Source: Candidatus Bathyarchaeota archaeon (lineage in GTDB: Archaea; Thermoproteota; CALKCG01; B24; DRYS01). Taken from it: a stretch of DNA of 64,000 nt. A program made the position numbers and the translations under genes. The stretch covers positions 64,001-128,000 of the forward strand of contig JAGTQC010000001.1 of NCBI GenBank assembly GCA_018396535.1. The letters run 5' to 3'. Position 1 is the stretch's first letter; every line of letters begins with the position of its first letter. This document shows positions 1-64,000 of this stretch, piece after piece. The notes beneath the pieces are model-generated. The model was not told the origin of the DNA. It made no database searches and saw only the letters and a program-made list of their open reading frames with translations.

Positions 1-868
1 TAGTAGCCATAACGCCTGTAACCGCTACCGCGAAGCTTATCGATGAAGTAGAGAATAATAGTACATCGAGTATCCTCATTATGTTATCCACCGTCTTAGC
101 TATCTGCTTAATAGATATAACATCTAGATAGTCTCCGTACAGATCCCTAATCCTACTCACTATGTACTCAACCCTATCTGGGCTACCTGCTACTAGAAAT
201 ATACCTGTATACTTCTTCTGACCTAGCATAGATGGGCCTGCATCTAGAGGTAGGAATATAGATCGATCTGGGTTAACTATCATTATAGTACCATACGGTT
301 TCAGTATACCCGCAACCCTAAAGCTAGATATCTTAAGCCTTATAGCTTCACCTTCGATCACAGGTATCCTAACGGTTAGAGCTGAACCTACACTGTAGAG
401 TTTAACACCACTTCTACTCGATGTAGCTAGTTCAGATCCTATTAGGCATGAAGTATAAGCTTTAGATGGTGGTATAGATCCCTCTTCAACTTCTAACCCG
501 CCTATAGCTTTCATCAAGACGGTTAGATCTATAGCGTATAGTTGAACCCTGACAGTCTCACCGTCGAGCTTCCTGAACTCTCCTATACTCTGATAGAATG
601 GTGTGATATAGGCTACACCAGGTATCCTCCTAAGCCTATCTATATCCGTCTGAGATAACTCGTAGTCCTTACCAGGAAATACTACGATCGTATTCTGTCC
701 TAGAGATGTTAACTGCTCTGATATAACGTTCATATAGCCTCTCGTAGCACTCACTATCGATACTAAAGCTGTAGGGCCTATCATAACGCCTAAAATGGTG
801 AGGGCAGCTCTAACTCTACGTTCACGTAGTACGCTTATAGATAGGCTTAGTATATCCTCGATCCTCAA
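1..868 (-). CDS. MacB/FtsX-family ABC transporter permease (3' end runs off the window)
   Basis: Not in the ORF track. Manual translation from TTG at 868 gives MRIEDILSLSISVLRERRVRAALTILGVMIGPTALVSIV; the same frame at the window edge reads ISFAVAVTGVMAT. It lies downstream of a MacB/LolD ATPase. Confidence 0.85.
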   Translation of the reverse strand, partial: MRIEDILSLSISVLRERRVRAALTILGVMIGPTALVSIVSATRGYMNVISEQLTSLGQNTIVVFPGKDYELSQTDIDRLRRIPGVAYITPFYQSIGEFRKLDGETVRVQLYAIDLTVLMKAIGGLEVEEGSIPPSKAYTSCLIGSELATSSRSGVKLYSVGSALTVRIPVIEGEAIRLKISSFRVAGILKPYGTIMIVNPDRSIFLPLDAGPSMLGQKKYTGIFLVAGSPDRVEYIVSRIRDLYGDYLDVISIKQIAKTVDNIMRILDVLLFSTSSISFAVAVTGVMAT

Positions 869-937
869 ACCTAGGATCCCATCCCAGTAGCTCCTAGATA
901 AGATGGGTTAGCAGCGATATATCTACATTACCTATCA

Positions 938-3900
938 TCAACTCTTCACTATCCTAGTATGCTTAACATACCTTATTATGAAGTAGCCTGCTACAAGCAT
1001 GAATACCGATGCGATGATTATAGGTAGAAGCCTGTATATAGTCTCACCTATAGGCTGCTGTTGAGGTTTAGGCTGCTCACCAACTTCGATACCTACACTA
1101 TATTCGCTACTATAGGATCTACCATAATCATCTGTATACTCTAACGCTATCTTCAGCGTATATACACCTATATCTGCTTCTACCTCTGCTTCGACTGAGA
1201 ACGGTACCTGGGTATCGGGATCTATACTACCTAGATACTGATGCGACTCTGTCTTAAGCTTGAAGCCCGGATGATCTAGTAGATGCACCGTTACATGCTT
1301 AGCAGTCTCCCTACCTATATTCAATAATATACCTGAGATCGTTAAGCTAGCACCCCTATATGCTGGAGATGGTATAACTGTAAGTTCGAGAAGTTTAAAC
1401 TCTATCTCCCCTCTAACGTTTACAGGAAACGTTATGTTATACCTTCTATTATATCCGTAGCTATCTTTGAAAGCTATCATAGCTAATGCTGTAAGGGTAC
1501 CTCTATACGGTGTATTAGGATTGCCGTAGACGCCTGTCTCTACGATTATATGATCCCCGGCTCTGATAACTGGTATATAGAAGACCTGCTTCTCTAAAGC
1601 TACTCCTGGAGGCATATTGAGGAGGATGAAGTATACATCATATGCTGGTGATGAACCAGTATTTATAACTTTAACAGAGAATTTCTTATAACCACCTACT
1701 ATGATATCGGTGGATACCGGTTCTACTTCTATAAGCTTCACGGATCCTAGGATATACATCCTACATTCGATACATACCTCTTGTATCGTATTCCATTGAT
1801 CTAGGAAGCTTAACGTTAAATCGAATCTATATACACCTGGAGAAACCTTTTGAGAAATCGAGAGCGGGATCACGAAGTATACGTAGTCTCCGAGGTTTAC
1901 GGTAGCGGCAGGCTGGATCTCTAAAGGTATTGTTGGAGGTATGATACCCATAGCTATACTTTGAATCGATATAGGTCTTGTGAATACGACTGGCGTTACG
2001 TATCCCTCACATTCACTAGTAGTCGATAAAGAGAATCCTTCAGGCATCTTCACGTAACCTACTAACCCGCTCATAGAGGGTACGGCGACGTTACGTAGTA
2101 TAACTATAAGCTGTACACCTATATCACCTGGACCAGCGCTTACACCATACCAGAAGCTTTGAACGAATTCTATACCCCCATACAGAGTGTTAACCGTTAT
2201 ATTGAACTCATGGGTTTCACTAAGCTTAACACCATAGCTTCCACTCTCCAGTATGTATTCACATACAACTCTACCTTTATAGATACCGGGTTTTAAACCT
2301 CTATCGATGGATACACGTAGATCTAAACTTCTAGAGCTATATCTAGCTAACGATCCAGACATATATATGTTCTGAGGATCCTTCAACCTGAATCCATCTG
2401 GTAGTATGACTTTAAGATGTATACCTGATATACTATAGGGGGATCTATTCACGAAGGTTAGGGTTAGAGTTACATTTTCATCTCCAGGATAGACTGGAAG
2501 ATTCTCTCCCCAACTTACAGATGAAAGCTCTAGATACCCATAGCCTGCTGGAGGCTTAGTTATCGTAACGTTAAGATAGAATAATTTCACCCTATGTAGA
2601 GAAGAGCCGGCATATGATATGGTATACTCAGTTCTCAACGATATCGTGTATACACCTGGTTTCAAATCTGGATCTACATCGATCTCTATGGTAGCTGTCG
2701 ATGTGGATCCAGGATTCAATATGCTTACTCTACTCGTAGTTTTAGAACTTTGAGAATAGCTGAATCCGTATGGAAGAATATACTCTACGGTTAAACCTTC
2801 AGCTGTACGGCTTCCTCTATTAACTATCTCTACTGTTAAAGGTATATTCTGTGCTCCAGGTATAGCATCTACAGGGTTTCCTGGAGAACCCCAGTAGATC
2901 GATACCACATCTAGTATCGTATCTAATACAGATGGATCGTAAAGTTTTACAGGTATATCGAAAGCGTATGTTGATGGAGCGCCTCCGCCACCAGTCTCTA
3001 GTATGTAATCGATCGATAGCTTTACGATATAGGATCCTGGTTTAAGATCCCCAGATATATCGAATGCTACGGTTATAGATGATGATCCGCCTGAAGCTAT
3101 AGGCTGTAGTGCTCCAGGTCTCACAGCTTTGACGATGAAGCCGATAGGCACATCTACACGTATAGCTGAAGCCGATATAGTATACTCTCCAAGGTTAACC
3201 AGGGTTATCGTTAAATCTATATCCTCAGCTCCAGGTATCGGTAATATAGGTTCACCCCTATAGCTCCAGTACAATCCTGATAGTGTTAGGAAGCTAGGCT
3301 TATACGTGTAGATCGGTATAGCTACGTTTAAACTACATGAATCTCTTACAAGCTTACCTTCAAGATTCATCGTATACTCTAGTATAAGCTTAGCCATAGG
3401 CATTACGATAGAATCTTGTAACCCGTAGATCTCGGCTAAGCTACTCGATACATATATACCTCTGAATACAGCTGTAGCAAACCCGCTAACAGGTATCGCT
3501 CCTACTATACATTTCAAGCTTCCCTCCTTATACTTACCATACAATCCTGGTGGAAGTATAAGCGTCGCCGTTACGCCTGTTAGATCGTAGATATCTAGGT
3601 TCGCTACCTGTATCGTAAGACTTAGATCCCTAGATCCTGGTACCGCTAGATCTATCCTACCAGCTTCACCCCAAAAGCATCCGGCTAAAGCTAGGTTAAC
3701 CTTAGGTATAGGATCTACGTGAAGTGTTACGTTGAGATCCGCTTCCACACCCCTATACCCATCCTGGAGCGTATACTCAACGGTAAGGTTTGCGTAGTAT
3801 ACTCCTGGAGCTACACTACTAGATATATCCACCTGATACGTTAAGATGAAGGTCTCCCCAGGTTTAGCTATACCGCTCCAAGAAGATACGGCTTCATCAC

Positions 3901-4165
3901 CGCCATATATACTTGTAAACCCTGATGGAAGCTTCAACCTACCTGTAGCAGCTGTTATATTATTCGAGTATAGCTCGTTCCTTAGAACTATCGTAAGCGT
4001 ATTGGATTGCGTACCTGGATATGCTTTAACAGGTCTACCAGTCGTACCCCAATACGAGTCCACTATGGTTAAAGCTGTATCGTATGCTGCTATCCTAACC
4101 CAAACATTCTGGATAGGGGATAGTATAAGTAGCAGTATCAATAGGTATCTATATACCGTATTCAA
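938..4165 (-). CDS. COG1361-like / S-layer-type cell-surface protein with tandem Ig-like repeats and a C-terminal TM anchor
   Basis: N-terminal signal-like segment; at least 6 repeats of [YF]W..PG....LT..L.N; C-terminal hydrophobic helix followed by a basic tail. Confidence 0.75.
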   Translation of the reverse strand: MNTVYRYLLILLLILSPIQNVWVRIAAYDTALTIVDSYWGTTGRPVKAYPGTQSNTLTIVLRNELYSNNITAATGRLKLPSGFTSIYGGDEAVSSWSGIAKPGETFILTYQVDISSSVAPGVYYANLTVEYTLQDGYRGVEADLNVTLHVDPIPKVNLALAGCFWGEAGRIDLAVPGSRDLSLTIQVANLDIYDLTGVTATLILPPGLYGKYKEGSLKCIVGAIPVSGFATAVFRGIYVSSSLAEIYGLQDSIVMPMAKLILEYTMNLEGKLVRDSCSLNVAIPIYTYKPSFLTLSGLYWSYRGEPILPIPGAEDIDLTITLVNLGEYTISASAIRVDVPIGFIVKAVRPGALQPIASGGSSSITVAFDISGDLKPGSYIVKLSIDYILETGGGGAPSTYAFDIPVKLYDPSVLDTILDVVSIYWGSPGNPVDAIPGAQNIPLTVEIVNRGSRTAEGLTVEYILPYGFSYSQSSKTTSRVSILNPGSTSTATIEIDVDPDLKPGVYTISLRTEYTISYAGSSLHRVKLFYLNVTITKPPAGYGYLELSSVSWGENLPVYPGDENVTLTLTFVNRSPYSISGIHLKVILPDGFRLKDPQNIYMSGSLARYSSRSLDLRVSIDRGLKPGIYKGRVVCEYILESGSYGVKLSETHEFNITVNTLYGGIEFVQSFWYGVSAGPGDIGVQLIVILRNVAVPSMSGLVGYVKMPEGFSLSTTSECEGYVTPVVFTRPISIQSIAMGIIPPTIPLEIQPAATVNLGDYVYFVIPLSISQKVSPGVYRFDLTLSFLDQWNTIQEVCIECRMYILGSVKLIEVEPVSTDIIVGGYKKFSVKVINTGSSPAYDVYFILLNMPPGVALEKQVFYIPVIRAGDHIIVETGVYGNPNTPYRGTLTALAMIAFKDSYGYNRRYNITFPVNVRGEIEFKLLELTVIPSPAYRGASLTISGILLNIGRETAKHVTVHLLDHPGFKLKTESHQYLGSIDPDTQVPFSVEAEVEADIGVYTLKIALEYTDDYGRSYSSEYSVGIEVGEQPKPQQQPIGETIYRLLPIIIASVFMLVAGYFIIRYVKHTRIVKS

Positions 4166-4851
4166 TCCTTCTCACCCACTATCACCCCATCCCTTATATA
4201 TATTATCCTCCTAGCTTCGCTAGCTACATTCTCATCATGGGTAACTATAACTATAGTTCTACCCTCCTCGTTAAGCTTCCTAAGCAATCTGAGAACCTCA
4301 GCTTCAGTCCTAGAATCTAGGGAACCTGTAGGTTCATCAGCTAGTATCATACGCGGATTATGAACTATAGCTCTAGCTATAGCAACCCTCTGCTGCTGCC
4401 CACCCGAAAGCTGGTTAGGCCTCTTAGAAAGCCACCCCTCCTCACCCTCAACCCTAAGCAATGCTTCGATAGCAAGCTTCCTACGCAAATCCCTAGGCAC
4501 ACCCCTAGCTATAAGTGGAAGCTCTATATTCTCTAAGACAGTCATGCGGTTAATAAGGTTAAACTGCTGGAATACGAAGCCTATCTTAACATTCCTAAGA
4601 TAAGCTAGCTCCTTATCCGATAGCATACTCGTATCCACACCATCGATTAAAACCCTACCAGATGAAGGCCTATCTAGAAGACCCATTATGTGGAGGAGAG
4701 TAGATTTACCATGACCAGACGGCCCCATAATAGCTAGATACTCCCCATCACCAACATAGAGATCTACACCTCTCAAAGCCCAAGTCTCCACAGACTCGGA
4801 AAGCCTATAAACCTTAGTTACACCGATAACCTCCAGAATATAAGCTGGCAT
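4162..4851 (-). CDS. ABC transporter ATP-binding protein (MacB/LolD type)
   Basis: Walker A GPSGHGKST, GFVFQQFNL, LSGGQQQRVAIARA, ADEPTG, VTHD. Confidence 0.95.
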   Translation of the reverse strand: MPAYILEVIGVTKVYRLSESVETWALRGVDLYVGDGEYLAIMGPSGHGKSTLLHIMGLLDRPSSGRVLIDGVDTSMLSDKELAYLRNVKIGFVFQQFNLINRMTVLENIELPLIARGVPRDLRRKLAIEALLRVEGEEGWLSKRPNQLSGGQQQRVAIARAIVHNPRMILADEPTGSLDSRTEAEVLRLLRKLNEEGRTIVIVTHDENVASEARRIIYIRDGVIVGEKD

Positions 4852-4922
4852 AAACCCTAAGAAACTCTAGGGATACCTCCCTAAAACTTTTATCCCTCTA
4901 AACCTCTTTAACCAAGCATGAA

Positions 4923-5008
4923 GCCGGGGTCACCTAGCCTGGTAGGGTGCAGGCCTGGAGAGCCTGTGGCGCATCCGCGCCGCGCGGGTTCAAATCCCGC
5001 CCCCGGCG
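4923..5008 (+). tRNA. tRNA-Ser(GGA), intronless, long variable arm
   Basis: GCCGGGG/CCCCGGC acceptor stem; CAGGC-CTGGAGA-GCCTG anticodon arm; TTCAAAT T-loop; followed by a T-tract. Confidence 0.97.
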
Positions 5009-5331
5009 TATTTTTGAAAAGCAACCTAAAATCTCCTGTGGAGCTGGCGTGCATGGAGATGCGGCGATGATTGGGGTTGGATCGGGGGTTGTTCAGTTCT
5101 TCACCTCCAAGCTAGGCGTAGAATATTGTGGCTAAGGCTATGATCGCTAGTATTGAGTCCATTATGCCAAATGGATAAAATGATGGAGCTAGAGTCATCG
5201 TCTTTATGCTCAACGCCGTGCTGAAGGCTATACCCCCACTTCCTCCTCATTCAGGTTTCGTAGTCCGTAATCAGCTTTGATACATCATAAATAGCGCTTA
5301 TAGTAGCCCAAAACATTTTTCTCTACAAATC

Positions 5332-5532
5332 CTATTGGGGGTCGTTTGATGGGGGCGTGATTAACGTACCTAAAATCTCCATGAGACTATGTGTTAAAAA
5401 CGCAATAGAAGCTATTTTCAAGCTAGTCTCTTTATCCATCCCTTCAAACAATATTGAAATATCTATACTGTCTTTACTGTCTTTATCCTCCAGCCATTTA
5501 TGTCGTTTACGCATATTATCCCCTGAGATCAT
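5332..5532 (-). CDS. small hypothetical protein or gene remnant
   Basis: 66-aa ORF with no recognised motif. Confidence 0.3.
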   Translation of the reverse strand: MISGDNMRKRHKWLEDKDSKDSIDISILFEGMDKETSLKIASIAFLTHSLMEILGTLITPPSNDPQ

Positions 5533-5773
5533 TCATAGGATATGTGGTGTTTTCCTCCGGTATTAGTAAACCTTTTATCCGGCGGATGAAACTATTAAGC
5601 AGCTGGTTCTCCCTCGTAGCACGCGATTTAACGCAGGCTTACTTAAAACCCCTGTTAACGGTCCTATTATCTTAAGAGATTATCAGAACGTTAATGCTAA
5701 ACGCTAGGAGATTGAAATATTTAGTTTGAGAAATGTGTTACATGTTACGTGTTCTCGTGGGGGTATGGTAGCT

Positions 5774-6289
5774 ATGAGGATAGCTATAGTATACTATTCT
5801 AGGACTGGGTATACTGAGCGTATCGTCGATGAGCTGGGGTTATATCTAAAGAACGAAGGCTTTATGGTTGATGTCTACAAGGTCATTCCCGTAAGAGAAT
5901 ACTCTAAGCCTTTGCACTTAAATCCTAGACTTATATATGATACCCTTGTTAAGAGAGGGACGGATATAAGATTCGAACACAGCGAACCGAAACTGAACGA
6001 TTACAGCGCTGTTATCGTTGCATCACCTATATGGATCGGCATGCTTTCGCCACCAGTACAAGAATTTCTGAGAAAATATACTGTAGCGAGATTGATGATC
6101 GTTACCACTAGTATTCAAAGCATAAGGGTCGATAAGATTGAGAAGATTGTTGAAAAACTCTGCGGAGCTAAGCCCCTGATATGCGTAAACATCAGAGATG
6201 CTACGATCAGAAACTCTGTCAAGCTTAGAGAAGCAATCGAAGATATTGCTAAAAAATTCAAGGCCATCGTAAAAGGGGAAGATATATAG
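5774..6289 (+). CDS. flavodoxin-family protein
   Basis: MRIAIVYYSRTGYTERI FMN loop and VIVASPIWIG; start moved to ATG 5774. Confidence 0.85.
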   Translation: MRIAIVYYSRTGYTERIVDELGLYLKNEGFMVDVYKVIPVREYSKPLHLNPRLIYDTLVKRGTDIRFEHSEPKLNDYSAVIVASPIWIGMLSPPVQEFLRKYTVARLMIVTTSIQSIRVDKIEKIVEKLCGAKPLICVNIRDATIRNSVKLREAIEDIAKKFKAIVKGEDI

Positions 6290-6542
6290 CTACGTAAACA
6301 AGATTATTGATCGCGATCTAAGCGATACAGGAGAATAATGCTAGCCTAATTCGCATCGGTGAGTAGTAAGAGCCGGATAATTTCTACCATGCCTTAACTG
6401 CTTCTCTAGGCTTCATCAACCCATGGCTTCCTCTATGATCCTTTAGCAACTATTTGATCAATCATAGTATTTTATCTCTAGGATTTTGTTAGCTACACCC
6501 TTATCCCTCCAATATCAAGCATATAATGAGGATTGGCTAATT

Positions 6543-7490
6543 TTAGATTGGCTTAGCTCTGTAATATTCGTTTCCGTTATATTCAAGCTTTACCAGTCTG
6601 CCTTCCTGTAGAAGCTTTTCTACTATCTGCCAATCTGCTTTAGCTTTCTCTAAGAGTTTTATCATAGCTTCCTTACGTATCGGGTGGACTGCTGCTATTC
6701 CAAGTATCTCATCCTCTATCCTACCAGTAAAGGCAAAGTCGTTTCCCTCATGCTCCACCAAGAATTTCACCCTACTACCTCCAAGAATTCTAGAGAATAT
6801 TTGAAAAGCTTCATTTAGAATCTCTCTTCTAGCAGGCTTAACCCATTTTTCAGATGGAGGTCTAACCGGTACACTGATGTATGCTACGCTTAGATTATCT
6901 AATCCTTCTAGAAATCTCCCTATACGTTCAAACTCTCCGTTATACTCTACCCCGTCGATTATCATCGTCTCGCTTATTACTACTCCATTAAATTCTTCAG
7001 TAAATCTTCTTACACCTTCTAGAATCCTATTTATCTGGAGGCTTTCATGAGGCTTATTCACCAATCTCCATAACTCCTTGCTAACCGCGTCTACTTTTAA
7101 TGATACAAGATCCGCTTCTAAGAGGCTCTTTCTCACATCTTTATTCCAGAGTAGAGAAGCGTTTGTTAAAACCGCGATGGGGATACCTATCCTTTTTAAA
7201 AGTGAGATCTCCCTACCTAAATTAGCGTCTAGGGTTGGCTCACCATCTGGGACAAAGGTTAAGTAATCGATATGCTCGTCTTTTAGATGTATATCCTTAA
7301 CCCTCTTTTCGACCTCGGTCAGAATATCTTCTGGCTTATAGAATCTCCGTCTTCTAATAATCTTATTCGTTGTTTCACCTAGCTGACAGTAAATACATGA
7401 ATACGTACATACCTTGTATGGAACATTATTTATTCCGAGACTTCTTCCTAAGCGTCTTGAAGATATAGGCCCAAACGCTAGCGATACCAT
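6543..7490 (-). CDS. radical SAM protein (COG0731-like)
   Basis: FGPISSRRLGRSLGIN, CxxxCxxC (CTYSCIYC), DGEPTL, LTNASL. Confidence 0.9.
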   Translation of the reverse strand: MVSLAFGPISSRRLGRSLGINNVPYKVCTYSCIYCQLGETTNKIIRRRRFYKPEDILTEVEKRVKDIHLKDEHIDYLTFVPDGEPTLDANLGREISLLKRIGIPIAVLTNASLLWNKDVRKSLLEADLVSLKVDAVSKELWRLVNKPHESLQINRILEGVRRFTEEFNGVVISETMIIDGVEYNGEFERIGRFLEGLDNLSVAYISVPVRPPSEKWVKPARREILNEAFQIFSRILGGSRVKFLVEHEGNDFAFTGRIEDEILGIAAVHPIRKEAMIKLLEKAKADWQIVEKLLQEGRLVKLEYNGNEYYRAKPI

Positions 7491-7843
7491 ACGCTATATT
7501 TAACCTTACTCGACTCTTTAAGCCTTCACCTAGATTTCTCGAATACATTCATAGTACTCTTAATATGACTGTAGACGGATATGAAATGAATGTTAACCAC
7601 TCATTAGCTATCTAAGCCCATGTAGTGCTTCCAAAATGGAGTCATATCGTATGGCGTAGCTATTCACGGTCGTTTACAGAGGTCTCCGCTATCTTAAAAC
7701 ACCTTCTGCTAAACCAACCCTACTAGCATGATAGGCTTCTTAAAGCTTAAGTCGAAGCGATACTAAGGAAGCTATGCCATGATATGATGCGGACTTTTCT
7801 AAATAAGCTATAAATCTACACCAAATGGTGTCTGGAGGAGAAA

Positions 7844-8305
7844 ATGGTTATATGCATGTTTAGGTTATCCTGTAAGTCTATGATGTTTAGGGTTATCTCG
7901 AAGGGTCGTGTAAAATCTCCCTGGATATTCCATCTTAATACTGGATCGTGTAATGGTTGTGATATCGAGATAGTTGCCGCCTTTGCTCCTCGTTATGATC
8001 TTGAACGTTTTGGCTGCCTACTCGTCGGTTCACCACGTCATGCTGATGTACTACTAGTTACTGGGCCGGTTACTCGTCAGATGCTACCCCGTTTGATTAG
8101 GGTTTATGAGCAGATCCCTGAGCCTAAGGTTGTCGTTGCTGTAGGTACATGCGCTTCCTCGGGAAGCCCGTTTCTAGGTAGCGAGATGGTTGAGGGGCCG
8201 GTTGATAGAATAATACCGGTTGATGTATATGTTATAGGATGCCCACCTAGACCTGAAGCGATAGTTAAAGGTGTTGTTACAGCTGTGAAGAGTAAGTTTA
8301 GGTGA
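7844..8305 (+). CDS. group 4 [NiFe]-hydrogenase small subunit (NuoB/MbhJ-like)
   Basis: GSCNGCDIE, LVTGPVT, VGTCASSG, GCPPRPE. Confidence 0.95.
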   Translation: MVICMFRLSCKSMMFRVISKGRVKSPWIFHLNTGSCNGCDIEIVAAFAPRYDLERFGCLLVGSPRHADVLLVTGPVTRQMLPRLIRVYEQIPEPKVVVAVGTCASSGSPFLGSEMVEGPVDRIIPVDVYVIGCPPRPEAIVKGVVTAVKSKFR

Positions 8306-8312
8306 TCTATGG

Positions 8313-9545
8313 ATGACTGCTGAACGTGACGTAGAGAGAGAGGTTGAGGTGGAGTATACTAGGCTACGTATCCCGTTCGGGCCGATCCATCCAGCTCTTA
8401 AAGAACCTGTTTTACTAAGGGTTTCTGTTAGAGGAGAGGAGGTTGTCGATGTTGATATGGCTTTAGGCCATGTCCATAGAGGTATAGAGCTTCTCGCTGA
8501 GGGGCGAAACCTAATTCAAACACTTTATTTAATCGAGCGTATATGCGGGATCTGCTCCCATAGTCATACAACATGCTTTATCCAGGCATTGGAGGAGATC
8601 GGCGGTATAACACCATCTAAGCGGGCTCTGTATCTTAGGACCTTGATCTTCGAGATGGAAAGAATCCATAGTCATCTCCTACTGCTCGGTGTTATAGCTT
8701 ACGAAATCGGGTTTGATACGCTTTTCATGTTCACATGGCATGTTAGGGAGAAGATTCTCGATCTATTCGAGAAGATTACGGGTAACCGTATTCACCATGC
8801 TATGAATACTATAGGTGGGGTTAGATGGGATTTAACACCTAGGATGGTGGAGGAGATAGATGCTTATATGAGGGAGGTGGAGAAGTCTGTCAAATACATT
8901 CACAACGTCTTTATGGATGGGACTGTTGAGAAAAGAGTCTGTGGTTTAGGAGTTTTAAGCTACGATGATGCTGTGAAGCTATGTGTAGTCGGACCTACGG
9001 CTAGAGGATCCGGGGTGGATATCGATGTACGGAGGGATCACCCATACGCTGCTTACGATGAGCTGAAGAGAGATTTCTCAGTAGTCGTGGAGAGAGGTTG
9101 CGATGTTTACGCTAGGACTGAAGTTCGTATTCTAGAGATTTTCGAATCGATAAATATAATCAGGGCTATCCTAGATAGACTTCCAGATGGACCTATACGT
9201 CCAAAGGAAAACGTCTTTAGGCTTATGAGGGGGATCCCTGAGGGTGAAGCTATATCCCTAGTCGAAGCTCCTAGAGGGGAGCTCCTGTACTTCGTTAAAA
9301 CTGATGGGAGTGGTGGTTTGAAAAGATTAAAGGTGCGTACACCTACATTCTCTAATCTAATAGGTTTAAAGCCTATGCTTATTGGATGCGAGATCGCAGA
9401 TGTACCTGTTATAGTGGCTTCTATAGATCCATGCCTTTCATGTACGAATCGATTAATAGTCATCGACCAGGAGAGGGGTGAATCTAATGTTATCGATGTG
9501 GATAGCCTAAGGCATAGGGTGAGAAGAAGGTGGATGCGGCAGTAG
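8313..9545 (+). CDS. group 4 [NiFe]-hydrogenase large subunit (MbhL-like)
   Basis: L1 ERICGICSHSH and L2 DPCLSCTNR give all four Ni-Fe cysteines; EAPRGE; ~30-aa C-terminal extension. Confidence 0.95.
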   Translation: MTAERDVEREVEVEYTRLRIPFGPIHPALKEPVLLRVSVRGEEVVDVDMALGHVHRGIELLAEGRNLIQTLYLIERICGICSHSHTTCFIQALEEIGGITPSKRALYLRTLIFEMERIHSHLLLLGVIAYEIGFDTLFMFTWHVREKILDLFEKITGNRIHHAMNTIGGVRWDLTPRMVEEIDAYMREVEKSVKYIHNVFMDGTVEKRVCGLGVLSYDDAVKLCVVGPTARGSGVDIDVRRDHPYAAYDELKRDFSVVVERGCDVYARTEVRILEIFESINIIRAILDRLPDGPIRPKENVFRLMRGIPEGEAISLVEAPRGELLYFVKTDGSGGLKRLKVRTPTFSNLIGLKPMLIGCEIADVPVIVASIDPCLSCTNRLIVIDQERGESNVIDVDSLRHRVRRRWMRQ

Positions 9546-10480
9546 CGTTCATCACATCCTTCCCATTAGTTCTGGTAGTAAGCCTACTATTTGAGGGTAT
9601 AGATAGGAAGATCCATGCTAGAATGCAAAAGAGGATCGGCCCACCGATTATCCAACCCTTCTACGATTTAATTAAACTATTCAATAAGGAGAGGATTATT
9701 CCTGTAACCGCTTCGACAAGGGTATTCGAGATAATGCCCATGATCGCTGCAGCTGCTTCAATACTAGGAGCATCTATACTCTTATCCAATACTCTTTCTG
9801 GATTAGGTATGATCGGCGATCTTATACTAGTCATGTACCTGCTTGCAATGTCATCCATAGCCTTGATGGTTGGAGGCTTAGCTTCAGGTAACCCGTATGC
9901 TGCGATAGGCTTCTCTAGGAAGATGAGTATGATGATAGCTTACGAGATCCCTATGTTCATCGCTATAATATCGGTAGCGTTCGGTCCACCAGCAGTCTTA
10001 ACTATCGATAGGGTAATAAAGTTTCAAATCAGTACACGTCTACCGTTAGCCGTATCCAGCTTAAGCATGGCTTCCGCAGCTGCGACTCTTCTACTCTGTA
10101 TACCAGCTGCTGCATCAGTTGTTCCATTCGATATACCAGAGGCGAAAACAGAGATCATATACGGCTTTCTAATCGAATATGGAGGCCCCTACCTAGCGTT
10201 AGCTAAGATAGCTAAAGCAGTATCAAACTTTACTCTAACACTACTCGTATCGGTTGTCTTCCTATATATTCCCTCGCTATTGGGGGAGGAGGCTCTAATA
10301 AACCTAGGTATATCCTTATCTATATGTCTAGCAGTATCTCTACTCATAATGTTTGCTACGATAACCGTACCACGTACAATCTTCGCTAGATTGAAGATTG
10401 GGCAGGCTTTTAAATTCTACTGGATGCTTCCGTTAGCATTATCGATCTTATCCATCATCCTATCCGTGATCGGCTTATAG
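9530..10480 (+). CDS. hydrogenase membrane anchor subunit (NuoH/MbhM/HyfC-like)
   Basis: RKIHARMQKRIGPPIIQPFYDLIKLF, PFDIPEAKTE, EYGG. Confidence 0.93.
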   Translation: MDAAVAFITSFPLVLVVSLLFEGIDRKIHARMQKRIGPPIIQPFYDLIKLFNKERIIPVTASTRVFEIMPMIAAAASILGASILLSNTLSGLGMIGDLILVMYLLAMSSIALMVGGLASGNPYAAIGFSRKMSMMIAYEIPMFIAIISVAFGPPAVLTIDRVIKFQISTRLPLAVSSLSMASAAATLLLCIPAAASVVPFDIPEAKTEIIYGFLIEYGGPYLALAKIAKAVSNFTLTLLVSVVFLYIPSLLGEEALINLGISLSICLAVSLLIMFATITVPRTIFARLKIGQAFKFYWMLPLALSILSIILSVIGL

Positions 10481-10828
10481 GTGATCGGGTTGAAGTTTGG
10501 GAAGATGCTTCGTGATGCTCTAAGATCGCTTTTCCGTAAACCCGTTACGGTAGAGTATCTTACTAAACCTGGGAGGATGGTGCCTGTTTCAGAGCGGTTT
10601 AGGGGTAGGTTAACTTATGATAGGGATGCATGTATAGGATGCCTACTTTGTGTAAGAGTCTGTCCTAGCGGTGTAATAGCTTCGACCGAGGATATGAAGG
10701 TAGCCTTTAATATATCTAGATGCATTCTCTGCGGTCAATGTGCTGAGATATGCCCGAAGGAAGCTATTAAGCTGAGCACGCAGTTTGAGATTATAACAGG
10801 TAATAAAAACGGGCTTATCCTTAAGTAA
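10481..10828 (+). CDS. 2x[4Fe-4S] subunit (NuoI/MbhN-like)
   Basis: CIGCLLCVRVCP and CILCGQCAEICP; RFRG motif. Confidence 0.93.
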   Translation: MIGLKFGKMLRDALRSLFRKPVTVEYLTKPGRMVPVSERFRGRLTYDRDACIGCLLCVRVCPSGVIASTEDMKVAFNISRCILCGQCAEICPKEAIKLSTQFEIITGNKNGLILK

Positions 10829-10876
10829 GTTGGGTAAAGTTTATTAGTTTTCCACTTCCTAATACAGATTAGCTAA

Positions 10877-11386
10877 TTGAGGTTGGAGCATATCTTGCGG
10901 CAGCATGAGATTGTTACTCTATTATTGAGGGGGGTTGTATTTAGGCATACAGAGTATCGATCGCTTGAAGAGTATCTTATCGAAAAGTATAGGTTTAGAA
11001 AGGTTGGGGAGAAGGAGCAGGTTATCCTAGAAAATAGGCATATAATCCCAGCGGATTATAAGAGGATCCTTGATGAGGGAGCTAAGATCCCTGCTATGCT
11101 AGAGGAGTCTGAGAAAAAGTTTTCTGCATTAAAGATATATGAGGGGGAGTATTTGGATGCGAAGGTATACATCTATGTAATGGGGGAGGTTACTCATAGG
11201 GAGGATATGGTTGCAGAGGCTAGCGGTGAGGAGCAGAATCTCGTATACACGTCCATATACCAGTTGATAAAACTTGTTAGTAGCAGCGGGTATGCGCTAC
11301 AGCAGTTAATCGAGCGGCTTACGATCGATTTAGGACTTGATATCAAGTCTAAGGAGTGGGGTTTCCATAGAGGTATGGAAGCCTAG
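10877..11386 (+). CDS. hypothetical soluble protein ending the hydrogenase plus-strand gene run
   Basis: 169-aa ORF with normal protein composition and no recognised motif. Confidence 0.75.
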   Translation: MRLEHILRQHEIVTLLLRGVVFRHTEYRSLEEYLIEKYRFRKVGEKEQVILENRHIIPADYKRILDEGAKIPAMLEESEKKFSALKIYEGEYLDAKVYIYVMGEVTHREDMVAEASGEEQNLVYTSIYQLIKLVSSSGYALQQLIERLTIDLGLDIKSKEWGFHRGMEA

Positions 11387-12891
11387 CCGAATCTGGTATA
11401 GCCTATAAACCTTATGAGGAGGTCTGGGTGTACTCCTATAATTATAGTTGCCATAGCTAGGAGGATCGTGGGTAGCCACATTAATATCGGTACATCACCT
11501 TTAACATCGATGTTTACTCGACTCTTGCCTAGGAAGATTTTGTGGAATGAGCGGATTAGGATTACGCATGATATTACCGCTATACAGATTAGTAGAGCTA
11601 TGATTAGAGATGCTATGATCGAGTTTCCGTAATCGTAGAAGAATTTGTAGGATGCGTTTATAAGGAGTAGCTTCGCATAGAATCCGCTCATCGGTGGGAT
11701 GCCTATTATAGATAGGGCGCATACTATATAGCTTAACGCTGTTTTATTCATTTTTTCAAGAAGACCGCCGAGGAAATCCATATTCGAGCCTCCAGTATTA
11801 AAGTAGACTGAACCTAGACTCAGTATTAACCCGGTTTTTGCTAGTGTGCTATTTATCAGGTAGAATTGCCCGATTATAAAGATCTGTGAATCTGAAGGTG
11901 AGAGTAGGCTTAGGGCGAAGAGGGAGTGCCCATACTCATCTATGCTACAATAGGCGAACATTCTGAAAAAGTCTCTCTGAGAGTATGCCATAAGAGCTCC
12001 GAAGATTATAGATACCAATCCTGTTCCGAGCATTAAAGCTACTATAATACTAGACGGGTAGATTTCGTAGAGTGGAGCGACTAGCCTGTAGAGTGCTAGG
12101 ATTAGGGGGATCGGCTCTATAGCTGTGAAACCGTTAATTATTATCGTAGATGCTGGGAGGGTATCTGGTAGCCAGCCGTGGAATGGGGCGAGCCCGATAT
12201 CTGCACCTAGCCCTACTATGAAACAGGCTACTATAAACATTAGTAGAGGTGGGTTTTCAGCTAGTATCATCCTCTTCTCTATATTACCGAGTAGATGTAG
12301 GATATTCGATTCACCAGTTAAGACGTATATTGTTAAAACACCGATCAAGACAAATAACGCGCTTATAGCTGTTATGATTAGATACTTGAAGGCTGCTTCT
12401 GTCGAATCCTTGATTGGATTATGAGCGACGAGTATTATCGATACACCGATAACCATCTCTACGAATAGGAATATACCGAATAGGTCGTAGGATAGCAGTA
12501 ATCCAAACATGCAGCATAGGAATAGTAGAAGGAAGAAGTTGTATACTCCAGGCTTGAGTCGGCCACCCTTCTCAGCACTCATATTGTAGATCGAGACTAG
12601 GAGGAATAGTATAGCTGTACTCACTAGTGCAGCGATATTTGAAGAATCTGCTCTTAGACCAAGCCCTGTAGTCTCTAGAACTTCACCTATAACACAGTAC
12701 GGGATCATCGCTAATGGTGTAGCTAAGCTTAGAACAGCACTGATTAATAGCAGCATTTTAGCAGTCTTTCTCGAAAACTCCTCTAGGAATTTGAATAGGC
12801 ATGTGAAGAGGCATAGGATACCGGTGAAGAGGGGTACTATTAATGTTAGGAGTGGAAGTAGGGAGTACATTATTCTTTCAGCCACCTCCAT
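11383..12891 (-). CDS. antiporter-like membrane subunit (NuoM/N, MrpD/HyfF-like)
   Basis: Polytopic membrane protein; FVE (TM5), PFHGWLPD, GIPPMSGFYAK. Confidence 0.9.
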   Translation of the reverse strand: MEVAERIMYSLLPLLTLIVPLFTGILCLFTCLFKFLEEFSRKTAKMLLLISAVLSLATPLAMIPYCVIGEVLETTGLGLRADSSNIAALVSTAILFLLVSIYNMSAEKGGRLKPGVYNFFLLLFLCCMFGLLLSYDLFGIFLFVEMVIGVSIILVAHNPIKDSTEAAFKYLIITAISALFVLIGVLTIYVLTGESNILHLLGNIEKRMILAENPPLLMFIVACFIVGLGADIGLAPFHGWLPDTLPASTIIINGFTAIEPIPLILALYRLVAPLYEIYPSSIIVALMLGTGLVSIIFGALMAYSQRDFFRMFAYCSIDEYGHSLFALSLLSPSDSQIFIIGQFYLINSTLAKTGLILSLGSVYFNTGGSNMDFLGGLLEKMNKTALSYIVCALSIIGIPPMSGFYAKLLLINASYKFFYDYGNSIIASLIIALLICIAVISCVILIRSFHKIFLGKSRVNIDVKGDVPILMWLPTILLAMATIIIGVHPDLLIRFIGYTRFG

Positions 12892-13517
12892 CTGTCGACT
12901 AGTATCGTACCGTGATCTCGATAAGCTTCGATAATCACATATGTCCCCATAGCCGTTACGAATATCATTAGTGTAAGGATGAATGGGACAAGCGTTATCG
13001 GTATTTCTGCTAGTAATGGGAAAAGGGAGTTTTCAGCCATGTTTAGCCCAGCGAGGATTTTAAATGCATCACGCCTAGTGATCATGAGGAGGGTTGAGAA
13101 GGAGAACATAAGTATACAGAAGGATAGGGTTATAATTCTCCCTTCTCGCAGCATCTGAGATTGAAGAATCCATAGGATATAGAGTATAGATATCGATATG
13201 ATTAGCGTAGCTAGCTTCCTAGCTTCGATTAAAGGTTTATCAGCTATATTCTCAGTCTTCGTAACCCCCCAGTAGAGGATTAAAGGTGCTACAACCGCTG
13301 CTGAAAACCACTCTGCAAAAGCAGCGAAGAAGTGTATTAGAGCTTCGATATTCAATCCTATTACTAGATCGATTAGACAACGGGCGAGCGTAGCTGAGCC
13401 TATAGCTATAGCTTGGATGGAGAGAAGCATTATCGTTCTGCGTGTAATATCAGTAAAGCATCCTAAAGCTGTGATGAACGCTGCGATAACTAGAGTTAGA
13501 AGGGATGGGGCTTCCAT
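12870..13517 (-). CDS. HyfE-like membrane subunit
   Basis: 215-aa polytopic protein with LLSIQA and GLNMAEN; sits between two antiporter-like subunits. Confidence 0.7.
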   Translation of the reverse strand: MEAPSLLTLVIAAFITALGCFTDITRRTIMLLSIQAIAIGSATLARCLIDLVIGLNIEALIHFFAAFAEWFSAAVVAPLILYWGVTKTENIADKPLIEARKLATLIISISILYILWILQSQMLREGRIITLSFCILMFSFSTLLMITRRDAFKILAGLNMAENSLFPLLAEIPITLVPFILTLMIFVTAMGTYVIIEAYRDHGTILVDRWRWLKE

Positions 13518-13520
13518 GAT

Positions 13521-15506
13521 CTATCCCACCAAAACCGCTAACACCGTTATGATTAACGCTCCTAGAGTGAAGGATAGAATAGCGTAGAAATAGTTCTGCC
13601 GTATATCAAAGCATCGCATCCTCTCTGTTAATTTGAAGAATATCGTTGAGAGTGAATAGTATGCTCTATCGATATCTAGTATACTGCGTAGGCTACCGGT
13701 TCTTAAAACCTCAGCTAGAACATGGTAGAAATGGTGAGCTTGAGGATTATCTAGGATACCCGAATCTTCTCCGCAAATGAATGGTTTAACAGCTTCTTCG
13801 CTAATCGCCGCTCTATGAGCTAGTGCTGCTTTCCTAGAGTAGAGTATTATCGAAATGGATAGTGCGAGGAGGATCGCTATGGATATTGATGTGGTAGTCG
13901 GGTTCCAGAAGCCGAGTGTAGTCTCGATAACCCCCTGTTGCAGAGTCATATTGATCGAGAGATCTCCGAGCAGCTGTTTTACAGCTGGTATAACGAGTAG
14001 GTCTAGTAGAGCTGCTGGAGCGATACCGAATACCATTATAGCTGTAGAGAGGATTGTCATCGGGAGGATCATTAGAATAGTAGGGTTTCTAATAGTTAAC
14101 CTGAGAGGGGGTTTAGCAGTTCTACGTATGAAAACTGAGTAGAACATCCTTACCGCAGCTGCAGCATTAAGGATGCAGCCTAGAAAAGCTATGATTATGA
14201 AGAATGAAGCTTTAGCTTCGATTATAGCGTTGAAAACCAGGTATTTTCCTGCAAAATCGCTGAATAAGGGTATCGTCGACATCGATAGAACGCCTATCAG
14301 ACAGTATAGTGTTGTTATAGGCATTAGTTGATAGAGCCCCTCGATATCGTTTATATTATATCTTCCTGTTGCGTAAACTACCGCACCTGCACAGAGGAAG
14401 AGTAGACCAGATGTGAATGCATGCGATATCATTAGGAATAGGGCTGCGACAATGCCTAGGGGGGTAGCTAGGCCTACGGCTATAGCTATATAGCCTAGCC
14501 CGGATATGGTGGTGTAGGCAACTATTCTCTTTAAATCGCTTTCGATAAGAGCGTTTAAGACTCCGATAACCAGTGTGAGTGAACCGATAAGCGATGTGAT
14601 GAAGCCCCATAAATTTATGCTCCCGAATATCGGGTGGATCAGGGATGTGATGGTGGATGATGTATGGGTGTGGAGTATGTTTGAGAAGAAGCGAATGATG
14701 ATATATATGCCAGCTAGGCTTCCACCCTCATGGAAGACAAGTATGGTTGATGTAGGTGCGATAGTCGCATCCGGTAGCCATGTGTGGAGTGGGAATAACA
14801 CCATCTTAGGTAATGCTGTGATTATGAGGAGTAGGAGGATAATATGAGTTATCGGATCGTTCACAGCTATCCTTTGACCAACTACTTGAATTTCCAGCGT
14901 CCCGGTAACCGAGTGGATGATGATCGATGCTACTAATAGCGTTAAGCCGCCTATATGCGTCATTATCAAAGCCTTCATAGCAGCAGATATGGAGAGGTCG
15001 CTTTCACTCCAAAAGGATATAAGTATATATGAGCATAAGCTGATCAACTCCCAGAATATTAGGAGGGTTAGGAGATTATCTGAGAAAAGCATAGCAAGCA
15101 TAGCGCTATTGAATATGAGGATAAAGGGGTATGACCTATTAAACTCCCAGCCAACCTTATATGCTCTATTGTATGGTGAGAGATAGTGTATGTTGTAGGT
15201 GAGAGCTAGTGCTGTGAATAGTGAGGATATGAGAGCTGGGATGAGGGATAGGCAATCTATGTATAAACCTATGTTTATAACGCCGATCGGTAGGTGGATA
15301 GGGATGAGGCTTACTCTGATTATATCATAGCGAACGACAGGGATCAGTGTGGAGATGAGGAGGAGGGAGAGATAGGATGCTAGGATACAGACGGCTTTAG
15401 CTATGCTTACACCAGTCTTCAACAATCTAGCAATGATATACGATAGTAGAGCTACTGTAGATGGTATAAGCATAGCAAGTATAGCCGTGCTTGATGGAGA
15501 TAACAT
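13521..15506 (-). CDS. antiporter-like membrane subunit (NuoL/MrpA/HyfB-like)
   Basis: WELISLCSY, PKMVLFPLHTWLPDA, DLKRIVAYTTIS, C-terminal PFICGE. Confidence 0.9.
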   Translation of the reverse strand: MLSPSSTAILAMLIPSTVALLSYIIARLLKTGVSIAKAVCILASYLSLLLISTLIPVVRYDIIRVSLIPIHLPIGVINIGLYIDCLSLIPALISSLFTALALTYNIHYLSPYNRAYKVGWEFNRSYPFILIFNSAMLAMLFSDNLLTLLIFWELISLCSYILISFWSESDLSISAAMKALIMTHIGGLTLLVASIIIHSVTGTLEIQVVGQRIAVNDPITHIILLLLIITALPKMVLFPLHTWLPDATIAPTSTILVFHEGGSLAGIYIIIRFFSNILHTHTSSTITSLIHPIFGSINLWGFITSLIGSLTLVIGVLNALIESDLKRIVAYTTISGLGYIAIAVGLATPLGIVAALFLMISHAFTSGLLFLCAGAVVYATGRYNINDIEGLYQLMPITTLYCLIGVLSMSTIPLFSDFAGKYLVFNAIIEAKASFFIIIAFLGCILNAAAAVRMFYSVFIRRTAKPPLRLTIRNPTILMILPMTILSTAIMVFGIAPAALLDLLVIPAVKQLLGDLSINMTLQQGVIETTLGFWNPTTTSISIAILLALSISIILYSRKAALAHRAAISEEAVKPFICGEDSGILDNPQAHHFYHVLAEVLRTGSLRSILDIDRAYYSLSTIFFKLTERMRCFDIRQNYFYAILSFTLGALIITVLAVLVG

Positions 15507-15596
15507 CGTCTCCCACTCTAGCTAAACCAGCAAATTAAGGAAATGTATCTAGGAATTTAAGCTTTTAAGCTATTCTTATACAGATTACGACCCCTT

Positions 15597-16031
15597 TCAT
15601 CTCCTTCTCCACATCGGATGAGTATCCTTAGACCAATCGTCAGGTAGGATAAGCGGCTTCAAGTCTGGATGCCCGTTAAACTCTACTCCGAATAGATCGT
15701 GAACTTCCTGCTCATGTAGCATGGCTCCTGGGATGATATCAGTTATCGTAGGTATGGTATGATCGTTTTGAGGTAGTGTGATACGTAGGGTTACCATGAT
15801 GTTATTCCTGCTTAAATGGTAGAGGATTTCTATACTATCCCCTACTTTAAGCGCTGTTATAGCTGATAGATGTGTAAACCCCTCGTCTACTAGGAGCTTC
15901 ACCGCTTCTCTAAGATCTTCCCGATCTATACGGATGAATATACGATCAGCTCTAGGAGTTGAAAGTTCTAGTATACGATTTCGAAGACGATCCATCAATA
16001 TCATCGCTAAACCTGCTTCTATACCAGACAT
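15597..16031 (-). CDS. NuoC/MbhK-like subunit
   Basis: HLSAITA, PTITDIIPGAMLHEQEVHDLFGVEFNGHPDL..LILPDDW. Confidence 0.92.
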   Translation of the reverse strand: MSGIEAGLAMILMDRLRNRILELSTPRADRIFIRIDREDLREAVKLLVDEGFTHLSAITALKVGDSIEILYHLSRNNIMVTLRITLPQNDHTIPTITDIIPGAMLHEQEVHDLFGVEFNGHPDLKPLILPDDWSKDTHPMWRRR

Positions 16032-16542
16032 CCCTTAACCCTATACATAGTGATTTCTAACTGTAATAAAGTTGTTGCTCTCCAATATCTAGGTTTATGG
16101 TGGTTATACACTATTATTCTCGAATTAGGAGATAGTTTCTCTATTCTCAAGTAGCTTCTATCATCGATTATTCGTTGAATATCTATCCTCAATATCTATG
16201 GTCTTGATTAACGTGTGCTTCGATCCAATCCTTGATGGTAGGGTTAGCATCGTAATTTCTGAAGCTTGGATGAATCCATCGCTATACTTTAGCTATATTT
16301 TACATAAAACTAGGATTGTTAGATTTCACATATTTTGGTTTATTCTTGATTATTGTAACTTTGTTAATTATTTTGAAATTTAGAGTTTATCTAGATTATT
16401 CTAGTGCTGGATTATCTATCATACCTAGCCTGGGCTGTGGATCTACTATATTATCCATCTTATACATGGTTCATGATCTTAAGTGATCAGCCTTAATTGT
16501 TTGATCTAAATGTTTATCTCTATGACTGGGTTTCTATATTCT

Positions 16543-16611
16543 AGGGTTGATGATGAGTGTTGTATAGTATCTTCTGATATGGTGAGGATGTTGGGAGTCA
16601 TCTGAAACCTT
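16543..16611 (+). ncRNA. box C/D sRNA (2'-O-methylation guide)
   Basis: Terminal stem AGGGTT/AACCTT; C ATGATGA 16550-56, D' CTGA 16574-77, C' GTGAGGA 16582-88, D CTGA 16602-05; intergenic. Confidence 0.8.
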
Positions 16612-16687
16612 GTTTGATAATCGTTATCTATGGTATACCGTAAAATATATAAATTATGTATTGGAGTATATTGGTAGAGGTGTTTCT

Positions 16688-18577
16688 ATGTCTAGGAGGC
16701 TTTACGGTTATGCTGGTAGGATTCTCAGATTAGATTTAACTCGTAGGGTTGCTGTTAAATCTGAAACTGGATACGATCTGGCTAGGGATTTCATAGGTGC
16801 TAGGGGTTTTGGAGCTAAGATATTGTGGGATGAGGTTAAGCCTGGTATCGATCCTCTATGCCCTGAGAATAAGATGGTTTTATCCTTCAGCCCGCTTACA
16901 GGTACTTCTGCTCAGAGTTTTCATAGGTTATTCGCTATGTTTAAATCCCCTCTGACTGATGGATATTTTAGATCTACTGGTGGAGGATTCTTCGCTGCTG
17001 AAGTTAAGTTTGCGGGTTATGATGCTATAATAATAGAGGGTAGGGCTGAGAAGCCTGTGTATGTATGGATATGTGATGATGATGTCGAGTTTAGGGATGC
17101 TGATCATGTATGGGGGGCTACCGTGGATGGCGCTGCTGAGATTCTTAGAGAGGAGACTGATAGGAATGCTAGGATGCTTGTTATAGGACCTGCTGGTGAG
17201 AGGCTTGTTAGGATTGCCTGCCTTGTAACTGAGGATTATAGGACTCCTGGTAGGGGTGGTGGTGGAGCTGTATGGGGTTCTAAGAATCTTAAAGCTATAG
17301 TCGTAAAGGGTAGTGGGAGGCCTGAGCTATTCGATCCAGATTTATTCAAGGAGCTTGTCGAGGAGCAGGTGGATGTTTATAGGAGGAGCCCGTTATTCGA
17401 TGCATTCCATAGGCTTGGTACGAACTCTGTTGTATACGAGTTCTATACTCTAGGTCATAATCCGACGTATAACTTTAAGAATGTGGAGTTGGAGAATGTT
17501 GAGGTTTGGAGGCCTGAGGTACTTGAGAGGTATATAGTTAAGCATTACGGCTGTTTCGCATGTATGATCGCTTGTGGTAAGAAGTGGAAGTTGACTATGG
17601 GTCCTTATGCAGGTTTGGTATGGGATTTCCCAGAGTATGAGACTCACTGGAGTTTCGGATCGACTTGTGGTGTTACGAATCTAGAAGCTATAGCTTATGC
17701 TAATATGCTATGCGATAGGTATGGGCTTGATACTATATCTGCTGGTGCTATAGTAGCGTTCGCTATGGAGCTTTATGAGAAGGGTATAATAACTGAGAGG
17801 GAGACTGATGGTTTGAGGCTTAGATGGGGTGATGGCGATGTTGTTGTTGAGCTTGTTAGGAAGATAGCTCTTAGGGAGGGTTTTGGTGATATACTTGCTG
17901 AGGGTGTTGCTAGAGCTGCTGAGATTATAGGTAGGGGTGCTGAGAGGTATGCTATGCATAGTAAGGGTCTAGAGCTCCCCGCCTATGATCCTAGAGCTGC
18001 TAAAGCTCATGGGTTAAGTTATGCTACATCTAATATAGGTGGGAGCCATATGATCGGGTGGAATAAGTATGAGATTCTAGGTAGACCGGAGAGGGTTGAT
18101 CCCCTATCTACAGAGGGGAAGGGTTTGCTAGCTAAGATTGTGCAGGATCAGGTTGCAGCTTATGAAGCAGCTGGCTGGTGTGCTTTCGCAGAGCTTGTCC
18201 AGACTGTTGGTTATGGTAGTGTTGATAGGACTATGGGGTGGATAGGCTCCATCCTCTATGCTGCTACTGGTGTAGAGGAGTTTAGGAATCCTGGTTATCT
18301 ATGGATTATAGGTGAGAGGGTGTATAATATCGAGAGGGCTTTTAACGTTAGGGATGGATTCTCTAGGAGGGATGATTGGCTGCCTGAGAGGTTTCTGAAG
18401 ACTCCGTTTCCGAGGCAGCCTGCTAGGGGTCAGGTATTCGAGTTGGATAGGCTTTTAGATGACTACTACTCGGCTAGGGGTTGGGATTCTAGGACTGGTA
18501 TACCTACTAGGGTGAGGCTTGAGGAGCTTGGCCTCGGATATGTTGCTGATGAGCTTGAGAAGATTGGGAGGTTATAG
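16688..18577 (+). CDS. aor: tungsten-dependent aldehyde:ferredoxin oxidoreductase family protein
   Basis: YGYAGRILRLDLT, GRGGGGAVWGSKNLKAI, CFACMIAC, PEYET, CDRYGLDTIS. ATG 16688 has an AGAGGTG SD. Confidence 0.93.
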   Translation: MSRRLYGYAGRILRLDLTRRVAVKSETGYDLARDFIGARGFGAKILWDEVKPGIDPLCPENKMVLSFSPLTGTSAQSFHRLFAMFKSPLTDGYFRSTGGGFFAAEVKFAGYDAIIIEGRAEKPVYVWICDDDVEFRDADHVWGATVDGAAEILREETDRNARMLVIGPAGERLVRIACLVTEDYRTPGRGGGGAVWGSKNLKAIVVKGSGRPELFDPDLFKELVEEQVDVYRRSPLFDAFHRLGTNSVVYEFYTLGHNPTYNFKNVELENVEVWRPEVLERYIVKHYGCFACMIACGKKWKLTMGPYAGLVWDFPEYETHWSFGSTCGVTNLEAIAYANMLCDRYGLDTISAGAIVAFAMELYEKGIITERETDGLRLRWGDGDVVVELVRKIALREGFGDILAEGVARAAEIIGRGAERYAMHSKGLELPAYDPRAAKAHGLSYATSNIGGSHMIGWNKYEILGRPERVDPLSTEGKGLLAKIVQDQVAAYEAAGWCAFAELVQTVGYGSVDRTMGWIGSILYAATGVEEFRNPGYLWIIGERVYNIERAFNVRDGFSRRDDWLPERFLKTPFPRQPARGQVFELDRLLDDYYSARGWDSRTGIPTRVRLEELGLGYVADELEKIGRL

Positions 18578-18618
18578 GTTTAGCTATACGTTTATCATCC
18601 TATTTCTTTAACCCCTCG

Positions 18619-18921
18619 GTGGATGTTATGAAGGTTTTCGTAGAGTTTATAGGTTATCTAGCTAGGAAGATCGGGAGGGGGTGGCTATGGGTTGAAGTCT
18701 GTGAGGGGGATGATCTTAGGGATCTGTTTTTGAAGAGGTTATCCTCATGGCTTGAGGTGGATATAGCTAGATCTCTACTAGATGCGTTTATTAGAGGGGA
18801 GGTTAGGATAGCTGTTAACGGTAGGATTGTCTGGGATCTCGATTTGAAGCTTAGCGATGGGGATAGAATACTTTTATTTCCTCTAGCTGCTGGTGGTTGT
18901 AGTCTATCTATAGGATCGTAG
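18619..18921 (+). CDS. MoaD/ThiS ubiquitin-like sulfur carrier
   Basis: IAVNGR..LSDGDRILLFPLAAGG; the GG is followed by 7 extra residues. Confidence 0.88.
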   Translation: MDVMKVFVEFIGYLARKIGRGWLWVEVCEGDDLRDLFLKRLSSWLEVDIARSLLDAFIRGEVRIAVNGRIVWDLDLKLSDGDRILLFPLAAGGCSLSIGS

Positions 18922-19036
18922 CAGATTCTATTATTGCTGGATTAGTTATGCTTCTATAGAAGTGTATGATTTATCTTTTGGTTTAGATCTGCTTACAGTA
19001 ATGTTTAAATTTTAGTGAATTAGCATCTTAGAAGTT

Positions 19037-19483
19037 GTGGTTTCGATGAGTATAGAGGTTGTTTACGCTCTCCTAGTTATCGTCGGCCTCATATTAGAGT
19101 GGGTGATTTACAGTGTGGAGGGTGATAGATCTGGTGGTATTGTTACGATTCCTCTGATAGCTGTGTATACTCTTCTATATCCATCGTTTGGTCTTCTCCT
19201 CTGGTTTATCGTATCCGTCTGCTATATAGCTGCTGAGATTATGTATAGGGGGTTCCTGCTTTATGGTAGGAGGCTTTTCCTAGCTGTCGTAGCTTTCTGT
19301 ATAGTAGTGACTATTCCATCGATGTTTCTTCTAGGTTTCGAACGTTTCTTCGTTATATCTATAGTTCCCGGGATCGTAGCTTATAATATCCACTATGAGA
19401 GGAGGTTTTCTAGAACCTTTATGTTAACTCTAGCTAAGTATCTTACTCTACTAGGCTTAGGTTATCTATTATTGAATCTGTGA
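19037..19483 (+). CDS. pgsC: poly-gamma-glutamate biosynthesis protein PgsC/CapC
   Basis: Small membrane protein with GGIVTIP, LLYGRR, IVPGIVAY; overlaps pgsB by 4 nt. Confidence 0.8.
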   Translation: MVSMSIEVVYALLVIVGLILEWVIYSVEGDRSGGIVTIPLIAVYTLLYPSFGLLLWFIVSVCYIAAEIMYRGFLLYGRRLFLAVVAFCIVVTIPSMFLLGFERFFVISIVPGIVAYNIHYERRFSRTFMLTLAKYLTLLGLGYLLLNL

Positions 19484-20619
19484 TCGGTATGCTGAGATCT
19501 ATCTGGATGAGGTTTAACTATACGCGTCTCTTGGATAGTGTTAGAGTGAGGATAGCTGTTAACGGTGTTAGAGGTAAGTCTAGCTTAGTTGTGTTGTTGG
19601 AGAGGTTGTTTAGGAGTAGGGGGTTTACTACTTATGGGAAGGTTACTGGGGAGAACCCGTTCTCGATAAAGGATGGTGTCTTCTATCCTATTCCTAGGAT
19701 GGAGGGGTTCCCTATATCTCTCGATGAGAATATCTGTGAGTTCTATAAGTATTTCCCGTTTGATGCTATGATAGTCGAGAATCAGGCTATAACCCCCTAT
19801 ACTATAAGGGTTGTTAACGAGCTTCTGGTTAAGCCTCATATTATCGTTGTAACTAATGTTAGGAGGGATCATGGGGATAGCTTAGGCTGGGATCTTAGAT
19901 CTGTAGCTAGGAGTTTGGGTAGGGGGTTTAGTAGAGCATCTATCGTTGTGTGTGGGGAGCAGAGGGTGGAGCTTAATAGTATTCTTGAAAGGTATGCTAG
20001 GGGTGTGGGTGCTTTATTCGATGTAGTGGAGGTACCTGAAGCTGTGAGGGGGCTTCCAGGTGTAGAGCTGGTTTTCATAGCTAGTAGGATTATGGATAGG
20101 TTGGGTTTGGATTCTATGAAGCCGTATGAGGAGGGGGAGGCTTTGGAATCTATATTGAAGCATTTCACTCTTAGAGAATCTAGTATAGGTGTATCATGGT
20201 TTCCAGGAGCTAAGCTTAACGATATCGATAGCACTTCTATAGTTTTGAAATATATGATGGATAGGTATCCGAGTAGAGGTTTCATGCTGGTAGCATACTT
20301 TAGATCTGATAGACCTAGTAGAACTATCAGCTTTACCGAATTCTTCGATAACATAGATCTAGATAGGGTGGGGAGGATATACCTGGTAGGATTCGGAGCA
20401 GACTACGTGTACAGGAGGGTTAAAGGAAGGGTTAGGGAAGTATCTAGAATCCTACCAGATTCTACTAAGAGTATAGAACAGATCATACAGGAAGCTAGAG
20501 ATACAGGCTACGTAATATTCACTATCGGTAACCAAGTTAACAACTTCATGCGTACACTAACAGCAATCCTAGAACCAGGTATAGAGAAAACAGTTACTAC
20601 GATATTCAAATCTAACTGA
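19480..20619 (+). CDS. pgsB: poly-gamma-glutamate synthase PgsB/CapB (Mur-ligase fold)
   Basis: RIAVNGVRGKSS P-loop, GKVTG, TNVRRDH, NDIDST, RSDRPSR. Confidence 0.82.
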   Translation: MIGMLRSIWMRFNYTRLLDSVRVRIAVNGVRGKSSLVVLLERLFRSRGFTTYGKVTGENPFSIKDGVFYPIPRMEGFPISLDENICEFYKYFPFDAMIVENQAITPYTIRVVNELLVKPHIIVVTNVRRDHGDSLGWDLRSVARSLGRGFSRASIVVCGEQRVELNSILERYARGVGALFDVVEVPEAVRGLPGVELVFIASRIMDRLGLDSMKPYEEGEALESILKHFTLRESSIGVSWFPGAKLNDIDSTSIVLKYMMDRYPSRGFMLVAYFRSDRPSRTISFTEFFDNIDLDRVGRIYLVGFGADYVYRRVKGRVREVSRILPDSTKSIEQIIQEARDTGYVIFTIGNQVNNFMRTLTAILEPGIEKTVTTIFKSN

Positions 20620-20717
20620 GATAGAGAGATCTATGGATAGGATATGGAGGGGGACCATAACGGAAACTATGGAAAAACCCGAGGGGGTCCTCGAGTATAG
20701 TAGATCGATAATCTAGA

Positions 20718-20792
20718 CGGGCCCGGTGGGATTCGAACCCACGACCGACAGCTTAGGAGGCTGCCGCGCTATCCTGACTGCGCTACGGGCCC
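20718..20792 (-). tRNA. tRNA-Arg(CCT)
   Basis: Reverse complement GGGCCCGTAGCGCAGTCAGGATAGCGCGGCAGCCTCCTAAGCTGTCGGTCGTGGGTTCGAATCCCACCGGGCCCG. Confidence 0.97.
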
Positions 20793-20887
20793 CTCTCCTC
20801 TACCGATATCCTACCCCCCTCCTACGATTTAACCTTTACGATACATACTCATCAAGCTTATCCTATAGAATCTAACATTAATACTAT

Positions 20888-21658
20888 CTAACAGCTATAG
20901 TATTCTCCTAGCCTCCTCTGCTGACCCTTCCTAGATGCTAGTATCTCTATGCATCTAGCTATATCTATCCTCCTATACTCTAATCCAAGCTCCTTCAACC
21001 TCATATACGCTTTATACGTTATCGATGGGGCTGCGAGTATACCCCTCATAGATCCATACCTATCTCTAAGAGATTCTATATATGCTTTAAGCTGTTCTAC
21101 AGCTTCTAGATCCGCCTTCACTCTCTTAAGCTCTACTACTACGAGTCTTCCATACCTATCTAGACCGTATAGATCTACGAAGCCTGATTCTACAGGCTTC
21201 TCTATAGATACAGGTTTAAACCCATCCTCTATCAACCCAGGTTCTGCTAATATAGCTTCACGTATCGCTTCCTCCCCTATCTCTACTCTAAACCTAGGTT
21301 TACCTTCAAGTCTAGATACTGCTACCAGCGATACTGATGTAAAGCGTGCTACCACTCTCTCATACGGAGATCTCCTAGTAGATGATAGTACTAGATTCTC
21401 ATCATCTATATACACCTCCAGCTTCGATCCTGGAGGCTGCCAGTTTACAGGTTCTACACTAGTTGCAGCATGTATAAGAAGTGTACCATCTGGTTTAGCT
21501 ATGATTATACGCGATCCAGATTCTAGGCTTGCAACTCCTCTACCCCTATACTCTACACTACACTCCCCTACTAGGATTAAAACCATACCCTCAGCTAGAC
21601 TCTTCCTGAATAGCTCGATAATATCTTCGAAACTCGGGTTTACGATAGCTGAGGTCAT
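20888..21658 (-). CDS. nucS: mismatch endonuclease NucS/EndoMS
   Basis: CSVEYRGR, KPDGTLLIH, PVNWQPPG, VDL..VVVELKR; C-terminal PIP-like QRRLGEYY. Confidence 0.93.
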   Translation of the reverse strand: MTSAIVNPSFEDIIELFRKSLAEGMVLILVGECSVEYRGRGVASLESGSRIIIAKPDGTLLIHAATSVEPVNWQPPGSKLEVYIDDENLVLSSTRRSPYERVVARFTSVSLVAVSRLEGKPRFRVEIGEEAIREAILAEPGLIEDGFKPVSIEKPVESGFVDLYGLDRYGRLVVVELKRVKADLEAVEQLKAYIESLRDRYGSMRGILAAPSITYKAYMRLKELGLEYRRIDIARCIEILASRKGQQRRLGEYYSC

Positions 21659-21700
21659 ACCTAGCTTCGATACTCTCCGATAAATCTAACCCTTCATACA

Positions 21701-23011
21701 TTATTCAGTAACTCTAGGTTTCTTCATAAATCTAATCTTAGCTGTAAGTATCTTCTCGCTTTCGAAGAACCATGCAGATACGTATAGGGTGGATAAGGTG
21801 AAAATGGCTAGGTAGATTATACCTAGGATCGGGGTGAGGTAATCTCCGGAGAGGATGGAGTTTACTGATAGGATGGGATATGATAAGGGTATAGCATACA
21901 CTAGTATTCTTAGAGCTATCGGTAGGGAATTTACATCTGTAAATATCGTGAATAAGAACGGTATTATCAAAGGTATGAATACTATACCTAGTAGGCTTTG
22001 AGCACTTCTAACATCATCTGCTAGAGCTGATAAACCTATAGCTATCGAGAGAAGAGCTATGAGTGATAGGATTAGTAGGATACCCATAACTATATATCCT
22101 TGAACCGGTATCTCCACGATCTTAACATATTCTACCGGTATACCTAACCCTGCTAAACCCTCCTGAGGTATGAGAGAGAAGGAGCTCATATATATGGTGA
22201 ACCCGGATAGATAGGAAACTGAACCTATTATAGCTATGAGTATAGAGCCTGCGAGCTTACCCATAAGTATATGTACACGTTTAATAGGTAGTGTTAACAG
22301 GATTTCTAAAGTCTTCCCCTCCTTCTCTTTAGCCATACTAGTAGCAGCTATCTGCATAGCTACTATCACCACCATGAACATAGAGAATGGTAGCATAAGA
22401 CTCTGACTGAATAATCTCTGGAATATAATCGATGGGGGAGCCTTCACGGTGGATCCCTGTATAACCGTATATTCATCTAAGCTTACAGGGTTTAATATGA
22501 AGCTTGGATCTATATCCGGTGCTACCCTCCCCAATAAACTGTATACTAGTATATCTCTATAGGTAGCGATGTATGCTTGGATAGCTGATGACGGTATCGT
22601 CGATAGGAGGGAGAAGCCTTCGATAACAGAGTATACTTGAAGCCTAGCTTTCACACCTATAGTTATATTACTGCTAAATCCTTCAGGTATTATGAGGAGG
22701 ATGTTCAAATCTCTAGATGAAGCTTCGAGTATAGCTTCACTTATACTCCTAGATTTTACGGTATAGATCGAGGCATTCATAGATCTCAACATATCGATTA
22801 GATACGATGCGTAAACACCTCCATCTAGATCTAATACTGCTAGAGATATCCTACCAGCTACAGCTTCTCTAACCGATGTAAACGCTGTCGATAGTATACT
22901 ACCCATTATACCTAGCATAAGGATTGGGGCTAGTAGTATACCTAGAAGTATCTGGGGGTCTCTTAATAGATCCTTAAACTCTTTAACTACCAGAGCTTTC
23001 AGAGGGTTCAT
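21701..23011 (-). CDS. ABC-2 exporter permease (NatB-like)
   Basis: KEFKDLLRD, EKEGKTLEILLTLP, GKL. Confidence 0.88.
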   Translation of the reverse strand: MNPLKALVVKEFKDLLRDPQILLGILLAPILMLGIMGSILSTAFTSVREAVAGRISLAVLDLDGGVYASYLIDMLRSMNASIYTVKSRSISEAILEASSRDLNILLIIPEGFSSNITIGVKARLQVYSVIEGFSLLSTIPSSAIQAYIATYRDILVYSLLGRVAPDIDPSFILNPVSLDEYTVIQGSTVKAPPSIIFQRLFSQSLMLPFSMFMVVIVAMQIAATSMAKEKEGKTLEILLTLPIKRVHILMGKLAGSILIAIIGSVSYLSGFTIYMSSFSLIPQEGLAGLGIPVEYVKIVEIPVQGYIVMGILLILSLIALLSIAIGLSALADDVRSAQSLLGIVFIPLIIPFLFTIFTDVNSLPIALRILVYAIPLSYPILSVNSILSGDYLTPILGIIYLAIFTLSTLYVSAWFFESEKILTAKIRFMKKPRVTE

Positions 23012-23739
23012 GCTAAACCCACCGCTTTAAGGAAAACCTCCTCCATATTACTGGATGAGTACTTCTCCTTCAATAATCTAGGCGGCCCTTCATCTATACC
23101 TCTACCCTTATGTATGAGTAGGATACGATCGCATAGATACTCTATCTCAAGCATATTATGACTCGATATAAGCACTGTTAACCCATACTCATCTACATAC
23201 CTACGTATACATCCCCTTATATAATGCGCATGATATACATCTAAACCACTCGTAGGCTCATCTAGGATAGCTACTCTAGGTTTAACCATCAATGTTCTAG
23301 CAACTTGAAGTCTACGCTGCATACCCTTACTATAGCTTTTAACTCTATCCCTAATCCTAGAGCCTAAACCAGATATATCGAGAGCTTCCTCGATCATCGA
23401 TCTAGCTTCATCCTCACTCTTAGCATACACCTCTGCTACAAATCTAAGATATTCATAGCCTGTAAGATTACCGTATACACCAGCTTCTTCAGGTAGATAG
23501 CTTATCAAACCTCTAACACTCTCAGCATGCTCTACTACATCGAAGCCTAGAACTCTAACCGAGCCGGATGTAGGCTTAATAAGCGTAGCTATTATTCTAA
23601 GAGTAGTAGTTTTACCAGCACCATTCGGCCCTATCAACCCGTAGATTTCACCAGCTTCTACAGAGAATGTAAGACCATCTATAGCAGGTATACCTCCACT
23701 ATAAACCTTAACTAAATTCGATACTTCGATAGCTTTCAA
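23008..23739 (-). CDS. ABC-2 exporter ATP-binding protein
   Basis: GPNGAGKTT, YSKGMQRR, LDEPTSGLD, SSH. Confidence 0.95.
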   Translation of the reverse strand: MKAIEVSNLVKVYSGGIPAIDGLTFSVEAGEIYGLIGPNGAGKTTTLRIIATLIKPTSGSVRVLGFDVVEHAESVRGLISYLPEEAGVYGNLTGYEYLRFVAEVYAKSEDEARSMIEEALDISGLGSRIRDRVKSYSKGMQRRLQVARTLMVKPRVAILDEPTSGLDVYHAHYIRGCIRRYVDEYGLTVLISSHNMLEIEYLCDRILLIHKGRGIDEGPPRLLKEKYSSSNMEEVFLKAVGLA

Positions 23740-23880
23740 CCTTGATTCAGAGATTCCTCTCTGAAAGTATCATATAAACGTTGAGTTAGGATAGATCCAT
23801 CAAATCTTAGAATGCATGATATCTAACTCTAGATCTCGATGAATATTCATTGCGACTTCGAGGCTGAAGATAAGATCGAT

Positions 23881-25443
23881 CTATAACTCGATGTTATAGA
23901 TGTTTTTCCCGATCTCCTTCGAGAGGATCTTAGTTATCAAGATAGAGTATGCTACTACCACAACTATCGATAACCAGCTCTTAGCGTCTCCGAAACCTAG
24001 ATTTAACTCTAGCATTACTAGAATATATACTGGTGTTAGGAGTAGTATTGATAGTAGCATAGAGACTAGTCCGATTAGTAGTGAAGGGGCGCCGATACCC
24101 TTCAATTTAATGAGACCTATCATAACATATAGGTTTACGGAGCATCCTATCATCGATGTTGAGATGGTTAGGATCAGTGGTGCTATCGGGTTAACCTTGT
24201 ATATCATAGATAAAACCGCTACTACAACAACCGGTATAGTCGAGGAGAGCGATATGAAGGTGTATAGGAGAGCTTTAACCATTACGTATATATCCATACC
24301 CGAAGTCAACTGTATCCAAAGGTTACCAGAATCTGAGGCTCTCCAATTACTAACCAGCATTAACGGGATGGTTAGCGAATATACCCCTACTATGAATGTT
24401 AGGGAGTATGGGAGGATCTGCTGATTCTGGGATAGGCTACCACTTATAGAAGTAGCTATGAGTGATGCTAGTAGGTAGAGGAGTATGATAGTGAATAGGC
24501 TTCCCTCCCTTAACACTCTTATAAACTCCTTCTTCATCAGGAAGACTAGTATAGATCTTGATTCAGGATTCAGTATCGAAATAACGCCCATTCTAGAAAA
24601 TACTCTAATACTACGCTCCATTTGCAGGTTCTGCATCCTCATAGATGTATCGAAGGGGGATATAAATGGGATACTAGAAACTGATGGGAAGAAGTTTTTC
24701 ATAGATGCTGATAGAAAGAATAGTAGTGATAGTAGGAAGTAAAACGATAAACCAGTAAGATCGATTATTAGATTATCCAAACCGTATACTAAGCCTACAA
24801 TTATCTTCGCTAAGAATGTTGAAGGATAGGGTAATAAAGTGTAACCTATAGGTAGATCGGATATAAGTCCAGCTGATGGAAATAGAAGGAGGAATATGGT
24901 AGCTAGTATAAATATATTGGTTAGTACACCCCTATACAGAGATTTCACTATGGAGAAGGAGACTTTAAGAAAGAGAAGTGTGAAGGTAAAGAGGAGGACA
25001 GATAGTAGTATGAGTAGCGCAGAGGATATAGAGAGTTTAAGTAGATATACTATCATCAAGTAGAAGATAACGAGTGGATTAGCGAAGATGGATAGGGATG
25101 TAAGATTAGAGAATGTATCTGCTATCAAGTATTCTCTAGGTTTTATAGGAGAGGTAAGGATGATATTTTGTTCGTATTCGAATACAGTGTAGCCTCTTAA
25201 TGCTAGGGAGATTGCGAAGACCATGAGTAGACTAGCTATTGAAGATAATTGCTCTATGCATGGGTTTATATCCACAGTCTCTCTAACAGCATTGGATAAA
25301 GTGAGGGATAGACCGAATAAGCCTGGAAGGAGACCAAACGTATAGAAGATTAAGAGAGCTATACTAGCCTTCGATGCTTTAAGAGTACCGAGTAGCATCT
25401 TAACTTTGAAGATGTACAGGTTTAGAATAACATGGATCCTCAT
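23881..25443 (-). CDS. putative ABC exporter permease (duplicated membrane domain)
   Basis: 520-aa polytopic protein with internal MKKEFIRVLR; overlaps the upstream ATPase by 4 nt. Confidence 0.75.
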   Translation of the reverse strand: MRIHVILNLYIFKVKMLLGTLKASKASIALLIFYTFGLLPGLFGLSLTLSNAVRETVDINPCIEQLSSIASLLMVFAISLALRGYTVFEYEQNIILTSPIKPREYLIADTFSNLTSLSIFANPLVIFYLMIVYLLKLSISSALLILLSVLLFTFTLLFLKVSFSIVKSLYRGVLTNIFILATIFLLLFPSAGLISDLPIGYTLLPYPSTFLAKIIVGLVYGLDNLIIDLTGLSFYFLLSLLFFLSASMKNFFPSVSSIPFISPFDTSMRMQNLQMERSIRVFSRMGVISILNPESRSILVFLMKKEFIRVLREGSLFTIILLYLLASLIATSISGSLSQNQQILPYSLTFIVGVYSLTIPLMLVSNWRASDSGNLWIQLTSGMDIYVMVKALLYTFISLSSTIPVVVVAVLSMIYKVNPIAPLILTISTSMIGCSVNLYVMIGLIKLKGIGAPSLLIGLVSMLLSILLLTPVYILVMLELNLGFGDAKSWLSIVVVVAYSILITKILSKEIGKNIYNIEL

Positions 25444-26222
25444 AGCCTCCCCCTCTTCAACATCTCATCTCTGGTAGACTTCACTTCCGCTTCTTCTATC
25501 AATTTGAGGAATACTTCTTCTAAAGTCGCATTCTCACCTGTTCTTGATAATTGTTTGAGAATCTTTAGATCACCAGAAGCTACATTCTGCCCTTTATAGA
25601 TTATAGCAACCCTATCGCAAAGCCTCTCAGCTGTATCGAGCATATGAGTTGATATGAAAACAGTTTTACCATCCTTAACTCTCTCGCTAAATAGCTCCTT
25701 CAATAAATGCTGCCCCATAGGATCGATACCTATGAACGGTTCATCAAGAATCAGTAGATCCGGGTCATGTATAAGAGCTGATGCTATAGCAACCTTTTGA
25801 CGCATACCTTTAGAAAGGGAGACGATTAACGACCTCCTCTTATCTTCGAGTTCGAATAGATTAGTAAGGTGATCGATCCTCTCCCTGATATGCTTAGTTG
25901 AAACACCCCTAATCTTCCCCGAGTATATGAGAAACTCCTCAACGGTTAGATAATCTGGTAGAGAAACAGATTCAGGTACATACCCTATAAGCTTCTTATA
26001 CTCATATGGCTTCTCATATATATCTACACCGTTAACTTTCACGAGACCTCTATCCATCTTCAAGAGACCTACTATTATCTTAAGCGTCGTCGTCTTGCCA
26101 GCACCATTAGGACCTATAAGCCCGAAGATCTCACCTTTTCTAACCTCAAGATTTAAACCTCTAAGTGCTTGAATACCGTTATAAGACTTCCAAACATCTA
26201 TCAATTCGACTATGAAGGTCAT
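25440..26222 (-). CDS. ABC transporter ATP-binding protein
   Basis: GPNGAGKTT, LSKGMRQK, LDEPFIGID, STH. Confidence 0.95.
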   Translation of the reverse strand: MTFIVELIDVWKSYNGIQALRGLNLEVRKGEIFGLIGPNGAGKTTTLKIIVGLLKMDRGLVKVNGVDIYEKPYEYKKLIGYVPESVSLPDYLTVEEFLIYSGKIRGVSTKHIRERIDHLTNLFELEDKRRSLIVSLSKGMRQKVAIASALIHDPDLLILDEPFIGIDPMGQHLLKELFSERVKDGKTVFISTHMLDTAERLCDRVAIIYKGQNVASGDLKILKQLSRTGENATLEEVFLKLIEEAEVKSTRDEMLKRGRL

Positions 26223-26446
26223 AGTACACTATCCTCTATACAGATTAACGTATTGATCTATCTGTGATATTAATATTAGATAAGCTGATAATAGTTGTAC
26301 AACGTTTTTCATCCTTCGTAAAGAGGCTTTAGGAATACGGTTTAAGACCCATTTTATTCAGCTTCGAGTGCTTAACTGACAGCTGTTTAAGATTTACTTA
26401 AAGCTATCGATCTGCAAAAGAATCTGTAGAGATTTCTCTATTGGAG

Positions 26447-26521
26447 TGGGGCCGGCCGGATTTGAACCGGCGACCACGCGGGCCCAAGCCGCGTATCCTA
26501 ACCTAGCTGGACTACGGCCCC
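26447..26521 (-). tRNA. tRNA-Pro(TGG)
   Basis: Reverse complement GGGGCCGTAGTCCAGCTAGGTTAGGATACGCGGCTTGGGCCCGCGTGGTCGCCGGTTCAAATCCGGCCGGCCCCA. Confidence 0.97.
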
Positions 26522-26606
26522 CCTACTGGGATTATATCTTATAAAGCTGGCTCGAGATAAATATTTAACGTAGATTATGCAACCATATAATTGAGGTGTC
26601 TAGGCT

Positions 26607-27221
26607 ATGCGTATTAGATGGCTTAGTCATGCATGCTTTGAGCTATCTAATGGAAAGATAGTATTAATAGACCCGTATTTTAAAGGTAATAGGCTTGCTC
26701 CAAGGTATGAAGGGAAGCCTGAAATAGTACTTCTTACACATGAGCACTTTGATCATGCAGATACAGATTTCCTCTCTAGAATTAAACCAAAGATTGTAGT
26801 CGGGCCGCCATCAGTTAGTTATCCAGGTGTAAGAATAATTAGGGTTGGCGAAGCCTTAAACCTAGATGATGTAAAGGTTACAGCTTTAAACGCTAGCCAT
26901 CCTCAGAGTAGGTATCCTGTAGCATATCTCGTAGAGTATAGCGGCGTCATTCTTCTCCATCTAGGCGATACCTATCTAGATGCTATAAAGCCGTTAAGCG
27001 TAGATGTGGATCTAGCTTTAGTACCTATAGGTGGGACTTATACTATGGATATAGATGAAGCTATCGAAGCATTAGAGAGAATTAAACCTAAACTTACGAT
27101 ACCCATGCACTTCAATACATTTCCAGAGATAAGAGCTGATCCGGAGGAGTTTAGAAAGAAAGCTGAGGCTAGAGGCTATAGGGTTAGGGTACTATCCATA
27201 GGTGAATATATAGAAGTCTAA
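26607..27221 (+). CDS. metallo-beta-lactamase-fold hydrolase (UPF0173-like)
   Basis: WLSHACF, IDPY, THEHFDH, HLGDT, PIGG.YTM, PMHFNTF. Confidence 0.9.
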   Translation: MRIRWLSHACFELSNGKIVLIDPYFKGNRLAPRYEGKPEIVLLTHEHFDHADTDFLSRIKPKIVVGPPSVSYPGVRIIRVGEALNLDDVKVTALNASHPQSRYPVAYLVEYSGVILLHLGDTYLDAIKPLSVDVDLALVPIGGTYTMDIDEAIEALERIKPKLTIPMHFNTFPEIRADPEEFRKKAEARGYRVRVLSIGEYIEV

Positions 27222-27236
27222 GGATTTAGAAATATT

Positions 27237-28478
27237 TTATAGCTTGAATAAACGCTTAGCATTACCTGAAAGTAGGGATCTAGCTACTTCTTCAGCTAGA
27301 TCTTTCGTATAGAAGCCTCTCTTCACCATGCAGTCTAGGGCCTCTGCTATCATCTTACGTGTAAGAGCAGCTTTACCATAGATCCATTCCAATACGTATG
27401 CATCGCTAAAGAAGCCGCAGATTTTACCCATGGGTATAAGTTGTAAGCGTTCAAGTATATGCTGTATTATGCTTTCAGGGAAGAAACAGTACCACCAGTA
27501 GCCTGTTAAATAGACGTTAGGATAGTTTTTAGCTATTACCGTAAGCTCGTGGGATTGGAATCTATAAGCGGATATAAGGTGGAAATCTACATTCTTATAC
27601 TGATCGAAGAATCTACATAGCGATATGAGACCCCTTTGCTTGAAACATATAGCTAGATCTGGAGGTGAAGATCCAGGTATATCCCTCACAACTCCGATCA
27701 TTATTTGTATCGGAAGTTTATACTCATAACATAGATCCAATATTATGGATAGGGCTACCGATCTTAAATGAATCCTTTCTGCACCTGATAATGGTTTACC
27801 TACGTAGAGTTTGGTATATGCTTCATTAGCCAGAGCTCTATGGGTTAGCTCATAGGTTTCAAAACTTTGGAAGGATATAGCAGCTGTAGCAGCTGATCTA
27901 TCGAATACTTTAAATCTATCTGCAAGTAGATCCTCGAATTCACCTAGAGTAGATGCCGATCCTCCAGATACCTTCTCGAGTTGATCTATTGATTCCTTAG
28001 ATAAACCTCCGACTAGCGGATCAAGTCTAAGAGAAGCTACATACATCTTTCTATCGAATTCTGGTTTAGTCTCCGTTAACGGATTTATCGTTAAGAATAT
28101 CTTATCTATCTTAGCTTTCTCCCAAACTCTATAAATCCAATTTGGATCTGAGGATTTTGATATTATCGCTTCTCTAAGCTTAGGCCAGTTATATGTATCT
28201 AGATCATAGTCTAAGTCGTATAGATCTGATAGTATCTGTTTAAGACACCAGTACGTAGAAGTATTTCGTATAAGCTTGAAGTATTCGATAAGATCTCCTA
28301 CAGGATCCCTACTCTTTGCTTTAACTTCTTCAACAGGTACACCTACAGATCTAAGTTCAGTAGCTATATAGTGGTATAAGAGTATTTGCGATGGATCTGA
28401 AGCTATAGGTCTTCTAAAATCTATATGTGTATGTACATCTACTAGAGGTGCATCACGAACAACATCTTCAAGACTCAA
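27237..28478 (-). CDS. amidohydrolase superfamily protein, probable uronate (glucuronate) isomerase
   Basis: DVHTH, LLYHY, WWY and SDAY motifs typical of UxaC-like enzymes. Confidence 0.7.
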   Translation of the reverse strand: MSLEDVVRDAPLVDVHTHIDFRRPIASDPSQILLYHYIATELRSVGVPVEEVKAKSRDPVGDLIEYFKLIRNTSTYWCLKQILSDLYDLDYDLDTYNWPKLREAIISKSSDPNWIYRVWEKAKIDKIFLTINPLTETKPEFDRKMYVASLRLDPLVGGLSKESIDQLEKVSGGSASTLGEFEDLLADRFKVFDRSAATAAISFQSFETYELTHRALANEAYTKLYVGKPLSGAERIHLRSVALSIILDLCYEYKLPIQIMIGVVRDIPGSSPPDLAICFKQRGLISLCRFFDQYKNVDFHLISAYRFQSHELTVIAKNYPNVYLTGYWWYCFFPESIIQHILERLQLIPMGKICGFFSDAYVLEWIYGKAALTRKMIAEALDCMVKRGFYTKDLAEEVARSLLSGNAKRLFKL

Positions 28479-28555
28479 AGTATAGCAACACCTCTTAAGG
28501 ATAGATGCCCTAAGTATCGTAAATTAAACTTTCTCTATAGAGAAAACTATGTTAG

Positions 28556-28900
28556 GTAACAGCACTAGATTATAATGGTAATGTATTATCTGCTTTCCGA
28601 TACCATACCGACTATACATAATATCTTAAAGGTTATAGGATTGTTTCCGTAGGATATTACCGGTAACCTACCACTAAGAATAAAATTAGGGATATGTAAG
28701 TAGATGATGGTTGGGATGACCCTATCGTGGAATGTATAATAGTTTTAAGAAGGATTGAAACTGGGAAAACCATATATGTGAGATACCATTACAGTTATTT
28801 CAAAACAATGAATTTAAACGTAAGAAGGATGTTTGATGATCCAGTTGTAAGGGTTAGATACGTGAAGTCTGGGTGGAAGGCTCTAAAGAAAAATGGTTGA
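28556..28900 (+). pseudogene. decayed gene of unknown family
   Basis: One frame gives protein-like VTALDYNGNVLSAFRY..., interrupted by three TAA codons, then 66 open codons to TGA at 28900. Confidence 0.35.
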
Positions 28901-28908
28901 AGGATTAC

Positions 28909-29259
28909 CTATAGTATCTTTGATCCTGGTGGAACTGGTTCAAATGTTGTAAGCCATATAGGCTTACCATCAGTCATAGCGGCTAAAGCCATACCTTTAG
29001 ATTCAACACCAGCTATCTTTTTAGGTTCTAGATTCACTAGTACAACGAGAAGCCTACCCTTAAACCATTCAGGGGTATAGTACTCTCCTCCACCAGCTAC
29101 GATCGTACGGATCTCTCCTCCACCTACATCCACCTTAAGTTTTACTACCTTACTTCTTCCAGGAATTCTCTCAGCATCGATAACATAGCCAATTCTTAAG
29201 TCGAGCCTACTGAAATCCTCTATAGATACCATGCTCATAACGTCTACACCTGAATACAT
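28909..29259 (-). CDS. tRNA-binding OB-fold protein (CsaA/Trbp111, MetRS C-terminal-like)
   Basis: FSRLDLRIG, LVNLEPKKIAGVESKGM, PPGSKI. True start is probably 29238 or 29232. Confidence 0.88.
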   Translation of the reverse strand: MYSGVDVMSMVSIEDFSRLDLRIGYVIDAERIPGRSKVVKLKVDVGGGEIRTIVAGGGEYYTPEWFKGRLLVVLVNLEPKKIAGVESKGMALAAMTDGKPIWLTTFEPVPPGSKIL

Positions 29260-29373
29260 CTTTCCATATCTGAATAGGGATTTAAGTGTTTTCCCTAAAC
29301 CATAGATTCGATTAAGGATGTATAACTAGGTTGAAAGTCTAAGATTATAAGAGACTGCTACCTATATACAGGC

Positions 29374-29388
29374 GAAACATTTTTATCC
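29374..29388 (+). promoter_or_regulatory. BRE/TATA-like promoter for cimA-ilv
   Basis: GAAACATTTTTATCC about 60 nt upstream of the inferred cimA start. Confidence 0.45.
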
Positions 29389-29443
29389 AGGATTATGAAG
29401 TTATCTTGTTCCCCGTTGGGGGGATTGTTTATCGTGGGGTGTT

Positions 29444-30952
29444 ATTTTATCGGAGGCGCCTAGGAATACTTTAAGATTTCTAGATACCACACTTAGGGAT
29501 GGTGAACAGACCCCTGGCATTTCGTTAAAACCGGAGGAGAAGCTTAAAATAGCATTAGCTCTAGACGAACTTAACATAGATGTCATAGAAGTCGGTTTTC
29601 CGGCTGCATCTGAAGGTGAATTTTTAGCGGCTAAGATGATAGCTAATCAAGGGTTGAAAGCTGAAGTATGCGGTATGAGTAGAGGTGTTTTCGCAGATAT
29701 AGAATGCGTAGCTAAGAGTGGATGTAGAAGTATCCATCTAGTAATACCTTCATCCGATCTTCATATCAAGTATAAGCTCGGTAAATATAGGGAAGAAATC
29801 TTATCTATGGTTGAAAAGTGTGTTGAATACGCTAAAAGCTATGGTTTAACAGTCGAGTTATCGGCTGAGGATGGTAGTAGAAGCGATATAGCATTCTTAG
29901 AAGAATTCTTTAGAAGGGGTATCGAGGTTGGAGCTGATAGATTGTGTATATGCGATACAGTCGGTATACTAACGCCTAATAAGGCGTATAAACTATTCGC
30001 GAATATCGCTAACAAATTCTCAGGGAAAATTATAAGTGCACATTGTCATGATGATTTTGGTTTAGCTGTTGCTAATAGTATAGCTGCTGTAGAAGCTGGT
30101 GCTAGACAGGTTCATGTAACTGTTAACGGTCTAGGTGAGAGAGCTGGAAATGCTGCATTAGAAGAAGTAGCGGTAGCATTAAAAATACTATACGGATACG
30201 ATGTAAAACTGAACCTAGCTAAGATATATGAAGTATCACAGCTTGTATCTAGGATTACCGGCGTCTACGTTCAACCGAATAAAGCTATAGTAGGAGATAA
30301 TGCATTCACACATGAATCTGGGATACATACACACGGCATACTTAGAAATCCATTGACCTACGAACCTATACCGCCAGAACTGGTAGGTAGACGTAGAAGA
30401 CTAGTAGCAGGTAAACATGCAGGTAGACATGGGGTAGAAGCTATACTGAAAGATATGGGATTAAACCCGACTACAGAGCAGGTTGAGGAAATATTCCGTA
30501 GAGTTAAGGCTATGGGTGATAAGGGTAGAAAGATTACAGATGTTGATCTAAGAGTTATAGCTGAGAACGTTATGGGCATACCTAGAGCTAGGTTTGTAGC
30601 ATTAGAGGAATTAGTAGTAGTTACAGGCGATAAGATTACACCCACAGCATCGGTGAAGCTTAGGTTTAAGGATAAGATTGTGCAAGCCGCAGCCGTAGGT
30701 GTAGGACCCGTAGACGCTGCTATGAATGCAGCTAAAGCTGCTTTAAACCTTCTAGAACCTATAAAATTGGATAAATATGATGTTAAAGCTATAAGCGGTG
30801 GAACAGACGCTATAGTCGAGGTATCAGTCGTACTCAGTAAAGGTGATAGAACTGTTACATCGCATAGTGCTCGTGAAGATATCGTTCTAGCTAGTATAGA
30901 AGCTCTATTGGAGGGGGTTAACCTCTTACTCGGAGGTTCTAATGATGGTTAG
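29444..30952 (+). CDS. cimA: (R)-citramalate synthase CimA (LeuA family); non-canonical start inferred
   Basis: The frame is open from 29399 and holds FLDTTLRDGEQTPG upstream of the track's ATG (29636). HLVIPSSDLHIKYKL, ELSAEDG and CDTVGILTP resemble archaeal CimA. Confidence 0.8.
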   Translation: MLSEAPRNTLRFLDTTLRDGEQTPGISLKPEEKLKIALALDELNIDVIEVGFPAASEGEFLAAKMIANQGLKAEVCGMSRGVFADIECVAKSGCRSIHLVIPSSDLHIKYKLGKYREEILSMVEKCVEYAKSYGLTVELSAEDGSRSDIAFLEEFFRRGIEVGADRLCICDTVGILTPNKAYKLFANIANKFSGKIISAHCHDDFGLAVANSIAAVEAGARQVHVTVNGLGERAGNAALEEVAVALKILYGYDVKLNLAKIYEVSQLVSRITGVYVQPNKAIVGDNAFTHESGIHTHGILRNPLTYEPIPPELVGRRRRLVAGKHAGRHGVEAILKDMGLNPTTEQVEEIFRRVKAMGDKGRKITDVDLRVIAENVMGIPRARFVALEELVVVTGDKITPTASVKLRFKDKIVQAAAVGVGPVDAAMNAAKAALNLLEPIKLDKYDVKAISGGTDAIVEVSVVLSKGDRTVTSHSAREDIVLASIEALLEGVNLLLGGSNDG

Positions 30953-32645
30953 GATGACTGGTGCTAAAGCTCTAATAGAATCTTTGAAGAAGGAGGGAGT
31001 GAGAGTAGTATTCGGTCTACCTGGAGGAGCTATACTACCAGTCTACGATGCACTCTACGACGAGACAGAATTAAGACATATACTTGTTAGGCATGAGCAG
31101 TGTGCAGCTCACATGGCTGACGGGTATGCTAGAGCTAGTGGCAGGGTAGGCGTCTGCATGGCTACTTCAGGTCCAGGTGCAACCAATCTGACGACAGGAG
31201 TAGCTACAGCATACATGGATTCATCTCCTATCGTAGCTATCACAGGGCAGGTTCCCACAATCATGATAGGTAGAGATGCATTTCAGGAAGCGGATATAGT
31301 TGGTATAATGACGCCGATAACGAAGCATTGCTTCCAACCTAGAGATGCTAAGGAAATACCTAGAATTGTTAAGGAAGCCTTCTACATAGCTTCAACAGGT
31401 AGACCTGGACCTGTACTTATAGATCTACCCAGGGATGTTCAACAAATGGAGGCAGATATAGAGTTTCCTGAAGATGTGAAACTCCTAGGATATAACCCTA
31501 AGCTTGAGCCTCACCCATTGCAGATTAAGAAGGCAGCTAAGCTACTAGTAGAGGCTGAAAAACCATTCATTCTAGCTGGGGGAGGTGTAAGATTATCCGG
31601 AGCTTATATGGAGCTTGTAGCTTTAGCAGAACTACTACAAGCACCTATAGGTACGACGCTTATGGGTAAAGGCGTCGTACCAGAAGATCATCCACTATGT
31701 GTAGGTGGGGTAGGGATGCATGGAGGGGTAGCGAATAAGATTATATGCGAAGCAGATGTTATACTAGCTATAGGCGTTAGATTCTCTGATAGAACTACAG
31801 GAAGGTTCGATAGCTTCTGTCCTGAAGCTAAGATAATACATATAGATATAGATTCAGCCGAGATCAACAAGAATATTCGAGCTCACATACCTATAGTAGC
31901 TGACGCTAGGAGGGCTCTTAAAGCATTGTACGATGAGATAATAAACTTCGTAGCTAAATCTAACTTAAATAAAACTGGATGGATTAAGCGTGTAAATGAG
32001 GTTAAGGAATCGGCTAGGATCTACCTTGAGTGTGAAGGTGGAAGATTATCGGCTCCAGGAATCATACGTGAAATGCGCAAGCTGATGCCGCGTGAATCGA
32101 TACTCGTCACTGAAGTTGGACAAAATCAGATGTGGGCATACCTACACTTCCAAGTACTCATGCCTGGTGGATATATAACGTCTGGAGGCCTAGGGACTAT
32201 GGGGTTCGGATTCCCGGCATCCTTAGGAGCAAAGATAGCTAGACCAGATATACCTGTCGTAGATTTAGCTGGCGACGGAAGCTTCCTTATGACTGAGCAG
32301 GATTTAGCTACATCGATAGTTGAGGATATACCTGTAACCGTCGTGATATTAAATAACGGTGTATTAGGTATGGTAGCGCAATGGCAGAGATTATTCTATC
32401 ACAGGAGATATAGCCAAGTGCATCTAGGTAGGATACCTGATTTCGTTAAGCTAGCTGAAGCATACGGTGCAGAGGGTGTAAAAGTCGAAAATATAGATGA
32501 CTTTAGGGAAGCTTTCGCTAAAGCTTTGAAGAATGACGTAACAACGGTGATAGATGTACCTATAGATCCAGAGGAGGATGTACTACCTATGATACCTCCT
32601 GGAGGATCATTGAGAGATATGATGTGGAGGGGAAGAGTATCATGA
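30942..32645 (+). CDS. ilvB: acetolactate synthase large subunit
   Basis: FGLPGG, RHEQ, TSGPGATN, SGGLGTMGFG, GDGSF. Confidence 0.97.
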   Translation: MMVRMTGAKALIESLKKEGVRVVFGLPGGAILPVYDALYDETELRHILVRHEQCAAHMADGYARASGRVGVCMATSGPGATNLTTGVATAYMDSSPIVAITGQVPTIMIGRDAFQEADIVGIMTPITKHCFQPRDAKEIPRIVKEAFYIASTGRPGPVLIDLPRDVQQMEADIEFPEDVKLLGYNPKLEPHPLQIKKAAKLLVEAEKPFILAGGGVRLSGAYMELVALAELLQAPIGTTLMGKGVVPEDHPLCVGGVGMHGGVANKIICEADVILAIGVRFSDRTTGRFDSFCPEAKIIHIDIDSAEINKNIRAHIPIVADARRALKALYDEIINFVAKSNLNKTGWIKRVNEVKESARIYLECEGGRLSAPGIIREMRKLMPRESILVTEVGQNQMWAYLHFQVLMPGGYITSGGLGTMGFGFPASLGAKIARPDIPVVDLAGDGSFLMTEQDLATSIVEDIPVTVVILNNGVLGMVAQWQRLFYHRRYSQVHLGRIPDFVKLAEAYGAEGVKVENIDDFREAFAKALKNDVTTVIDVPIDPEEDVLPMIPPGGSLRDMMWRGRVS

Positions 32646-33145
32646 ACGAAACGAATGAGCATATAATAGCGGCGATAGTAGAGCATAAACCCGGGGTCCT
32701 ATTTAAGATAACTAACCTCATAAGGCGTAGAGGATTCAACATATCCAGCATATCTGTAGGCTCTACTGAGAATCCTAGTCTAGCTAGGATTACGATGACC
32801 GTAACAGGTGATGAAGCAACGATAGAGCAGGTTATTAAACAGTTGCAGAAAATAATCGAAGTAGTTAAAATATCTAGACTTAATCCATCTGAAAGCGTGA
32901 TTAGGGAGTTACTCTTGATCAAAGTCCATGTAGCCGATTCCAGAGCGAGAAGCGATATACTAATCTATACTCAGATATTCCGTGGTAGGATAATAGATGT
33001 AGCTCCGGATAGCATGATAATAGAGGTTACCGGAGGATCGAATAAGATAAACGCGTTTATAGAGCTTATGAAGCAATACGGGGTGAAGGAAATAGCAAGG
33101 ACAGGTATAACCGCTCTAGCTAGGGGTGAAAAGAGCCTGAAATAA
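32642..33145 (+). CDS. ilvN: acetolactate synthase small subunit
   Basis: ACT domain PGVL..RRRGFNISS, EIARTG; ATGA overlap with ilvB. Confidence 0.95.
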   Translation: MNETNEHIIAAIVEHKPGVLFKITNLIRRRGFNISSISVGSTENPSLARITMTVTGDEATIEQVIKQLQKIIEVVKISRLNPSESVIRELLLIKVHVADSRARSDILIYTQIFRGRIIDVAPDSMIIEVTGGSNKINAFIELMKQYGVKEIARTGITALARGEKSLK

Positions 33146-33202
33146 CTGCTCAAATACATAAAATATCTTTATCTTATAGGCGATGATATATTCGAGCGGA
33201 GG

Positions 33203-34135
33203 GTGCGGTATATGTTCTATACATCGATCTATGCTAAGGATGTAGAGTTAGTTTCAAAGTTTCCATGGAAGATCGGTATAGTTGGATTTATGGTATATCC
33301 AGAGCTTCAAAGGACTAATACAGGTGTGGCTGAGAAGTTAAAGTCTATACTGGATGATAGGTTTTTCGACCTTATAGAACTCTACGACGTAAGCGATGAA
33401 GATTGGGAGATACTGGAGAAGTATAGATATAGAGTCGATTTCTCAATAGGTGTTCAACCAGATATTCTTGCTAAGGGGGTTAACCCATCTTCGCTAGATG
33501 AATCTGAGAGAATTAAAGCTATCGAAGTCTTGAAGAATAAGATTAGAATAGCCGGTGAGAGGGGGATAAGATATCTAGCCTTATGCTCGGGACCATTCCC
33601 CGATAGTAATCTAGTTGAGAAAGCGAAGAAGGCTTTAGTTAATACTCTAGTAGAGCTTGCTTCCCATGCATCAAAGTATGGTGTAACGATACTACTGGAG
33701 AGTTTCGATACAAAATGGGATAGAAAGAGGTTAATAGGAAGCTTGGCTGATGCATCCGAGATTTTAGAGAAGGTTAAAGCTAGATATAATAACGTAGCTC
33801 TATTATGGGATTTAAGTCATGGCCCACTTCTCGATGAAAAACCTGAAATGTTGAGTAAGTATCGAGATCTAATAGGACATATCCATATAGGATGTGCTAA
33901 AAGTATCGATGGAAAGCTTCTTGATACACATCCAGGCTTCTATAGACCTGGAGCTATAAACGACGAAAGAGATGTAGCTAGGCTACTAGAAATCCTATAC
34001 GATATAGAGTATAAAGGAGCCATAAGTTTCGAAGTTAGACCAGAGGAAGGACAGGATCCGAGAGAGGTTTTAGCTACAGCTAAATCCGTATTGGTTAGAG
34101 CGTATCAAATATTCCTAGAGAGAAGACTTAGCTGA
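33203..34135 (+). CDS. sugar-phosphate isomerase/epimerase (xylose-isomerase-like TIM barrel)
   Basis: LLESFD, WDLSH, HIHIG, D.HP and FEV metal-binding motifs. Confidence 0.8.
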   Translation: MRYMFYTSIYAKDVELVSKFPWKIGIVGFMVYPELQRTNTGVAEKLKSILDDRFFDLIELYDVSDEDWEILEKYRYRVDFSIGVQPDILAKGVNPSSLDESERIKAIEVLKNKIRIAGERGIRYLALCSGPFPDSNLVEKAKKALVNTLVELASHASKYGVTILLESFDTKWDRKRLIGSLADASEILEKVKARYNNVALLWDLSHGPLLDEKPEMLSKYRDLIGHIHIGCAKSIDGKLLDTHPGFYRPGAINDERDVARLLEILYDIEYKGAISFEVRPEEGQDPREVLATAKSVLVRAYQIFLERRLS

Positions 34136-34147
34136 GATGATGATTCT

Positions 34148-35137
34148 ATGCTAAAGATATATCGAGATGAGGATGTATCGCTAGAACCGCTTAAAGATGA
34201 GTTAATAGCTGTTATAGGCTATGGGAGCCAAGGAAGAGCACAAGCACTAAACTTTAGGGATAGCGGATTAAACGTTATAGTTGGCGTTAGATTTGGAGGA
34301 GAATCCTGGAAATTAGCTTCTAGCGATGGGTTTGATGTATATCCAATAGATGAGGCATGCGAAAAAGCAGATGTGATACATATACTTATACCAGATATGG
34401 TTCAGCCTGAAGTATATAGTAAGTATATAGAAGCTAAGCTTAAACCTGGTAAGACCCTAGGATTTGCTCACGGATTTAATATACACTTCAAGCAGATAAT
34501 TCCACCAGGATGTGTGGATGTGATTATGGTTGCACCTAAAGCTCCTGGACCTAAAGTCCGCGAACTATATCTTAAAGGATTCGGTGTACCTGCACTAGTG
34601 GCGGTACACCAAGATTATACTGGGTTTGCTTTGGATAAAGCTCTAGCTATGGCTAAAGCTTTAGGGTGCACTAGAGCTGGCGTCATAGAGACGACTTTTA
34701 AAGATGAAACTGAAAGCGACCTTATAGGGGAGCAGACAGTCCTAGTGGGAGGTATATTAGAGCTTATAAAAAATGGTTTTGAAGCACTAGTCGAAGCAGG
34801 GTATCCAGAAGAGTTAGCGTATTTTGAAGCGTGTAACGAAGCTAAACTTATAGTCGATCTGATATATGAAGGAGGGTTTACGAAGATGCTTAGAAGCGTA
34901 TCAGATACAGCTAAGCATGGTGGTTTAACAGTTGGACCTAGGATCATAGATCAACATGTCAAGGAGAATATGCGTAAAGCTATTGAATACGTGAAAAGTG
35001 GAAGATATGCTGAGGAGTGGATTAAAGAGTATAAGGCAGGTATGCCAAACCTTAAAGCTCTTCTATCGAAGATAGAGAACCATCCTATAGAAATTATAGG
35101 AAGAAGACTACGTAAACTATCAGGCCTAGAAGAGTAG
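34148..35137 (+). CDS. ilvC: ketol-acid reductoisomerase
   Basis: [36 protein letters not shown]. Confidence 0.97.
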
Positions 35138-35159
35138 AGGTAAACTTTTCCTCTCAATC

Positions 35160-35957
35160 TCAAGTTTTTATAGTTGAAAGCTTATCTAAAGCTTCTTTAA
35201 GTATACTCCAAGTCTTACCATCCATTAGACTTAGACGTCTAGCATACTCTATGAAGCTAACCCTACATTCACCATAATATGGGTTTAATTCCTGTATCTC
35301 CCTTATAACATCAAATATCCTTCCAAACCTTCTGAGCATCCTCAAAGTATATTTCAGTGACGCTGTAGAGTATTTCTCTATATCATCTGGTTTGGCATAT
35401 TCTACCAGCGTTAGAGCAAAAGCCATATAGGATAGATGGTGTATACACTGTATGATAGACATCATTTTGTCATGCTCATCTACAGTTGAGAGTATAACCT
35501 CTAACCCAGTATCCTTTAATAACGATACAAATTTGCTAAGGGATTCATTAGAGCATCTAGCAGGTATAACTACGATCTTAAGCTTCGATATCTTCCTAAC
35601 CGATGGACCAAATAGAGGATGAAGGCTTACATACTCTATACCCTTCGGTAGAATCTTAGAGACTTCTGGTACGACATAAGTTTTCACAGAAGATATATCT
35701 GAAATTATAGACCCAATCTTCAACCAGCTGGATAGCTTAGATATCGTATCTACAACAAACATAGACGGAACAGTAACTATGCATATATCTGCATACGCTG
35801 TAGAGTCGTACCCACCCCAATCGACACCTATACGTCTAGCTACAAGCTTAGCTCTATCTAAATCTCTACTAACTAAGATAATCCTGGATACATATGGTTT
35901 AAGTAGCCGGGATAGGAGACGCCCCATCCCGCCTGAACCTACTACAGCTACAGTTAA
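35160..35957 (-). CDS. tyrA: prephenate dehydrogenase; non-canonical start inferred
   Basis: Rossmann TVAVVGSGGMG extends upstream of the track ATG; DISSVK, HPLFGP, EHDKMM. Confidence 0.85.
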   Translation of the reverse strand, partial: LTVAVVGSGGMGRLLSRLLKPYVSRIILVSRDLDRAKLVARRIGVDWGGYDSTAYADICIVTVPSMFVVDTISKLSSWLKIGSIISDISSVKTYVVPEVSKILPKGIEYVSLHPLFGPSVRKISKLKIVVIPARCSNESLSKFVSLLKDTGLEVILSTVDEHDKMMSIIQCIHHLSYMAFALTLVEYAKPDDIEKYSTASLKYTLRMLRRFGRIFDVIREIQELNPYYGECRVSFIEYARRLSLMDGKTWSILKEALDKLSTIKT

Positions 35958-37030
35958 GTTACCTTCCTGTATGAACCTAGAATTTTCACGAATAACGCTC
36001 TCCCCCTTAAATCTTCTATAGCTTCCTTACAAGCATCATCATCTCTATGACCTTCGAAATCTACGTAAAACATATATTCCCAAGGTCTACCCTTAATCGG
36101 GCGGGACTCTATCTTAGTCAAATTTATACCTCTCTCCGCGAACACACTTAGAGCTTTATATAAAGCACCAGGTTTATGATGCGTAGAGAATATTATTGAA
36201 GTTTTACACCCATCCATCCTAGGAGAATCTTCCCACCCTAAGAGAAAGAATCTCGTGTAATTATCTCGATAATCTTCTATACCTTTAGCTATTATCTCAC
36301 CTCCATACAATCTAGCTGCAAGTTCTGAACCTATAGCAGCCATGTACTCACTTTCTAACGCCATCTTAACGGCTCGACTTGTACTCGTAGCTTCACGTAT
36401 CTCCACACCTTTAAGAGCTCTTTCTATGAAATTCCTACACTGATTTATAGCTTGGGGATGACTTACAAGTATCTTAACATCTTCTATCTTAATTCCTGGT
36501 TTACCTATAAGGTTGAGTCGTATCCTATGCTCGAGCTCGCCGCATATCTTAAGCTTAGTTTCAAATAGTAGATCTAAAGTCTCGTTTACACCCCCTTCTA
36601 TAGAGTTCTCGATAGGGACTACACCATAATCTACCTCCCCTTCTTCGACTGCTCTAAATACATCCCTTATAGATGGGTATTCTTTAAATTCGATAGACTC
36701 CTCTAACGGGAAGAATCTTCTAGCAGCCTCCTCGCTGAAGCTACCTCTAGGTCCTAGAAATGCTACCTTTGGAGCATTTTGAGATGCACGACACAAATCT
36801 ATAATCCTACGATATATCGACAAAACAGTATCAGGGTTTAAACCAAGTTTTAAAGATTCTAACCTAACATTAGAGAGAACTTCCCATTCCCTAATTAAGT
36901 CAATGACAGGTAACCCCTCTCTACGCTTAATTTCACCTATGACTTTTGCTATAGAAGACCTTCTAGCTAGAAGCTCTACTATACGTTTATCTATCTTATC
37001 TATTTCTCTACGTAGCTCATCTATATTCAT
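35954..37030 (-). CDS. pheA: chorismate mutase/prephenate dehydratase
   Basis: LRREIDKID CM domain; FLGPRGSFSE, PIENSIEG, SHPQA, NYTRF, LTKIESRP. Confidence 0.96.
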   Translation of the reverse strand: MNIDELRREIDKIDKRIVELLARRSSIAKVIGEIKRREGLPVIDLIREWEVLSNVRLESLKLGLNPDTVLSIYRRIIDLCRASQNAPKVAFLGPRGSFSEEAARRFFPLEESIEFKEYPSIRDVFRAVEEGEVDYGVVPIENSIEGGVNETLDLLFETKLKICGELEHRIRLNLIGKPGIKIEDVKILVSHPQAINQCRNFIERALKGVEIREATSTSRAVKMALESEYMAAIGSELAARLYGGEIIAKGIEDYRDNYTRFFLLGWEDSPRMDGCKTSIIFSTHHKPGALYKALSVFAERGINLTKIESRPIKGRPWEYMFYVDFEGHRDDDACKEAIEDLRGRALFVKILGSYRKVT

Positions 37031-38123
37031 CCTTTATCACCGTCGGTATCAATCCTTGATTCACGCAGTGATCTGCTATTACGAAGGCTAAGCATGCTTC
37101 TACAACTGGAAGAGCTCTTATACCTATACATGGATCATATTTACCCCATGCTTCTAAATAATCATTTGTCATAGTTTTAAGGTTGATTGTTTCAACCCTC
37201 TTCCTTATGGTAGATGGGGGTTTAAAAGATACACGGACATGTATAGGGCTACCGGTAGATAATCCTCCGAGAACACCTCCACATTTATTGCTCTTTAGAT
37301 AAACTTTACCATCCGATATAACGTAAGGGTCTATGAACTCTGTCCCCTTCATAGAAGCTGCTTCAAATCCTAGACCGATACTTAAAGCTCTAACACCTGG
37401 TATAGCGAACATCATGGAGGCTATATCTACATCAAGTCCATGAAATATGGGATCGCCTAAACCCGGAGGTACATTGAAAGCGAAGACTTCAACCATACTA
37501 CCTATGCTATCACCTTCCTCTATCGAGTGCTTCAACACATCTTCCATACTTGGTATTAATTCAGGTATAGCGCATCTAACAGGGTTTTCATACACCTTAC
37601 GTAATTCATCTATGGTCGGAAGTCTATCAGAACATACACATCCTATCTGGCATACATGACCATAAACTTCTATACCTATTATTCTGAGAAGCTTTTTAGC
37701 TATAGCTCCAGCTATTACAAACGATATGGTAATTCTACCTGAGAATCTACCACCGCCTCTATAGTCGTTGAAGCCCCCGTATCTTACGTAAGCTGGATAA
37801 TCCGCATGACCAGGTCTGGGTTTAACTCTAAAAACCTCGTATGGCCTAGAATCTACATCTCTATTACTCACGATTACGCATATAGGCGCCCCAGTTGTAT
37901 AACCATCCAGAACGCCAGAGACGATCTTAGCTATATCCTGCTCAGTTCTACTAGTAGAGTATGGTGTGGAACCAGGTTTACGTTTATCAAGCTCCCTTTG
38001 TATATCATCTTCACTAAGTTTCAATCCAGCCGGACAACCGTCTATTACAGCTCCTATCAGTATACCATGACTCTCACCGAAGCATGTAAGTGTAAGCCGT
38101 CTACCGAAGCTATTAGCCGACAA
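37017..38123 (-). CDS. aroC: chorismate synthase
   Basis: FGESHG, RPGHAD, GGGRFSGR, GGVLGGLS. Confidence 0.96.
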   Translation of the reverse strand: MSANSFGRRLTLTCFGESHGILIGAVIDGCPAGLKLSEDDIQRELDKRKPGSTPYSTSRTEQDIAKIVSGVLDGYTTGAPICVIVSNRDVDSRPYEVFRVKPRPGHADYPAYVRYGGFNDYRGGGRFSGRITISFVIAGAIAKKLLRIIGIEVYGHVCQIGCVCSDRLPTIDELRKVYENPVRCAIPELIPSMEDVLKHSIEEGDSIGSMVEVFAFNVPPGLGDPIFHGLDVDIASMMFAIPGVRALSIGLGFEAASMKGTEFIDPYVISDGKVYLKSNKCGGVLGGLSTGSPIHVRVSFKPPSTIRKRVETINLKTMTNDYLEAWGKYDPCIGIRALPVVEACLAFVIADHCVNQGLIPTVIKDEYR

Positions 38124-39402
38124 TCTTGAACCTTCCTCCTATAGCTTCAAGATCTGCTAAAAACTTAGGGTAAGATTTAGATACTGATTCAAAGTTATCG
38201 ACTATAACTCCTCTACGACTACCTAAACCTATCACAGCTAAGGCCATAGCGATTCTATGATCTCTCCAAGAATATGCGTATCCTCCATCTACACTTCCAG
38301 ATCCATAGATGATTATCGAATCATCATCTACTTCGACTCTAACACCTATACGGATAAGTTCTGATACGATAGCTTTCAATCTATCTGACTCCTTAAACCT
38401 TAACCTTCTACAACCCTTAATCCTTGAGATACCCTTACAAAAACATGCTAGAGCTGCAAGTGGAGGAGCCAGATCAGGCGAATCCCTAATATCTATGTCG
38501 AATCCATTTAGAGGGCGGTTACCCTCTACCTCTACATAATCATCTCCAAAATGAATATTCACACCTAAACCTTCCACTATATCTACTATGCATCTATCTG
38601 GTTGTATATCATACTTAGTTAAACCATATATTCTAACCTTGGATGGAATAATGGAACACGCTACTATCATAAAAGATGAAGAGGAATAATCGCCTGGAAC
38701 TTTACATATCGTAGGTGTAATATATTCCTGTCCAGCTTCAACTCTGAAATAGCTATACCCATCACGATCGATTCTGATTCCAAAATCCCTTAATATGTTT
38801 AGCGTCATATCTACATAACCCTTAGATTCGAGTTCTCCCACAACTTCTAGTAAGGAATCTTTCCTCGCTTTAGGTAAAGCAAAGAGAAGCCCAGATACAT
38901 ATTGAGAACTTATACTACCGTCAATCCAGGTGGATCCACCAGGTATACCTCCACCGAATACGACTATAGGTGGAAGACCATTCATACGTGTAGAGTATAT
39001 CTCTACACCAAGTCTTCTCAATGCATCTAATAGAGGAGCCATCGGTCTCATCCTTAAGGATTCATCACCTGTTAACACCGTTATCCCTGATGCTAACGGT
39101 GCTATAGAGGATAGAAGACGTATAGCTGTAGCAGATCCGCCGCAATCTATGATATCACTAGGTGTTTCTAGATGACCTGAAGATGCTATCTTAAATAGGT
39201 ATTCATTTGACGATACCCTAGCTCCGAAGTTTTTACATGCCTTAACTGTTACGATTGTATCATCGCATATCGATGGATTCTCTATAATCGTATCACCGTT
39301 AGAAAGTAGTGATGCTATAAGATATCTGATCGTATAGGATTTCGACGGCTGGCTACGTATAGAGCCCTCTAATCTCTCGGTTGGTTCAAATAAAACCTTC
39401 AT
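38113..39402 (-). CDS. aroA: EPSP synthase
   Basis: SKSY, RPM, SSQYVSG, KESDR, DHRIAM, KSYP. Confidence 0.96.
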   Translation of the reverse strand: MKVLFEPTERLEGSIRSQPSKSYTIRYLIASLLSNGDTIIENPSICDDTIVTVKACKNFGARVSSNEYLFKIASSGHLETPSDIIDCGGSATAIRLLSSIAPLASGITVLTGDESLRMRPMAPLLDALRRLGVEIYSTRMNGLPPIVVFGGGIPGGSTWIDGSISSQYVSGLLFALPKARKDSLLEVVGELESKGYVDMTLNILRDFGIRIDRDGYSYFRVEAGQEYITPTICKVPGDYSSSSFMIVACSIIPSKVRIYGLTKYDIQPDRCIVDIVEGLGVNIHFGDDYVEVEGNRPLNGFDIDIRDSPDLAPPLAALACFCKGISRIKGCRRLRFKESDRLKAIVSELIRIGVRVEVDDDSIIIYGSGSVDGGYAYSWRDHRIAMALAVIGLGSRRGVIVDNFESVSKSYPKFLADLEAIGGRFKIVG

Positions 39403-39410
39403 AATACACT

Positions 39411-40298
39411 CTACTCCTCTCTACAACTGGATACATAACTATTGTTTATATCGACAATCCTAACTTCCCCATCTAGGTTAGACCATACGTCGACTACTCT
39501 ATCTACATCATCATCTTTCACAATTGCAGCTAACGCAGGCCCTTTTCCAGATGGAGAAGCAGCTAACGCTCCAACATTTAAAGCACCTAGCAGTGGATCT
39601 ATATCATAACCTAAAGCTAGAGAGACAGCTAGACCATTAAGATTCATAGCATCCATCCAGTATCCAGCTATAGAGAGACGCCAAGCCGATCTAAAAATAT
39701 TCTCGAACCGTTTAAAACGTGCTACATCTACCTCAGCTGTATAGCATTCGCTTTCAGGTATATGTAATACTACCTTCAACCTACCCCTAATTTTAGATCT
39801 ATGTATGATATCACGAGTAAGGTTATCGGTAATGGTTAATCCCCCAAGCATAGATGCTGATGCATCATCGAAAGCTCCTGTAATCGTAACCCCTGCTTTA
39901 ATAGATGCATTAACAGCCAAGTCTAGAGCAGTTCTTAGTTTATCGTTAAAGTTGGCGAAACGTAACCCCAGAGCTTCAATAGCTGCAAGCACGACAGCAT
40001 TCGAAGCTGCGCTACTACTTTTTAATCCCCTAGCTATAGGTATGCCGGATCTTATCTTAACCTTAGCTTTATATCCATTCCTTAATCCTACATAGCTAGC
40101 TACCTCTGAAAGACACGTTTCCACCAACTTTGTATCTTTCGGTTGGAAACCTTCGAATTCAATGCTAATTCCATCACCGGATTCTATCTCCACACATGCT
40201 TCGAGACGTAAATCTATACTTAAAGCCGCACCTAGACCTGTAGCTAAAGCGTTAACAATAGATATGGCGGCAAAAGTCGTTGCTCTGCCTTTACCCAT
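39411..40298 (-). CDS. aroK: archaeal shikimate kinase (GHMP family)
   Basis: ISIVNALATG.G, GLKSSSA, TITGAFDDA, SGKGP. Confidence 0.95.
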   Translation of the reverse strand: MGKGRATTFAAISIVNALATGLGAALSIDLRLEACVEIESGDGISIEFEGFQPKDTKLVETCLSEVASYVGLRNGYKAKVKIRSGIPIARGLKSSSAASNAVVLAAIEALGLRFANFNDKLRTALDLAVNASIKAGVTITGAFDDASASMLGGLTITDNLTRDIIHRSKIRGRLKVVLHIPESECYTAEVDVARFKRFENIFRSAWRLSIAGYWMDAMNLNGLAVSLALGYDIDPLLGALNVGALAASPSGKGPALAAIVKDDDVDRVVDVWSNLDGEVRIVDINNSYVSSCREE

Positions 40299-41148
40299 GC
40301 CTTAGAAGCTCCTCCTCTGCTACTTTGAACATAAGATCTAGCGGTGGAAATATACCGAACCATAACTTGAACGAGTATGCAGCTTGATACACTAGCATAG
40401 GTAAGCCATTAATCGTGATCGCCCCTCTAAGTCTAGCTTCTCTTAGAAGCTGTGTTTCGGTAGGCCAGTAAATCATATCGAAGACTACATGACTACGATC
40501 TATAAGCGATGGAGAAATAGGGTACCCAGGTATAGTCATACCTACAGGAGTGGCGTTGACTATTATATCCGCTTTAGGTATGATCATCCTTTGATCAGAA
40601 TCAGATAAACTGCCATACGTAATTTTAGCATTAGAAGTTAGCGAAGAAAATTTACCAGCAACAGTCTTAGCCTTTTCCACAGTCCTGTTAAGTATTGTTA
40701 TCCTACATGGAATCATAGAGAGACGGTATACTAGAGCTCTAGCAGCTCCACCAGCTCCTATCACAACTATATGGAGCCCATCGAAATTGTTTACGATAGA
40801 TCTTAAGGTTTCAAATGCTCCAATACCATCTGTGGTATATCCTACAAATGCCCCATCAGTTTCTACGACAGTATTCACAGACTCTACCAACGCAGCTTCT
40901 TCGTCGAGCTTATCAAGATAAGAGATTATTTCATTTTTAAAGGGCATCGTTACGTTAAATCCTTTAATTCCAAGTGCTTTCATACCATGGACAGCCTCCT
41001 TAAGCATACTAGGCTTTATATGGAACGCTACGTAAACAGCATTTATCCCTAAAGCATCTATAGCAGCGTTATGTATTATAGGACTTAAGCTATGCTCTAT
41101 AGGATAACCTATAACTCCGTATAAACTGGTGCGACCTGAAAGCCTCAT
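40291..41148 (-). CDS. aroE: shikimate dehydrogenase
   Basis: GYPIEHSLSP, NVTMPFK, GAGGAARA, NATPVG. Confidence 0.96.
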   Translation of the reverse strand: MRLSGRTSLYGVIGYPIEHSLSPIIHNAAIDALGINAVYVAFHIKPSMLKEAVHGMKALGIKGFNVTMPFKNEIISYLDKLDEEAALVESVNTVVETDGAFVGYTTDGIGAFETLRSIVNNFDGLHIVVIGAGGAARALVYRLSMIPCRITILNRTVEKAKTVAGKFSSLTSNAKITYGSLSDSDQRMIIPKADIIVNATPVGMTIPGYPISPSLIDRSHVVFDMIYWPTETQLLREARLRGAITINGLPMLVYQAAYSFKLWFGIFPPLDLMFKVAEEELLRHG

Positions 41149-41849
41149 AGCCCTATCGCTACGTATATTTGTTTAAGTTTATCAATAGGTATTTGATCTG
41201 GAGCCGTTTGATACTCGTAGCTCAGCGATGCATAAGTATACTCTGATCCGTAAAGTGGAGCTAATATACGTGCAGGTAAGCCGTAACGCCCCATAGAAAC
41301 GCAGACGATTCTACCTTTTTTAGAGACATTCATGGTAAACGTTAAGAGAAGCAAACTATCTTCCCAACTTCTAGCGAAAGTAGCTATCTTGCATATATCG
41401 CATCCAGTACCTCTTATGGATTCGAATAATGACGTAAGACTATATAAGCCGGGCGTCTTATCGAAATCATGATATGAAACGATAACCTGAACTCCTGTGC
41501 TCTTAAATCTTTCTACGATCTTCTCTATATCCATAACATCGCGTTCTATATCTACATAATCTACACTAGAGTATACAGCTTCCTCCAATACAGATATCCT
41601 AGACTTCTCACCCCATTTCCAGAATCCTCCATGAGATCTGGCTCTGACAGTAGCTATGACAGGTATACCACTATTCACAGCATAGTTGATAACATCCTTA
41701 AACTTACCTATGTCATCAAGATAATCTAACCTTAATTCCATAAGATCTGCTTCAACTTTACAAGCCTCATCGATTAAATAACGAGCTTCATCTACACCCC
41801 TACAAGGTATAGGTACACATATCTTAGGTTTCAAACTATGATTCATCAC
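41145..41849 (-). CDS. aroD: type I 3-dehydroquinate dehydratase
   Basis: ELRLD, SYHDF..TP, KIA, MG..G..RI, APDQ. Confidence 0.93.
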   Translation of the reverse strand: MMNHSLKPKICVPIPCRGVDEARYLIDEACKVEADLMELRLDYLDDIGKFKDVINYAVNSGIPVIATVRARSHGGFWKWGEKSRISVLEEAVYSSVDYVDIERDVMDIEKIVERFKSTGVQVIVSYHDFDKTPGLYSLTSLFESIRGTGCDICKIATFARSWEDSLLLLTFTMNVSKKGRIVCVSMGRYGLPARILAPLYGSEYTYASLSYEYQTAPDQIPIDKLKQIYVAIGL

Positions 41850-42907
41850 CTCTCTATAACACGCATAGAATCAACTAGTATACCAAGATGGCGTGCACCA
41901 GGTTTTACGTATACGAGAACCTCGCATCCAGGTTGCAGTTCAGCTACCGATTTAGATCCATCTGGAGTTATAAGCCTTATAGTCTCAGCATTTTGAAGTA
42001 TAACCTTACCTACATAATCTGCATATACAGCTTCGACTAGTATTAGAGGTCTCCATTCTATCTTAACCCTACATACGTTTACAGGTCTACACTTACCATC
42101 ACGATCGACAATCAGAACATCACTACCTGCTGATAGTTCTGAAAGATATCTTGTCTTACCACCCGGTACGTATATATAGAGACCTACAGGTCCAGCGTTA
42201 ACCCTAAAAGGTCTTGGTTGTACATATGGATTCTTCCACACTTCTGCTTCGACTAGAAAGAGGAAGTTGGATTGACAACCTACAAGCATACCCTCACCCG
42301 GATTCATAAGCTCACAGGTATCTATACATACTCTTGCACCTAAACCTAATGATTTAATCGAGGATATCTTAGCCCTCCTAAGCTCTAAATGTTCAATACC
42401 CTTAAGCGTAGACTTTAACGCTACTATAGATGGATAATCCAGGTCCTTCAAGACCAATCCATCAACACCCAATTCTAATACGTTGGATAGTAATATAGCT
42501 TCATCCAGATTGGATGCTTCGGCTAATATCTTTACCTTTCCTTTAAGCATCGCAATTATATTTTCTAAAGGTATTACATACCAACCTCTACACCTAACTA
42601 ATACAAACTCTAATAGCTTTAATCCTTTCTCGATAGTCCTTGATAGATTTTCTAAATCTATATTAGCATCTAGCTCTAATACGTAGGCTATTCTCTTACC
42701 TTCGGAGATACCTTCAACTAGATCCTCTAAACTATGGACTAGAGATATACCTGAGTTAGTAGATAGGCCCCTACCATCCTGGCTGTAAGGTATAGCTAAC
42801 TTAGATTCTATTATCACGCCATCACATAACTCACCGAGCTTAGCGAGTATACCCTCTACATCCTCGATCCTAGTATTCGAAGGAAGTAGGATCCAAAGTT
42901 CCTTCAC
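41846..42907 (-). CDS. 3-dehydroquinate synthase II (archaeal AroB')
   Basis: IPLENIIA, RVCIDT, RPFRVNAG, KIEWRPL, ILQNAETIRL. Confidence 0.93.
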   Translation of the reverse strand: MKELWILLPSNTRIEDVEGILAKLGELCDGVIIESKLAIPYSQDGRGLSTNSGISLVHSLEDLVEGISEGKRIAYVLELDANIDLENLSRTIEKGLKLLEFVLVRCRGWYVIPLENIIAMLKGKVKILAEASNLDEAILLSNVLELGVDGLVLKDLDYPSIVALKSTLKGIEHLELRRAKISSIKSLGLGARVCIDTCELMNPGEGMLVGCQSNFLFLVEAEVWKNPYVQPRPFRVNAGPVGLYIYVPGGKTRYLSELSAGSDVLIVDRDGKCRPVNVCRVKIEWRPLILVEAVYADYVGKVILQNAETIRLITPDGSKSVAELQPGCEVLVYVKPGARHLGILVDSMRVIER

Positions 42908-42915
42908 TTATCAGT

Positions 42916-43719
42916 TCACCTACCAGCTATTTCCATATATCGTCTATATGCTTCCTCAAAGTCGACTCCTTCATGAACTATACTATATAGGGCGTAAGCC
43001 ATAGCATCAGGAGGTTTTGATTGAAATACATTTCTACCTATGGATACACCTCTAGCTCCCGCCTCCATGGCTTCGTTTACCATCTTGAGAAATGATTTAA
43101 CATCGGGAGATTTAGGCCCACCCGCTAAGACTACCGGCACCGGGCATGCTTCAACAACCTTCTTGAAACTCTTCATATCACCGGTATAAACCGTCTTAAC
43201 CACATCTGCACCCAGCTCTGCCCCGAGTCTTGCTGCATGGGCTACCACCTCTACATCATATTCCGAAGCAATTTTAGGACCTCTAGGATACATCATAGCT
43301 AATAATGGCATCTGCCACCTATCACATAGATCAGATACCCTCCCAAGTTTCCTAAGCATATAATGCTCCTTTTCGGCTCCAAGATTTATATGAATAGATA
43401 CAGCATCAGCACCCAGTAGTATAGCCTCTTCGATAGAGGATACCTGAACTTTCCAATTCGGATCGGGGCTTCTCACCGTACTACCAGATAGATGTATTAT
43501 CAACGCTAACTTGCCATTATCCACATACTTGGCTATACCCTTATGGATAACGATAGCATCTACATAACCATTCTTCAATCTATCTATAGTATACTGTATG
43601 TCCGTCAATCCTTCTACAGGACCTGTAGTTACACTATGATCCATAGGGACTATAACAGTCTTACCATCATTTCTGAATATTCTATTCAACCTCCTATCCT
43701 TACCCATATGAATCCTCAT
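42916..43719 (-). CDS. 2-amino-3,7-dideoxy-D-threo-hept-6-ulosonate synthase (AroA', DhnA class I aldolase)
   Basis: [26 protein letters not shown]; adjacent to AroB'. Confidence 0.9.
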
Positions 43720-44792
43720 ACTACTCCCTCCCTAACGAGAAGTTCAGCTACAAGGATGGCTCCTTTAGCAGCACCTAAACGAGTATTATGCGAAAGTAAT
43801 ACATATTTTACACCATTCTCTAAAGCTGGGTCCTCTCTTATACGTCCTACTGCTACAGCCATACCCCCATATAAATCCCTATCTAATCTAGGCTGTGGGC
43901 GGAAGGGGTCATCAAAACATATTATAAAACGTTCAGGAGCAGATGGTAAATCTTTATTCCTGAAAACAGATTCACCAAATCTAGTAAATACCTCTTTAAC
44001 CTCTTCTATGGATGCTTTCCGTCTTAACGATGCATAAACCACTTCTGTATGCCCATCCTTGACGAATACACGCGTACATGTGCAGCTAATCTTAAAATCA
44101 GCTGGCTTTATCTTATCGTTAATTAGCGAGCCCAGTATTTTTCTACTTTCCACTTCAACTTTCCACTCTTCACCTCTTATGTAAGGTATAATGTTATCTA
44201 TTATATCTAGCGCTAATACGCCAGGTGATCTACCAGCACCAGATAAAGCTTGCATCGAGGTCATTATAACTTTATCTAAGCCGAATTCATCTAGAAGGGG
44301 TTTCAAGGTTACAACTAACCCTGTAGTCGTACAGTTAGGTATAGGTGTTATGAAACCATTCCACCCTCTACGTTTCTTCTGCAATTCTATAAGTTTCACG
44401 TGGTTATCATTAATACCTGGTACTAGTATAGGTACATCTTCTTCATATCTGAATGCCGACGCGGTGCTTACGACAGCTGTCTCCTTAGCGTATACCGGCT
44501 CTATCTTCAGAGCTACATCCGACTCTACAGCCGTAAATATTATATCAAAATCTGATGGGTCTATGGTAGAGGAATCTTTAACCTCCATATCGATAAACGA
44601 TTCCGGTATAGGCTCATCACAAAACCATCTAACCTCACCTTCAGGTCCTCTCAAAGCTTCTATGTATGGTTTACCAGCAGATCTGGGTGATGCAGCAAGA
44701 CAGTCAACCTTAAACCATGGATGACGATCTAGAGCTACCAGAAACTGCTGACCTACCACACCTGTGGCTCCTATTACAGCTACACTATACAT
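43716..44792 (-). CDS. asd: aspartate-semialdehyde dehydrogenase
   Basis: GATGVVGQ, PNCTT, QALSGAG, HNT. Confidence 0.96.
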   Translation of the reverse strand: MYSVAVIGATGVVGQQFLVALDRHPWFKVDCLAASPRSAGKPYIEALRGPEGEVRWFCDEPIPESFIDMEVKDSSTIDPSDFDIIFTAVESDVALKIEPVYAKETAVVSTASAFRYEEDVPILVPGINDNHVKLIELQKKRRGWNGFITPIPNCTTTGLVVTLKPLLDEFGLDKVIMTSMQALSGAGRSPGVLALDIIDNIIPYIRGEEWKVEVESRKILGSLINDKIKPADFKISCTCTRVFVKDGHTEVVYASLRRKASIEEVKEVFTRFGESVFRNKDLPSAPERFIICFDDPFRPQPRLDRDLYGGMAVAVGRIREDPALENGVKYVLLSHNTRLGAAKGAILVAELLVREGVV

Positions 44793-44801
44793 CTTTCACA
44801 T

Positions 44802-46034
44802 TCACCTCTTACAGCTAAAGGCTTCCTTTAGCATGGAAAGAGCCATCTCTCTAACCTTCCAGTCAACCAATACAAATATGGTAGACGAAACCGTGTATAT
44901 ACCATGTATATTTATACTTTTCTCGCTTAAAGGACGAGATATACCTGTTATGATCCCGGGTGATTCTTCAAGACCAAAGCCTTTAACAGCTAGCATAGAT
45001 AGCCCTCTACGTACGGCTACAGCTTTAATCCTACCATCATACTTATCTATCAATCCATGAACCTTATCGGCTGCCTGAATACAGTGATCCTCAGGCATGT
45101 ACACTATCATCGATCGATTATCACAGGATAAACCTAGTATATATCCCGTAGAACTTATTATTGATAGGGCTTCGCATAGTATATCTATATGGGAGGGTAG
45201 ATCCTCGCATAAAATAGCTACATAACCTACGGGCTTATCGTATACTTGCATTATATTTAACTCCTTATCTATGCCCCCCTTTATTATAGTACCTTCACTT
45301 TCTAAACTTTCAGATTTAAAGCTTAATACTTTAACATCTATCGATGGATCCTTATACGCTAAAGCTTTTTTATGAATAAACTTAGCTCCTACATCTGCTA
45401 ATACAGATAGGTCGTTCACTGTTATCGTATCTATACGTTTAGGATTCGAGACTATCTTAGGATCTGCCGTCATTATACCATCTACATCTGTTATCAGTAT
45501 AACTTGATTCGCAGAGATCCCTTTAGCTATGAGAAAAGCGGTTGTATCACTTCCACCCCTTCCAAGAGTTGTTATAAACCCGCTTTTAGATCTACCTATG
45601 AACCCTGGTATAACAGGTATGATACCTGAATCAAGCAAAGGTTTAACATGGAGATTTATCCTATCTATCGTCTCATCTAGGGGATATGCGTTACCGAAGT
45701 TTTCATCGGTTACTATCGGCCAGTCGTCATCATATGGATCGAAAAGTCTAGCTTTTAAACCTATAGAGTTAAGTGATGCAACAAATATTCTAGCGCTAAG
45801 TCTTTCACCCATAGATAAGATTTCATCTTTCATTCTAGGATCGCAGCAGTTTCCACATATGGATTCTAAAAGCTCTAGCAATCTATCTGTAGTATCACCT
45901 ATCGCTGAAACTATCACCGCTAACCTATACCCCTTTTTAACAGCATCAGCTACCTTGGATGCTGCTAGCTTTATACGATCAGGTGTAGCTAGACTTTTAC
46001 CACCAAATTTAACTACGAGGGTATTTAGAGACAT
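44802..46034 (-). CDS. lysC: aspartate kinase
   Basis: VVKFGGKS, TTLGRGGSDTTA, TDVDGIMTADP; C-terminal ACT domains. Confidence 0.95.
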   Translation of the reverse strand: MSLNTLVVKFGGKSLATPDRIKLAASKVADAVKKGYRLAVIVSAIGDTTDRLLELLESICGNCCDPRMKDEILSMGERLSARIFVASLNSIGLKARLFDPYDDDWPIVTDENFGNAYPLDETIDRINLHVKPLLDSGIIPVIPGFIGRSKSGFITTLGRGGSDTTAFLIAKGISANQVILITDVDGIMTADPKIVSNPKRIDTITVNDLSVLADVGAKFIHKKALAYKDPSIDVKVLSFKSESLESEGTIIKGGIDKELNIMQVYDKPVGYVAILCEDLPSHIDILCEALSIISSTGYILGLSCDNRSMIVYMPEDHCIQAADKVHGLIDKYDGRIKAVAVRRGLSMLAVKGFGLEESPGIITGISRPLSEKSINIHGIYTVSSTIFVLVDWKVREMALSMLKEAFSCKR

Positions 46035-46050
46035 TACTATCCATCACCTC

Positions 46051-46071
46051 TATATGCATATGATGCATATA
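46051..46071. promoter_or_regulatory. 9-bp inverted repeat beside the lysC SD (possible operator)
   Basis: TATATGCAT-atg-ATGCATATA abutting the GAGGTGA SD on the minus strand. Confidence 0.35.
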
Positions 46072-46123
46072 CTCTCCCTTACAGCTACCTACTTGTGATG
46101 CAAAGATAACGCATAAATATGAC

Positions 46124-46387
46124 TTATAAACTTATCTCTCCTTCACCGATAGCCCCTTTAGTCGACTTTCGATAAGCTCTCCAAGCCATATATATGGATA
46201 TACCTATAGCTATACCGAAAGCTATAGATATCATCGTAACCGCAACTGTTATCTCCATATACATACCGGAATATTTAAAGCGAGGGAGGAAGTAGAGCCA
46301 TAAAAAATAGAGTATGAATGCTAGTAGAATCAGATTTATGGCTGTTAGAATGACAGGCCTGGATTTACTACCCAATTTGTTCATCAT
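46124..46387 (-). CDS. small two-TM membrane protein
   Basis: Two hydrophobic helices; overlaps the upstream gene. Confidence 0.65.
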   Translation of the reverse strand: MMNKLGSKSRPVILTAINLILLAFILYFLWLYFLPRFKYSGMYMEITVAVTMISIAFGIAIGISIYMAWRAYRKSTKGAIGEGEISL

Positions 46388-46625
46388 CCCCTATAGACTC
46401 ACCTCTACAGTACACGATACCTCTAACTCTTCTGAGAAAGTTTGAACATAGAAAGCATTGTATGAATGAAACTTTCTGCTTCAATACTGGGCAATCTACA
46501 GCTTCTTTTTTCATCCTATTCACCATGGTTTTACTAGTCCCCTCCAACTCGCTGATAAGCTCCTTGGGAATCTTTAACGCTTTGTTAACTTGCTCAACCT
46601 TAATCTTAAATTTAGCATCATCCAT
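46368..46625 (-). CDS. small Cys-rich hypothetical protein
   Basis: C-x11-CxxC-x12-C pattern (CPVL..CFLC..YC). Confidence 0.75.
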   Translation of the reverse strand: MDDAKFKIKVEQVNKALKIPKELISELEGTSKTMVNRMKKEAVDCPVLKQKVSFIQCFLCSNFLRRVRGIVYCRGESIGDDEQIG

Positions 46626-46684
46626 ACCGCTTAACCCATAAATGCTTATAGATCTAAGGGTTATAAAGCTATTCTCTAAGAGTA

Positions 46685-47641
46685 ATGAGTATGCGAGATA
46701 CGCTATTAAGTAGAAGCGTTAAAGACTACCGCTTAAAGGAGTATATGCCCATTAGCGAACTCATAGAATGCATGCAACATAGTGGCGGTTTCACAGCAAA
46801 GAATCTAGCTGAAGCTGTAAGAATACTTTCGGAAGTATTAAGCGATGATAGCTATACTCTATTATTTTCATTTCCAGCTTGCATAGTAGCTACAGGTCTT
46901 AGGGGCGTTATAGCTGATTTCATAAGCAGAGGTCACGTTGATGGTATTGTTACGACAGGCGGGACCATAGATCATGATATAGCTAAGGCTTATGGCAATT
47001 ACTATCATGGATCCTTCGATCTAGACGATATCCTTCTGAATAGACTCAATATACATAGGTTAGGAAATGTTCTGATCCCTATGGAGAATTATGGTTTACT
47101 TATAGAATCTAAGATAACACAGATATTAGATGAGTTAAGTAAGATTAAATGTAGATGGAGTGTACGAGAATTGTGTTGGGAGTTAGGTAAGAGAATAGAT
47201 GATGAAAATTCCATACTTAAAGCGTTATACCTACGTAGGATTCCGTTATATTCGCTTGGAGTTCTAGATTCATGCTTTGGATTCCAATTATTCCTATATT
47301 CTAGAAGAGGGAAGTTTGATCTGGATTTCTGGAGCGATATGGGTAGTCTTCTAGATCAGATATACGAAGCTGAGAAACTGGCTGCATTAATAGTAGGCGG
47401 AGGAATAAGCAAACATACAGTGATATGGTATAGCCAATTTAGAGGCGGGCTAGATAAAGCCATATATGTAACAACTGCGGTCGAATATGATGGTAGCCTT
47501 TCAGGAGCTAGACCTAGAGAGGCGATAAGCTGGGGTAAATTGAAGCCTGAGGCAGATCATGTAGTAGTCGATGGAGAGGCTACGATAATACTACCCATAC
47601 TGCTACTAGCAGTATATGAAAAACTTAGCAAGGATAAATAG
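46685..47641 (+). CDS. dys: deoxyhypusine synthase
   Basis: TGLRG, TTGGTIDHD, HRLGN, GGGISKH, DGSLSGARPREAISWGK. Confidence 0.96.
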   Translation: MSMRDTLLSRSVKDYRLKEYMPISELIECMQHSGGFTAKNLAEAVRILSEVLSDDSYTLLFSFPACIVATGLRGVIADFISRGHVDGIVTTGGTIDHDIAKAYGNYYHGSFDLDDILLNRLNIHRLGNVLIPMENYGLLIESKITQILDELSKIKCRWSVRELCWELGKRIDDENSILKALYLRRIPLYSLGVLDSCFGFQLFLYSRRGKFDLDFWSDMGSLLDQIYEAEKLAALIVGGGISKHTVIWYSQFRGGLDKAIYVTTAVEYDGSLSGARPREAISWGKLKPEADHVVVDGEATIILPILLLAVYEKLSKDK

Positions 47642-47644
47642 ATT

Positions 47645-48400
47645 TTAAGTATACAACATTAGTATTACACTGGAGAGTGTAATAATTACCATTTCAAGTT
47701 TTGTTAAATAATTTTTCACTAATATTATCACAAATAATGGCTTCGTCTGTTGGAGACATACCATTACTGAGCCATCAGTTTAAGTTAAAGTGTAGAATAA
47801 GAACATATGTCTAAGGGCAATACCCATACCAGACTTCTACAGAGATTAAACAGATACGTATAAAGGCATTTTGAAGCTGAAAGTAGAAGACATAGAGTGA
47901 TTGTTGAAATATCCCTATGGTGGAGGTATTTCATATGCTTAGTCCATATTTCCTGATAGTGTAGCCAAATCCGCTGAATATTATTCCTTAGCATCTCTTC
48001 CATATGTCGTTAAAAGCGGTACTAGAATAGAGCAAAGGATTATAAATGCCATACCTAGCATTAACGTATAAGTTGTTCTCCTCTTCAAAATCAGGTAAGC
48101 GAAGATTATTAGTAAATTAGGAATTTATATAGCTGTTAAGGATGATGCCATAGTTACGCCAAGTTTTCCATATCCATATAATTGTAGTATTATACATGTG
48201 CTACTAGTGATATAGGTTCATATCAATCCATCAGTAGAACTATAGCTAATGGTATAAAAGGTACCAAACCTACGATTATTAAGCTTAATGAAACGGTTAG
48301 GAGGCCTGTATATTCGATGCATCTTCTTGTAGATACGCAGTCCATAGGAGGAGCACGGTTATTGCTAATAGAGTTTCTATCCAATACTAAAGGGGGTATT
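47645..48400 (-). pseudogene. degraded DMT/EamA-family transporter
   Basis: Fragments YGYGKLGVTMASSLTAI*IPNLLIIFAYLILKRRTT..LGMAFIIL and QTKPLFVIILVKNYLTKLE resemble the two EamA repeat ends; multiple stops and a frameshift. Confidence 0.55.
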
Positions 48401-48408
48401 CGATACCC

Positions 48409-48813
48409 TTATTTTAAAAGCTTAAGCTTTCCTGTTATTTTATCTACAAGTTCTATCGGAGCGGGCCCTATAGCTAGACATGTTACTGTTTCAGGTGGAA
48501 GCTCCGTTAACCCTTTATCCTTTATCAAAGCTATTGGCAGATTCAATTTCTCAGCTTCACATTTCAATCTTAAAAGCTCTTCCAACGTATTTACGTAAAG
48601 TACTATCTTCCTTTGCCCCTCCTTCATCCATCCTTCCCACCATATAGGTTTATGGACTCTAGCATTTTCCGAAGCCTCGACAGCTGCATGTGCTACTTGA
48701 GCACAAAGCTTACCTCTCGATAAATTCAGATCCAATCTAACGATTATGTTCTGAGTATACTTAAAAGCATTAGATGAGTCGAATGTTTCTATGTAATTAA
48801 TATAATCGTTCAT
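48409..48813 (-). CDS. pth2: peptidyl-tRNA hydrolase Pth2
   Basis: [28 protein letters not shown]. Confidence 0.95.
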
Positions 48814-49124
48814 CGAGGAGTAAGCTTCACCTCTATGTGGACTTCTTCTGGTATTCTTATCCTCATGAACCTTCTCATAAAACTATCGTTGGCAGGCACC
48901 TTTATTAAGCGTTTATGTATCTTTAAAGTCCATCTATCAAACGTATGACTACCTTCACCACATGGAGTTTTCCTAGTTACTATCTTTATACGCTTAGTAG
49001 GTAGAGGTATAGGACCTGATATAGGCACACCTGTTTTCTCAGCTACCTCCTTTATCTCTCTACAGACCTCCTCCAGTTTTTCTAAATTAGTCGATACCAA
49101 TTTAATCGAAGCTACTTGTGACAT
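48810..49124 (-). CDS. rps10: 30S ribosomal protein S10 (uS10)
   Basis: [23 protein letters not shown]. Confidence 0.97.
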
Positions 49125-49191
49125 AGCCTTCTAACCAAGTGAGAAAGGAATTAAGCGAATATTTTAACTTTTCACTGAAATAAAAAATGGA

Positions 49192-50508
49192 CTACTTCTT
49201 GACCTCGAGGGGGACCTTCTGTGTTATTTCTTTCACTATACCTGCAGCTATAGTCATGCCCATATCTCTTATAGCAAATCTGCCTAACTGCGGAAATTCT
49301 GAGTATAGCTCTGCTACCACAGGTTTAAGCGGCTGAAGCCTTACTAAAGCAATATCACCGGTTCTAAGGAATGATGGATGATCTTCTATAACTTCACCAG
49401 TTCTTGGGTTAATCTTAGCTATAAGCTCCACAAATTTCACAGGTACAGTAGCAGTATGTATGTGCAACACCGGTGTATAGCCTGCAGCTATAGCAGTCGG
49501 ATGATACACGACGACTATTTGACCTATGAATTCACTTACAACTGTTGGTGGATTATCTAAAGGACCAGCTACATCACCCCTACGGATATCTGTACGGCTT
49601 AACCCCCTAACGTTGAATCCTATGTTATCACCAGGTAAGGCTTCCTTTATCCTTACATGATGTGTCTCTATGGATCTCACCTCACCTATCTTACCTGATG
49701 GAGCAAATATAACCCTATCACCCTCCTTAAGTACTCCTGTTTCAACCCTACCGACAGGGACTGTACCTACACCGGATATGCTATAGACATCCTGTACAGG
49801 TATCCTTAAAGGCTTATCGATAGGTTTTGGCGGAACTTCAAAGTAGTCTAACGCCTCAAATAATGTTGGACCCTTATACCATGGCATCTTGTCGCTACGT
49901 TTAACAAGGTTGTCGCCAGTCCAAGCAGATACAGGTATTATGGGTATCTTGGATACATCGTATCCGACAAGCCTTAGAAGACGTTCTATACCTGATTTAA
50001 CTTCATTGAATCTCGCCTGACTCCAGTTTACAGATGGATCATCCATCTTATTGATAACTACTAGAAGCTGGTTTACACCGAGAGTCTTTAGTAGGAATGC
50101 ATGCTCCCTAGTCTGCCCCTGCGGACCTATACCAGCTTCATATTCACCTTGCTTAGCAGAGACTACTAGTATAGCACAATCAGCTTGACTAGCACCCGTT
50201 ATCATATTCTTTATGAAGTCTCTGTGACCAGGGGCATCTATCAAAGTGAAGAAGTACTTACTAGTCTCAAACTTCATATAACATAAATCTATGGTTAAAC
50301 CTCTTTCTCTCTCTTCCTTGAGTCTATCTAGAACCCATGCAAACTTAAAGGTCTCTTTACCTAGAGCTTTAGCTTGCTCCTCATATTCCCTTATAGTCTT
50401 CTCATCTACAGCCCCTATTAGGTATAATAGGTGGCCCATCATAGTACTTTTACCATGATCAACATGCCCGCATACCACTAAGTTGAGATGGGGTTTACTA
50501 GAGCTCAT
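49192..50508 (-). CDS. tuf: elongation factor 1-alpha
   Basis: GHVDHGKST, DAPGHRDF, NKMD, GRFAIRDMG. Confidence 0.98.
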   Translation of the reverse strand: MSSSKPHLNLVVCGHVDHGKSTMMGHLLYLIGAVDEKTIREYEEQAKALGKETFKFAWVLDRLKEERERGLTIDLCYMKFETSKYFFTLIDAPGHRDFIKNMITGASQADCAILVVSAKQGEYEAGIGPQGQTREHAFLLKTLGVNQLLVVINKMDDPSVNWSQARFNEVKSGIERLLRLVGYDVSKIPIIPVSAWTGDNLVKRSDKMPWYKGPTLFEALDYFEVPPKPIDKPLRIPVQDVYSISGVGTVPVGRVETGVLKEGDRVIFAPSGKIGEVRSIETHHVRIKEALPGDNIGFNVRGLSRTDIRRGDVAGPLDNPPTVVSEFIGQIVVVYHPTAIAAGYTPVLHIHTATVPVKFVELIAKINPRTGEVIEDHPSFLRTGDIALVRLQPLKPVVAELYSEFPQLGRFAIRDMGMTIAAGIVKEITQKVPLEVKK

Positions 50509-50603
50509 CTCTGCTCTTGAATATCCTTAGAGGAGCCTATTTATAAACTCTACCTTAAATGAAGTCGTAGTAGAAGTATCGTAAAGTAAAGACTATTCAA
50601 AAC

Positions 50604-51191
50604 CTACCTAGAAGCTGCTGCGATTCTCTCCAACTCGTCCCTTCTTTGTATAGCATATGATCTAGTGCTACCTTCAGCTGCTAATATAAGCTCATCAGCG
50701 AGACATTCATCTATAGTCTTAGGATTCTTCCAAGCAGCTCTCCTAGCACCTTCCACTATCCACCTTAATGCAAGATCTAATCTACGCATAGGCGATATAT
50801 CGACTGCTTTAAAGTATACTATACCACCATATACAACTTTAGTTACATCTTCGCATGGAGCAGCATTCTCTAGGGCTCTTACAAGAACCTCTATGGGGTT
50901 TCTACCAGTTCTTAGGTATATTAAATCAAATGCATTTTTAACTATCCTTATAGCCTTAATCTTCTTACCTGCATTCTTGCCAGGTCTCATAAGCTGGTTT
51001 ACAAGTCTCTCGACTATAGGCACATCTGCTTTACCAAACTTTCTATGTTCGTGCCTACCGCCTGTATACGGTATGATAACAGGCTCAAGACAGATGTATC
51101 TCTTTAAGCTTGGGTCCCTTACCTCTATACCTGTATATTCCCACTTACCGAAGAGCTTAATACCTTTATACAGGAAGTCTATGTTGCTCAT
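50604..51191 (-). CDS. rps7: 30S ribosomal protein S7 (uS7)
   Basis: LFGKW, VPIVERL, AVDISP.RRLD, ERIA..SR. Confidence 0.97.
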
Positions 51192-51197
51192 ACTCGA

Positions 51198-51623
51198 TTA
51201 CCTCATAGGCTTTTGAACTTTACCTTGAACTAGTAATTTAAGCGGAACACCATTAACCGTCGTAACTTTAAACCTTACACCAGGAATATCACCCATAGAT
51301 CTACCTCTAGTACCACCTATACTCTCTATTATAACCTCGTCATGCTCATCTACTACATTCAAAGCACCATCGCCCGGGAGAAAGGCTGTTACAACTTTAC
51401 CATTCTTTATAAGCTGTACACGTACACATTTCCTTATCGCGCTATTAGGTTGTTTAGATTCGATACCAACTTTCTCAAGAACTATACCTCTAGCCATCGG
51501 AGCGCCTTCTAGAGGGTTGGCTTTAATATCCAACCCTAGCATCTTACGCTTATACTCTCTAAGGCTCCACCTGAATTTCTTTCTCTTCTTCTTAAGATTC
51601 CTAGCTGCAAATTCGCCTGGCAT
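51198..51623 (-). CDS. rps12: 30S ribosomal protein S12 (uS12)
   Basis: [27 protein letters not shown]. Confidence 0.98.
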
Positions 51624-51698
51624 GGCTTAACCCTAACAGCTATCTTACCTAGAAAAGGACGTAAACCGCTTACTTAAAAACTTACCTACGGTTAATGT

Positions 51699-52139
51699 TT
51701 ACGCTTCTCTTATAACAACATTATCTATATCGAGGTAGCGTTTAGCTATCTTTCTAACCCTATCTATATTCTTTCCGTTCTTACCTATAGCTATGCTTTT
51801 ACTCTTCGATTCGACTATAGCTATAGCGATCTTACCTTTGCTTGGTCTTTCAACTATACGAATCTCCTTAACCTTAGCTGGCATAAAAGCATTCATTAAG
51901 AGCTTTATAGGATTATCGCTATACTCCACTATCTCTATAGACTTTCCTAGAATTTGCGATAATCGTTTGACATTAATACCATTTCTACCTACAGCTTTTC
52001 CGATATCTCCTTCCTTAACTATGAATATCACTCTACCTCTTTCACTATCTATTATACAATCTTGGCATTCAATTTGAGCTATAGTCTCGAGTAGAGTTAT
52101 ATACTGCATCTCATCCTTGGTCAACCTTATCTCAGGCAT
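51699..52139 (-). CDS. nusA: archaeal NusA-like KH-domain protein
   Basis: Two KH GxxG loops (GRNG, GKNG); conserved position in the cluster. Confidence 0.95.
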   Translation of the reverse strand: MPEIRLTKDEMQYITLLETIAQIECQDCIIDSERGRVIFIVKEGDIGKAVGRNGINVKRLSQILGKSIEIVEYSDNPIKLLMNAFMPAKVKEIRIVERPSKGKIAIAIVESKSKSIAIGKNGKNIDRVRKIAKRYLDIDNVVIREA

Positions 52140-52145
52140 AATCTA

Positions 52146-52463
52146 TCACCCAAGTTCCATACTTACAAGTTCGAGTATGTTACTATCCCCTGGATCCCTT
52201 ATACCTAAGGCGGATACCGGGAATGGTTTACCACACACTCTACCAAGTTCTATACTCGACCCCTTATAAATGTATATGGGTATTCCTGCAAGTTTACAAT
52301 AGTATGATATGCTATCGGCTAGATCTTTAGGGGTATTCTCAGCTAAAATAACTAGCCTGACCCTCCTGAACATAACGGATTTAAGCGTTGATTTACTACC
52401 TATATATACCCTGCCTGTTCTTACTGCGTTAAGTATCGACCTAGATATCTCAACCGTGGAGAT
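52146..52463 (-). CDS. rpl30e: 50S ribosomal protein L30e (eL30); non-canonical start inferred
   Basis: Conserved AVRTGRVYIGSKST lies upstream of the track ATG (52373); in-frame TGA at 52467-69; ELG..CGKPF, DPGDS. Confidence 0.9.
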   Translation of the reverse strand: MSTVEISRSILNAVRTGRVYIGSKSTLKSVMFRRVRLVILAENTPKDLADSISYYCKLAGIPIYIYKGSSIELGRVCGKPFPVSALGIRDPGDSNILELVSMELG

Positions 52464-52477
52464 AGCTCACCGACCTC

Positions 52478-55400
52478 CTAGCTTTCATTAGATGATATTC
52501 CCACAGGCTCCATATAAATATCTACAAACCCTGTACCTATTGGAGTTACCTGTCCTACTATTATATTTTCAGTTACACCTTTGAGCTCATCTAGAGCTCC
52601 TCTAACAGCTGATTCCACTATACTTGGTACCGTTATCTCAAATGCAGCTTTAGCTAACGGACTAGGCTTCTGCCCAGCTACTCCATGGCGCCCTATCTGC
52701 GTGATTTTTCCAGTTCTAGTCATCATATCTGCAACAAGCATAACATGTCTCACATCTATATCTAAACCGCCACCTATTCCTTGGAATACATTCATCATCT
52801 CATTTATGATAACAGCTCTAGCCGCTTCTATTCCCAATACATCACAAATTTCGAAGAAATTATTAGTCTCCGTCCTCGACGGATCAACTCCATGAACTTC
52901 GACGACATCTGCAAGGTTAGATCCATCTGCTAGTAGAATCCATTCACCTCTATCCTCAGCTACCTGAATCCTCGCTATACCTTTCACGCCCTTCACGTGA
53001 ATAGATAGTATCTTTGATACCAGTATTCTTAGAGATTGCTCGTCAGCTATCCTGCCATCTCTATATCTAGCTATCACAACACCACGTTCAGGTACTACCG
53101 ATAATTCCACTTCTTTCATCTGAAGTTTATCTGATAGTAAATCGTATGATATACCGCGAGCATTCATCTCATCCACGTTAAGTATAAATTCTATACTACC
53201 AGTATCTATGTCCAGCAGATATTTCGATACTATATCCTTAAATGTTGTATAAACAAGCTCCTGAGCTATCTTAACTGCTTTCTCACGGTCGTAACGATAG
53301 GCTTCGATTAACCTTATAGTCATGATAGGTGTAGACGGTGTTCTACGAGCATCCACAATCTCTATCAATCTAGGTAGACCTAGTGTTACATCCCTTTCCT
53401 TAACACCAGCCCAGTGAAAGGTTCTAAGAGTCATCTGCGTGCCAGGTTCACCTATAGACTGCGCTGCAATTATCCCTACAGCCTCTCCGGGTTCTACCTG
53501 TGCATCTTCATATGCTCTATAAGCTTCTTCTAGTATTCTAGCTACGAGTGTTTTAGATGCTTTAATTTTAATGGATACATCTCGAATATCATCTAGTATG
53601 GATTTAGGTAAAATTTTCTCGAACTTAGATATAAGCTGCTCTATCTCGAATTCCGAAGCAGAAGGCTCCCCTAAACCTATGCCCTTGAGTGTAAGCTCAT
53701 TGCATAATCTAGTTATATTCACAGGTTTACCATGATCACTTTTAGATGGATCGACACCATCCTCACCATATTTAAATTGAACTATAGCACCTAATATATC
53801 GCGTACGGTCCCATCATATTCCACTCTAACAAGTTCTAACGCGTGTATAAGCCTCCTCTGTAAATAACCGCTCTGCTGTGTTCTTACGGCTGTATCTACT
53901 AACCCTTCTCTACCACCCATTGCATGGAAGAAGAATTCTGTAGGAGTTAATCCTTTAAGGAACGAGGATTTAACGAAGCCTCCCGCTTCTGGGTTTGGAT
54001 CTCTAGGTTTGAAGTGCGGCAACGCACGATCCCTTAATCCTCTAGGAACCCTACGTCCTCTCACAGATTGCTGCCCAAGACAAGCAGACATATGCCCTAT
54101 GTTAAGTGCTGAGCCCCTAGCACCAACTCTACTCATTATAACACCTCTATTCTCCATGGTGAATGATGATTCAGCTATTTCATCACATTTCTCCCTAGCC
54201 TTAGCTAGTTCATCCATTATCATTATTTCTAGACTCTCTTCCATGCTTTTACCTGGAAGCTTAAGCAACTTACCTTCCTCAGCTTGTCTTATTATTTCGA
54301 TAATCCTGCGATTAGCTTCATCCAATACTCTACGTATCTGTTCTTCGCTTTCTCCACGCAGTATAAGCTCATCTAAACTATATGAAAAACCTCTCATCGA
54401 AATGAACGTATTCAGGAGCTTACACAGCTTAGTTATGAATATTCTCCCTGCTTCACCACCATACTTCTTTACGTAAACATGTAGTAGCGTATCTGGTTTC
54501 TCTACACCTATAGCACCCTTATCGATAACCCCCTTTATTAGTACACCATTTTTAACGACTATTATACCATCATCAGGACATTCTTCATCTGGGGATGCGT
54601 GTTTATGTTTACATACGGATGATTTGCCAATATAGTTAAAATCTTTAGGTAAAAGTAGACTAAATATTTGTTTACCACTCCATAATGGTTCTGGCTCTTT
54701 AACTATAGGCGGCGGTAAATCGCCCGTATATTCTATAGCAGCTAGGAGCTTCCCAACCTCATCTTTAGTAAGTAAAGTTTCCCTACGAGTTAACAGATAT
54801 CCTGCTGTAAGGTAATCCCTCGTAGCCCCTATTATGGGGGCACCGTATCTAGGGGATATTATCTGTGTCTGGACTTGAGCTAGAATTCTAGCTTCAGCTT
54901 GGGCTTCCTCAGATTGAGGAACGTGAAGATTCATCTCATCTCCATCAAAATCTGCGTTGTAAGGCGTGCATACGGCTAAATGCAATCTAAATGTACGGTA
55001 CGGTAGGACTTTCACTCTATGAGCCATTATAGACATTCTATGGAGTGATGGTTGCCTATTGAACAGAACTATATCTCCATCTCTCAGATGTCTCTCGACT
55101 ATGTAGCCTACATCGAGTTCTTCAGCAATACGCTCCCTATCAGAGAATTCAAGTCTTATACGTCTTCCATCAGGTCTTATAACGTAGACAGCACCAGGAT
55201 GATTAAATGGCCCACGTTTAACAAGCTCCTTCATCTCCTCTATATTCCAAGCAGTAACCTTTTCTGGTACAGTAAGCTTCATAGCTATCTCTAAAGGTAC
55301 ACCGACTTCATCGATTTCTAGGTTTGGATCTGGTGAGATAACCGTCCTGGCCGAAAAATCTACACGCTTACCAGAGAGATTCAGCCTAAATCTGCCTTCT

Positions 55401-56329
55401 TTACCCTTTAATCTTTGAGCTAGAGTTCTAAGTGGTCTGCCAGATCTATGTCTAGCAGGAGGTATACCTGGGGTTTCATTATCAAAATATGTTGTCACAT
55501 GGTACTGTAAGAGATCTGCGAGCTCCTCCCTTATAGCTGTAGGAGCCCCGCTCTCTATACACTCTTTTATCCTTTCGTTTATCCTTACTATATCAACTAG
55601 TTTATGCGTAAGATCATCCTCAGAGCGTATACCGGATTCTAATGTTATAGATGGACGAACTACGAGAGGAGGAACTGGTAATATCTGTATGATCATCCAT
55701 TCAGGACGCGCAACTTCTGGATCAAATCCTAGGAGTCTTAAATCGTCATCAGGTATTCTCTCCAATCTACTCCGTATAGTTGTAGGATCGAGTGATATCC
55801 TTCCTCTTTCGGTAACCTCATAGAAAGACACTGGCTTAACAAACTCTATCTTAACTTGAGGAGACTTACAATGCGGACACTCATATACCTTACTAGCCTT
55901 TTTCACGATGATCCTTCTTAAAGCCTCAGGATACTCCTTTCTCTCTCTCAGTATACGCTTCAATAGCTTATCATATCTAGCTATCTCCTCCTCTGGTAAT
56001 AGTAGACGACCACAATTCCTACAAGTTACAGATAGAAGTTCGTGAACATGTTTCACGAAAGCTACATGAATAACGGGAGTTGCCAGTTTTATAGAGCCAA
56101 AGTGTCCTGGGCATCTAGAAGCAAGGTTGAAACAAGTTTTACATAGCTGTCCAGGTTCGAGGACACCCATCCTACCATCCATTAAGCCTGAAGCGATTGG
56201 CATACCATCTTCATCATATGTATCTGATGTAGTCACCTCTACGACGGAAAGCTTTTGTATATCGGTGGGTGATAGTATACCGAACTTTATACCTGCGATT
56301 CTACACCTAACAATTTCCTCCATACTCAT
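52478..56329 (-). CDS. rpoA1: RNA polymerase subunit A, fused A'+A''
   Basis: NADFDGD active site plus A''-type GEPGTQMTLRTFH and IIVGQ..P.GTG in one 1283-aa ORF. Confidence 0.97.
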   Translation of the reverse strand: MSMEEIVRCRIAGIKFGILSPTDIQKLSVVEVTTSDTYDEDGMPIASGLMDGRMGVLEPGQLCKTCFNLASRCPGHFGSIKLATPVIHVAFVKHVHELLSVTCRNCGRLLLPEEEIARYDKLLKRILRERKEYPEALRRIIVKKASKVYECPHCKSPQVKIEFVKPVSFYEVTERGRISLDPTTIRSRLERIPDDDLRLLGFDPEVARPEWMIIQILPVPPLVVRPSITLESGIRSEDDLTHKLVDIVRINERIKECIESGAPTAIREELADLLQYHVTTYFDNETPGIPPARHRSGRPLRTLAQRLKGKEGRFRLNLSGKRVDFSARTVISPDPNLEIDEVGVPLEIAMKLTVPEKVTAWNIEEMKELVKRGPFNHPGAVYVIRPDGRRIRLEFSDRERIAEELDVGYIVERHLRDGDIVLFNRQPSLHRMSIMAHRVKVLPYRTFRLHLAVCTPYNADFDGDEMNLHVPQSEEAQAEARILAQVQTQIISPRYGAPIIGATRDYLTAGYLLTRRETLLTKDEVGKLLAAIEYTGDLPPPIVKEPEPLWSGKQIFSLLLPKDFNYIGKSSVCKHKHASPDEECPDDGIIVVKNGVLIKGVIDKGAIGVEKPDTLLHVYVKKYGGEAGRIFITKLCKLLNTFISMRGFSYSLDELILRGESEEQIRRVLDEANRRIIEIIRQAEEGKLLKLPGKSMEESLEIMIMDELAKAREKCDEIAESSFTMENRGVIMSRVGARGSALNIGHMSACLGQQSVRGRRVPRGLRDRALPHFKPRDPNPEAGGFVKSSFLKGLTPTEFFFHAMGGREGLVDTAVRTQQSGYLQRRLIHALELVRVEYDGTVRDILGAIVQFKYGEDGVDPSKSDHGKPVNITRLCNELTLKGIGLGEPSASEFEIEQLISKFEKILPKSILDDIRDVSIKIKASKTLVARILEEAYRAYEDAQVEPGEAVGIIAAQSIGEPGTQMTLRTFHWAGVKERDVTLGLPRLIEIVDARRTPSTPIMTIRLIEAYRYDREKAVKIAQELVYTTFKDIVSKYLLDIDTGSIEFILNVDEMNARGISYDLLSDKLQMKEVELSVVPERGVVIARYRDGRIADEQSLRILVSKILSIHVKGVKGIARIQVAEDRGEWILLADGSNLADVVEVHGVDPSRTETNNFFEICDVLGIEAARAVIINEMMNVFQGIGGGLDIDVRHVMLVADMMTRTGKITQIGRHGVAGQKPSPLAKAAFEITVPSIVESAVRGALDELKGVTENIIVGQVTPIGTGFVDIYMEPVGISSNES

Positions 56330-56333
56330 CCTT

Positions 56334-59300
56334 CTACGACACCTCCTCTACCAAAAGCCTAGGAGCTATGCACAAACTCATAAGCTCTTGAAGTAGAAGT
56401 TTGAATGCATAAGCTACGGTTATAGGGACTATCTTAGCCTGATCTCCACAAATATGACACTTATACTCTCTACGTCTATTATCATAATATCCTAGGAAAC
56501 CGCAATTCTTGCACACATATATAGTTGTAGCATCGGATTCCTCTAACAATCTGTCCTTAAGTAATGCTGCAGCACCGTGAGCTATCAAGCAATCTCTCTC
56601 CATCTCACCAAACCTTAAGCCACCACCTCTAGCCCTTCCTTCAGTAGGTTGACGCGTAAGCATTTGCACCTGCCCTCTGGCCCTTGCATGTATCTTATCG
56701 GCAACCATATGATGAAGCTTCTGATAGTATACGACACCTATGAATATATCGGCTTCAAACTTGTATCCAGTAGTCCCATCATACATTATCTCTCTACCGC
56801 CATACCTAAAGCCGAGCTTTCTAAGAATTTCATCAAGTTTATCTGCAGAATCATTTATGAAAGCCGTCCCATCTACGAATCTGCCAGTTATAGCTCCTAT
56901 CTTACCGGCTACAGATTCCATAAGTTGTCCTACGGTCATCCTAGAAGGTATGGCATGCGGGTTTATTATGATATCTGGGACTATACCATCCTCTGTGAAC
57001 GGCATATCCTCCTGTCTAAACACTACACCTATCACACCTTTCTGTCCATGCCTAGAAGCAAATTTATCTCCAAGTTCAGGAATTCTAGGCTCTCTAACTT
57101 TAACTTTGGCTATTCTATTACCCTGGGCATCCGCAGTTAATATTACTGTATCGACTATAGCGGATCCTCTAGATTTAAGCGAAAGAGACGTATCTCGACG
57201 AGATAGACCATAGACGCCTAATTCACGATATTCCTCCATAAATCTCGGAGGACTTGTTTTACCTACAAGAACATCACCAGTTGAAAGTTCACACTCAGGG
57301 TAGGTTAGACCATCAGGTTCAAGCTTCATGTAATAGCTTTCACCTTTATAGCCTTTCGTCTCTGGTGATGGGACCTCGAACCTATCAGTTTCCCCACCCA
57401 TATACTGGTAGCATTCAGCTTCATATGTCTTGAAGAATGTAGATCTCATCAGACCCCTATCTATAGACGATTTATTAAAGATTATAGCGTCCTCCATATT
57501 ATATCCAGAGTACGATATAATCGCTACTACGACATTCTGTCCAGTAGGCCTCTTATGATAGCCCATAATTTCCATGGGTTTAGTTTGAACTATAGGTATC
57601 TGTGGATAGTGTAGTAGATGCCCGCGACTATCTACCCTAAAGTAATAGTTTGTGGCATAAACTCCTAGGGCTTGCTTAGCCATAGCTGCTTCATAACTAT
57701 TTCTTGGAGAATGGTTATGCTCGGCATAAGGTATTAGCGAAGCACATACACCGAAAATCGTGTATGGAGCTATTTCTAAATGAGTCGTCTCTTCGGAGAT
57801 ATCCTTGTAACTTAAAGCTACTAGACAATTTTCCTCCTCTTCCGCATCTATATATTCTATCACACCCGTATAGATTAAATCATCCCATGTGATTAGACCC
57901 TTCCGTAAAGCTTCTATATGTTCTCTAGTAAGTAGAGGATACCCGTTCTCTACGACTATAAGTGGCCGTCTACATCTTCCTGAATCACAATTTATGTACA
58001 GTTCTTTAACATCTTCAAAATATGCTACATTGACCTCTGGACTTAACTTTCCAGCTCTTCTAAGTTTTTTAAGTTCTCTAATTAGTTCTTTAGGATTATA
58101 TGTGAAACCAAATGGAACACCATCTATATACACACGGGGAGCATTAAGTTTAATGGTACGGTCTGCTTCATCGAACGGTATACATCCGAGCTTAACTAGA
58201 ATTTGTTTAACCTCTTCCACATCAGCTGAAACGGATATATTTGCCATTAAAGCTAGGTTCTTAACTAAACCACAGTTGGATCCTTCAGGTGTTTCGTTAG
58301 GACAAAGACGGCCCCAATGAGTAGAATGTAGATCTCTAGCTTCGAAATTTGGCTGGGTACGACTTAGTGGCGATTGAAGCCTTCTAAGATGACTTAACGT
58401 TGATATAGAATTTGTCCTATCTAAAAGCTGAGTTACACCAACTCTCCCACGTCCCCAGTTCCCTGTAGCTAGAGCATGCTGAATACGTTCAGTCAATATG
58501 CTAGGTCTAACGATCGATCTTAAAGGTATAATTCTACCTTTCTCTAGTTTTCTGTAGAGCTTCTCGAGTTGATAGCTCATATCCTTAACTAAATCCCTGA
58601 ATACTGTTCTGAATAGATCTCCTAGAAGTTGACCTGCAAGTCTTATACGTTTATTAGCATAATGATCTTTATCATCCTGCTTTCTTAAACCTAGACGTAA
58701 TTCTATGATTCTTCTAACCATTTCTGCAAGGAATATTGCTTTAACTCTCCTTGAATCGGGGGTTCTACCTAGGTGTAGGAGGAAGTTTCTATCTAGTATC
58801 ATTAAGGCTCTATTTTTACGTCTCTCAGGAGATTGCGCGAACGCCACACGATTTCCTATATATATTAAGGCATCATCCTGTGTATCTATGCCTGACACTT
58901 TATCAAAAGATGGTTCAAGCCACTGATATATATTGGGATCTAAAGATACAAGTTCTGCTATCTCTCTATCTTTCTCTATACCAAGAGCTTTCATAACTAC
59001 AATGAAAGGCAGTTCTACAGGAACACTCGGCATGGAAACTGTTATTGTTCCATCCTTTTTCATCTTAACTTCAACTTTGGTTCTGTAGCCTATTATGGTG
59101 GAGAACACTTTTGCTCGATATATCTTTGTGTTATCGTCGTAGTCTACTAATATGCGATTAGGTGCTAAATCTTCTATACCGACTATAATTCTTTCTGAAC
59201 CATTTATTATGAAGTACCCTCCTGGATCCTCGGGATCCTCACCTATAGATATAAGCTCATCTTCGGTCATCTGGCTTAGAGGACATATTCTGGATTTAAG

Positions 59301-59693
59301 CATAATCGGTAGATCTCCTATGTATATCAACTCCATCTTGCCTTCTCGACCATCTATTATTGGAGTTACTTCAAGGTATAGAGGGGCGGCGTAAGTAAGG
59401 TTTCGAAGTCTACAATCCATGGGTGTAACTTCGGTTTCTGACCCATCGACTTCAAATACCTTTGGCCTACCTATATGAATCTTACCGAATTTTAACTGTA
59501 TGCTCATTCCTCTAACATAAACCGAGATCCCTCCTATACTTTCGACTATGGAATTTAAATCACGTTCAATAAATTCATTATAAGAGTCGAGATGCTGACC
59601 TGCAAGTTTCCGAGATTGAAAGAAAGCTTTCATTAAGAACCATAGATCCTCTGAAGAAAGCCATACATCCTCAGAGTGTTTATCTGCCGACAT
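56334..59693 (-). CDS. rpoB: RNA polymerase subunit B (unsplit)
   Basis: GYFIINGSE, ETPEG, GDKFASRHGQKG, GLRFGEMERD. Confidence 0.98.
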   Translation of the reverse strand: MSADKHSEDVWLSSEDLWFLMKAFFQSRKLAGQHLDSYNEFIERDLNSIVESIGGISVYVRGMSIQLKFGKIHIGRPKVFEVDGSETEVTPMDCRLRNLTYAAPLYLEVTPIIDGREGKMELIYIGDLPIMLKSRICPLSQMTEDELISIGEDPEDPGGYFIINGSERIIVGIEDLAPNRILVDYDDNTKIYRAKVFSTIIGYRTKVEVKMKKDGTITVSMPSVPVELPFIVVMKALGIEKDREIAELVSLDPNIYQWLEPSFDKVSGIDTQDDALIYIGNRVAFAQSPERRKNRALMILDRNFLLHLGRTPDSRRVKAIFLAEMVRRIIELRLGLRKQDDKDHYANKRIRLAGQLLGDLFRTVFRDLVKDMSYQLEKLYRKLEKGRIIPLRSIVRPSILTERIQHALATGNWGRGRVGVTQLLDRTNSISTLSHLRRLQSPLSRTQPNFEARDLHSTHWGRLCPNETPEGSNCGLVKNLALMANISVSADVEEVKQILVKLGCIPFDEADRTIKLNAPRVYIDGVPFGFTYNPKELIRELKKLRRAGKLSPEVNVAYFEDVKELYINCDSGRCRRPLIVVENGYPLLTREHIEALRKGLITWDDLIYTGVIEYIDAEEEENCLVALSYKDISEETTHLEIAPYTIFGVCASLIPYAEHNHSPRNSYEAAMAKQALGVYATNYYFRVDSRGHLLHYPQIPIVQTKPMEIMGYHKRPTGQNVVVAIISYSGYNMEDAIIFNKSSIDRGLMRSTFFKTYEAECYQYMGGETDRFEVPSPETKGYKGESYYMKLEPDGLTYPECELSTGDVLVGKTSPPRFMEEYRELGVYGLSRRDTSLSLKSRGSAIVDTVILTADAQGNRIAKVKVREPRIPELGDKFASRHGQKGVIGVVFRQEDMPFTEDGIVPDIIINPHAIPSRMTVGQLMESVAGKIGAITGRFVDGTAFINDSADKLDEILRKLGFRYGGREIMYDGTTGYKFEADIFIGVVYYQKLHHMVADKIHARARGQVQMLTRQPTEGRARGGGLRFGEMERDCLIAHGAAALLKDRLLEESDATTIYVCKNCGFLGYYDNRRREYKCHICGDQAKIVPITVAYAFKLLLQELMSLCIAPRLLVEEVS

Positions 59694-59695
59694 GA

Positions 59696-59950
59696 TCAGC
59701 CCTCCGTTACGTATCTATAGGCTATGGCAACCCCTGCTGTAGGGCTTTTACGTCTAACCCTAATTATATCACCTGGTCTACCACCTATTGCTATAACTGC
59801 AGGGTCTGAAACTCTTATTAAAGGCAGTTGGTAAGGTTTTACACCATACTTTTTAAGAACATTCTCAGCATCTATATAACTGAGTAACTCGTGTCTAGGT
59901 ACAAGGAAATGATCGAATATATTGAACTTAAGTTTGGATCTATTTTTCAA
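59696..59950 (-). CDS. rpoH: RNA polymerase subunit H
   Basis: HFLVPRH, QLP.I..SDP, RKSPTAG..YRYV. TTG 59950 follows a GGAGGT SD. Confidence 0.95.
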   Translation of the reverse strand: MKNRSKLKFNIFDHFLVPRHELLSYIDAENVLKKYGVKPYQLPLIRVSDPAVIAIGGRPGDIIRVRRKSPTAGVAIAYRYVTEG

Positions 59951-60085
59951 GAGAACTGAACCTCCATCACTAGTACCAGAGACTAAACTAGTAGCAGTGT
60001 ATACTTGCTTATAAACGTTACTCAATTGTAATGCATCCTAGAATATTTATTAACCACCCATAAAGCAAATAATTTTCTAGAAGAC

Positions 60086-61429
60086 ATGATGACAAATTTA
60101 GAATGGTACCAAGAGGATTTCTGGGTTAAAGTCTTCACAACGTCACCAGACGCAGTAGATCCCGATGAGAATGTGATATGTACATACTATATAGAACCTA
60201 GAACAGGGATGAGTCTTAAAGATGCAGGCATCTACGTAGCGGCTGAAGAGAGCATAGGTACATGGACCAGAGTGGGCACTATGCAGGATTATGTTCTACG
60301 ATATGCAGCTAAAGTCTTTGAGACCATAGAAGTAGGAGGTGGAGGTATAGTGAAGGTAGCATACCCATTAGATCTCTTCGATCTGGATGCAGGGATATCT
60401 CATATGTTAAGCATAATAGCCGGTAACCTATTTGGGATTAGCGCTGTAGATAATATCAGACTCCTAGATCTAGAGCTACCAAGGGAGTATGCAGAAGTTT
60501 TCAGAGGACCTAAATTCGGTATAGAAGGGGTCCGTAGACTAGTTGGTACTGATAGGAAGCCTAGACCACATTTGGGGACTATTATAAAGCCTAAGGTCGG
60601 ACTTACTGCTAAAGATTTTGCTAAAGTTGCATATGAAGCTGCTATGGGAGGAGTAGATTTCATCAAAGATGACGAAACATTAACGAGTCAGAAGTTTAAT
60701 ACGGTAGAAGATAGGATTACACATGTTATGAATGCCCTAGATAAAGTTAAATCTGAGACAGGAAGAAATGTGCTATACGCGTGCGACATAACGTCAGACT
60801 ATAATCGCTTATTTAAGCATGCAGAGACAGTTTTAGAACATGGCGGAAATTGCGTAATGGTTGATGTACTCTGTACAGGTTATGCTGCTTTGAGAGCTCT
60901 AGCAGAGGATCCATCTATAAAGGTACCTATACATGTACATAGAGCTCTACATGCAGCTATGACTCGTAATCCTAAACATGGAATACATATGATGGTTATA
61001 GCTAAACTTGTGAGGTTAGCTGGCGGTGATCAGTTACATACAGGTACGGCTGTCGGTAAGATGGAGAAGCCTAGAGGACCATCAGATATATTAGATGAAT
61101 GGAGAGGGATAAGAGCTATAAGAAGGATAAACGATATGTTAAGATCACCCTGGTTCCATCTTAAGACTATACTACCAGTTGCTTCAGGTGGTATACATCC
61201 CGCAATAGTTCCAGATAATCTTGAAGCCTTAGGCTCACCAGATATACAAGTCAATGCTGGCGGAGGCATACATGGACATCCTATGGGTAGCAGAGCCGGA
61301 GCTACAGCTATGATGCAAGCTATAGAAGCCTATATGAATGGAATAACGTTAGAAGAATATAGCAAGACTCATGAAGAATTAAGGATAGCACTAGAGTATT
61401 GGGGCTATAAATTTAAAGCTGAAGACTAA
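60086..61429 (+). CDS. rbcL: form III-type RuBisCO large subunit
   Basis: GTIIKPKVG, GGVDFIKDDE, HVHRALH, DQLHTGTAVGKME, PVASGG, GGGIHGHP, GN: the full catalytic residue set. Confidence 0.92.
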   Translation: MMTNLEWYQEDFWVKVFTTSPDAVDPDENVICTYYIEPRTGMSLKDAGIYVAAEESIGTWTRVGTMQDYVLRYAAKVFETIEVGGGGIVKVAYPLDLFDLDAGISHMLSIIAGNLFGISAVDNIRLLDLELPREYAEVFRGPKFGIEGVRRLVGTDRKPRPHLGTIIKPKVGLTAKDFAKVAYEAAMGGVDFIKDDETLTSQKFNTVEDRITHVMNALDKVKSETGRNVLYACDITSDYNRLFKHAETVLEHGGNCVMVDVLCTGYAALRALAEDPSIKVPIHVHRALHAAMTRNPKHGIHMMVIAKLVRLAGGDQLHTGTAVGKMEKPRGPSDILDEWRGIRAIRRINDMLRSPWFHLKTILPVASGGIHPAIVPDNLEALGSPDIQVNAGGGIHGHPMGSRAGATAMMQAIEAYMNGITLEEYSKTHEELRIALEYWGYKFKAED

Positions 61430-61484
61430 GTGAAGCCATAGTAAACTTAATATACTATACATGTATGTTTATGTTACTTTATTT

Positions 61485-61546
61485 TGATGATGAAGGATTT
61501 GGGGACATCTGAGAGCTCCTATGAAGAGTTTGCCGAATGCTGACCA
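61485..61546 (+). ncRNA. box C/D sRNA, probably guiding two 23S rRNA methylations
   Basis: C ATGATGA 61487-93, D' CTGA 61509-12, C' ATGAAGA 61521-27, D CTGA 61540-43. Guides are complementary to 23S-like GUCCCCAAAUCC and AUUCGGCAAA. Confidence 0.85.
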
Positions 61547-62862
61547 CTATAATCCTTGATAAGCTTCAAAGTTCTCTCTGCCAACTCTGATATACTTGTA
61601 ATACCTATACCAGAAACAGCAGATGCTACCCTATCGTTTAATGGTCTAACCCAACATTCTGGAATACCCCTTCTACCTAGCATAACACCTAGTATAGATC
61701 CTACGGTAGCACAATTACAATCAGTATCTAAACCAGATAGTAGAGCATAATATAATGTTTTAGTGAAATCTCCTTCACCCCATAGAAGCGATGATGTAAC
61801 TATAGCAGCGTTATTTATGGTATGGACGGGATGGTAACTACTGTATCTTGTAAGTATTTGCTCTATAGCTTCAAACCATGATAATCCTTTACGATACAGA
61901 TCTAAGACGAAGTTTAAGGCTTCAAATAACCTACTCCTAGATGGGATACTCTTTAAACCATCAAGTATTAAATCGAACGGTGATACATGGTAAAACGCCA
62001 GGGATATTAGGGATGCCACGTATAACTCGCCATATATACCGTTCTTAGTATGTGATAGGATAGAATCTTTGAAAGCATAGTTTAGAGCTTGTTCAGGCCT
62101 TCCTGGGGATATGTATCCCCAGAAATCCGCTCTTATCTGGGCACCTATCCATTCACGATAGGGATTAAGGTATGTAGCAGTGTTTGGAGGCTTTAATCCT
62201 ATAACTAGGTTTCTATAAGCAATCCTTTCAGCAGTATATATGGACTTGTATGGTAGATGGAGGAGCCACATCTCACCTATATCGATTGAATCAAAATTGG
62301 ATCCATACCTTTCATAGATTAAGAGATTCATTATTGTATAATCGATATCATCATCCCTTTCGACCATAACGATGCTTCCTCTAGTTAACTTTAAAACATT
62401 ACGACGCTTCTTTTCATCAACTTCGTTAAAAGCTTCAAACGGAATATATGGTTCCCTTAACGGATATTCTCCTATCCTGGATAGAGCATGCTTGATCTGA
62501 TTATATGTCCATCCCTCGATTGGCTTACCTAACATACAACCAGCACATCTACCAAGCCATCCGCCTAGAATCTTATCACGTATAGAATTCATTGGTACAG
62601 GATACTCCTCGAAGAAACCCTGTCTCTCACCTTGTATACTAGACCAGTCTGATGGCTCTATATAGCTATACGTATTTCTAGGCTTGCATGATCCAAGTTC
62701 TGAGTATATATCCATAAGCATATCGATCGAGGTAACGGCAGATATCCGGTTTATGTAATCCTCAACATCTACCGTAAACCCTTCCTCGAATCTTTCTAAA
62801 ACTTCGTATTTCAATAGTAATTTAATCTCATCTAAATTTGCTAGAGTATGTAGAGGCTTCAT
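61519..62862 (-). CDS. ADP-ribosylglycohydrolase family protein
   Basis: GRCAGCMLGKP, DDDIDYT, GAQIRAD, DTDCNCATVGS. Confidence 0.9.
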   Translation of the reverse strand: MKPLHTLANLDEIKLLLKYEVLERFEEGFTVDVEDYINRISAVTSIDMLMDIYSELGSCKPRNTYSYIEPSDWSSIQGERQGFFEEYPVPMNSIRDKILGGWLGRCAGCMLGKPIEGWTYNQIKHALSRIGEYPLREPYIPFEAFNEVDEKKRRNVLKLTRGSIVMVERDDDIDYTIMNLLIYERYGSNFDSIDIGEMWLLHLPYKSIYTAERIAYRNLVIGLKPPNTATYLNPYREWIGAQIRADFWGYISPGRPEQALNYAFKDSILSHTKNGIYGELYVASLISLAFYHVSPFDLILDGLKSIPSRSRLFEALNFVLDLYRKGLSWFEAIEQILTRYSSYHPVHTINNAAIVTSSLLWGEGDFTKTLYYALLSGLDTDCNCATVGSILGVMLGRRGIPECWVRPLNDRVASAVSGIGITSISELAERTLKLIKDYSGQHSANSS

Positions 62863-62958
62863 ATCCTAACTATTGGTCTAATACGTCAATCTATTTAAGC
62901 CTAACATAGCGGAACTAGAAATGTCATCATGAGTAGGAGCAAAATAGATAATCGTAGA

Positions 62959-63642
62959 CTATTCTAACTGATCTTCTAGACGTAAACTCCAAAGAATACC
63001 GCCTAAAAGATGTTTCTGAAACCATTTTTCACGCCAAAGCTTCGTGAAATGTCCGAACCCGGTGTAGAATATCCGCCCGGAACCATAGCCATGACACCAT
63101 GCTAAAGCATAATAATGATCACTTCTTGTACCCTTACTCAGATCTACAGATGAATTATCAAGACGTATAAGTGTATGCGTACGACTAGGATCCCAATCTT
63201 TGAACGTGTATATTTCCTCCACTACTTTAAACCTAGAAGGTAGATGCTTAGTCGATGGGTGGATGTTATCTTCGACTATCACATAAACCTCTTGCGTCCA
63301 TGGATGAGAGTGGAAATATCCTCCAAGCATCTCACCATACTCTTTGAAATTATAGAATGTATCCGCAGCATTATGAACACCTACAAACCCTCTGCCACCT
63401 TTTATAAGCTCTATAATGGTCTTCTTTGAAGATTCTTCGATAGGGGGTTCACCCGTCGTTAAGAATACAAAGCAACTGAATTCTCTAAGTTTATCTTCAG
63501 ATAACTCTCTACAATCCTCTGTAGCATACACATCAAATAGACCTGTACGTTCACCAAGCTTTGTTAGGACCTCTACAGCAGTCGAAATATACGAGTGTCT
63601 AAAACCAGCTGAATGCGTGAATACCAGTACAGTAGGCTTCAT
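62959..63642 (-). CDS. ThuA-like (class I glutamine amidotransferase-fold) protein
   Basis: GFRHS, GFVGVHNAAD, GGYF.SHP, EIY, GRIFYTGFGH. Confidence 0.88.
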   Translation of the reverse strand: MKPTVLVFTHSAGFRHSYISTAVEVLTKLGERTGLFDVYATEDCRELSEDKLREFSCFVFLTTGEPPIEESSKKTIIELIKGGRGFVGVHNAADTFYNFKEYGEMLGGYFHSHPWTQEVYVIVEDNIHPSTKHLPSRFKVVEEIYTFKDWDPSRTHTLIRLDNSSVDLSKGTRSDHYYALAWCHGYGSGRIFYTGFGHFTKLWREKWFQKHLLGGILWSLRLEDQLE

Positions 63643-63730
63643 ACTATATTTGGTCTATGATATTAGGATAGATAAGGGTTTCACTTCAATATTTTTAAAC
63701 ATAACACATAAACACTATATCTCGGGGTGA

Positions 63731-64000
63731 GTGTCGTATTTGAATAGGCTTGGTATAGGATTCATAGGTTCAGGCTTCGTAGCCAGATTCCATGCAATGG
63801 CTCTTACAGGTATTAGAGAGGCTGAAGTAACGGCTGTATATAACATCAGGGAGGGGAGTGCTAAAAGGCTAGCTAGCTATATAGAAGAGCTTGGCATAGG
63901 CAAGCCTAAGGTTTATACAGATTTAAGAAAGATGCTTTCAGATCGAACTGTAAACGCCGTATGGATACTTAATCCTAATTTCGCTAGACTCGAGGTTGTT
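63731..64000 (+). CDS. Gfo/Idh/MocA oxidoreductase (5' part; runs off the window)
   Basis: Manual translation NRLGIGFIGSGFVARFH...VNAVWILNPN; start GTG 63731 or TTG 63740. Confidence 0.85.
   Translation, partial: MSYLNRLGIGFIGSGFVARFHAMALTGIREAEVTAVYNIREGSAKRLASYIEELGIGKPKVYTDLRKMLSDRTVNAVWILNPNFARLEVV

Follow-up and report, generated by a model that had tools for sequence, protein, structure and literature searches.

Just a handful of genes in E. coli begin at near-cognate start codons. Bacterial starts of this kind, such as the AUU of infC and the CTG, ATT, ATC and ATA of NCBI translation table 11 (bioRxiv 10.1101/063800), are the closest described parallel to one part of what is reported here: the same codons stand at normal Shine-Dalgarno (SD) spacing, where they would presumably be read by the initiator tRNA. 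Compared with E. coli, such candidate starts occur here in at least 11 genes of a 1.4-Mb genome, including those for MetRS, PolD, FtsY and L30e, and the initiation machinery is archaeal (aIF1/aIF2). For archaeal initiation, only AUG, GUG and UUG are usually assumed, according to PMC4705826, and aIF1 discriminates against non-canonical starts (Hasenohrl 2006/2009, as cited in PMC8211752). The stringency factor family to which archaeal aIF1 and eukaryotic eIF1, which polices non-AUG initiation, belong is present here, and a functional link to the start codons described below would be hypothetical.

The other part has its nearest relative in the +1 frameshift of bacterial prfB, which uses a short sensor ORF, a CUU_U or UUU_U slip and an internal SD as stimulator (PMC5009743). 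A slip of the P-site tRNA also underlies 'hungry-codon' frameshifting in E. coli, where it follows from a shortage of the aminoacyl-tRNA for the A site (Gallant and Lindsley 1992, cited in PMC8211752 and PMC5009743). That effect is known as an error in laboratory constructs and is not known as a conserved device heading biosynthetic operons. Leader-peptide attenuation (ilvL, trpL) likewise places a tiny leader ORF with codons for the pathway amino acid before its operon, although the leaders considered here have one or two regulatory codons and overlap a gene that lacks its own start.

The window analyzed, a stretch of 64,000 nucleotides of Candidatus Bathyarchaeota archaeon (contig JAGTQC010000001.1), comes from a 14-contig MAG (G000, the genome under study) of an uncultured organism known from hot-spring metagenomes; G001 and G002 are its congeners. 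Stop-to-stop ORFs and their translations place the conserved N-terminal domain of three genes in the window between an in-frame stop and the first ATG, GTG or TTG:

29399..30952, + strand: stop-to-stop ORF of the LeuA/CimA-family synthase, which heads an ilv-type operon; first ATG/GTG/TTG at 29636 (codon 80)
35160..36026, - strand: tyrA (prephenate dehydrogenase) ORF, stop to stop; first ATG at 35927 (codon 34), within the GxGxxG loop (GSGGMG)
52146..52466, - strand: rpl30e ORF, stop to stop; first ATG at 52373 (codon 32)

The original prediction had claimed that no canonical start precedes the N-terminal motif in any of these genes, and ORFs and HMM alignments bear this out for all three. Position 2 of the Pfam HMGL-like model aligns to residue 25 of the LeuA/CimA-family ORF, the NCBIfam and Pfam N-termini of tyrA align to residues 18-25, and position 2 of the NCBIfam L30e equivalog aligns to residue 5 of rpl30e. 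The three genes are intact and truly without an in-frame ATG, GTG or TTG, and the codons named as starts lie where the prediction had put them (TTA 35957-35955 at the pheA TAA, ATC 52463-52461, and ATT 29444 or TTA 29447). The name cimA is not secure: the protein misses the cut-offs of both CimA equivalogs (TIGR00977, 257 bits versus 450; NF042433, 258 versus 950) and exceeds those of its best NCBIfam matches, the 2-isopropylmalate synthase subfamily model NF002085 and the archaeal LeuA/CimA/homocitrate model TIGR02090.

Near-cognate initiation is proposed for rpl30e, whose 5' end carries the following features:

52474..52478, - strand: Shine-Dalgarno GGAGG, overlapping the rpoA stop TAG (52480-52478)
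52461..52463, - strand: ATC, codon 2, candidate start, 10 nt after GGAGG; codon and spacing the same in G001 and G002
52452..52457, - strand: ACG GTT, codons 4-5, alternative starts; GTT where G001 and G002 have GTG, ACG where other families have ATG

Position and conservation make ATC 52463 the most likely start of rpl30e, although codons 4-5 are where the family models begin, and codon 5 is GTG in the congeners.

In at least ten further genes of G000, a Pfam domain with its full N-terminus lies ahead of the first canonical start (PdaD, MetRS, Rad50, an ABC ATPase, FtsY, LysE, CbiA/MinD, a xylose-isomerase-like protein, PolD-DP2 and DUF488). Nine of them, together with rpl30e, have a near-cognate codon 9-10 nt behind an exact SD, the modal spacing for canonical starts in G000, and the codons at this spacing are CTG (five times), ATC (twice), ATT and ATA (once each). 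CTG accounts for just 0.5% of in-frame codons and ranks fourth in SD association, behind ATG, TTG and GTG; in the same genome-wide count, ATT, ATC and ATA showed no significant individual enrichment behind SDs. The MetRS CTG is present in all three congeners and is replaced by ATG in other families, the PdaD ATC directly follows an in-frame TGA and is ATG in G002, and the Rad50 CTG and LysE ATT are kept in G001. A genome-wide scan for coding sequence 5' of the first canonical start found an excess of such genes, with at least 30 coding-like codons before the canonical start in 2.0% of genes in G000 and 1.7% in G001, against 0.2% in two control Thermoproteota genomes, where the power of detection is two- to threefold lower because they have more in-frame ATG/GTG/TTG codons. 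Upstream extension of G000-G001 orthologues by blastp was left out of the estimate since it overcounts, 5' untranslated regions also being conserved at this divergence.

With its CAT anticodon and A1:U72, the initiator tRNA is of the ordinary type, which sets aside an altered initiator as the cause. An 'NTGA' signal, in which the start overlaps an in-frame stop (ATGA at cimA, GTGA at rpl30e), was likewise rejected, the base before TGA being A, G, T or C equally, as expected by chance. The basic loop of aIF1 in this genus reads EKVRFGK versus EK(R/K)(R/K)(Y/F)GK in most other genomes of the order; as a possible cause of relaxed starts, this substitution is only a lead. The 16S 3' end, with the anti-SD, is missing from the G000 assembly.

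The start of tyrA may be any of three candidate codons, UUA 35957, AUU 35993 or AUA 35972, around its junction with the upstream gene:

35954..35956, - strand: TAA stop of the upstream pheA-like gene, in a 4-nt overlap with the tyrA TTA (TTAA); TTGA in G001, TTAA in G002
35955..35957, - strand: TTA, codon 24, candidate start 1, homologous to the G001 TTG and at the family's usual N-terminus
35991..35993, - strand: ATT, codon 12, candidate start 2, preceded within pheA by an SD-like stretch rich in purines; kept in all three congeners
35970..35972, - strand: ATA, codon 19, candidate start 3; CTA in G002

A search for an exact SD (5-mer) before these candidates found none. The TTA in particular has no SD at working distance and, with two mismatches, is not a near-cognate codon. 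Two further ideas were discarded: a PheA-TyrA fusion produced by -1 slippage at a run of GGGGG in the 3' end of pheA, because the run is missing in G002, and a TTAA-type stop/start overlap as a recurrent restart signal, because nearly all other non-canonical 4-nt overlaps have a canonical start 1-2 codons downstream.

The LeuA/CimA-family gene differs from both, in that its 5' end is overlapped by a small ORF in another frame:

29374..29387, + strand: promoter-like BRE/TATA GAAACATTTTTATC ahead of the cimA leader, of putative function; same motif in G001 and G002
29416..29433, + strand: first leader-unit copy TTG GGG GGA TTG TTT ATC, probably decayed, a tandem duplicate of the unit at 29434
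29434..29463, + strand: leader mini-ORF GTG GGG TGT TAT TTT ATC GGA GGC GCC TAG (MGCYFIGGA and stop), with the cimA body in the +1 frame
29444..29446, + strand: in-frame ATT, alternative cimA start, the sole near-cognate codon of the cimA frame within the leader
29446..29451, + strand: proposed slip site UUU AUC, with Phe in the P site and the Ile codon in the A site; a +1 shift would give UUA UCG in the cimA frame

If the promoter-like element is used, the transcript start would fall near 29405-29412, downstream of the ATG at 29395. The first leader-unit copy carries a stop in G002 and reads CTT ATC there. No match to an Rfam family was found at 29200-29700, and within G000 only the cimA leader fits the cimA pattern.

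The motif start-(G/A)GG-N6-TTT-ATY was found at 38 related loci (35 distinct sequences), and the gene lies in the +1 frame in 38/38. Among the distinct sequences, the leader start is ATG or GTG in 35/35, with a G-rich SD about 7-8 nt upstream, and the slip codon is TTT in 35/35, never TTC, followed by ATC or ATT for Ile. The layout spans several families, and 16 of the 38 loci are without an in-frame canonical start, several having in-frame stops just upstream. An SD-like element, the conserved (A/G)GG(G)NAUY or GGGGUG, stands 2-6 nt before the slip codon and may act as a stimulator, as it may in the trpE leaders described below. At the cimA slip, UUU_A, re-pairing in the +1 frame is limited to two of three positions and would thus be weaker than at the slips of trpE or prfB. 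An isoleucine codon in this leader is a hint that the LeuA/CimA-family enzyme belongs to the isoleucine branch.

A comparable leader, ATG-(A/G)GG-NAT-NNN-NTT-TGG, precedes trpE in 63 of 71 distinct metagenomic trpE loci from relatives, trpE itself being found in only four genomes across the GTDB class. In 63/63 of these leaders trpE is in the +1 frame, the leader start being ATG or GTG, and NTT precedes TGG in all 63, which makes a prfB-type NUU_U slip. Many of these loci have no in-frame start for 20-150 codons. In G001, L265 and L266 the same leader ATG is fused in frame with trpE and the TGG is gone. Layout, conservation and frame relation are seen directly in the sequences, as is the match of the codon following the slip codon with the pathway, Ile before the LeuA/CimA-ilv operon and Trp before trpE.

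Like prfB, these leaders consist of a short zero-frame ORF with the protein wholly in the +1 frame. The proposed slip resembles the NUU_U type, exactly so in the trpE leaders; shortly before it comes a G-rich SD-like element that may stimulate the shift, and after it an A-site codon whose slow decoding would set the shift rate. Several points set the leaders apart from prfB: instead of a stop codon read by the gene's own product, a sense codon for Ile or Trp, the end product of the pathway, occupies the A site; the hosts are archaea; the slip at cimA is UUU_A; the SD-like element stands at 2-6 nt rather than 3; and the shift is predicted from sequence. Because the A-site codon is a sense codon, the leader would work like prfB without being a member of the prfB family. 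We give even chances to the proposal that these archaeal amino-acid operons (LeuA/CimA-ilv here, trpE in relatives) are switched on by a +1 frameshift in a leader of 6-10 codons, with a slip at NUU when the charged tRNA for the end-product codon is scarce.

Several other explanations were weighed, of which an artifact carries next to no probability. The draft status of the 14-contig MAG, and its single-base differences from congeners at the rpl30e GTT and the tyrA TTA, could suggest assembly or sequencing errors or pseudogenes, but two independent hot-spring assemblies from different studies (depth 169 and 51), each with 33000-52600 in one contig, match G000 exactly at the starts of tyrA and rpl30e; this comparison covered those two starts, and cimA was judged by its identical layout in G001 and G002. 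The tyrA TTA is also common to G002, the cimA layout to 16 loci in several families and the MetRS CTG to three genomes, and the bodies of all affected genes are intact and conserved, several of them being essential. The original prediction, which had held assembly errors to be unlikely, was right in this, the same layouts being found in both congeners. In relatives, GTG or TTG does stand at or beside two of the sites (rpl30e, GTT in G000 versus GTG in G001 and G002; tyrA, TTA in G000 versus TTG in G001), and we therefore read these two as decayed canonical starts rather than a separate start-codon system. RNA editing that restores starts (C-to-U, CUG to UUG; A-to-I, AUA and UUA to AUG-like and UUG-like codons) is very improbable: CTG, ATA and TTA are each one such change from a canonical start, but ATC, ATT and GTT are beyond repair by either type, so that editing would need at least two systems plus near-cognate initiation.

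A start of all three genes at in-frame non-canonical codons (cimA at ATT 29444 or TTA 29447, tyrA at TTA, rpl30e at ATC), with the cimA mini-ORF merely competing or tuning, is unlikely. An ATY in the cimA frame is kept in 24/35 leaders and in 16/16 loci without a canonical start, most leaders having ATC or ATT there; at this codon, one upstream of the position of ATT 29444, BA2 (L045) has an in-frame ATG, the codon after ATY encodes A, V, T or I, all typical second residues, and changes at positions 7 and 10 of the leader leave the cimA-frame amino acids unaltered, so an ATY start keeps a share of the probability for cimA; the tyrA TTA is at the family N-terminus and equals the G001 TTG. Against it, the distance from the SD is about 7-8 nt for the leader start but about 14-15 nt for ATY, the latter being outside the working range, the f3 clade has no ATY, TTT is never TTC in 35 leaders, and UUA is two positions off AUG. 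Nor does a start-codon reading predict that the ATG-RGG-NAT module before trpE has TGG in place of ATY together with an invariant NTT. A further alternative, in which the frame stays unchanged and ribosomes stall or reinitiate at the leaders of cimA and trpE before using a weak codon in the frame of the gene, is rather less probable still; the leader stop does fall within the 5' part of the gene, 1-40 nt ahead of its conserved domain, and Halobacteriota versions overlap a canonical in-frame TTG, but loci without canonical starts have no conserved start-like codon after the leader stop, a ribosome paused at the sensed codon would cover ATY and so regulate in the wrong direction, and there would be no explanation for the constant NUU ahead of the sensed codon or for the unvarying +1 relation.

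On balance, we lean towards two different mechanisms, near-cognate initiation in rpl30e and other genes and a +1-frameshift leader for the LeuA/CimA-family gene. A small but clear share of SD-led genes in the genus, some of them essential, would initiate at CUG, AUC, AUU or AUA, 9-10 nt behind the SD and often exactly where relatives have AUG; rpl30e would fall in this class, most likely from AUC 52463, and tyrA is probably near-cognate too, or would restart after pheA termination. The LeuA/CimA-family gene would have no start of its own: ribosomes would begin at the SD-led GTG 29434 of the 9-codon leader, and the enzyme would be made only after a +1 shift at UUU-AUC (29446-29451), favored by the SD-like GGGG(U) a few bases upstream and by slow decoding of the isoleucine codon, such that the leader may be an isoleucine sensor built like a prfB frameshift site. 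Both initiation and frameshifting at these codons are what we infer from the layouts. The relaxed start-codon selection originally predicted for this lineage thus gains from the repeated use, genome-wide excess and congener conservation of such codons, but loses cimA, which appears better explained by an out-of-frame leader with its own canonical start and SD than by TTA or ATT. Of the SD-like elements or stop/start overlaps claimed to point at the TTA, ATT and ATC codons, the SD before the rpl30e ATC holds; the tyrA TTA does overlap the pheA stop but lacks an SD at working distance, and at cimA the SD appears to serve the leader start.

Our literature searches, which covered start codons in Bathyarchaeia, near-cognate starts in archaea, and the control of archaeal cimA or trpE by leaders or frameshifts, returned nothing specific, and the single archaeal frameshift in a 2021 review is a -1 case in fucA1 (PMC8211752). 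If true, Archaea would gain their first +1 programmed frameshift with the leaders described here, which would also be a new and simple device for sensing amino acids through translation, one that the literature searched does not describe. Standard gene finders, being restricted to ATG, GTG and TTG, would cut the catalytic or nucleotide-binding N-termini of L30e, MetRS, PolD, FtsY, Rad50, TyrA and CimA, and such truncations would corrupt annotation, metabolic reconstruction and structure prediction for Bathyarchaeia. A lineage tolerating CUG and AUH starts in essential genes would offer a natural test of how stringency in start-codon selection is set by the eukaryote-like initiation factors of archaea.

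The original prediction held that three genes in the window carry their conserved N-terminus ahead of the first ATG, GTG or TTG, and this is borne out by stop-to-stop ORFs, their translations and Pfam and family models in the source genome (G000; 1.41 Mb, 14 contigs; the window is C1:64001-128000), whose nearest public relatives are hot-spring Bathyarchaeia MAGs. The three ORFs are as follows.

29399-30952, plus strand: LeuA/CimA-family ORF (cimA); first ATG/GTG/TTG at codon 80, past LRFLDTTLRDGEQ
35160-36026, minus strand: tyrA ORF; first canonical codon (ATG/GTG/TTG) at codon 34, within GSGGMG
52146-52466, minus strand: rpl30e ORF; first ATG at codon 32

Position 2 of the Pfam HMGL-like model falls on residue 25 of the LeuA/CimA-family ORF and position 2 of the L30e model on residue 5 of rpl30e, while family models place the tyrA N-terminus at residues 18-25. 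The gene name cimA is not secure, because only LeuA-subfamily and archaeal LeuA/CimA/homocitrate models passed their cut-offs. Assembly error does not account for these layouts. Two congeneric genomes assembled independently (G001 and G002) have layouts matching that of the source. Two hot-spring metagenomes of separate studies, with Logan contigs at depth 169 and 51, also carry positions 33000-52600 in one piece; the contigs differ from the window by 1 and 5 letters, none of them at the tyrA or rpl30e starts, and a third run covers 35904-36418 with zero differences. As the source sample may be among these runs, the agreement mainly excludes consensus errors.

The prediction that such genes are in excess genome-wide was upheld by a scan in which genes called by a simple codon-usage finder were ranked by long coding-like stretches 5' of the first canonical start. 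Genes with at least 30 coding-like start-less codons made up 2.0% in the source genome and 1.7% in the fetched half of G001, versus 0.2% in two control Thermoproteota genomes run through the identical pipeline, although the controls are richer in in-frame canonical codons, which lowers their detection power two- to threefold. A Pfam scan of stop-to-stop ORFs found a complete domain N-terminus 5' of the first ATG/GTG/TTG in ten further genes.

PdaD: model position 1 at residue 2, immediately past an in-frame TGA
MetRS: model position 1 at residue 6
CbiA/MinD ATPase: P-loop 5' of the first ATG
Rad50: full Pfam N-terminus precedes the first canonical start
ABC ATPase: likewise
FtsY: likewise
LysE: likewise
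Xylose-isomerase-like protein: likewise
PolD-DP2: likewise
DUF488: likewise

A scripted search located a near-cognate codon 9-10 nt 3' of an exact Shine-Dalgarno (SD) 5- to 7-mer in nine of these ten genes and in L30e (CTG five times, ATC twice, ATT and ATA once each); the modal SD spacing of canonical starts in this genome is 8-10 nt. CTG accounts for 0.5% of in-frame codons and follows ATG, TTG and GTG in rank of SD association (ratio 3.1, p = 0.014), a test without power for ATT, ATC and ATA, which are too common. The MetRS CTG and its SD spacing are kept in all three congeners, and the homologous codon is ATG in other families; the PdaD ATC is ATG in G002, and the Rad50 CTG and LysE ATT are also present in G001. 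Between the source and G001, spacer codons of Rad50 diverge non-synonymously and post-start codons mostly synonymously. Near-cognate, SD-led starts are known in principle, from infC and from translation table 11, and the literature searched yielded no paper on their recurrent use in Bathyarchaeia or other archaea.

Three top candidates are of another sort, being cut short at the N-terminus of their domains. The ORFs of Cbf5 (G000:C1:62867-63658, just 5' of the window), aIF5B (C12:4066-5712) and aIF5A (C7:49013-49309) open in the middle of a Pfam domain with no start codon, and on sequence resemble the second exons of mRNAs with an intron. Cbf5 and aIF5B have a short hairpin (agacc..ggtct type) immediately 5' of the ORF, also in G001; an intron-containing Cbf5 mRNA is known in Crenarchaeota. 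Separately, an 893-codon ORF (G000:C9:97916-100597), possibly encoding a surface protein, has 267 coding-like codons ahead of the first ATG/GTG/TTG and an N-terminus lacking an informative Pfam domain. In a control genome, a FEN-1-like gene (G023:C1:~488580-489473; fetched loci L192-L211) has its GVNLKDLV N-terminus 5' of the first canonical start, and isolated cases therefore occur outside Bathyarchaeia.

For rpl30e, the predicted ATC start is the best call, because an ATC TCC lies 10 nt past GGAGG or GGGGG in all three congeners, whereas the GTG of G001 and G002 is three codons past the ATC, at an SD distance of 19-21 nt, and the codon homologous to other families' ATG varies among ACG, GTA and CTG. 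The source genome has GTT at the GTG position, which would be silent for an internal codon; ACG and GTT are alternative candidates. Directly 5' of rpl30e, a single 1283-codon ORF (52478-56329, minus strand) appears to encode RNA polymerase subunit A with A' and A'' fused, unsplit.

The start of tyrA, found only in the three congeners among the relatives compared, has three candidates, of which the predicted TTA is the likeliest, though at less than even odds. This codon sits at the usual N-terminus of the family, where it overlaps the stop of pheA as TTAA in the source and G002; G001 has TTG there, in a TTGA overlap, and a single G-to-A change alters the pheA stop (TGA to TAA) and the tyrA start (TTG to TTA) together. 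Against it, UUA mispairs with the initiator anticodon at two positions and lacks an SD at a working distance. An ATT twelve codons upstream, preceded by a purine-rich stretch, is a less likely start; it is kept in all three congeners, which carries little weight because the region doubles as pheA coding sequence. Codon 19, ATA in the source and CTA in G002, is a still more doubtful candidate. G001 and G002 share a TTG far upstream, after which the source has a stop.

An altered initiator tRNA was not found in the source genome, its initiator tRNA being normal. The genome encodes aIF1 (G000:C1:287613-287831), a factor that reportedly selects against non-canonical starts (PMC8211752). The basic loop of aIF1 in this genus (EKVRFGK) carries Val at the position where most genomes of the order have the first Arg or Lys, and its SUI1 scores are the lowest among 16 related genomes; we regard the substitution as a lead only to the cause of relaxed starts.

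The original prediction also had cimA starting at an in-frame non-canonical codon, and here we favour instead a +1 frameshift from an SD-led leader. The motif start-(G/A)GG-N6-TTT-ATY occurs at the 5' end of the LeuA/CimA gene in 38 loci (35 distinct leader sequences) from Bathyarchaeia, Syntrophoarchaeum and one Halobacteriota MAG, with a G-rich SD about 8 nt 5' of its ATG/GTG and the gene in its +1 frame in all 38. The leaders encode mini-ORFs such as MGYRFIE* and MGWYFIIEL* (MGCYFIGGA* in the source), always with TTT, never TTC, followed by an isoleucine codon. An in-frame canonical start is absent in 16 loci, and several have in-frame stops just 5' of, or overlapping, the leader ATG. The leader unit is tandemly duplicated in the source genus, the first copy being broken in G002. 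Just 5' of the leader, TCCCC (29410-14) and GGGGGG (29419-24) could form a small hairpin (29405-29424), which may gate leader translation; relatives have TTCCC-GAGA-GGGA at this site, overlapping the leader SD.

A related leader, ATG-(A/G)GG-NAT-NNN-NTT-TGG, precedes trpE in the +1 frame in 63 of the 71 distinct metagenomic trpE loci compared, and NTT precedes the Trp codon in all 63. Examples from two other genomes are ATG AGG GAT TGC TTT TGG (G013) and ATG AGG GAT CAC GTT TGG (G009), each with trpE in the +1 frame. Many trpE bodies run 20-150 codons without an in-frame start; in G001 and two fetched loci (L265, L266), the leader ATG is fused in frame with trpE and the TGG is gone. Outside the window (G000:C1:~138122-138190, minus strand), the source trpE lies past an in-frame TAG, +1 behind the mini-ORF MVMCMGDLVWCSKKA* with GTT TGG inside, a diverged member of this family. 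The literature searched yielded no account of a frameshift leader ahead of cimA or trpE in archaea, and the sole archaeal programmed frameshift in a 2021 review is a -1 case, fucA1 (PMC8211752).

The ATY in the cimA leader could itself be a near-cognate start: in BA2 this codon is ATG, and the variation at leader positions 7 and 10 is silent when read in the frame of the gene. The distance of the ATY from the SD is about 14-15 nt, though, and it is missing from the f3 clade. Leaders that act by stalling or reinitiation, leaving the frame unchanged, are another possible explanation for both cimA and trpE. In the favoured +1 frameshift, the ribosome would start at GTG 29434 and slip at UUU-AUC (29446-29451) into cimA. 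In bacterial prfB, a short sensor ORF is combined with a NUU_U slip site and an internal stimulator, the SD-like GG_GGG (PMC5009743). The trpE NTT-TGG matches such a NUU_U site, whereas the cimA site is UUU_A, a weak point of this reading. The conserved (G)GGNAUY may correspond to a prfB-like internal SD stimulator, which would explain the conservation of ATY without ATY being a start. We favour the frameshift because of this possible stimulator, the prfB-type NUU_U of the trpE leaders and the leader module common to both genes, with Ile before an ilv-type operon and Trp before trpE.
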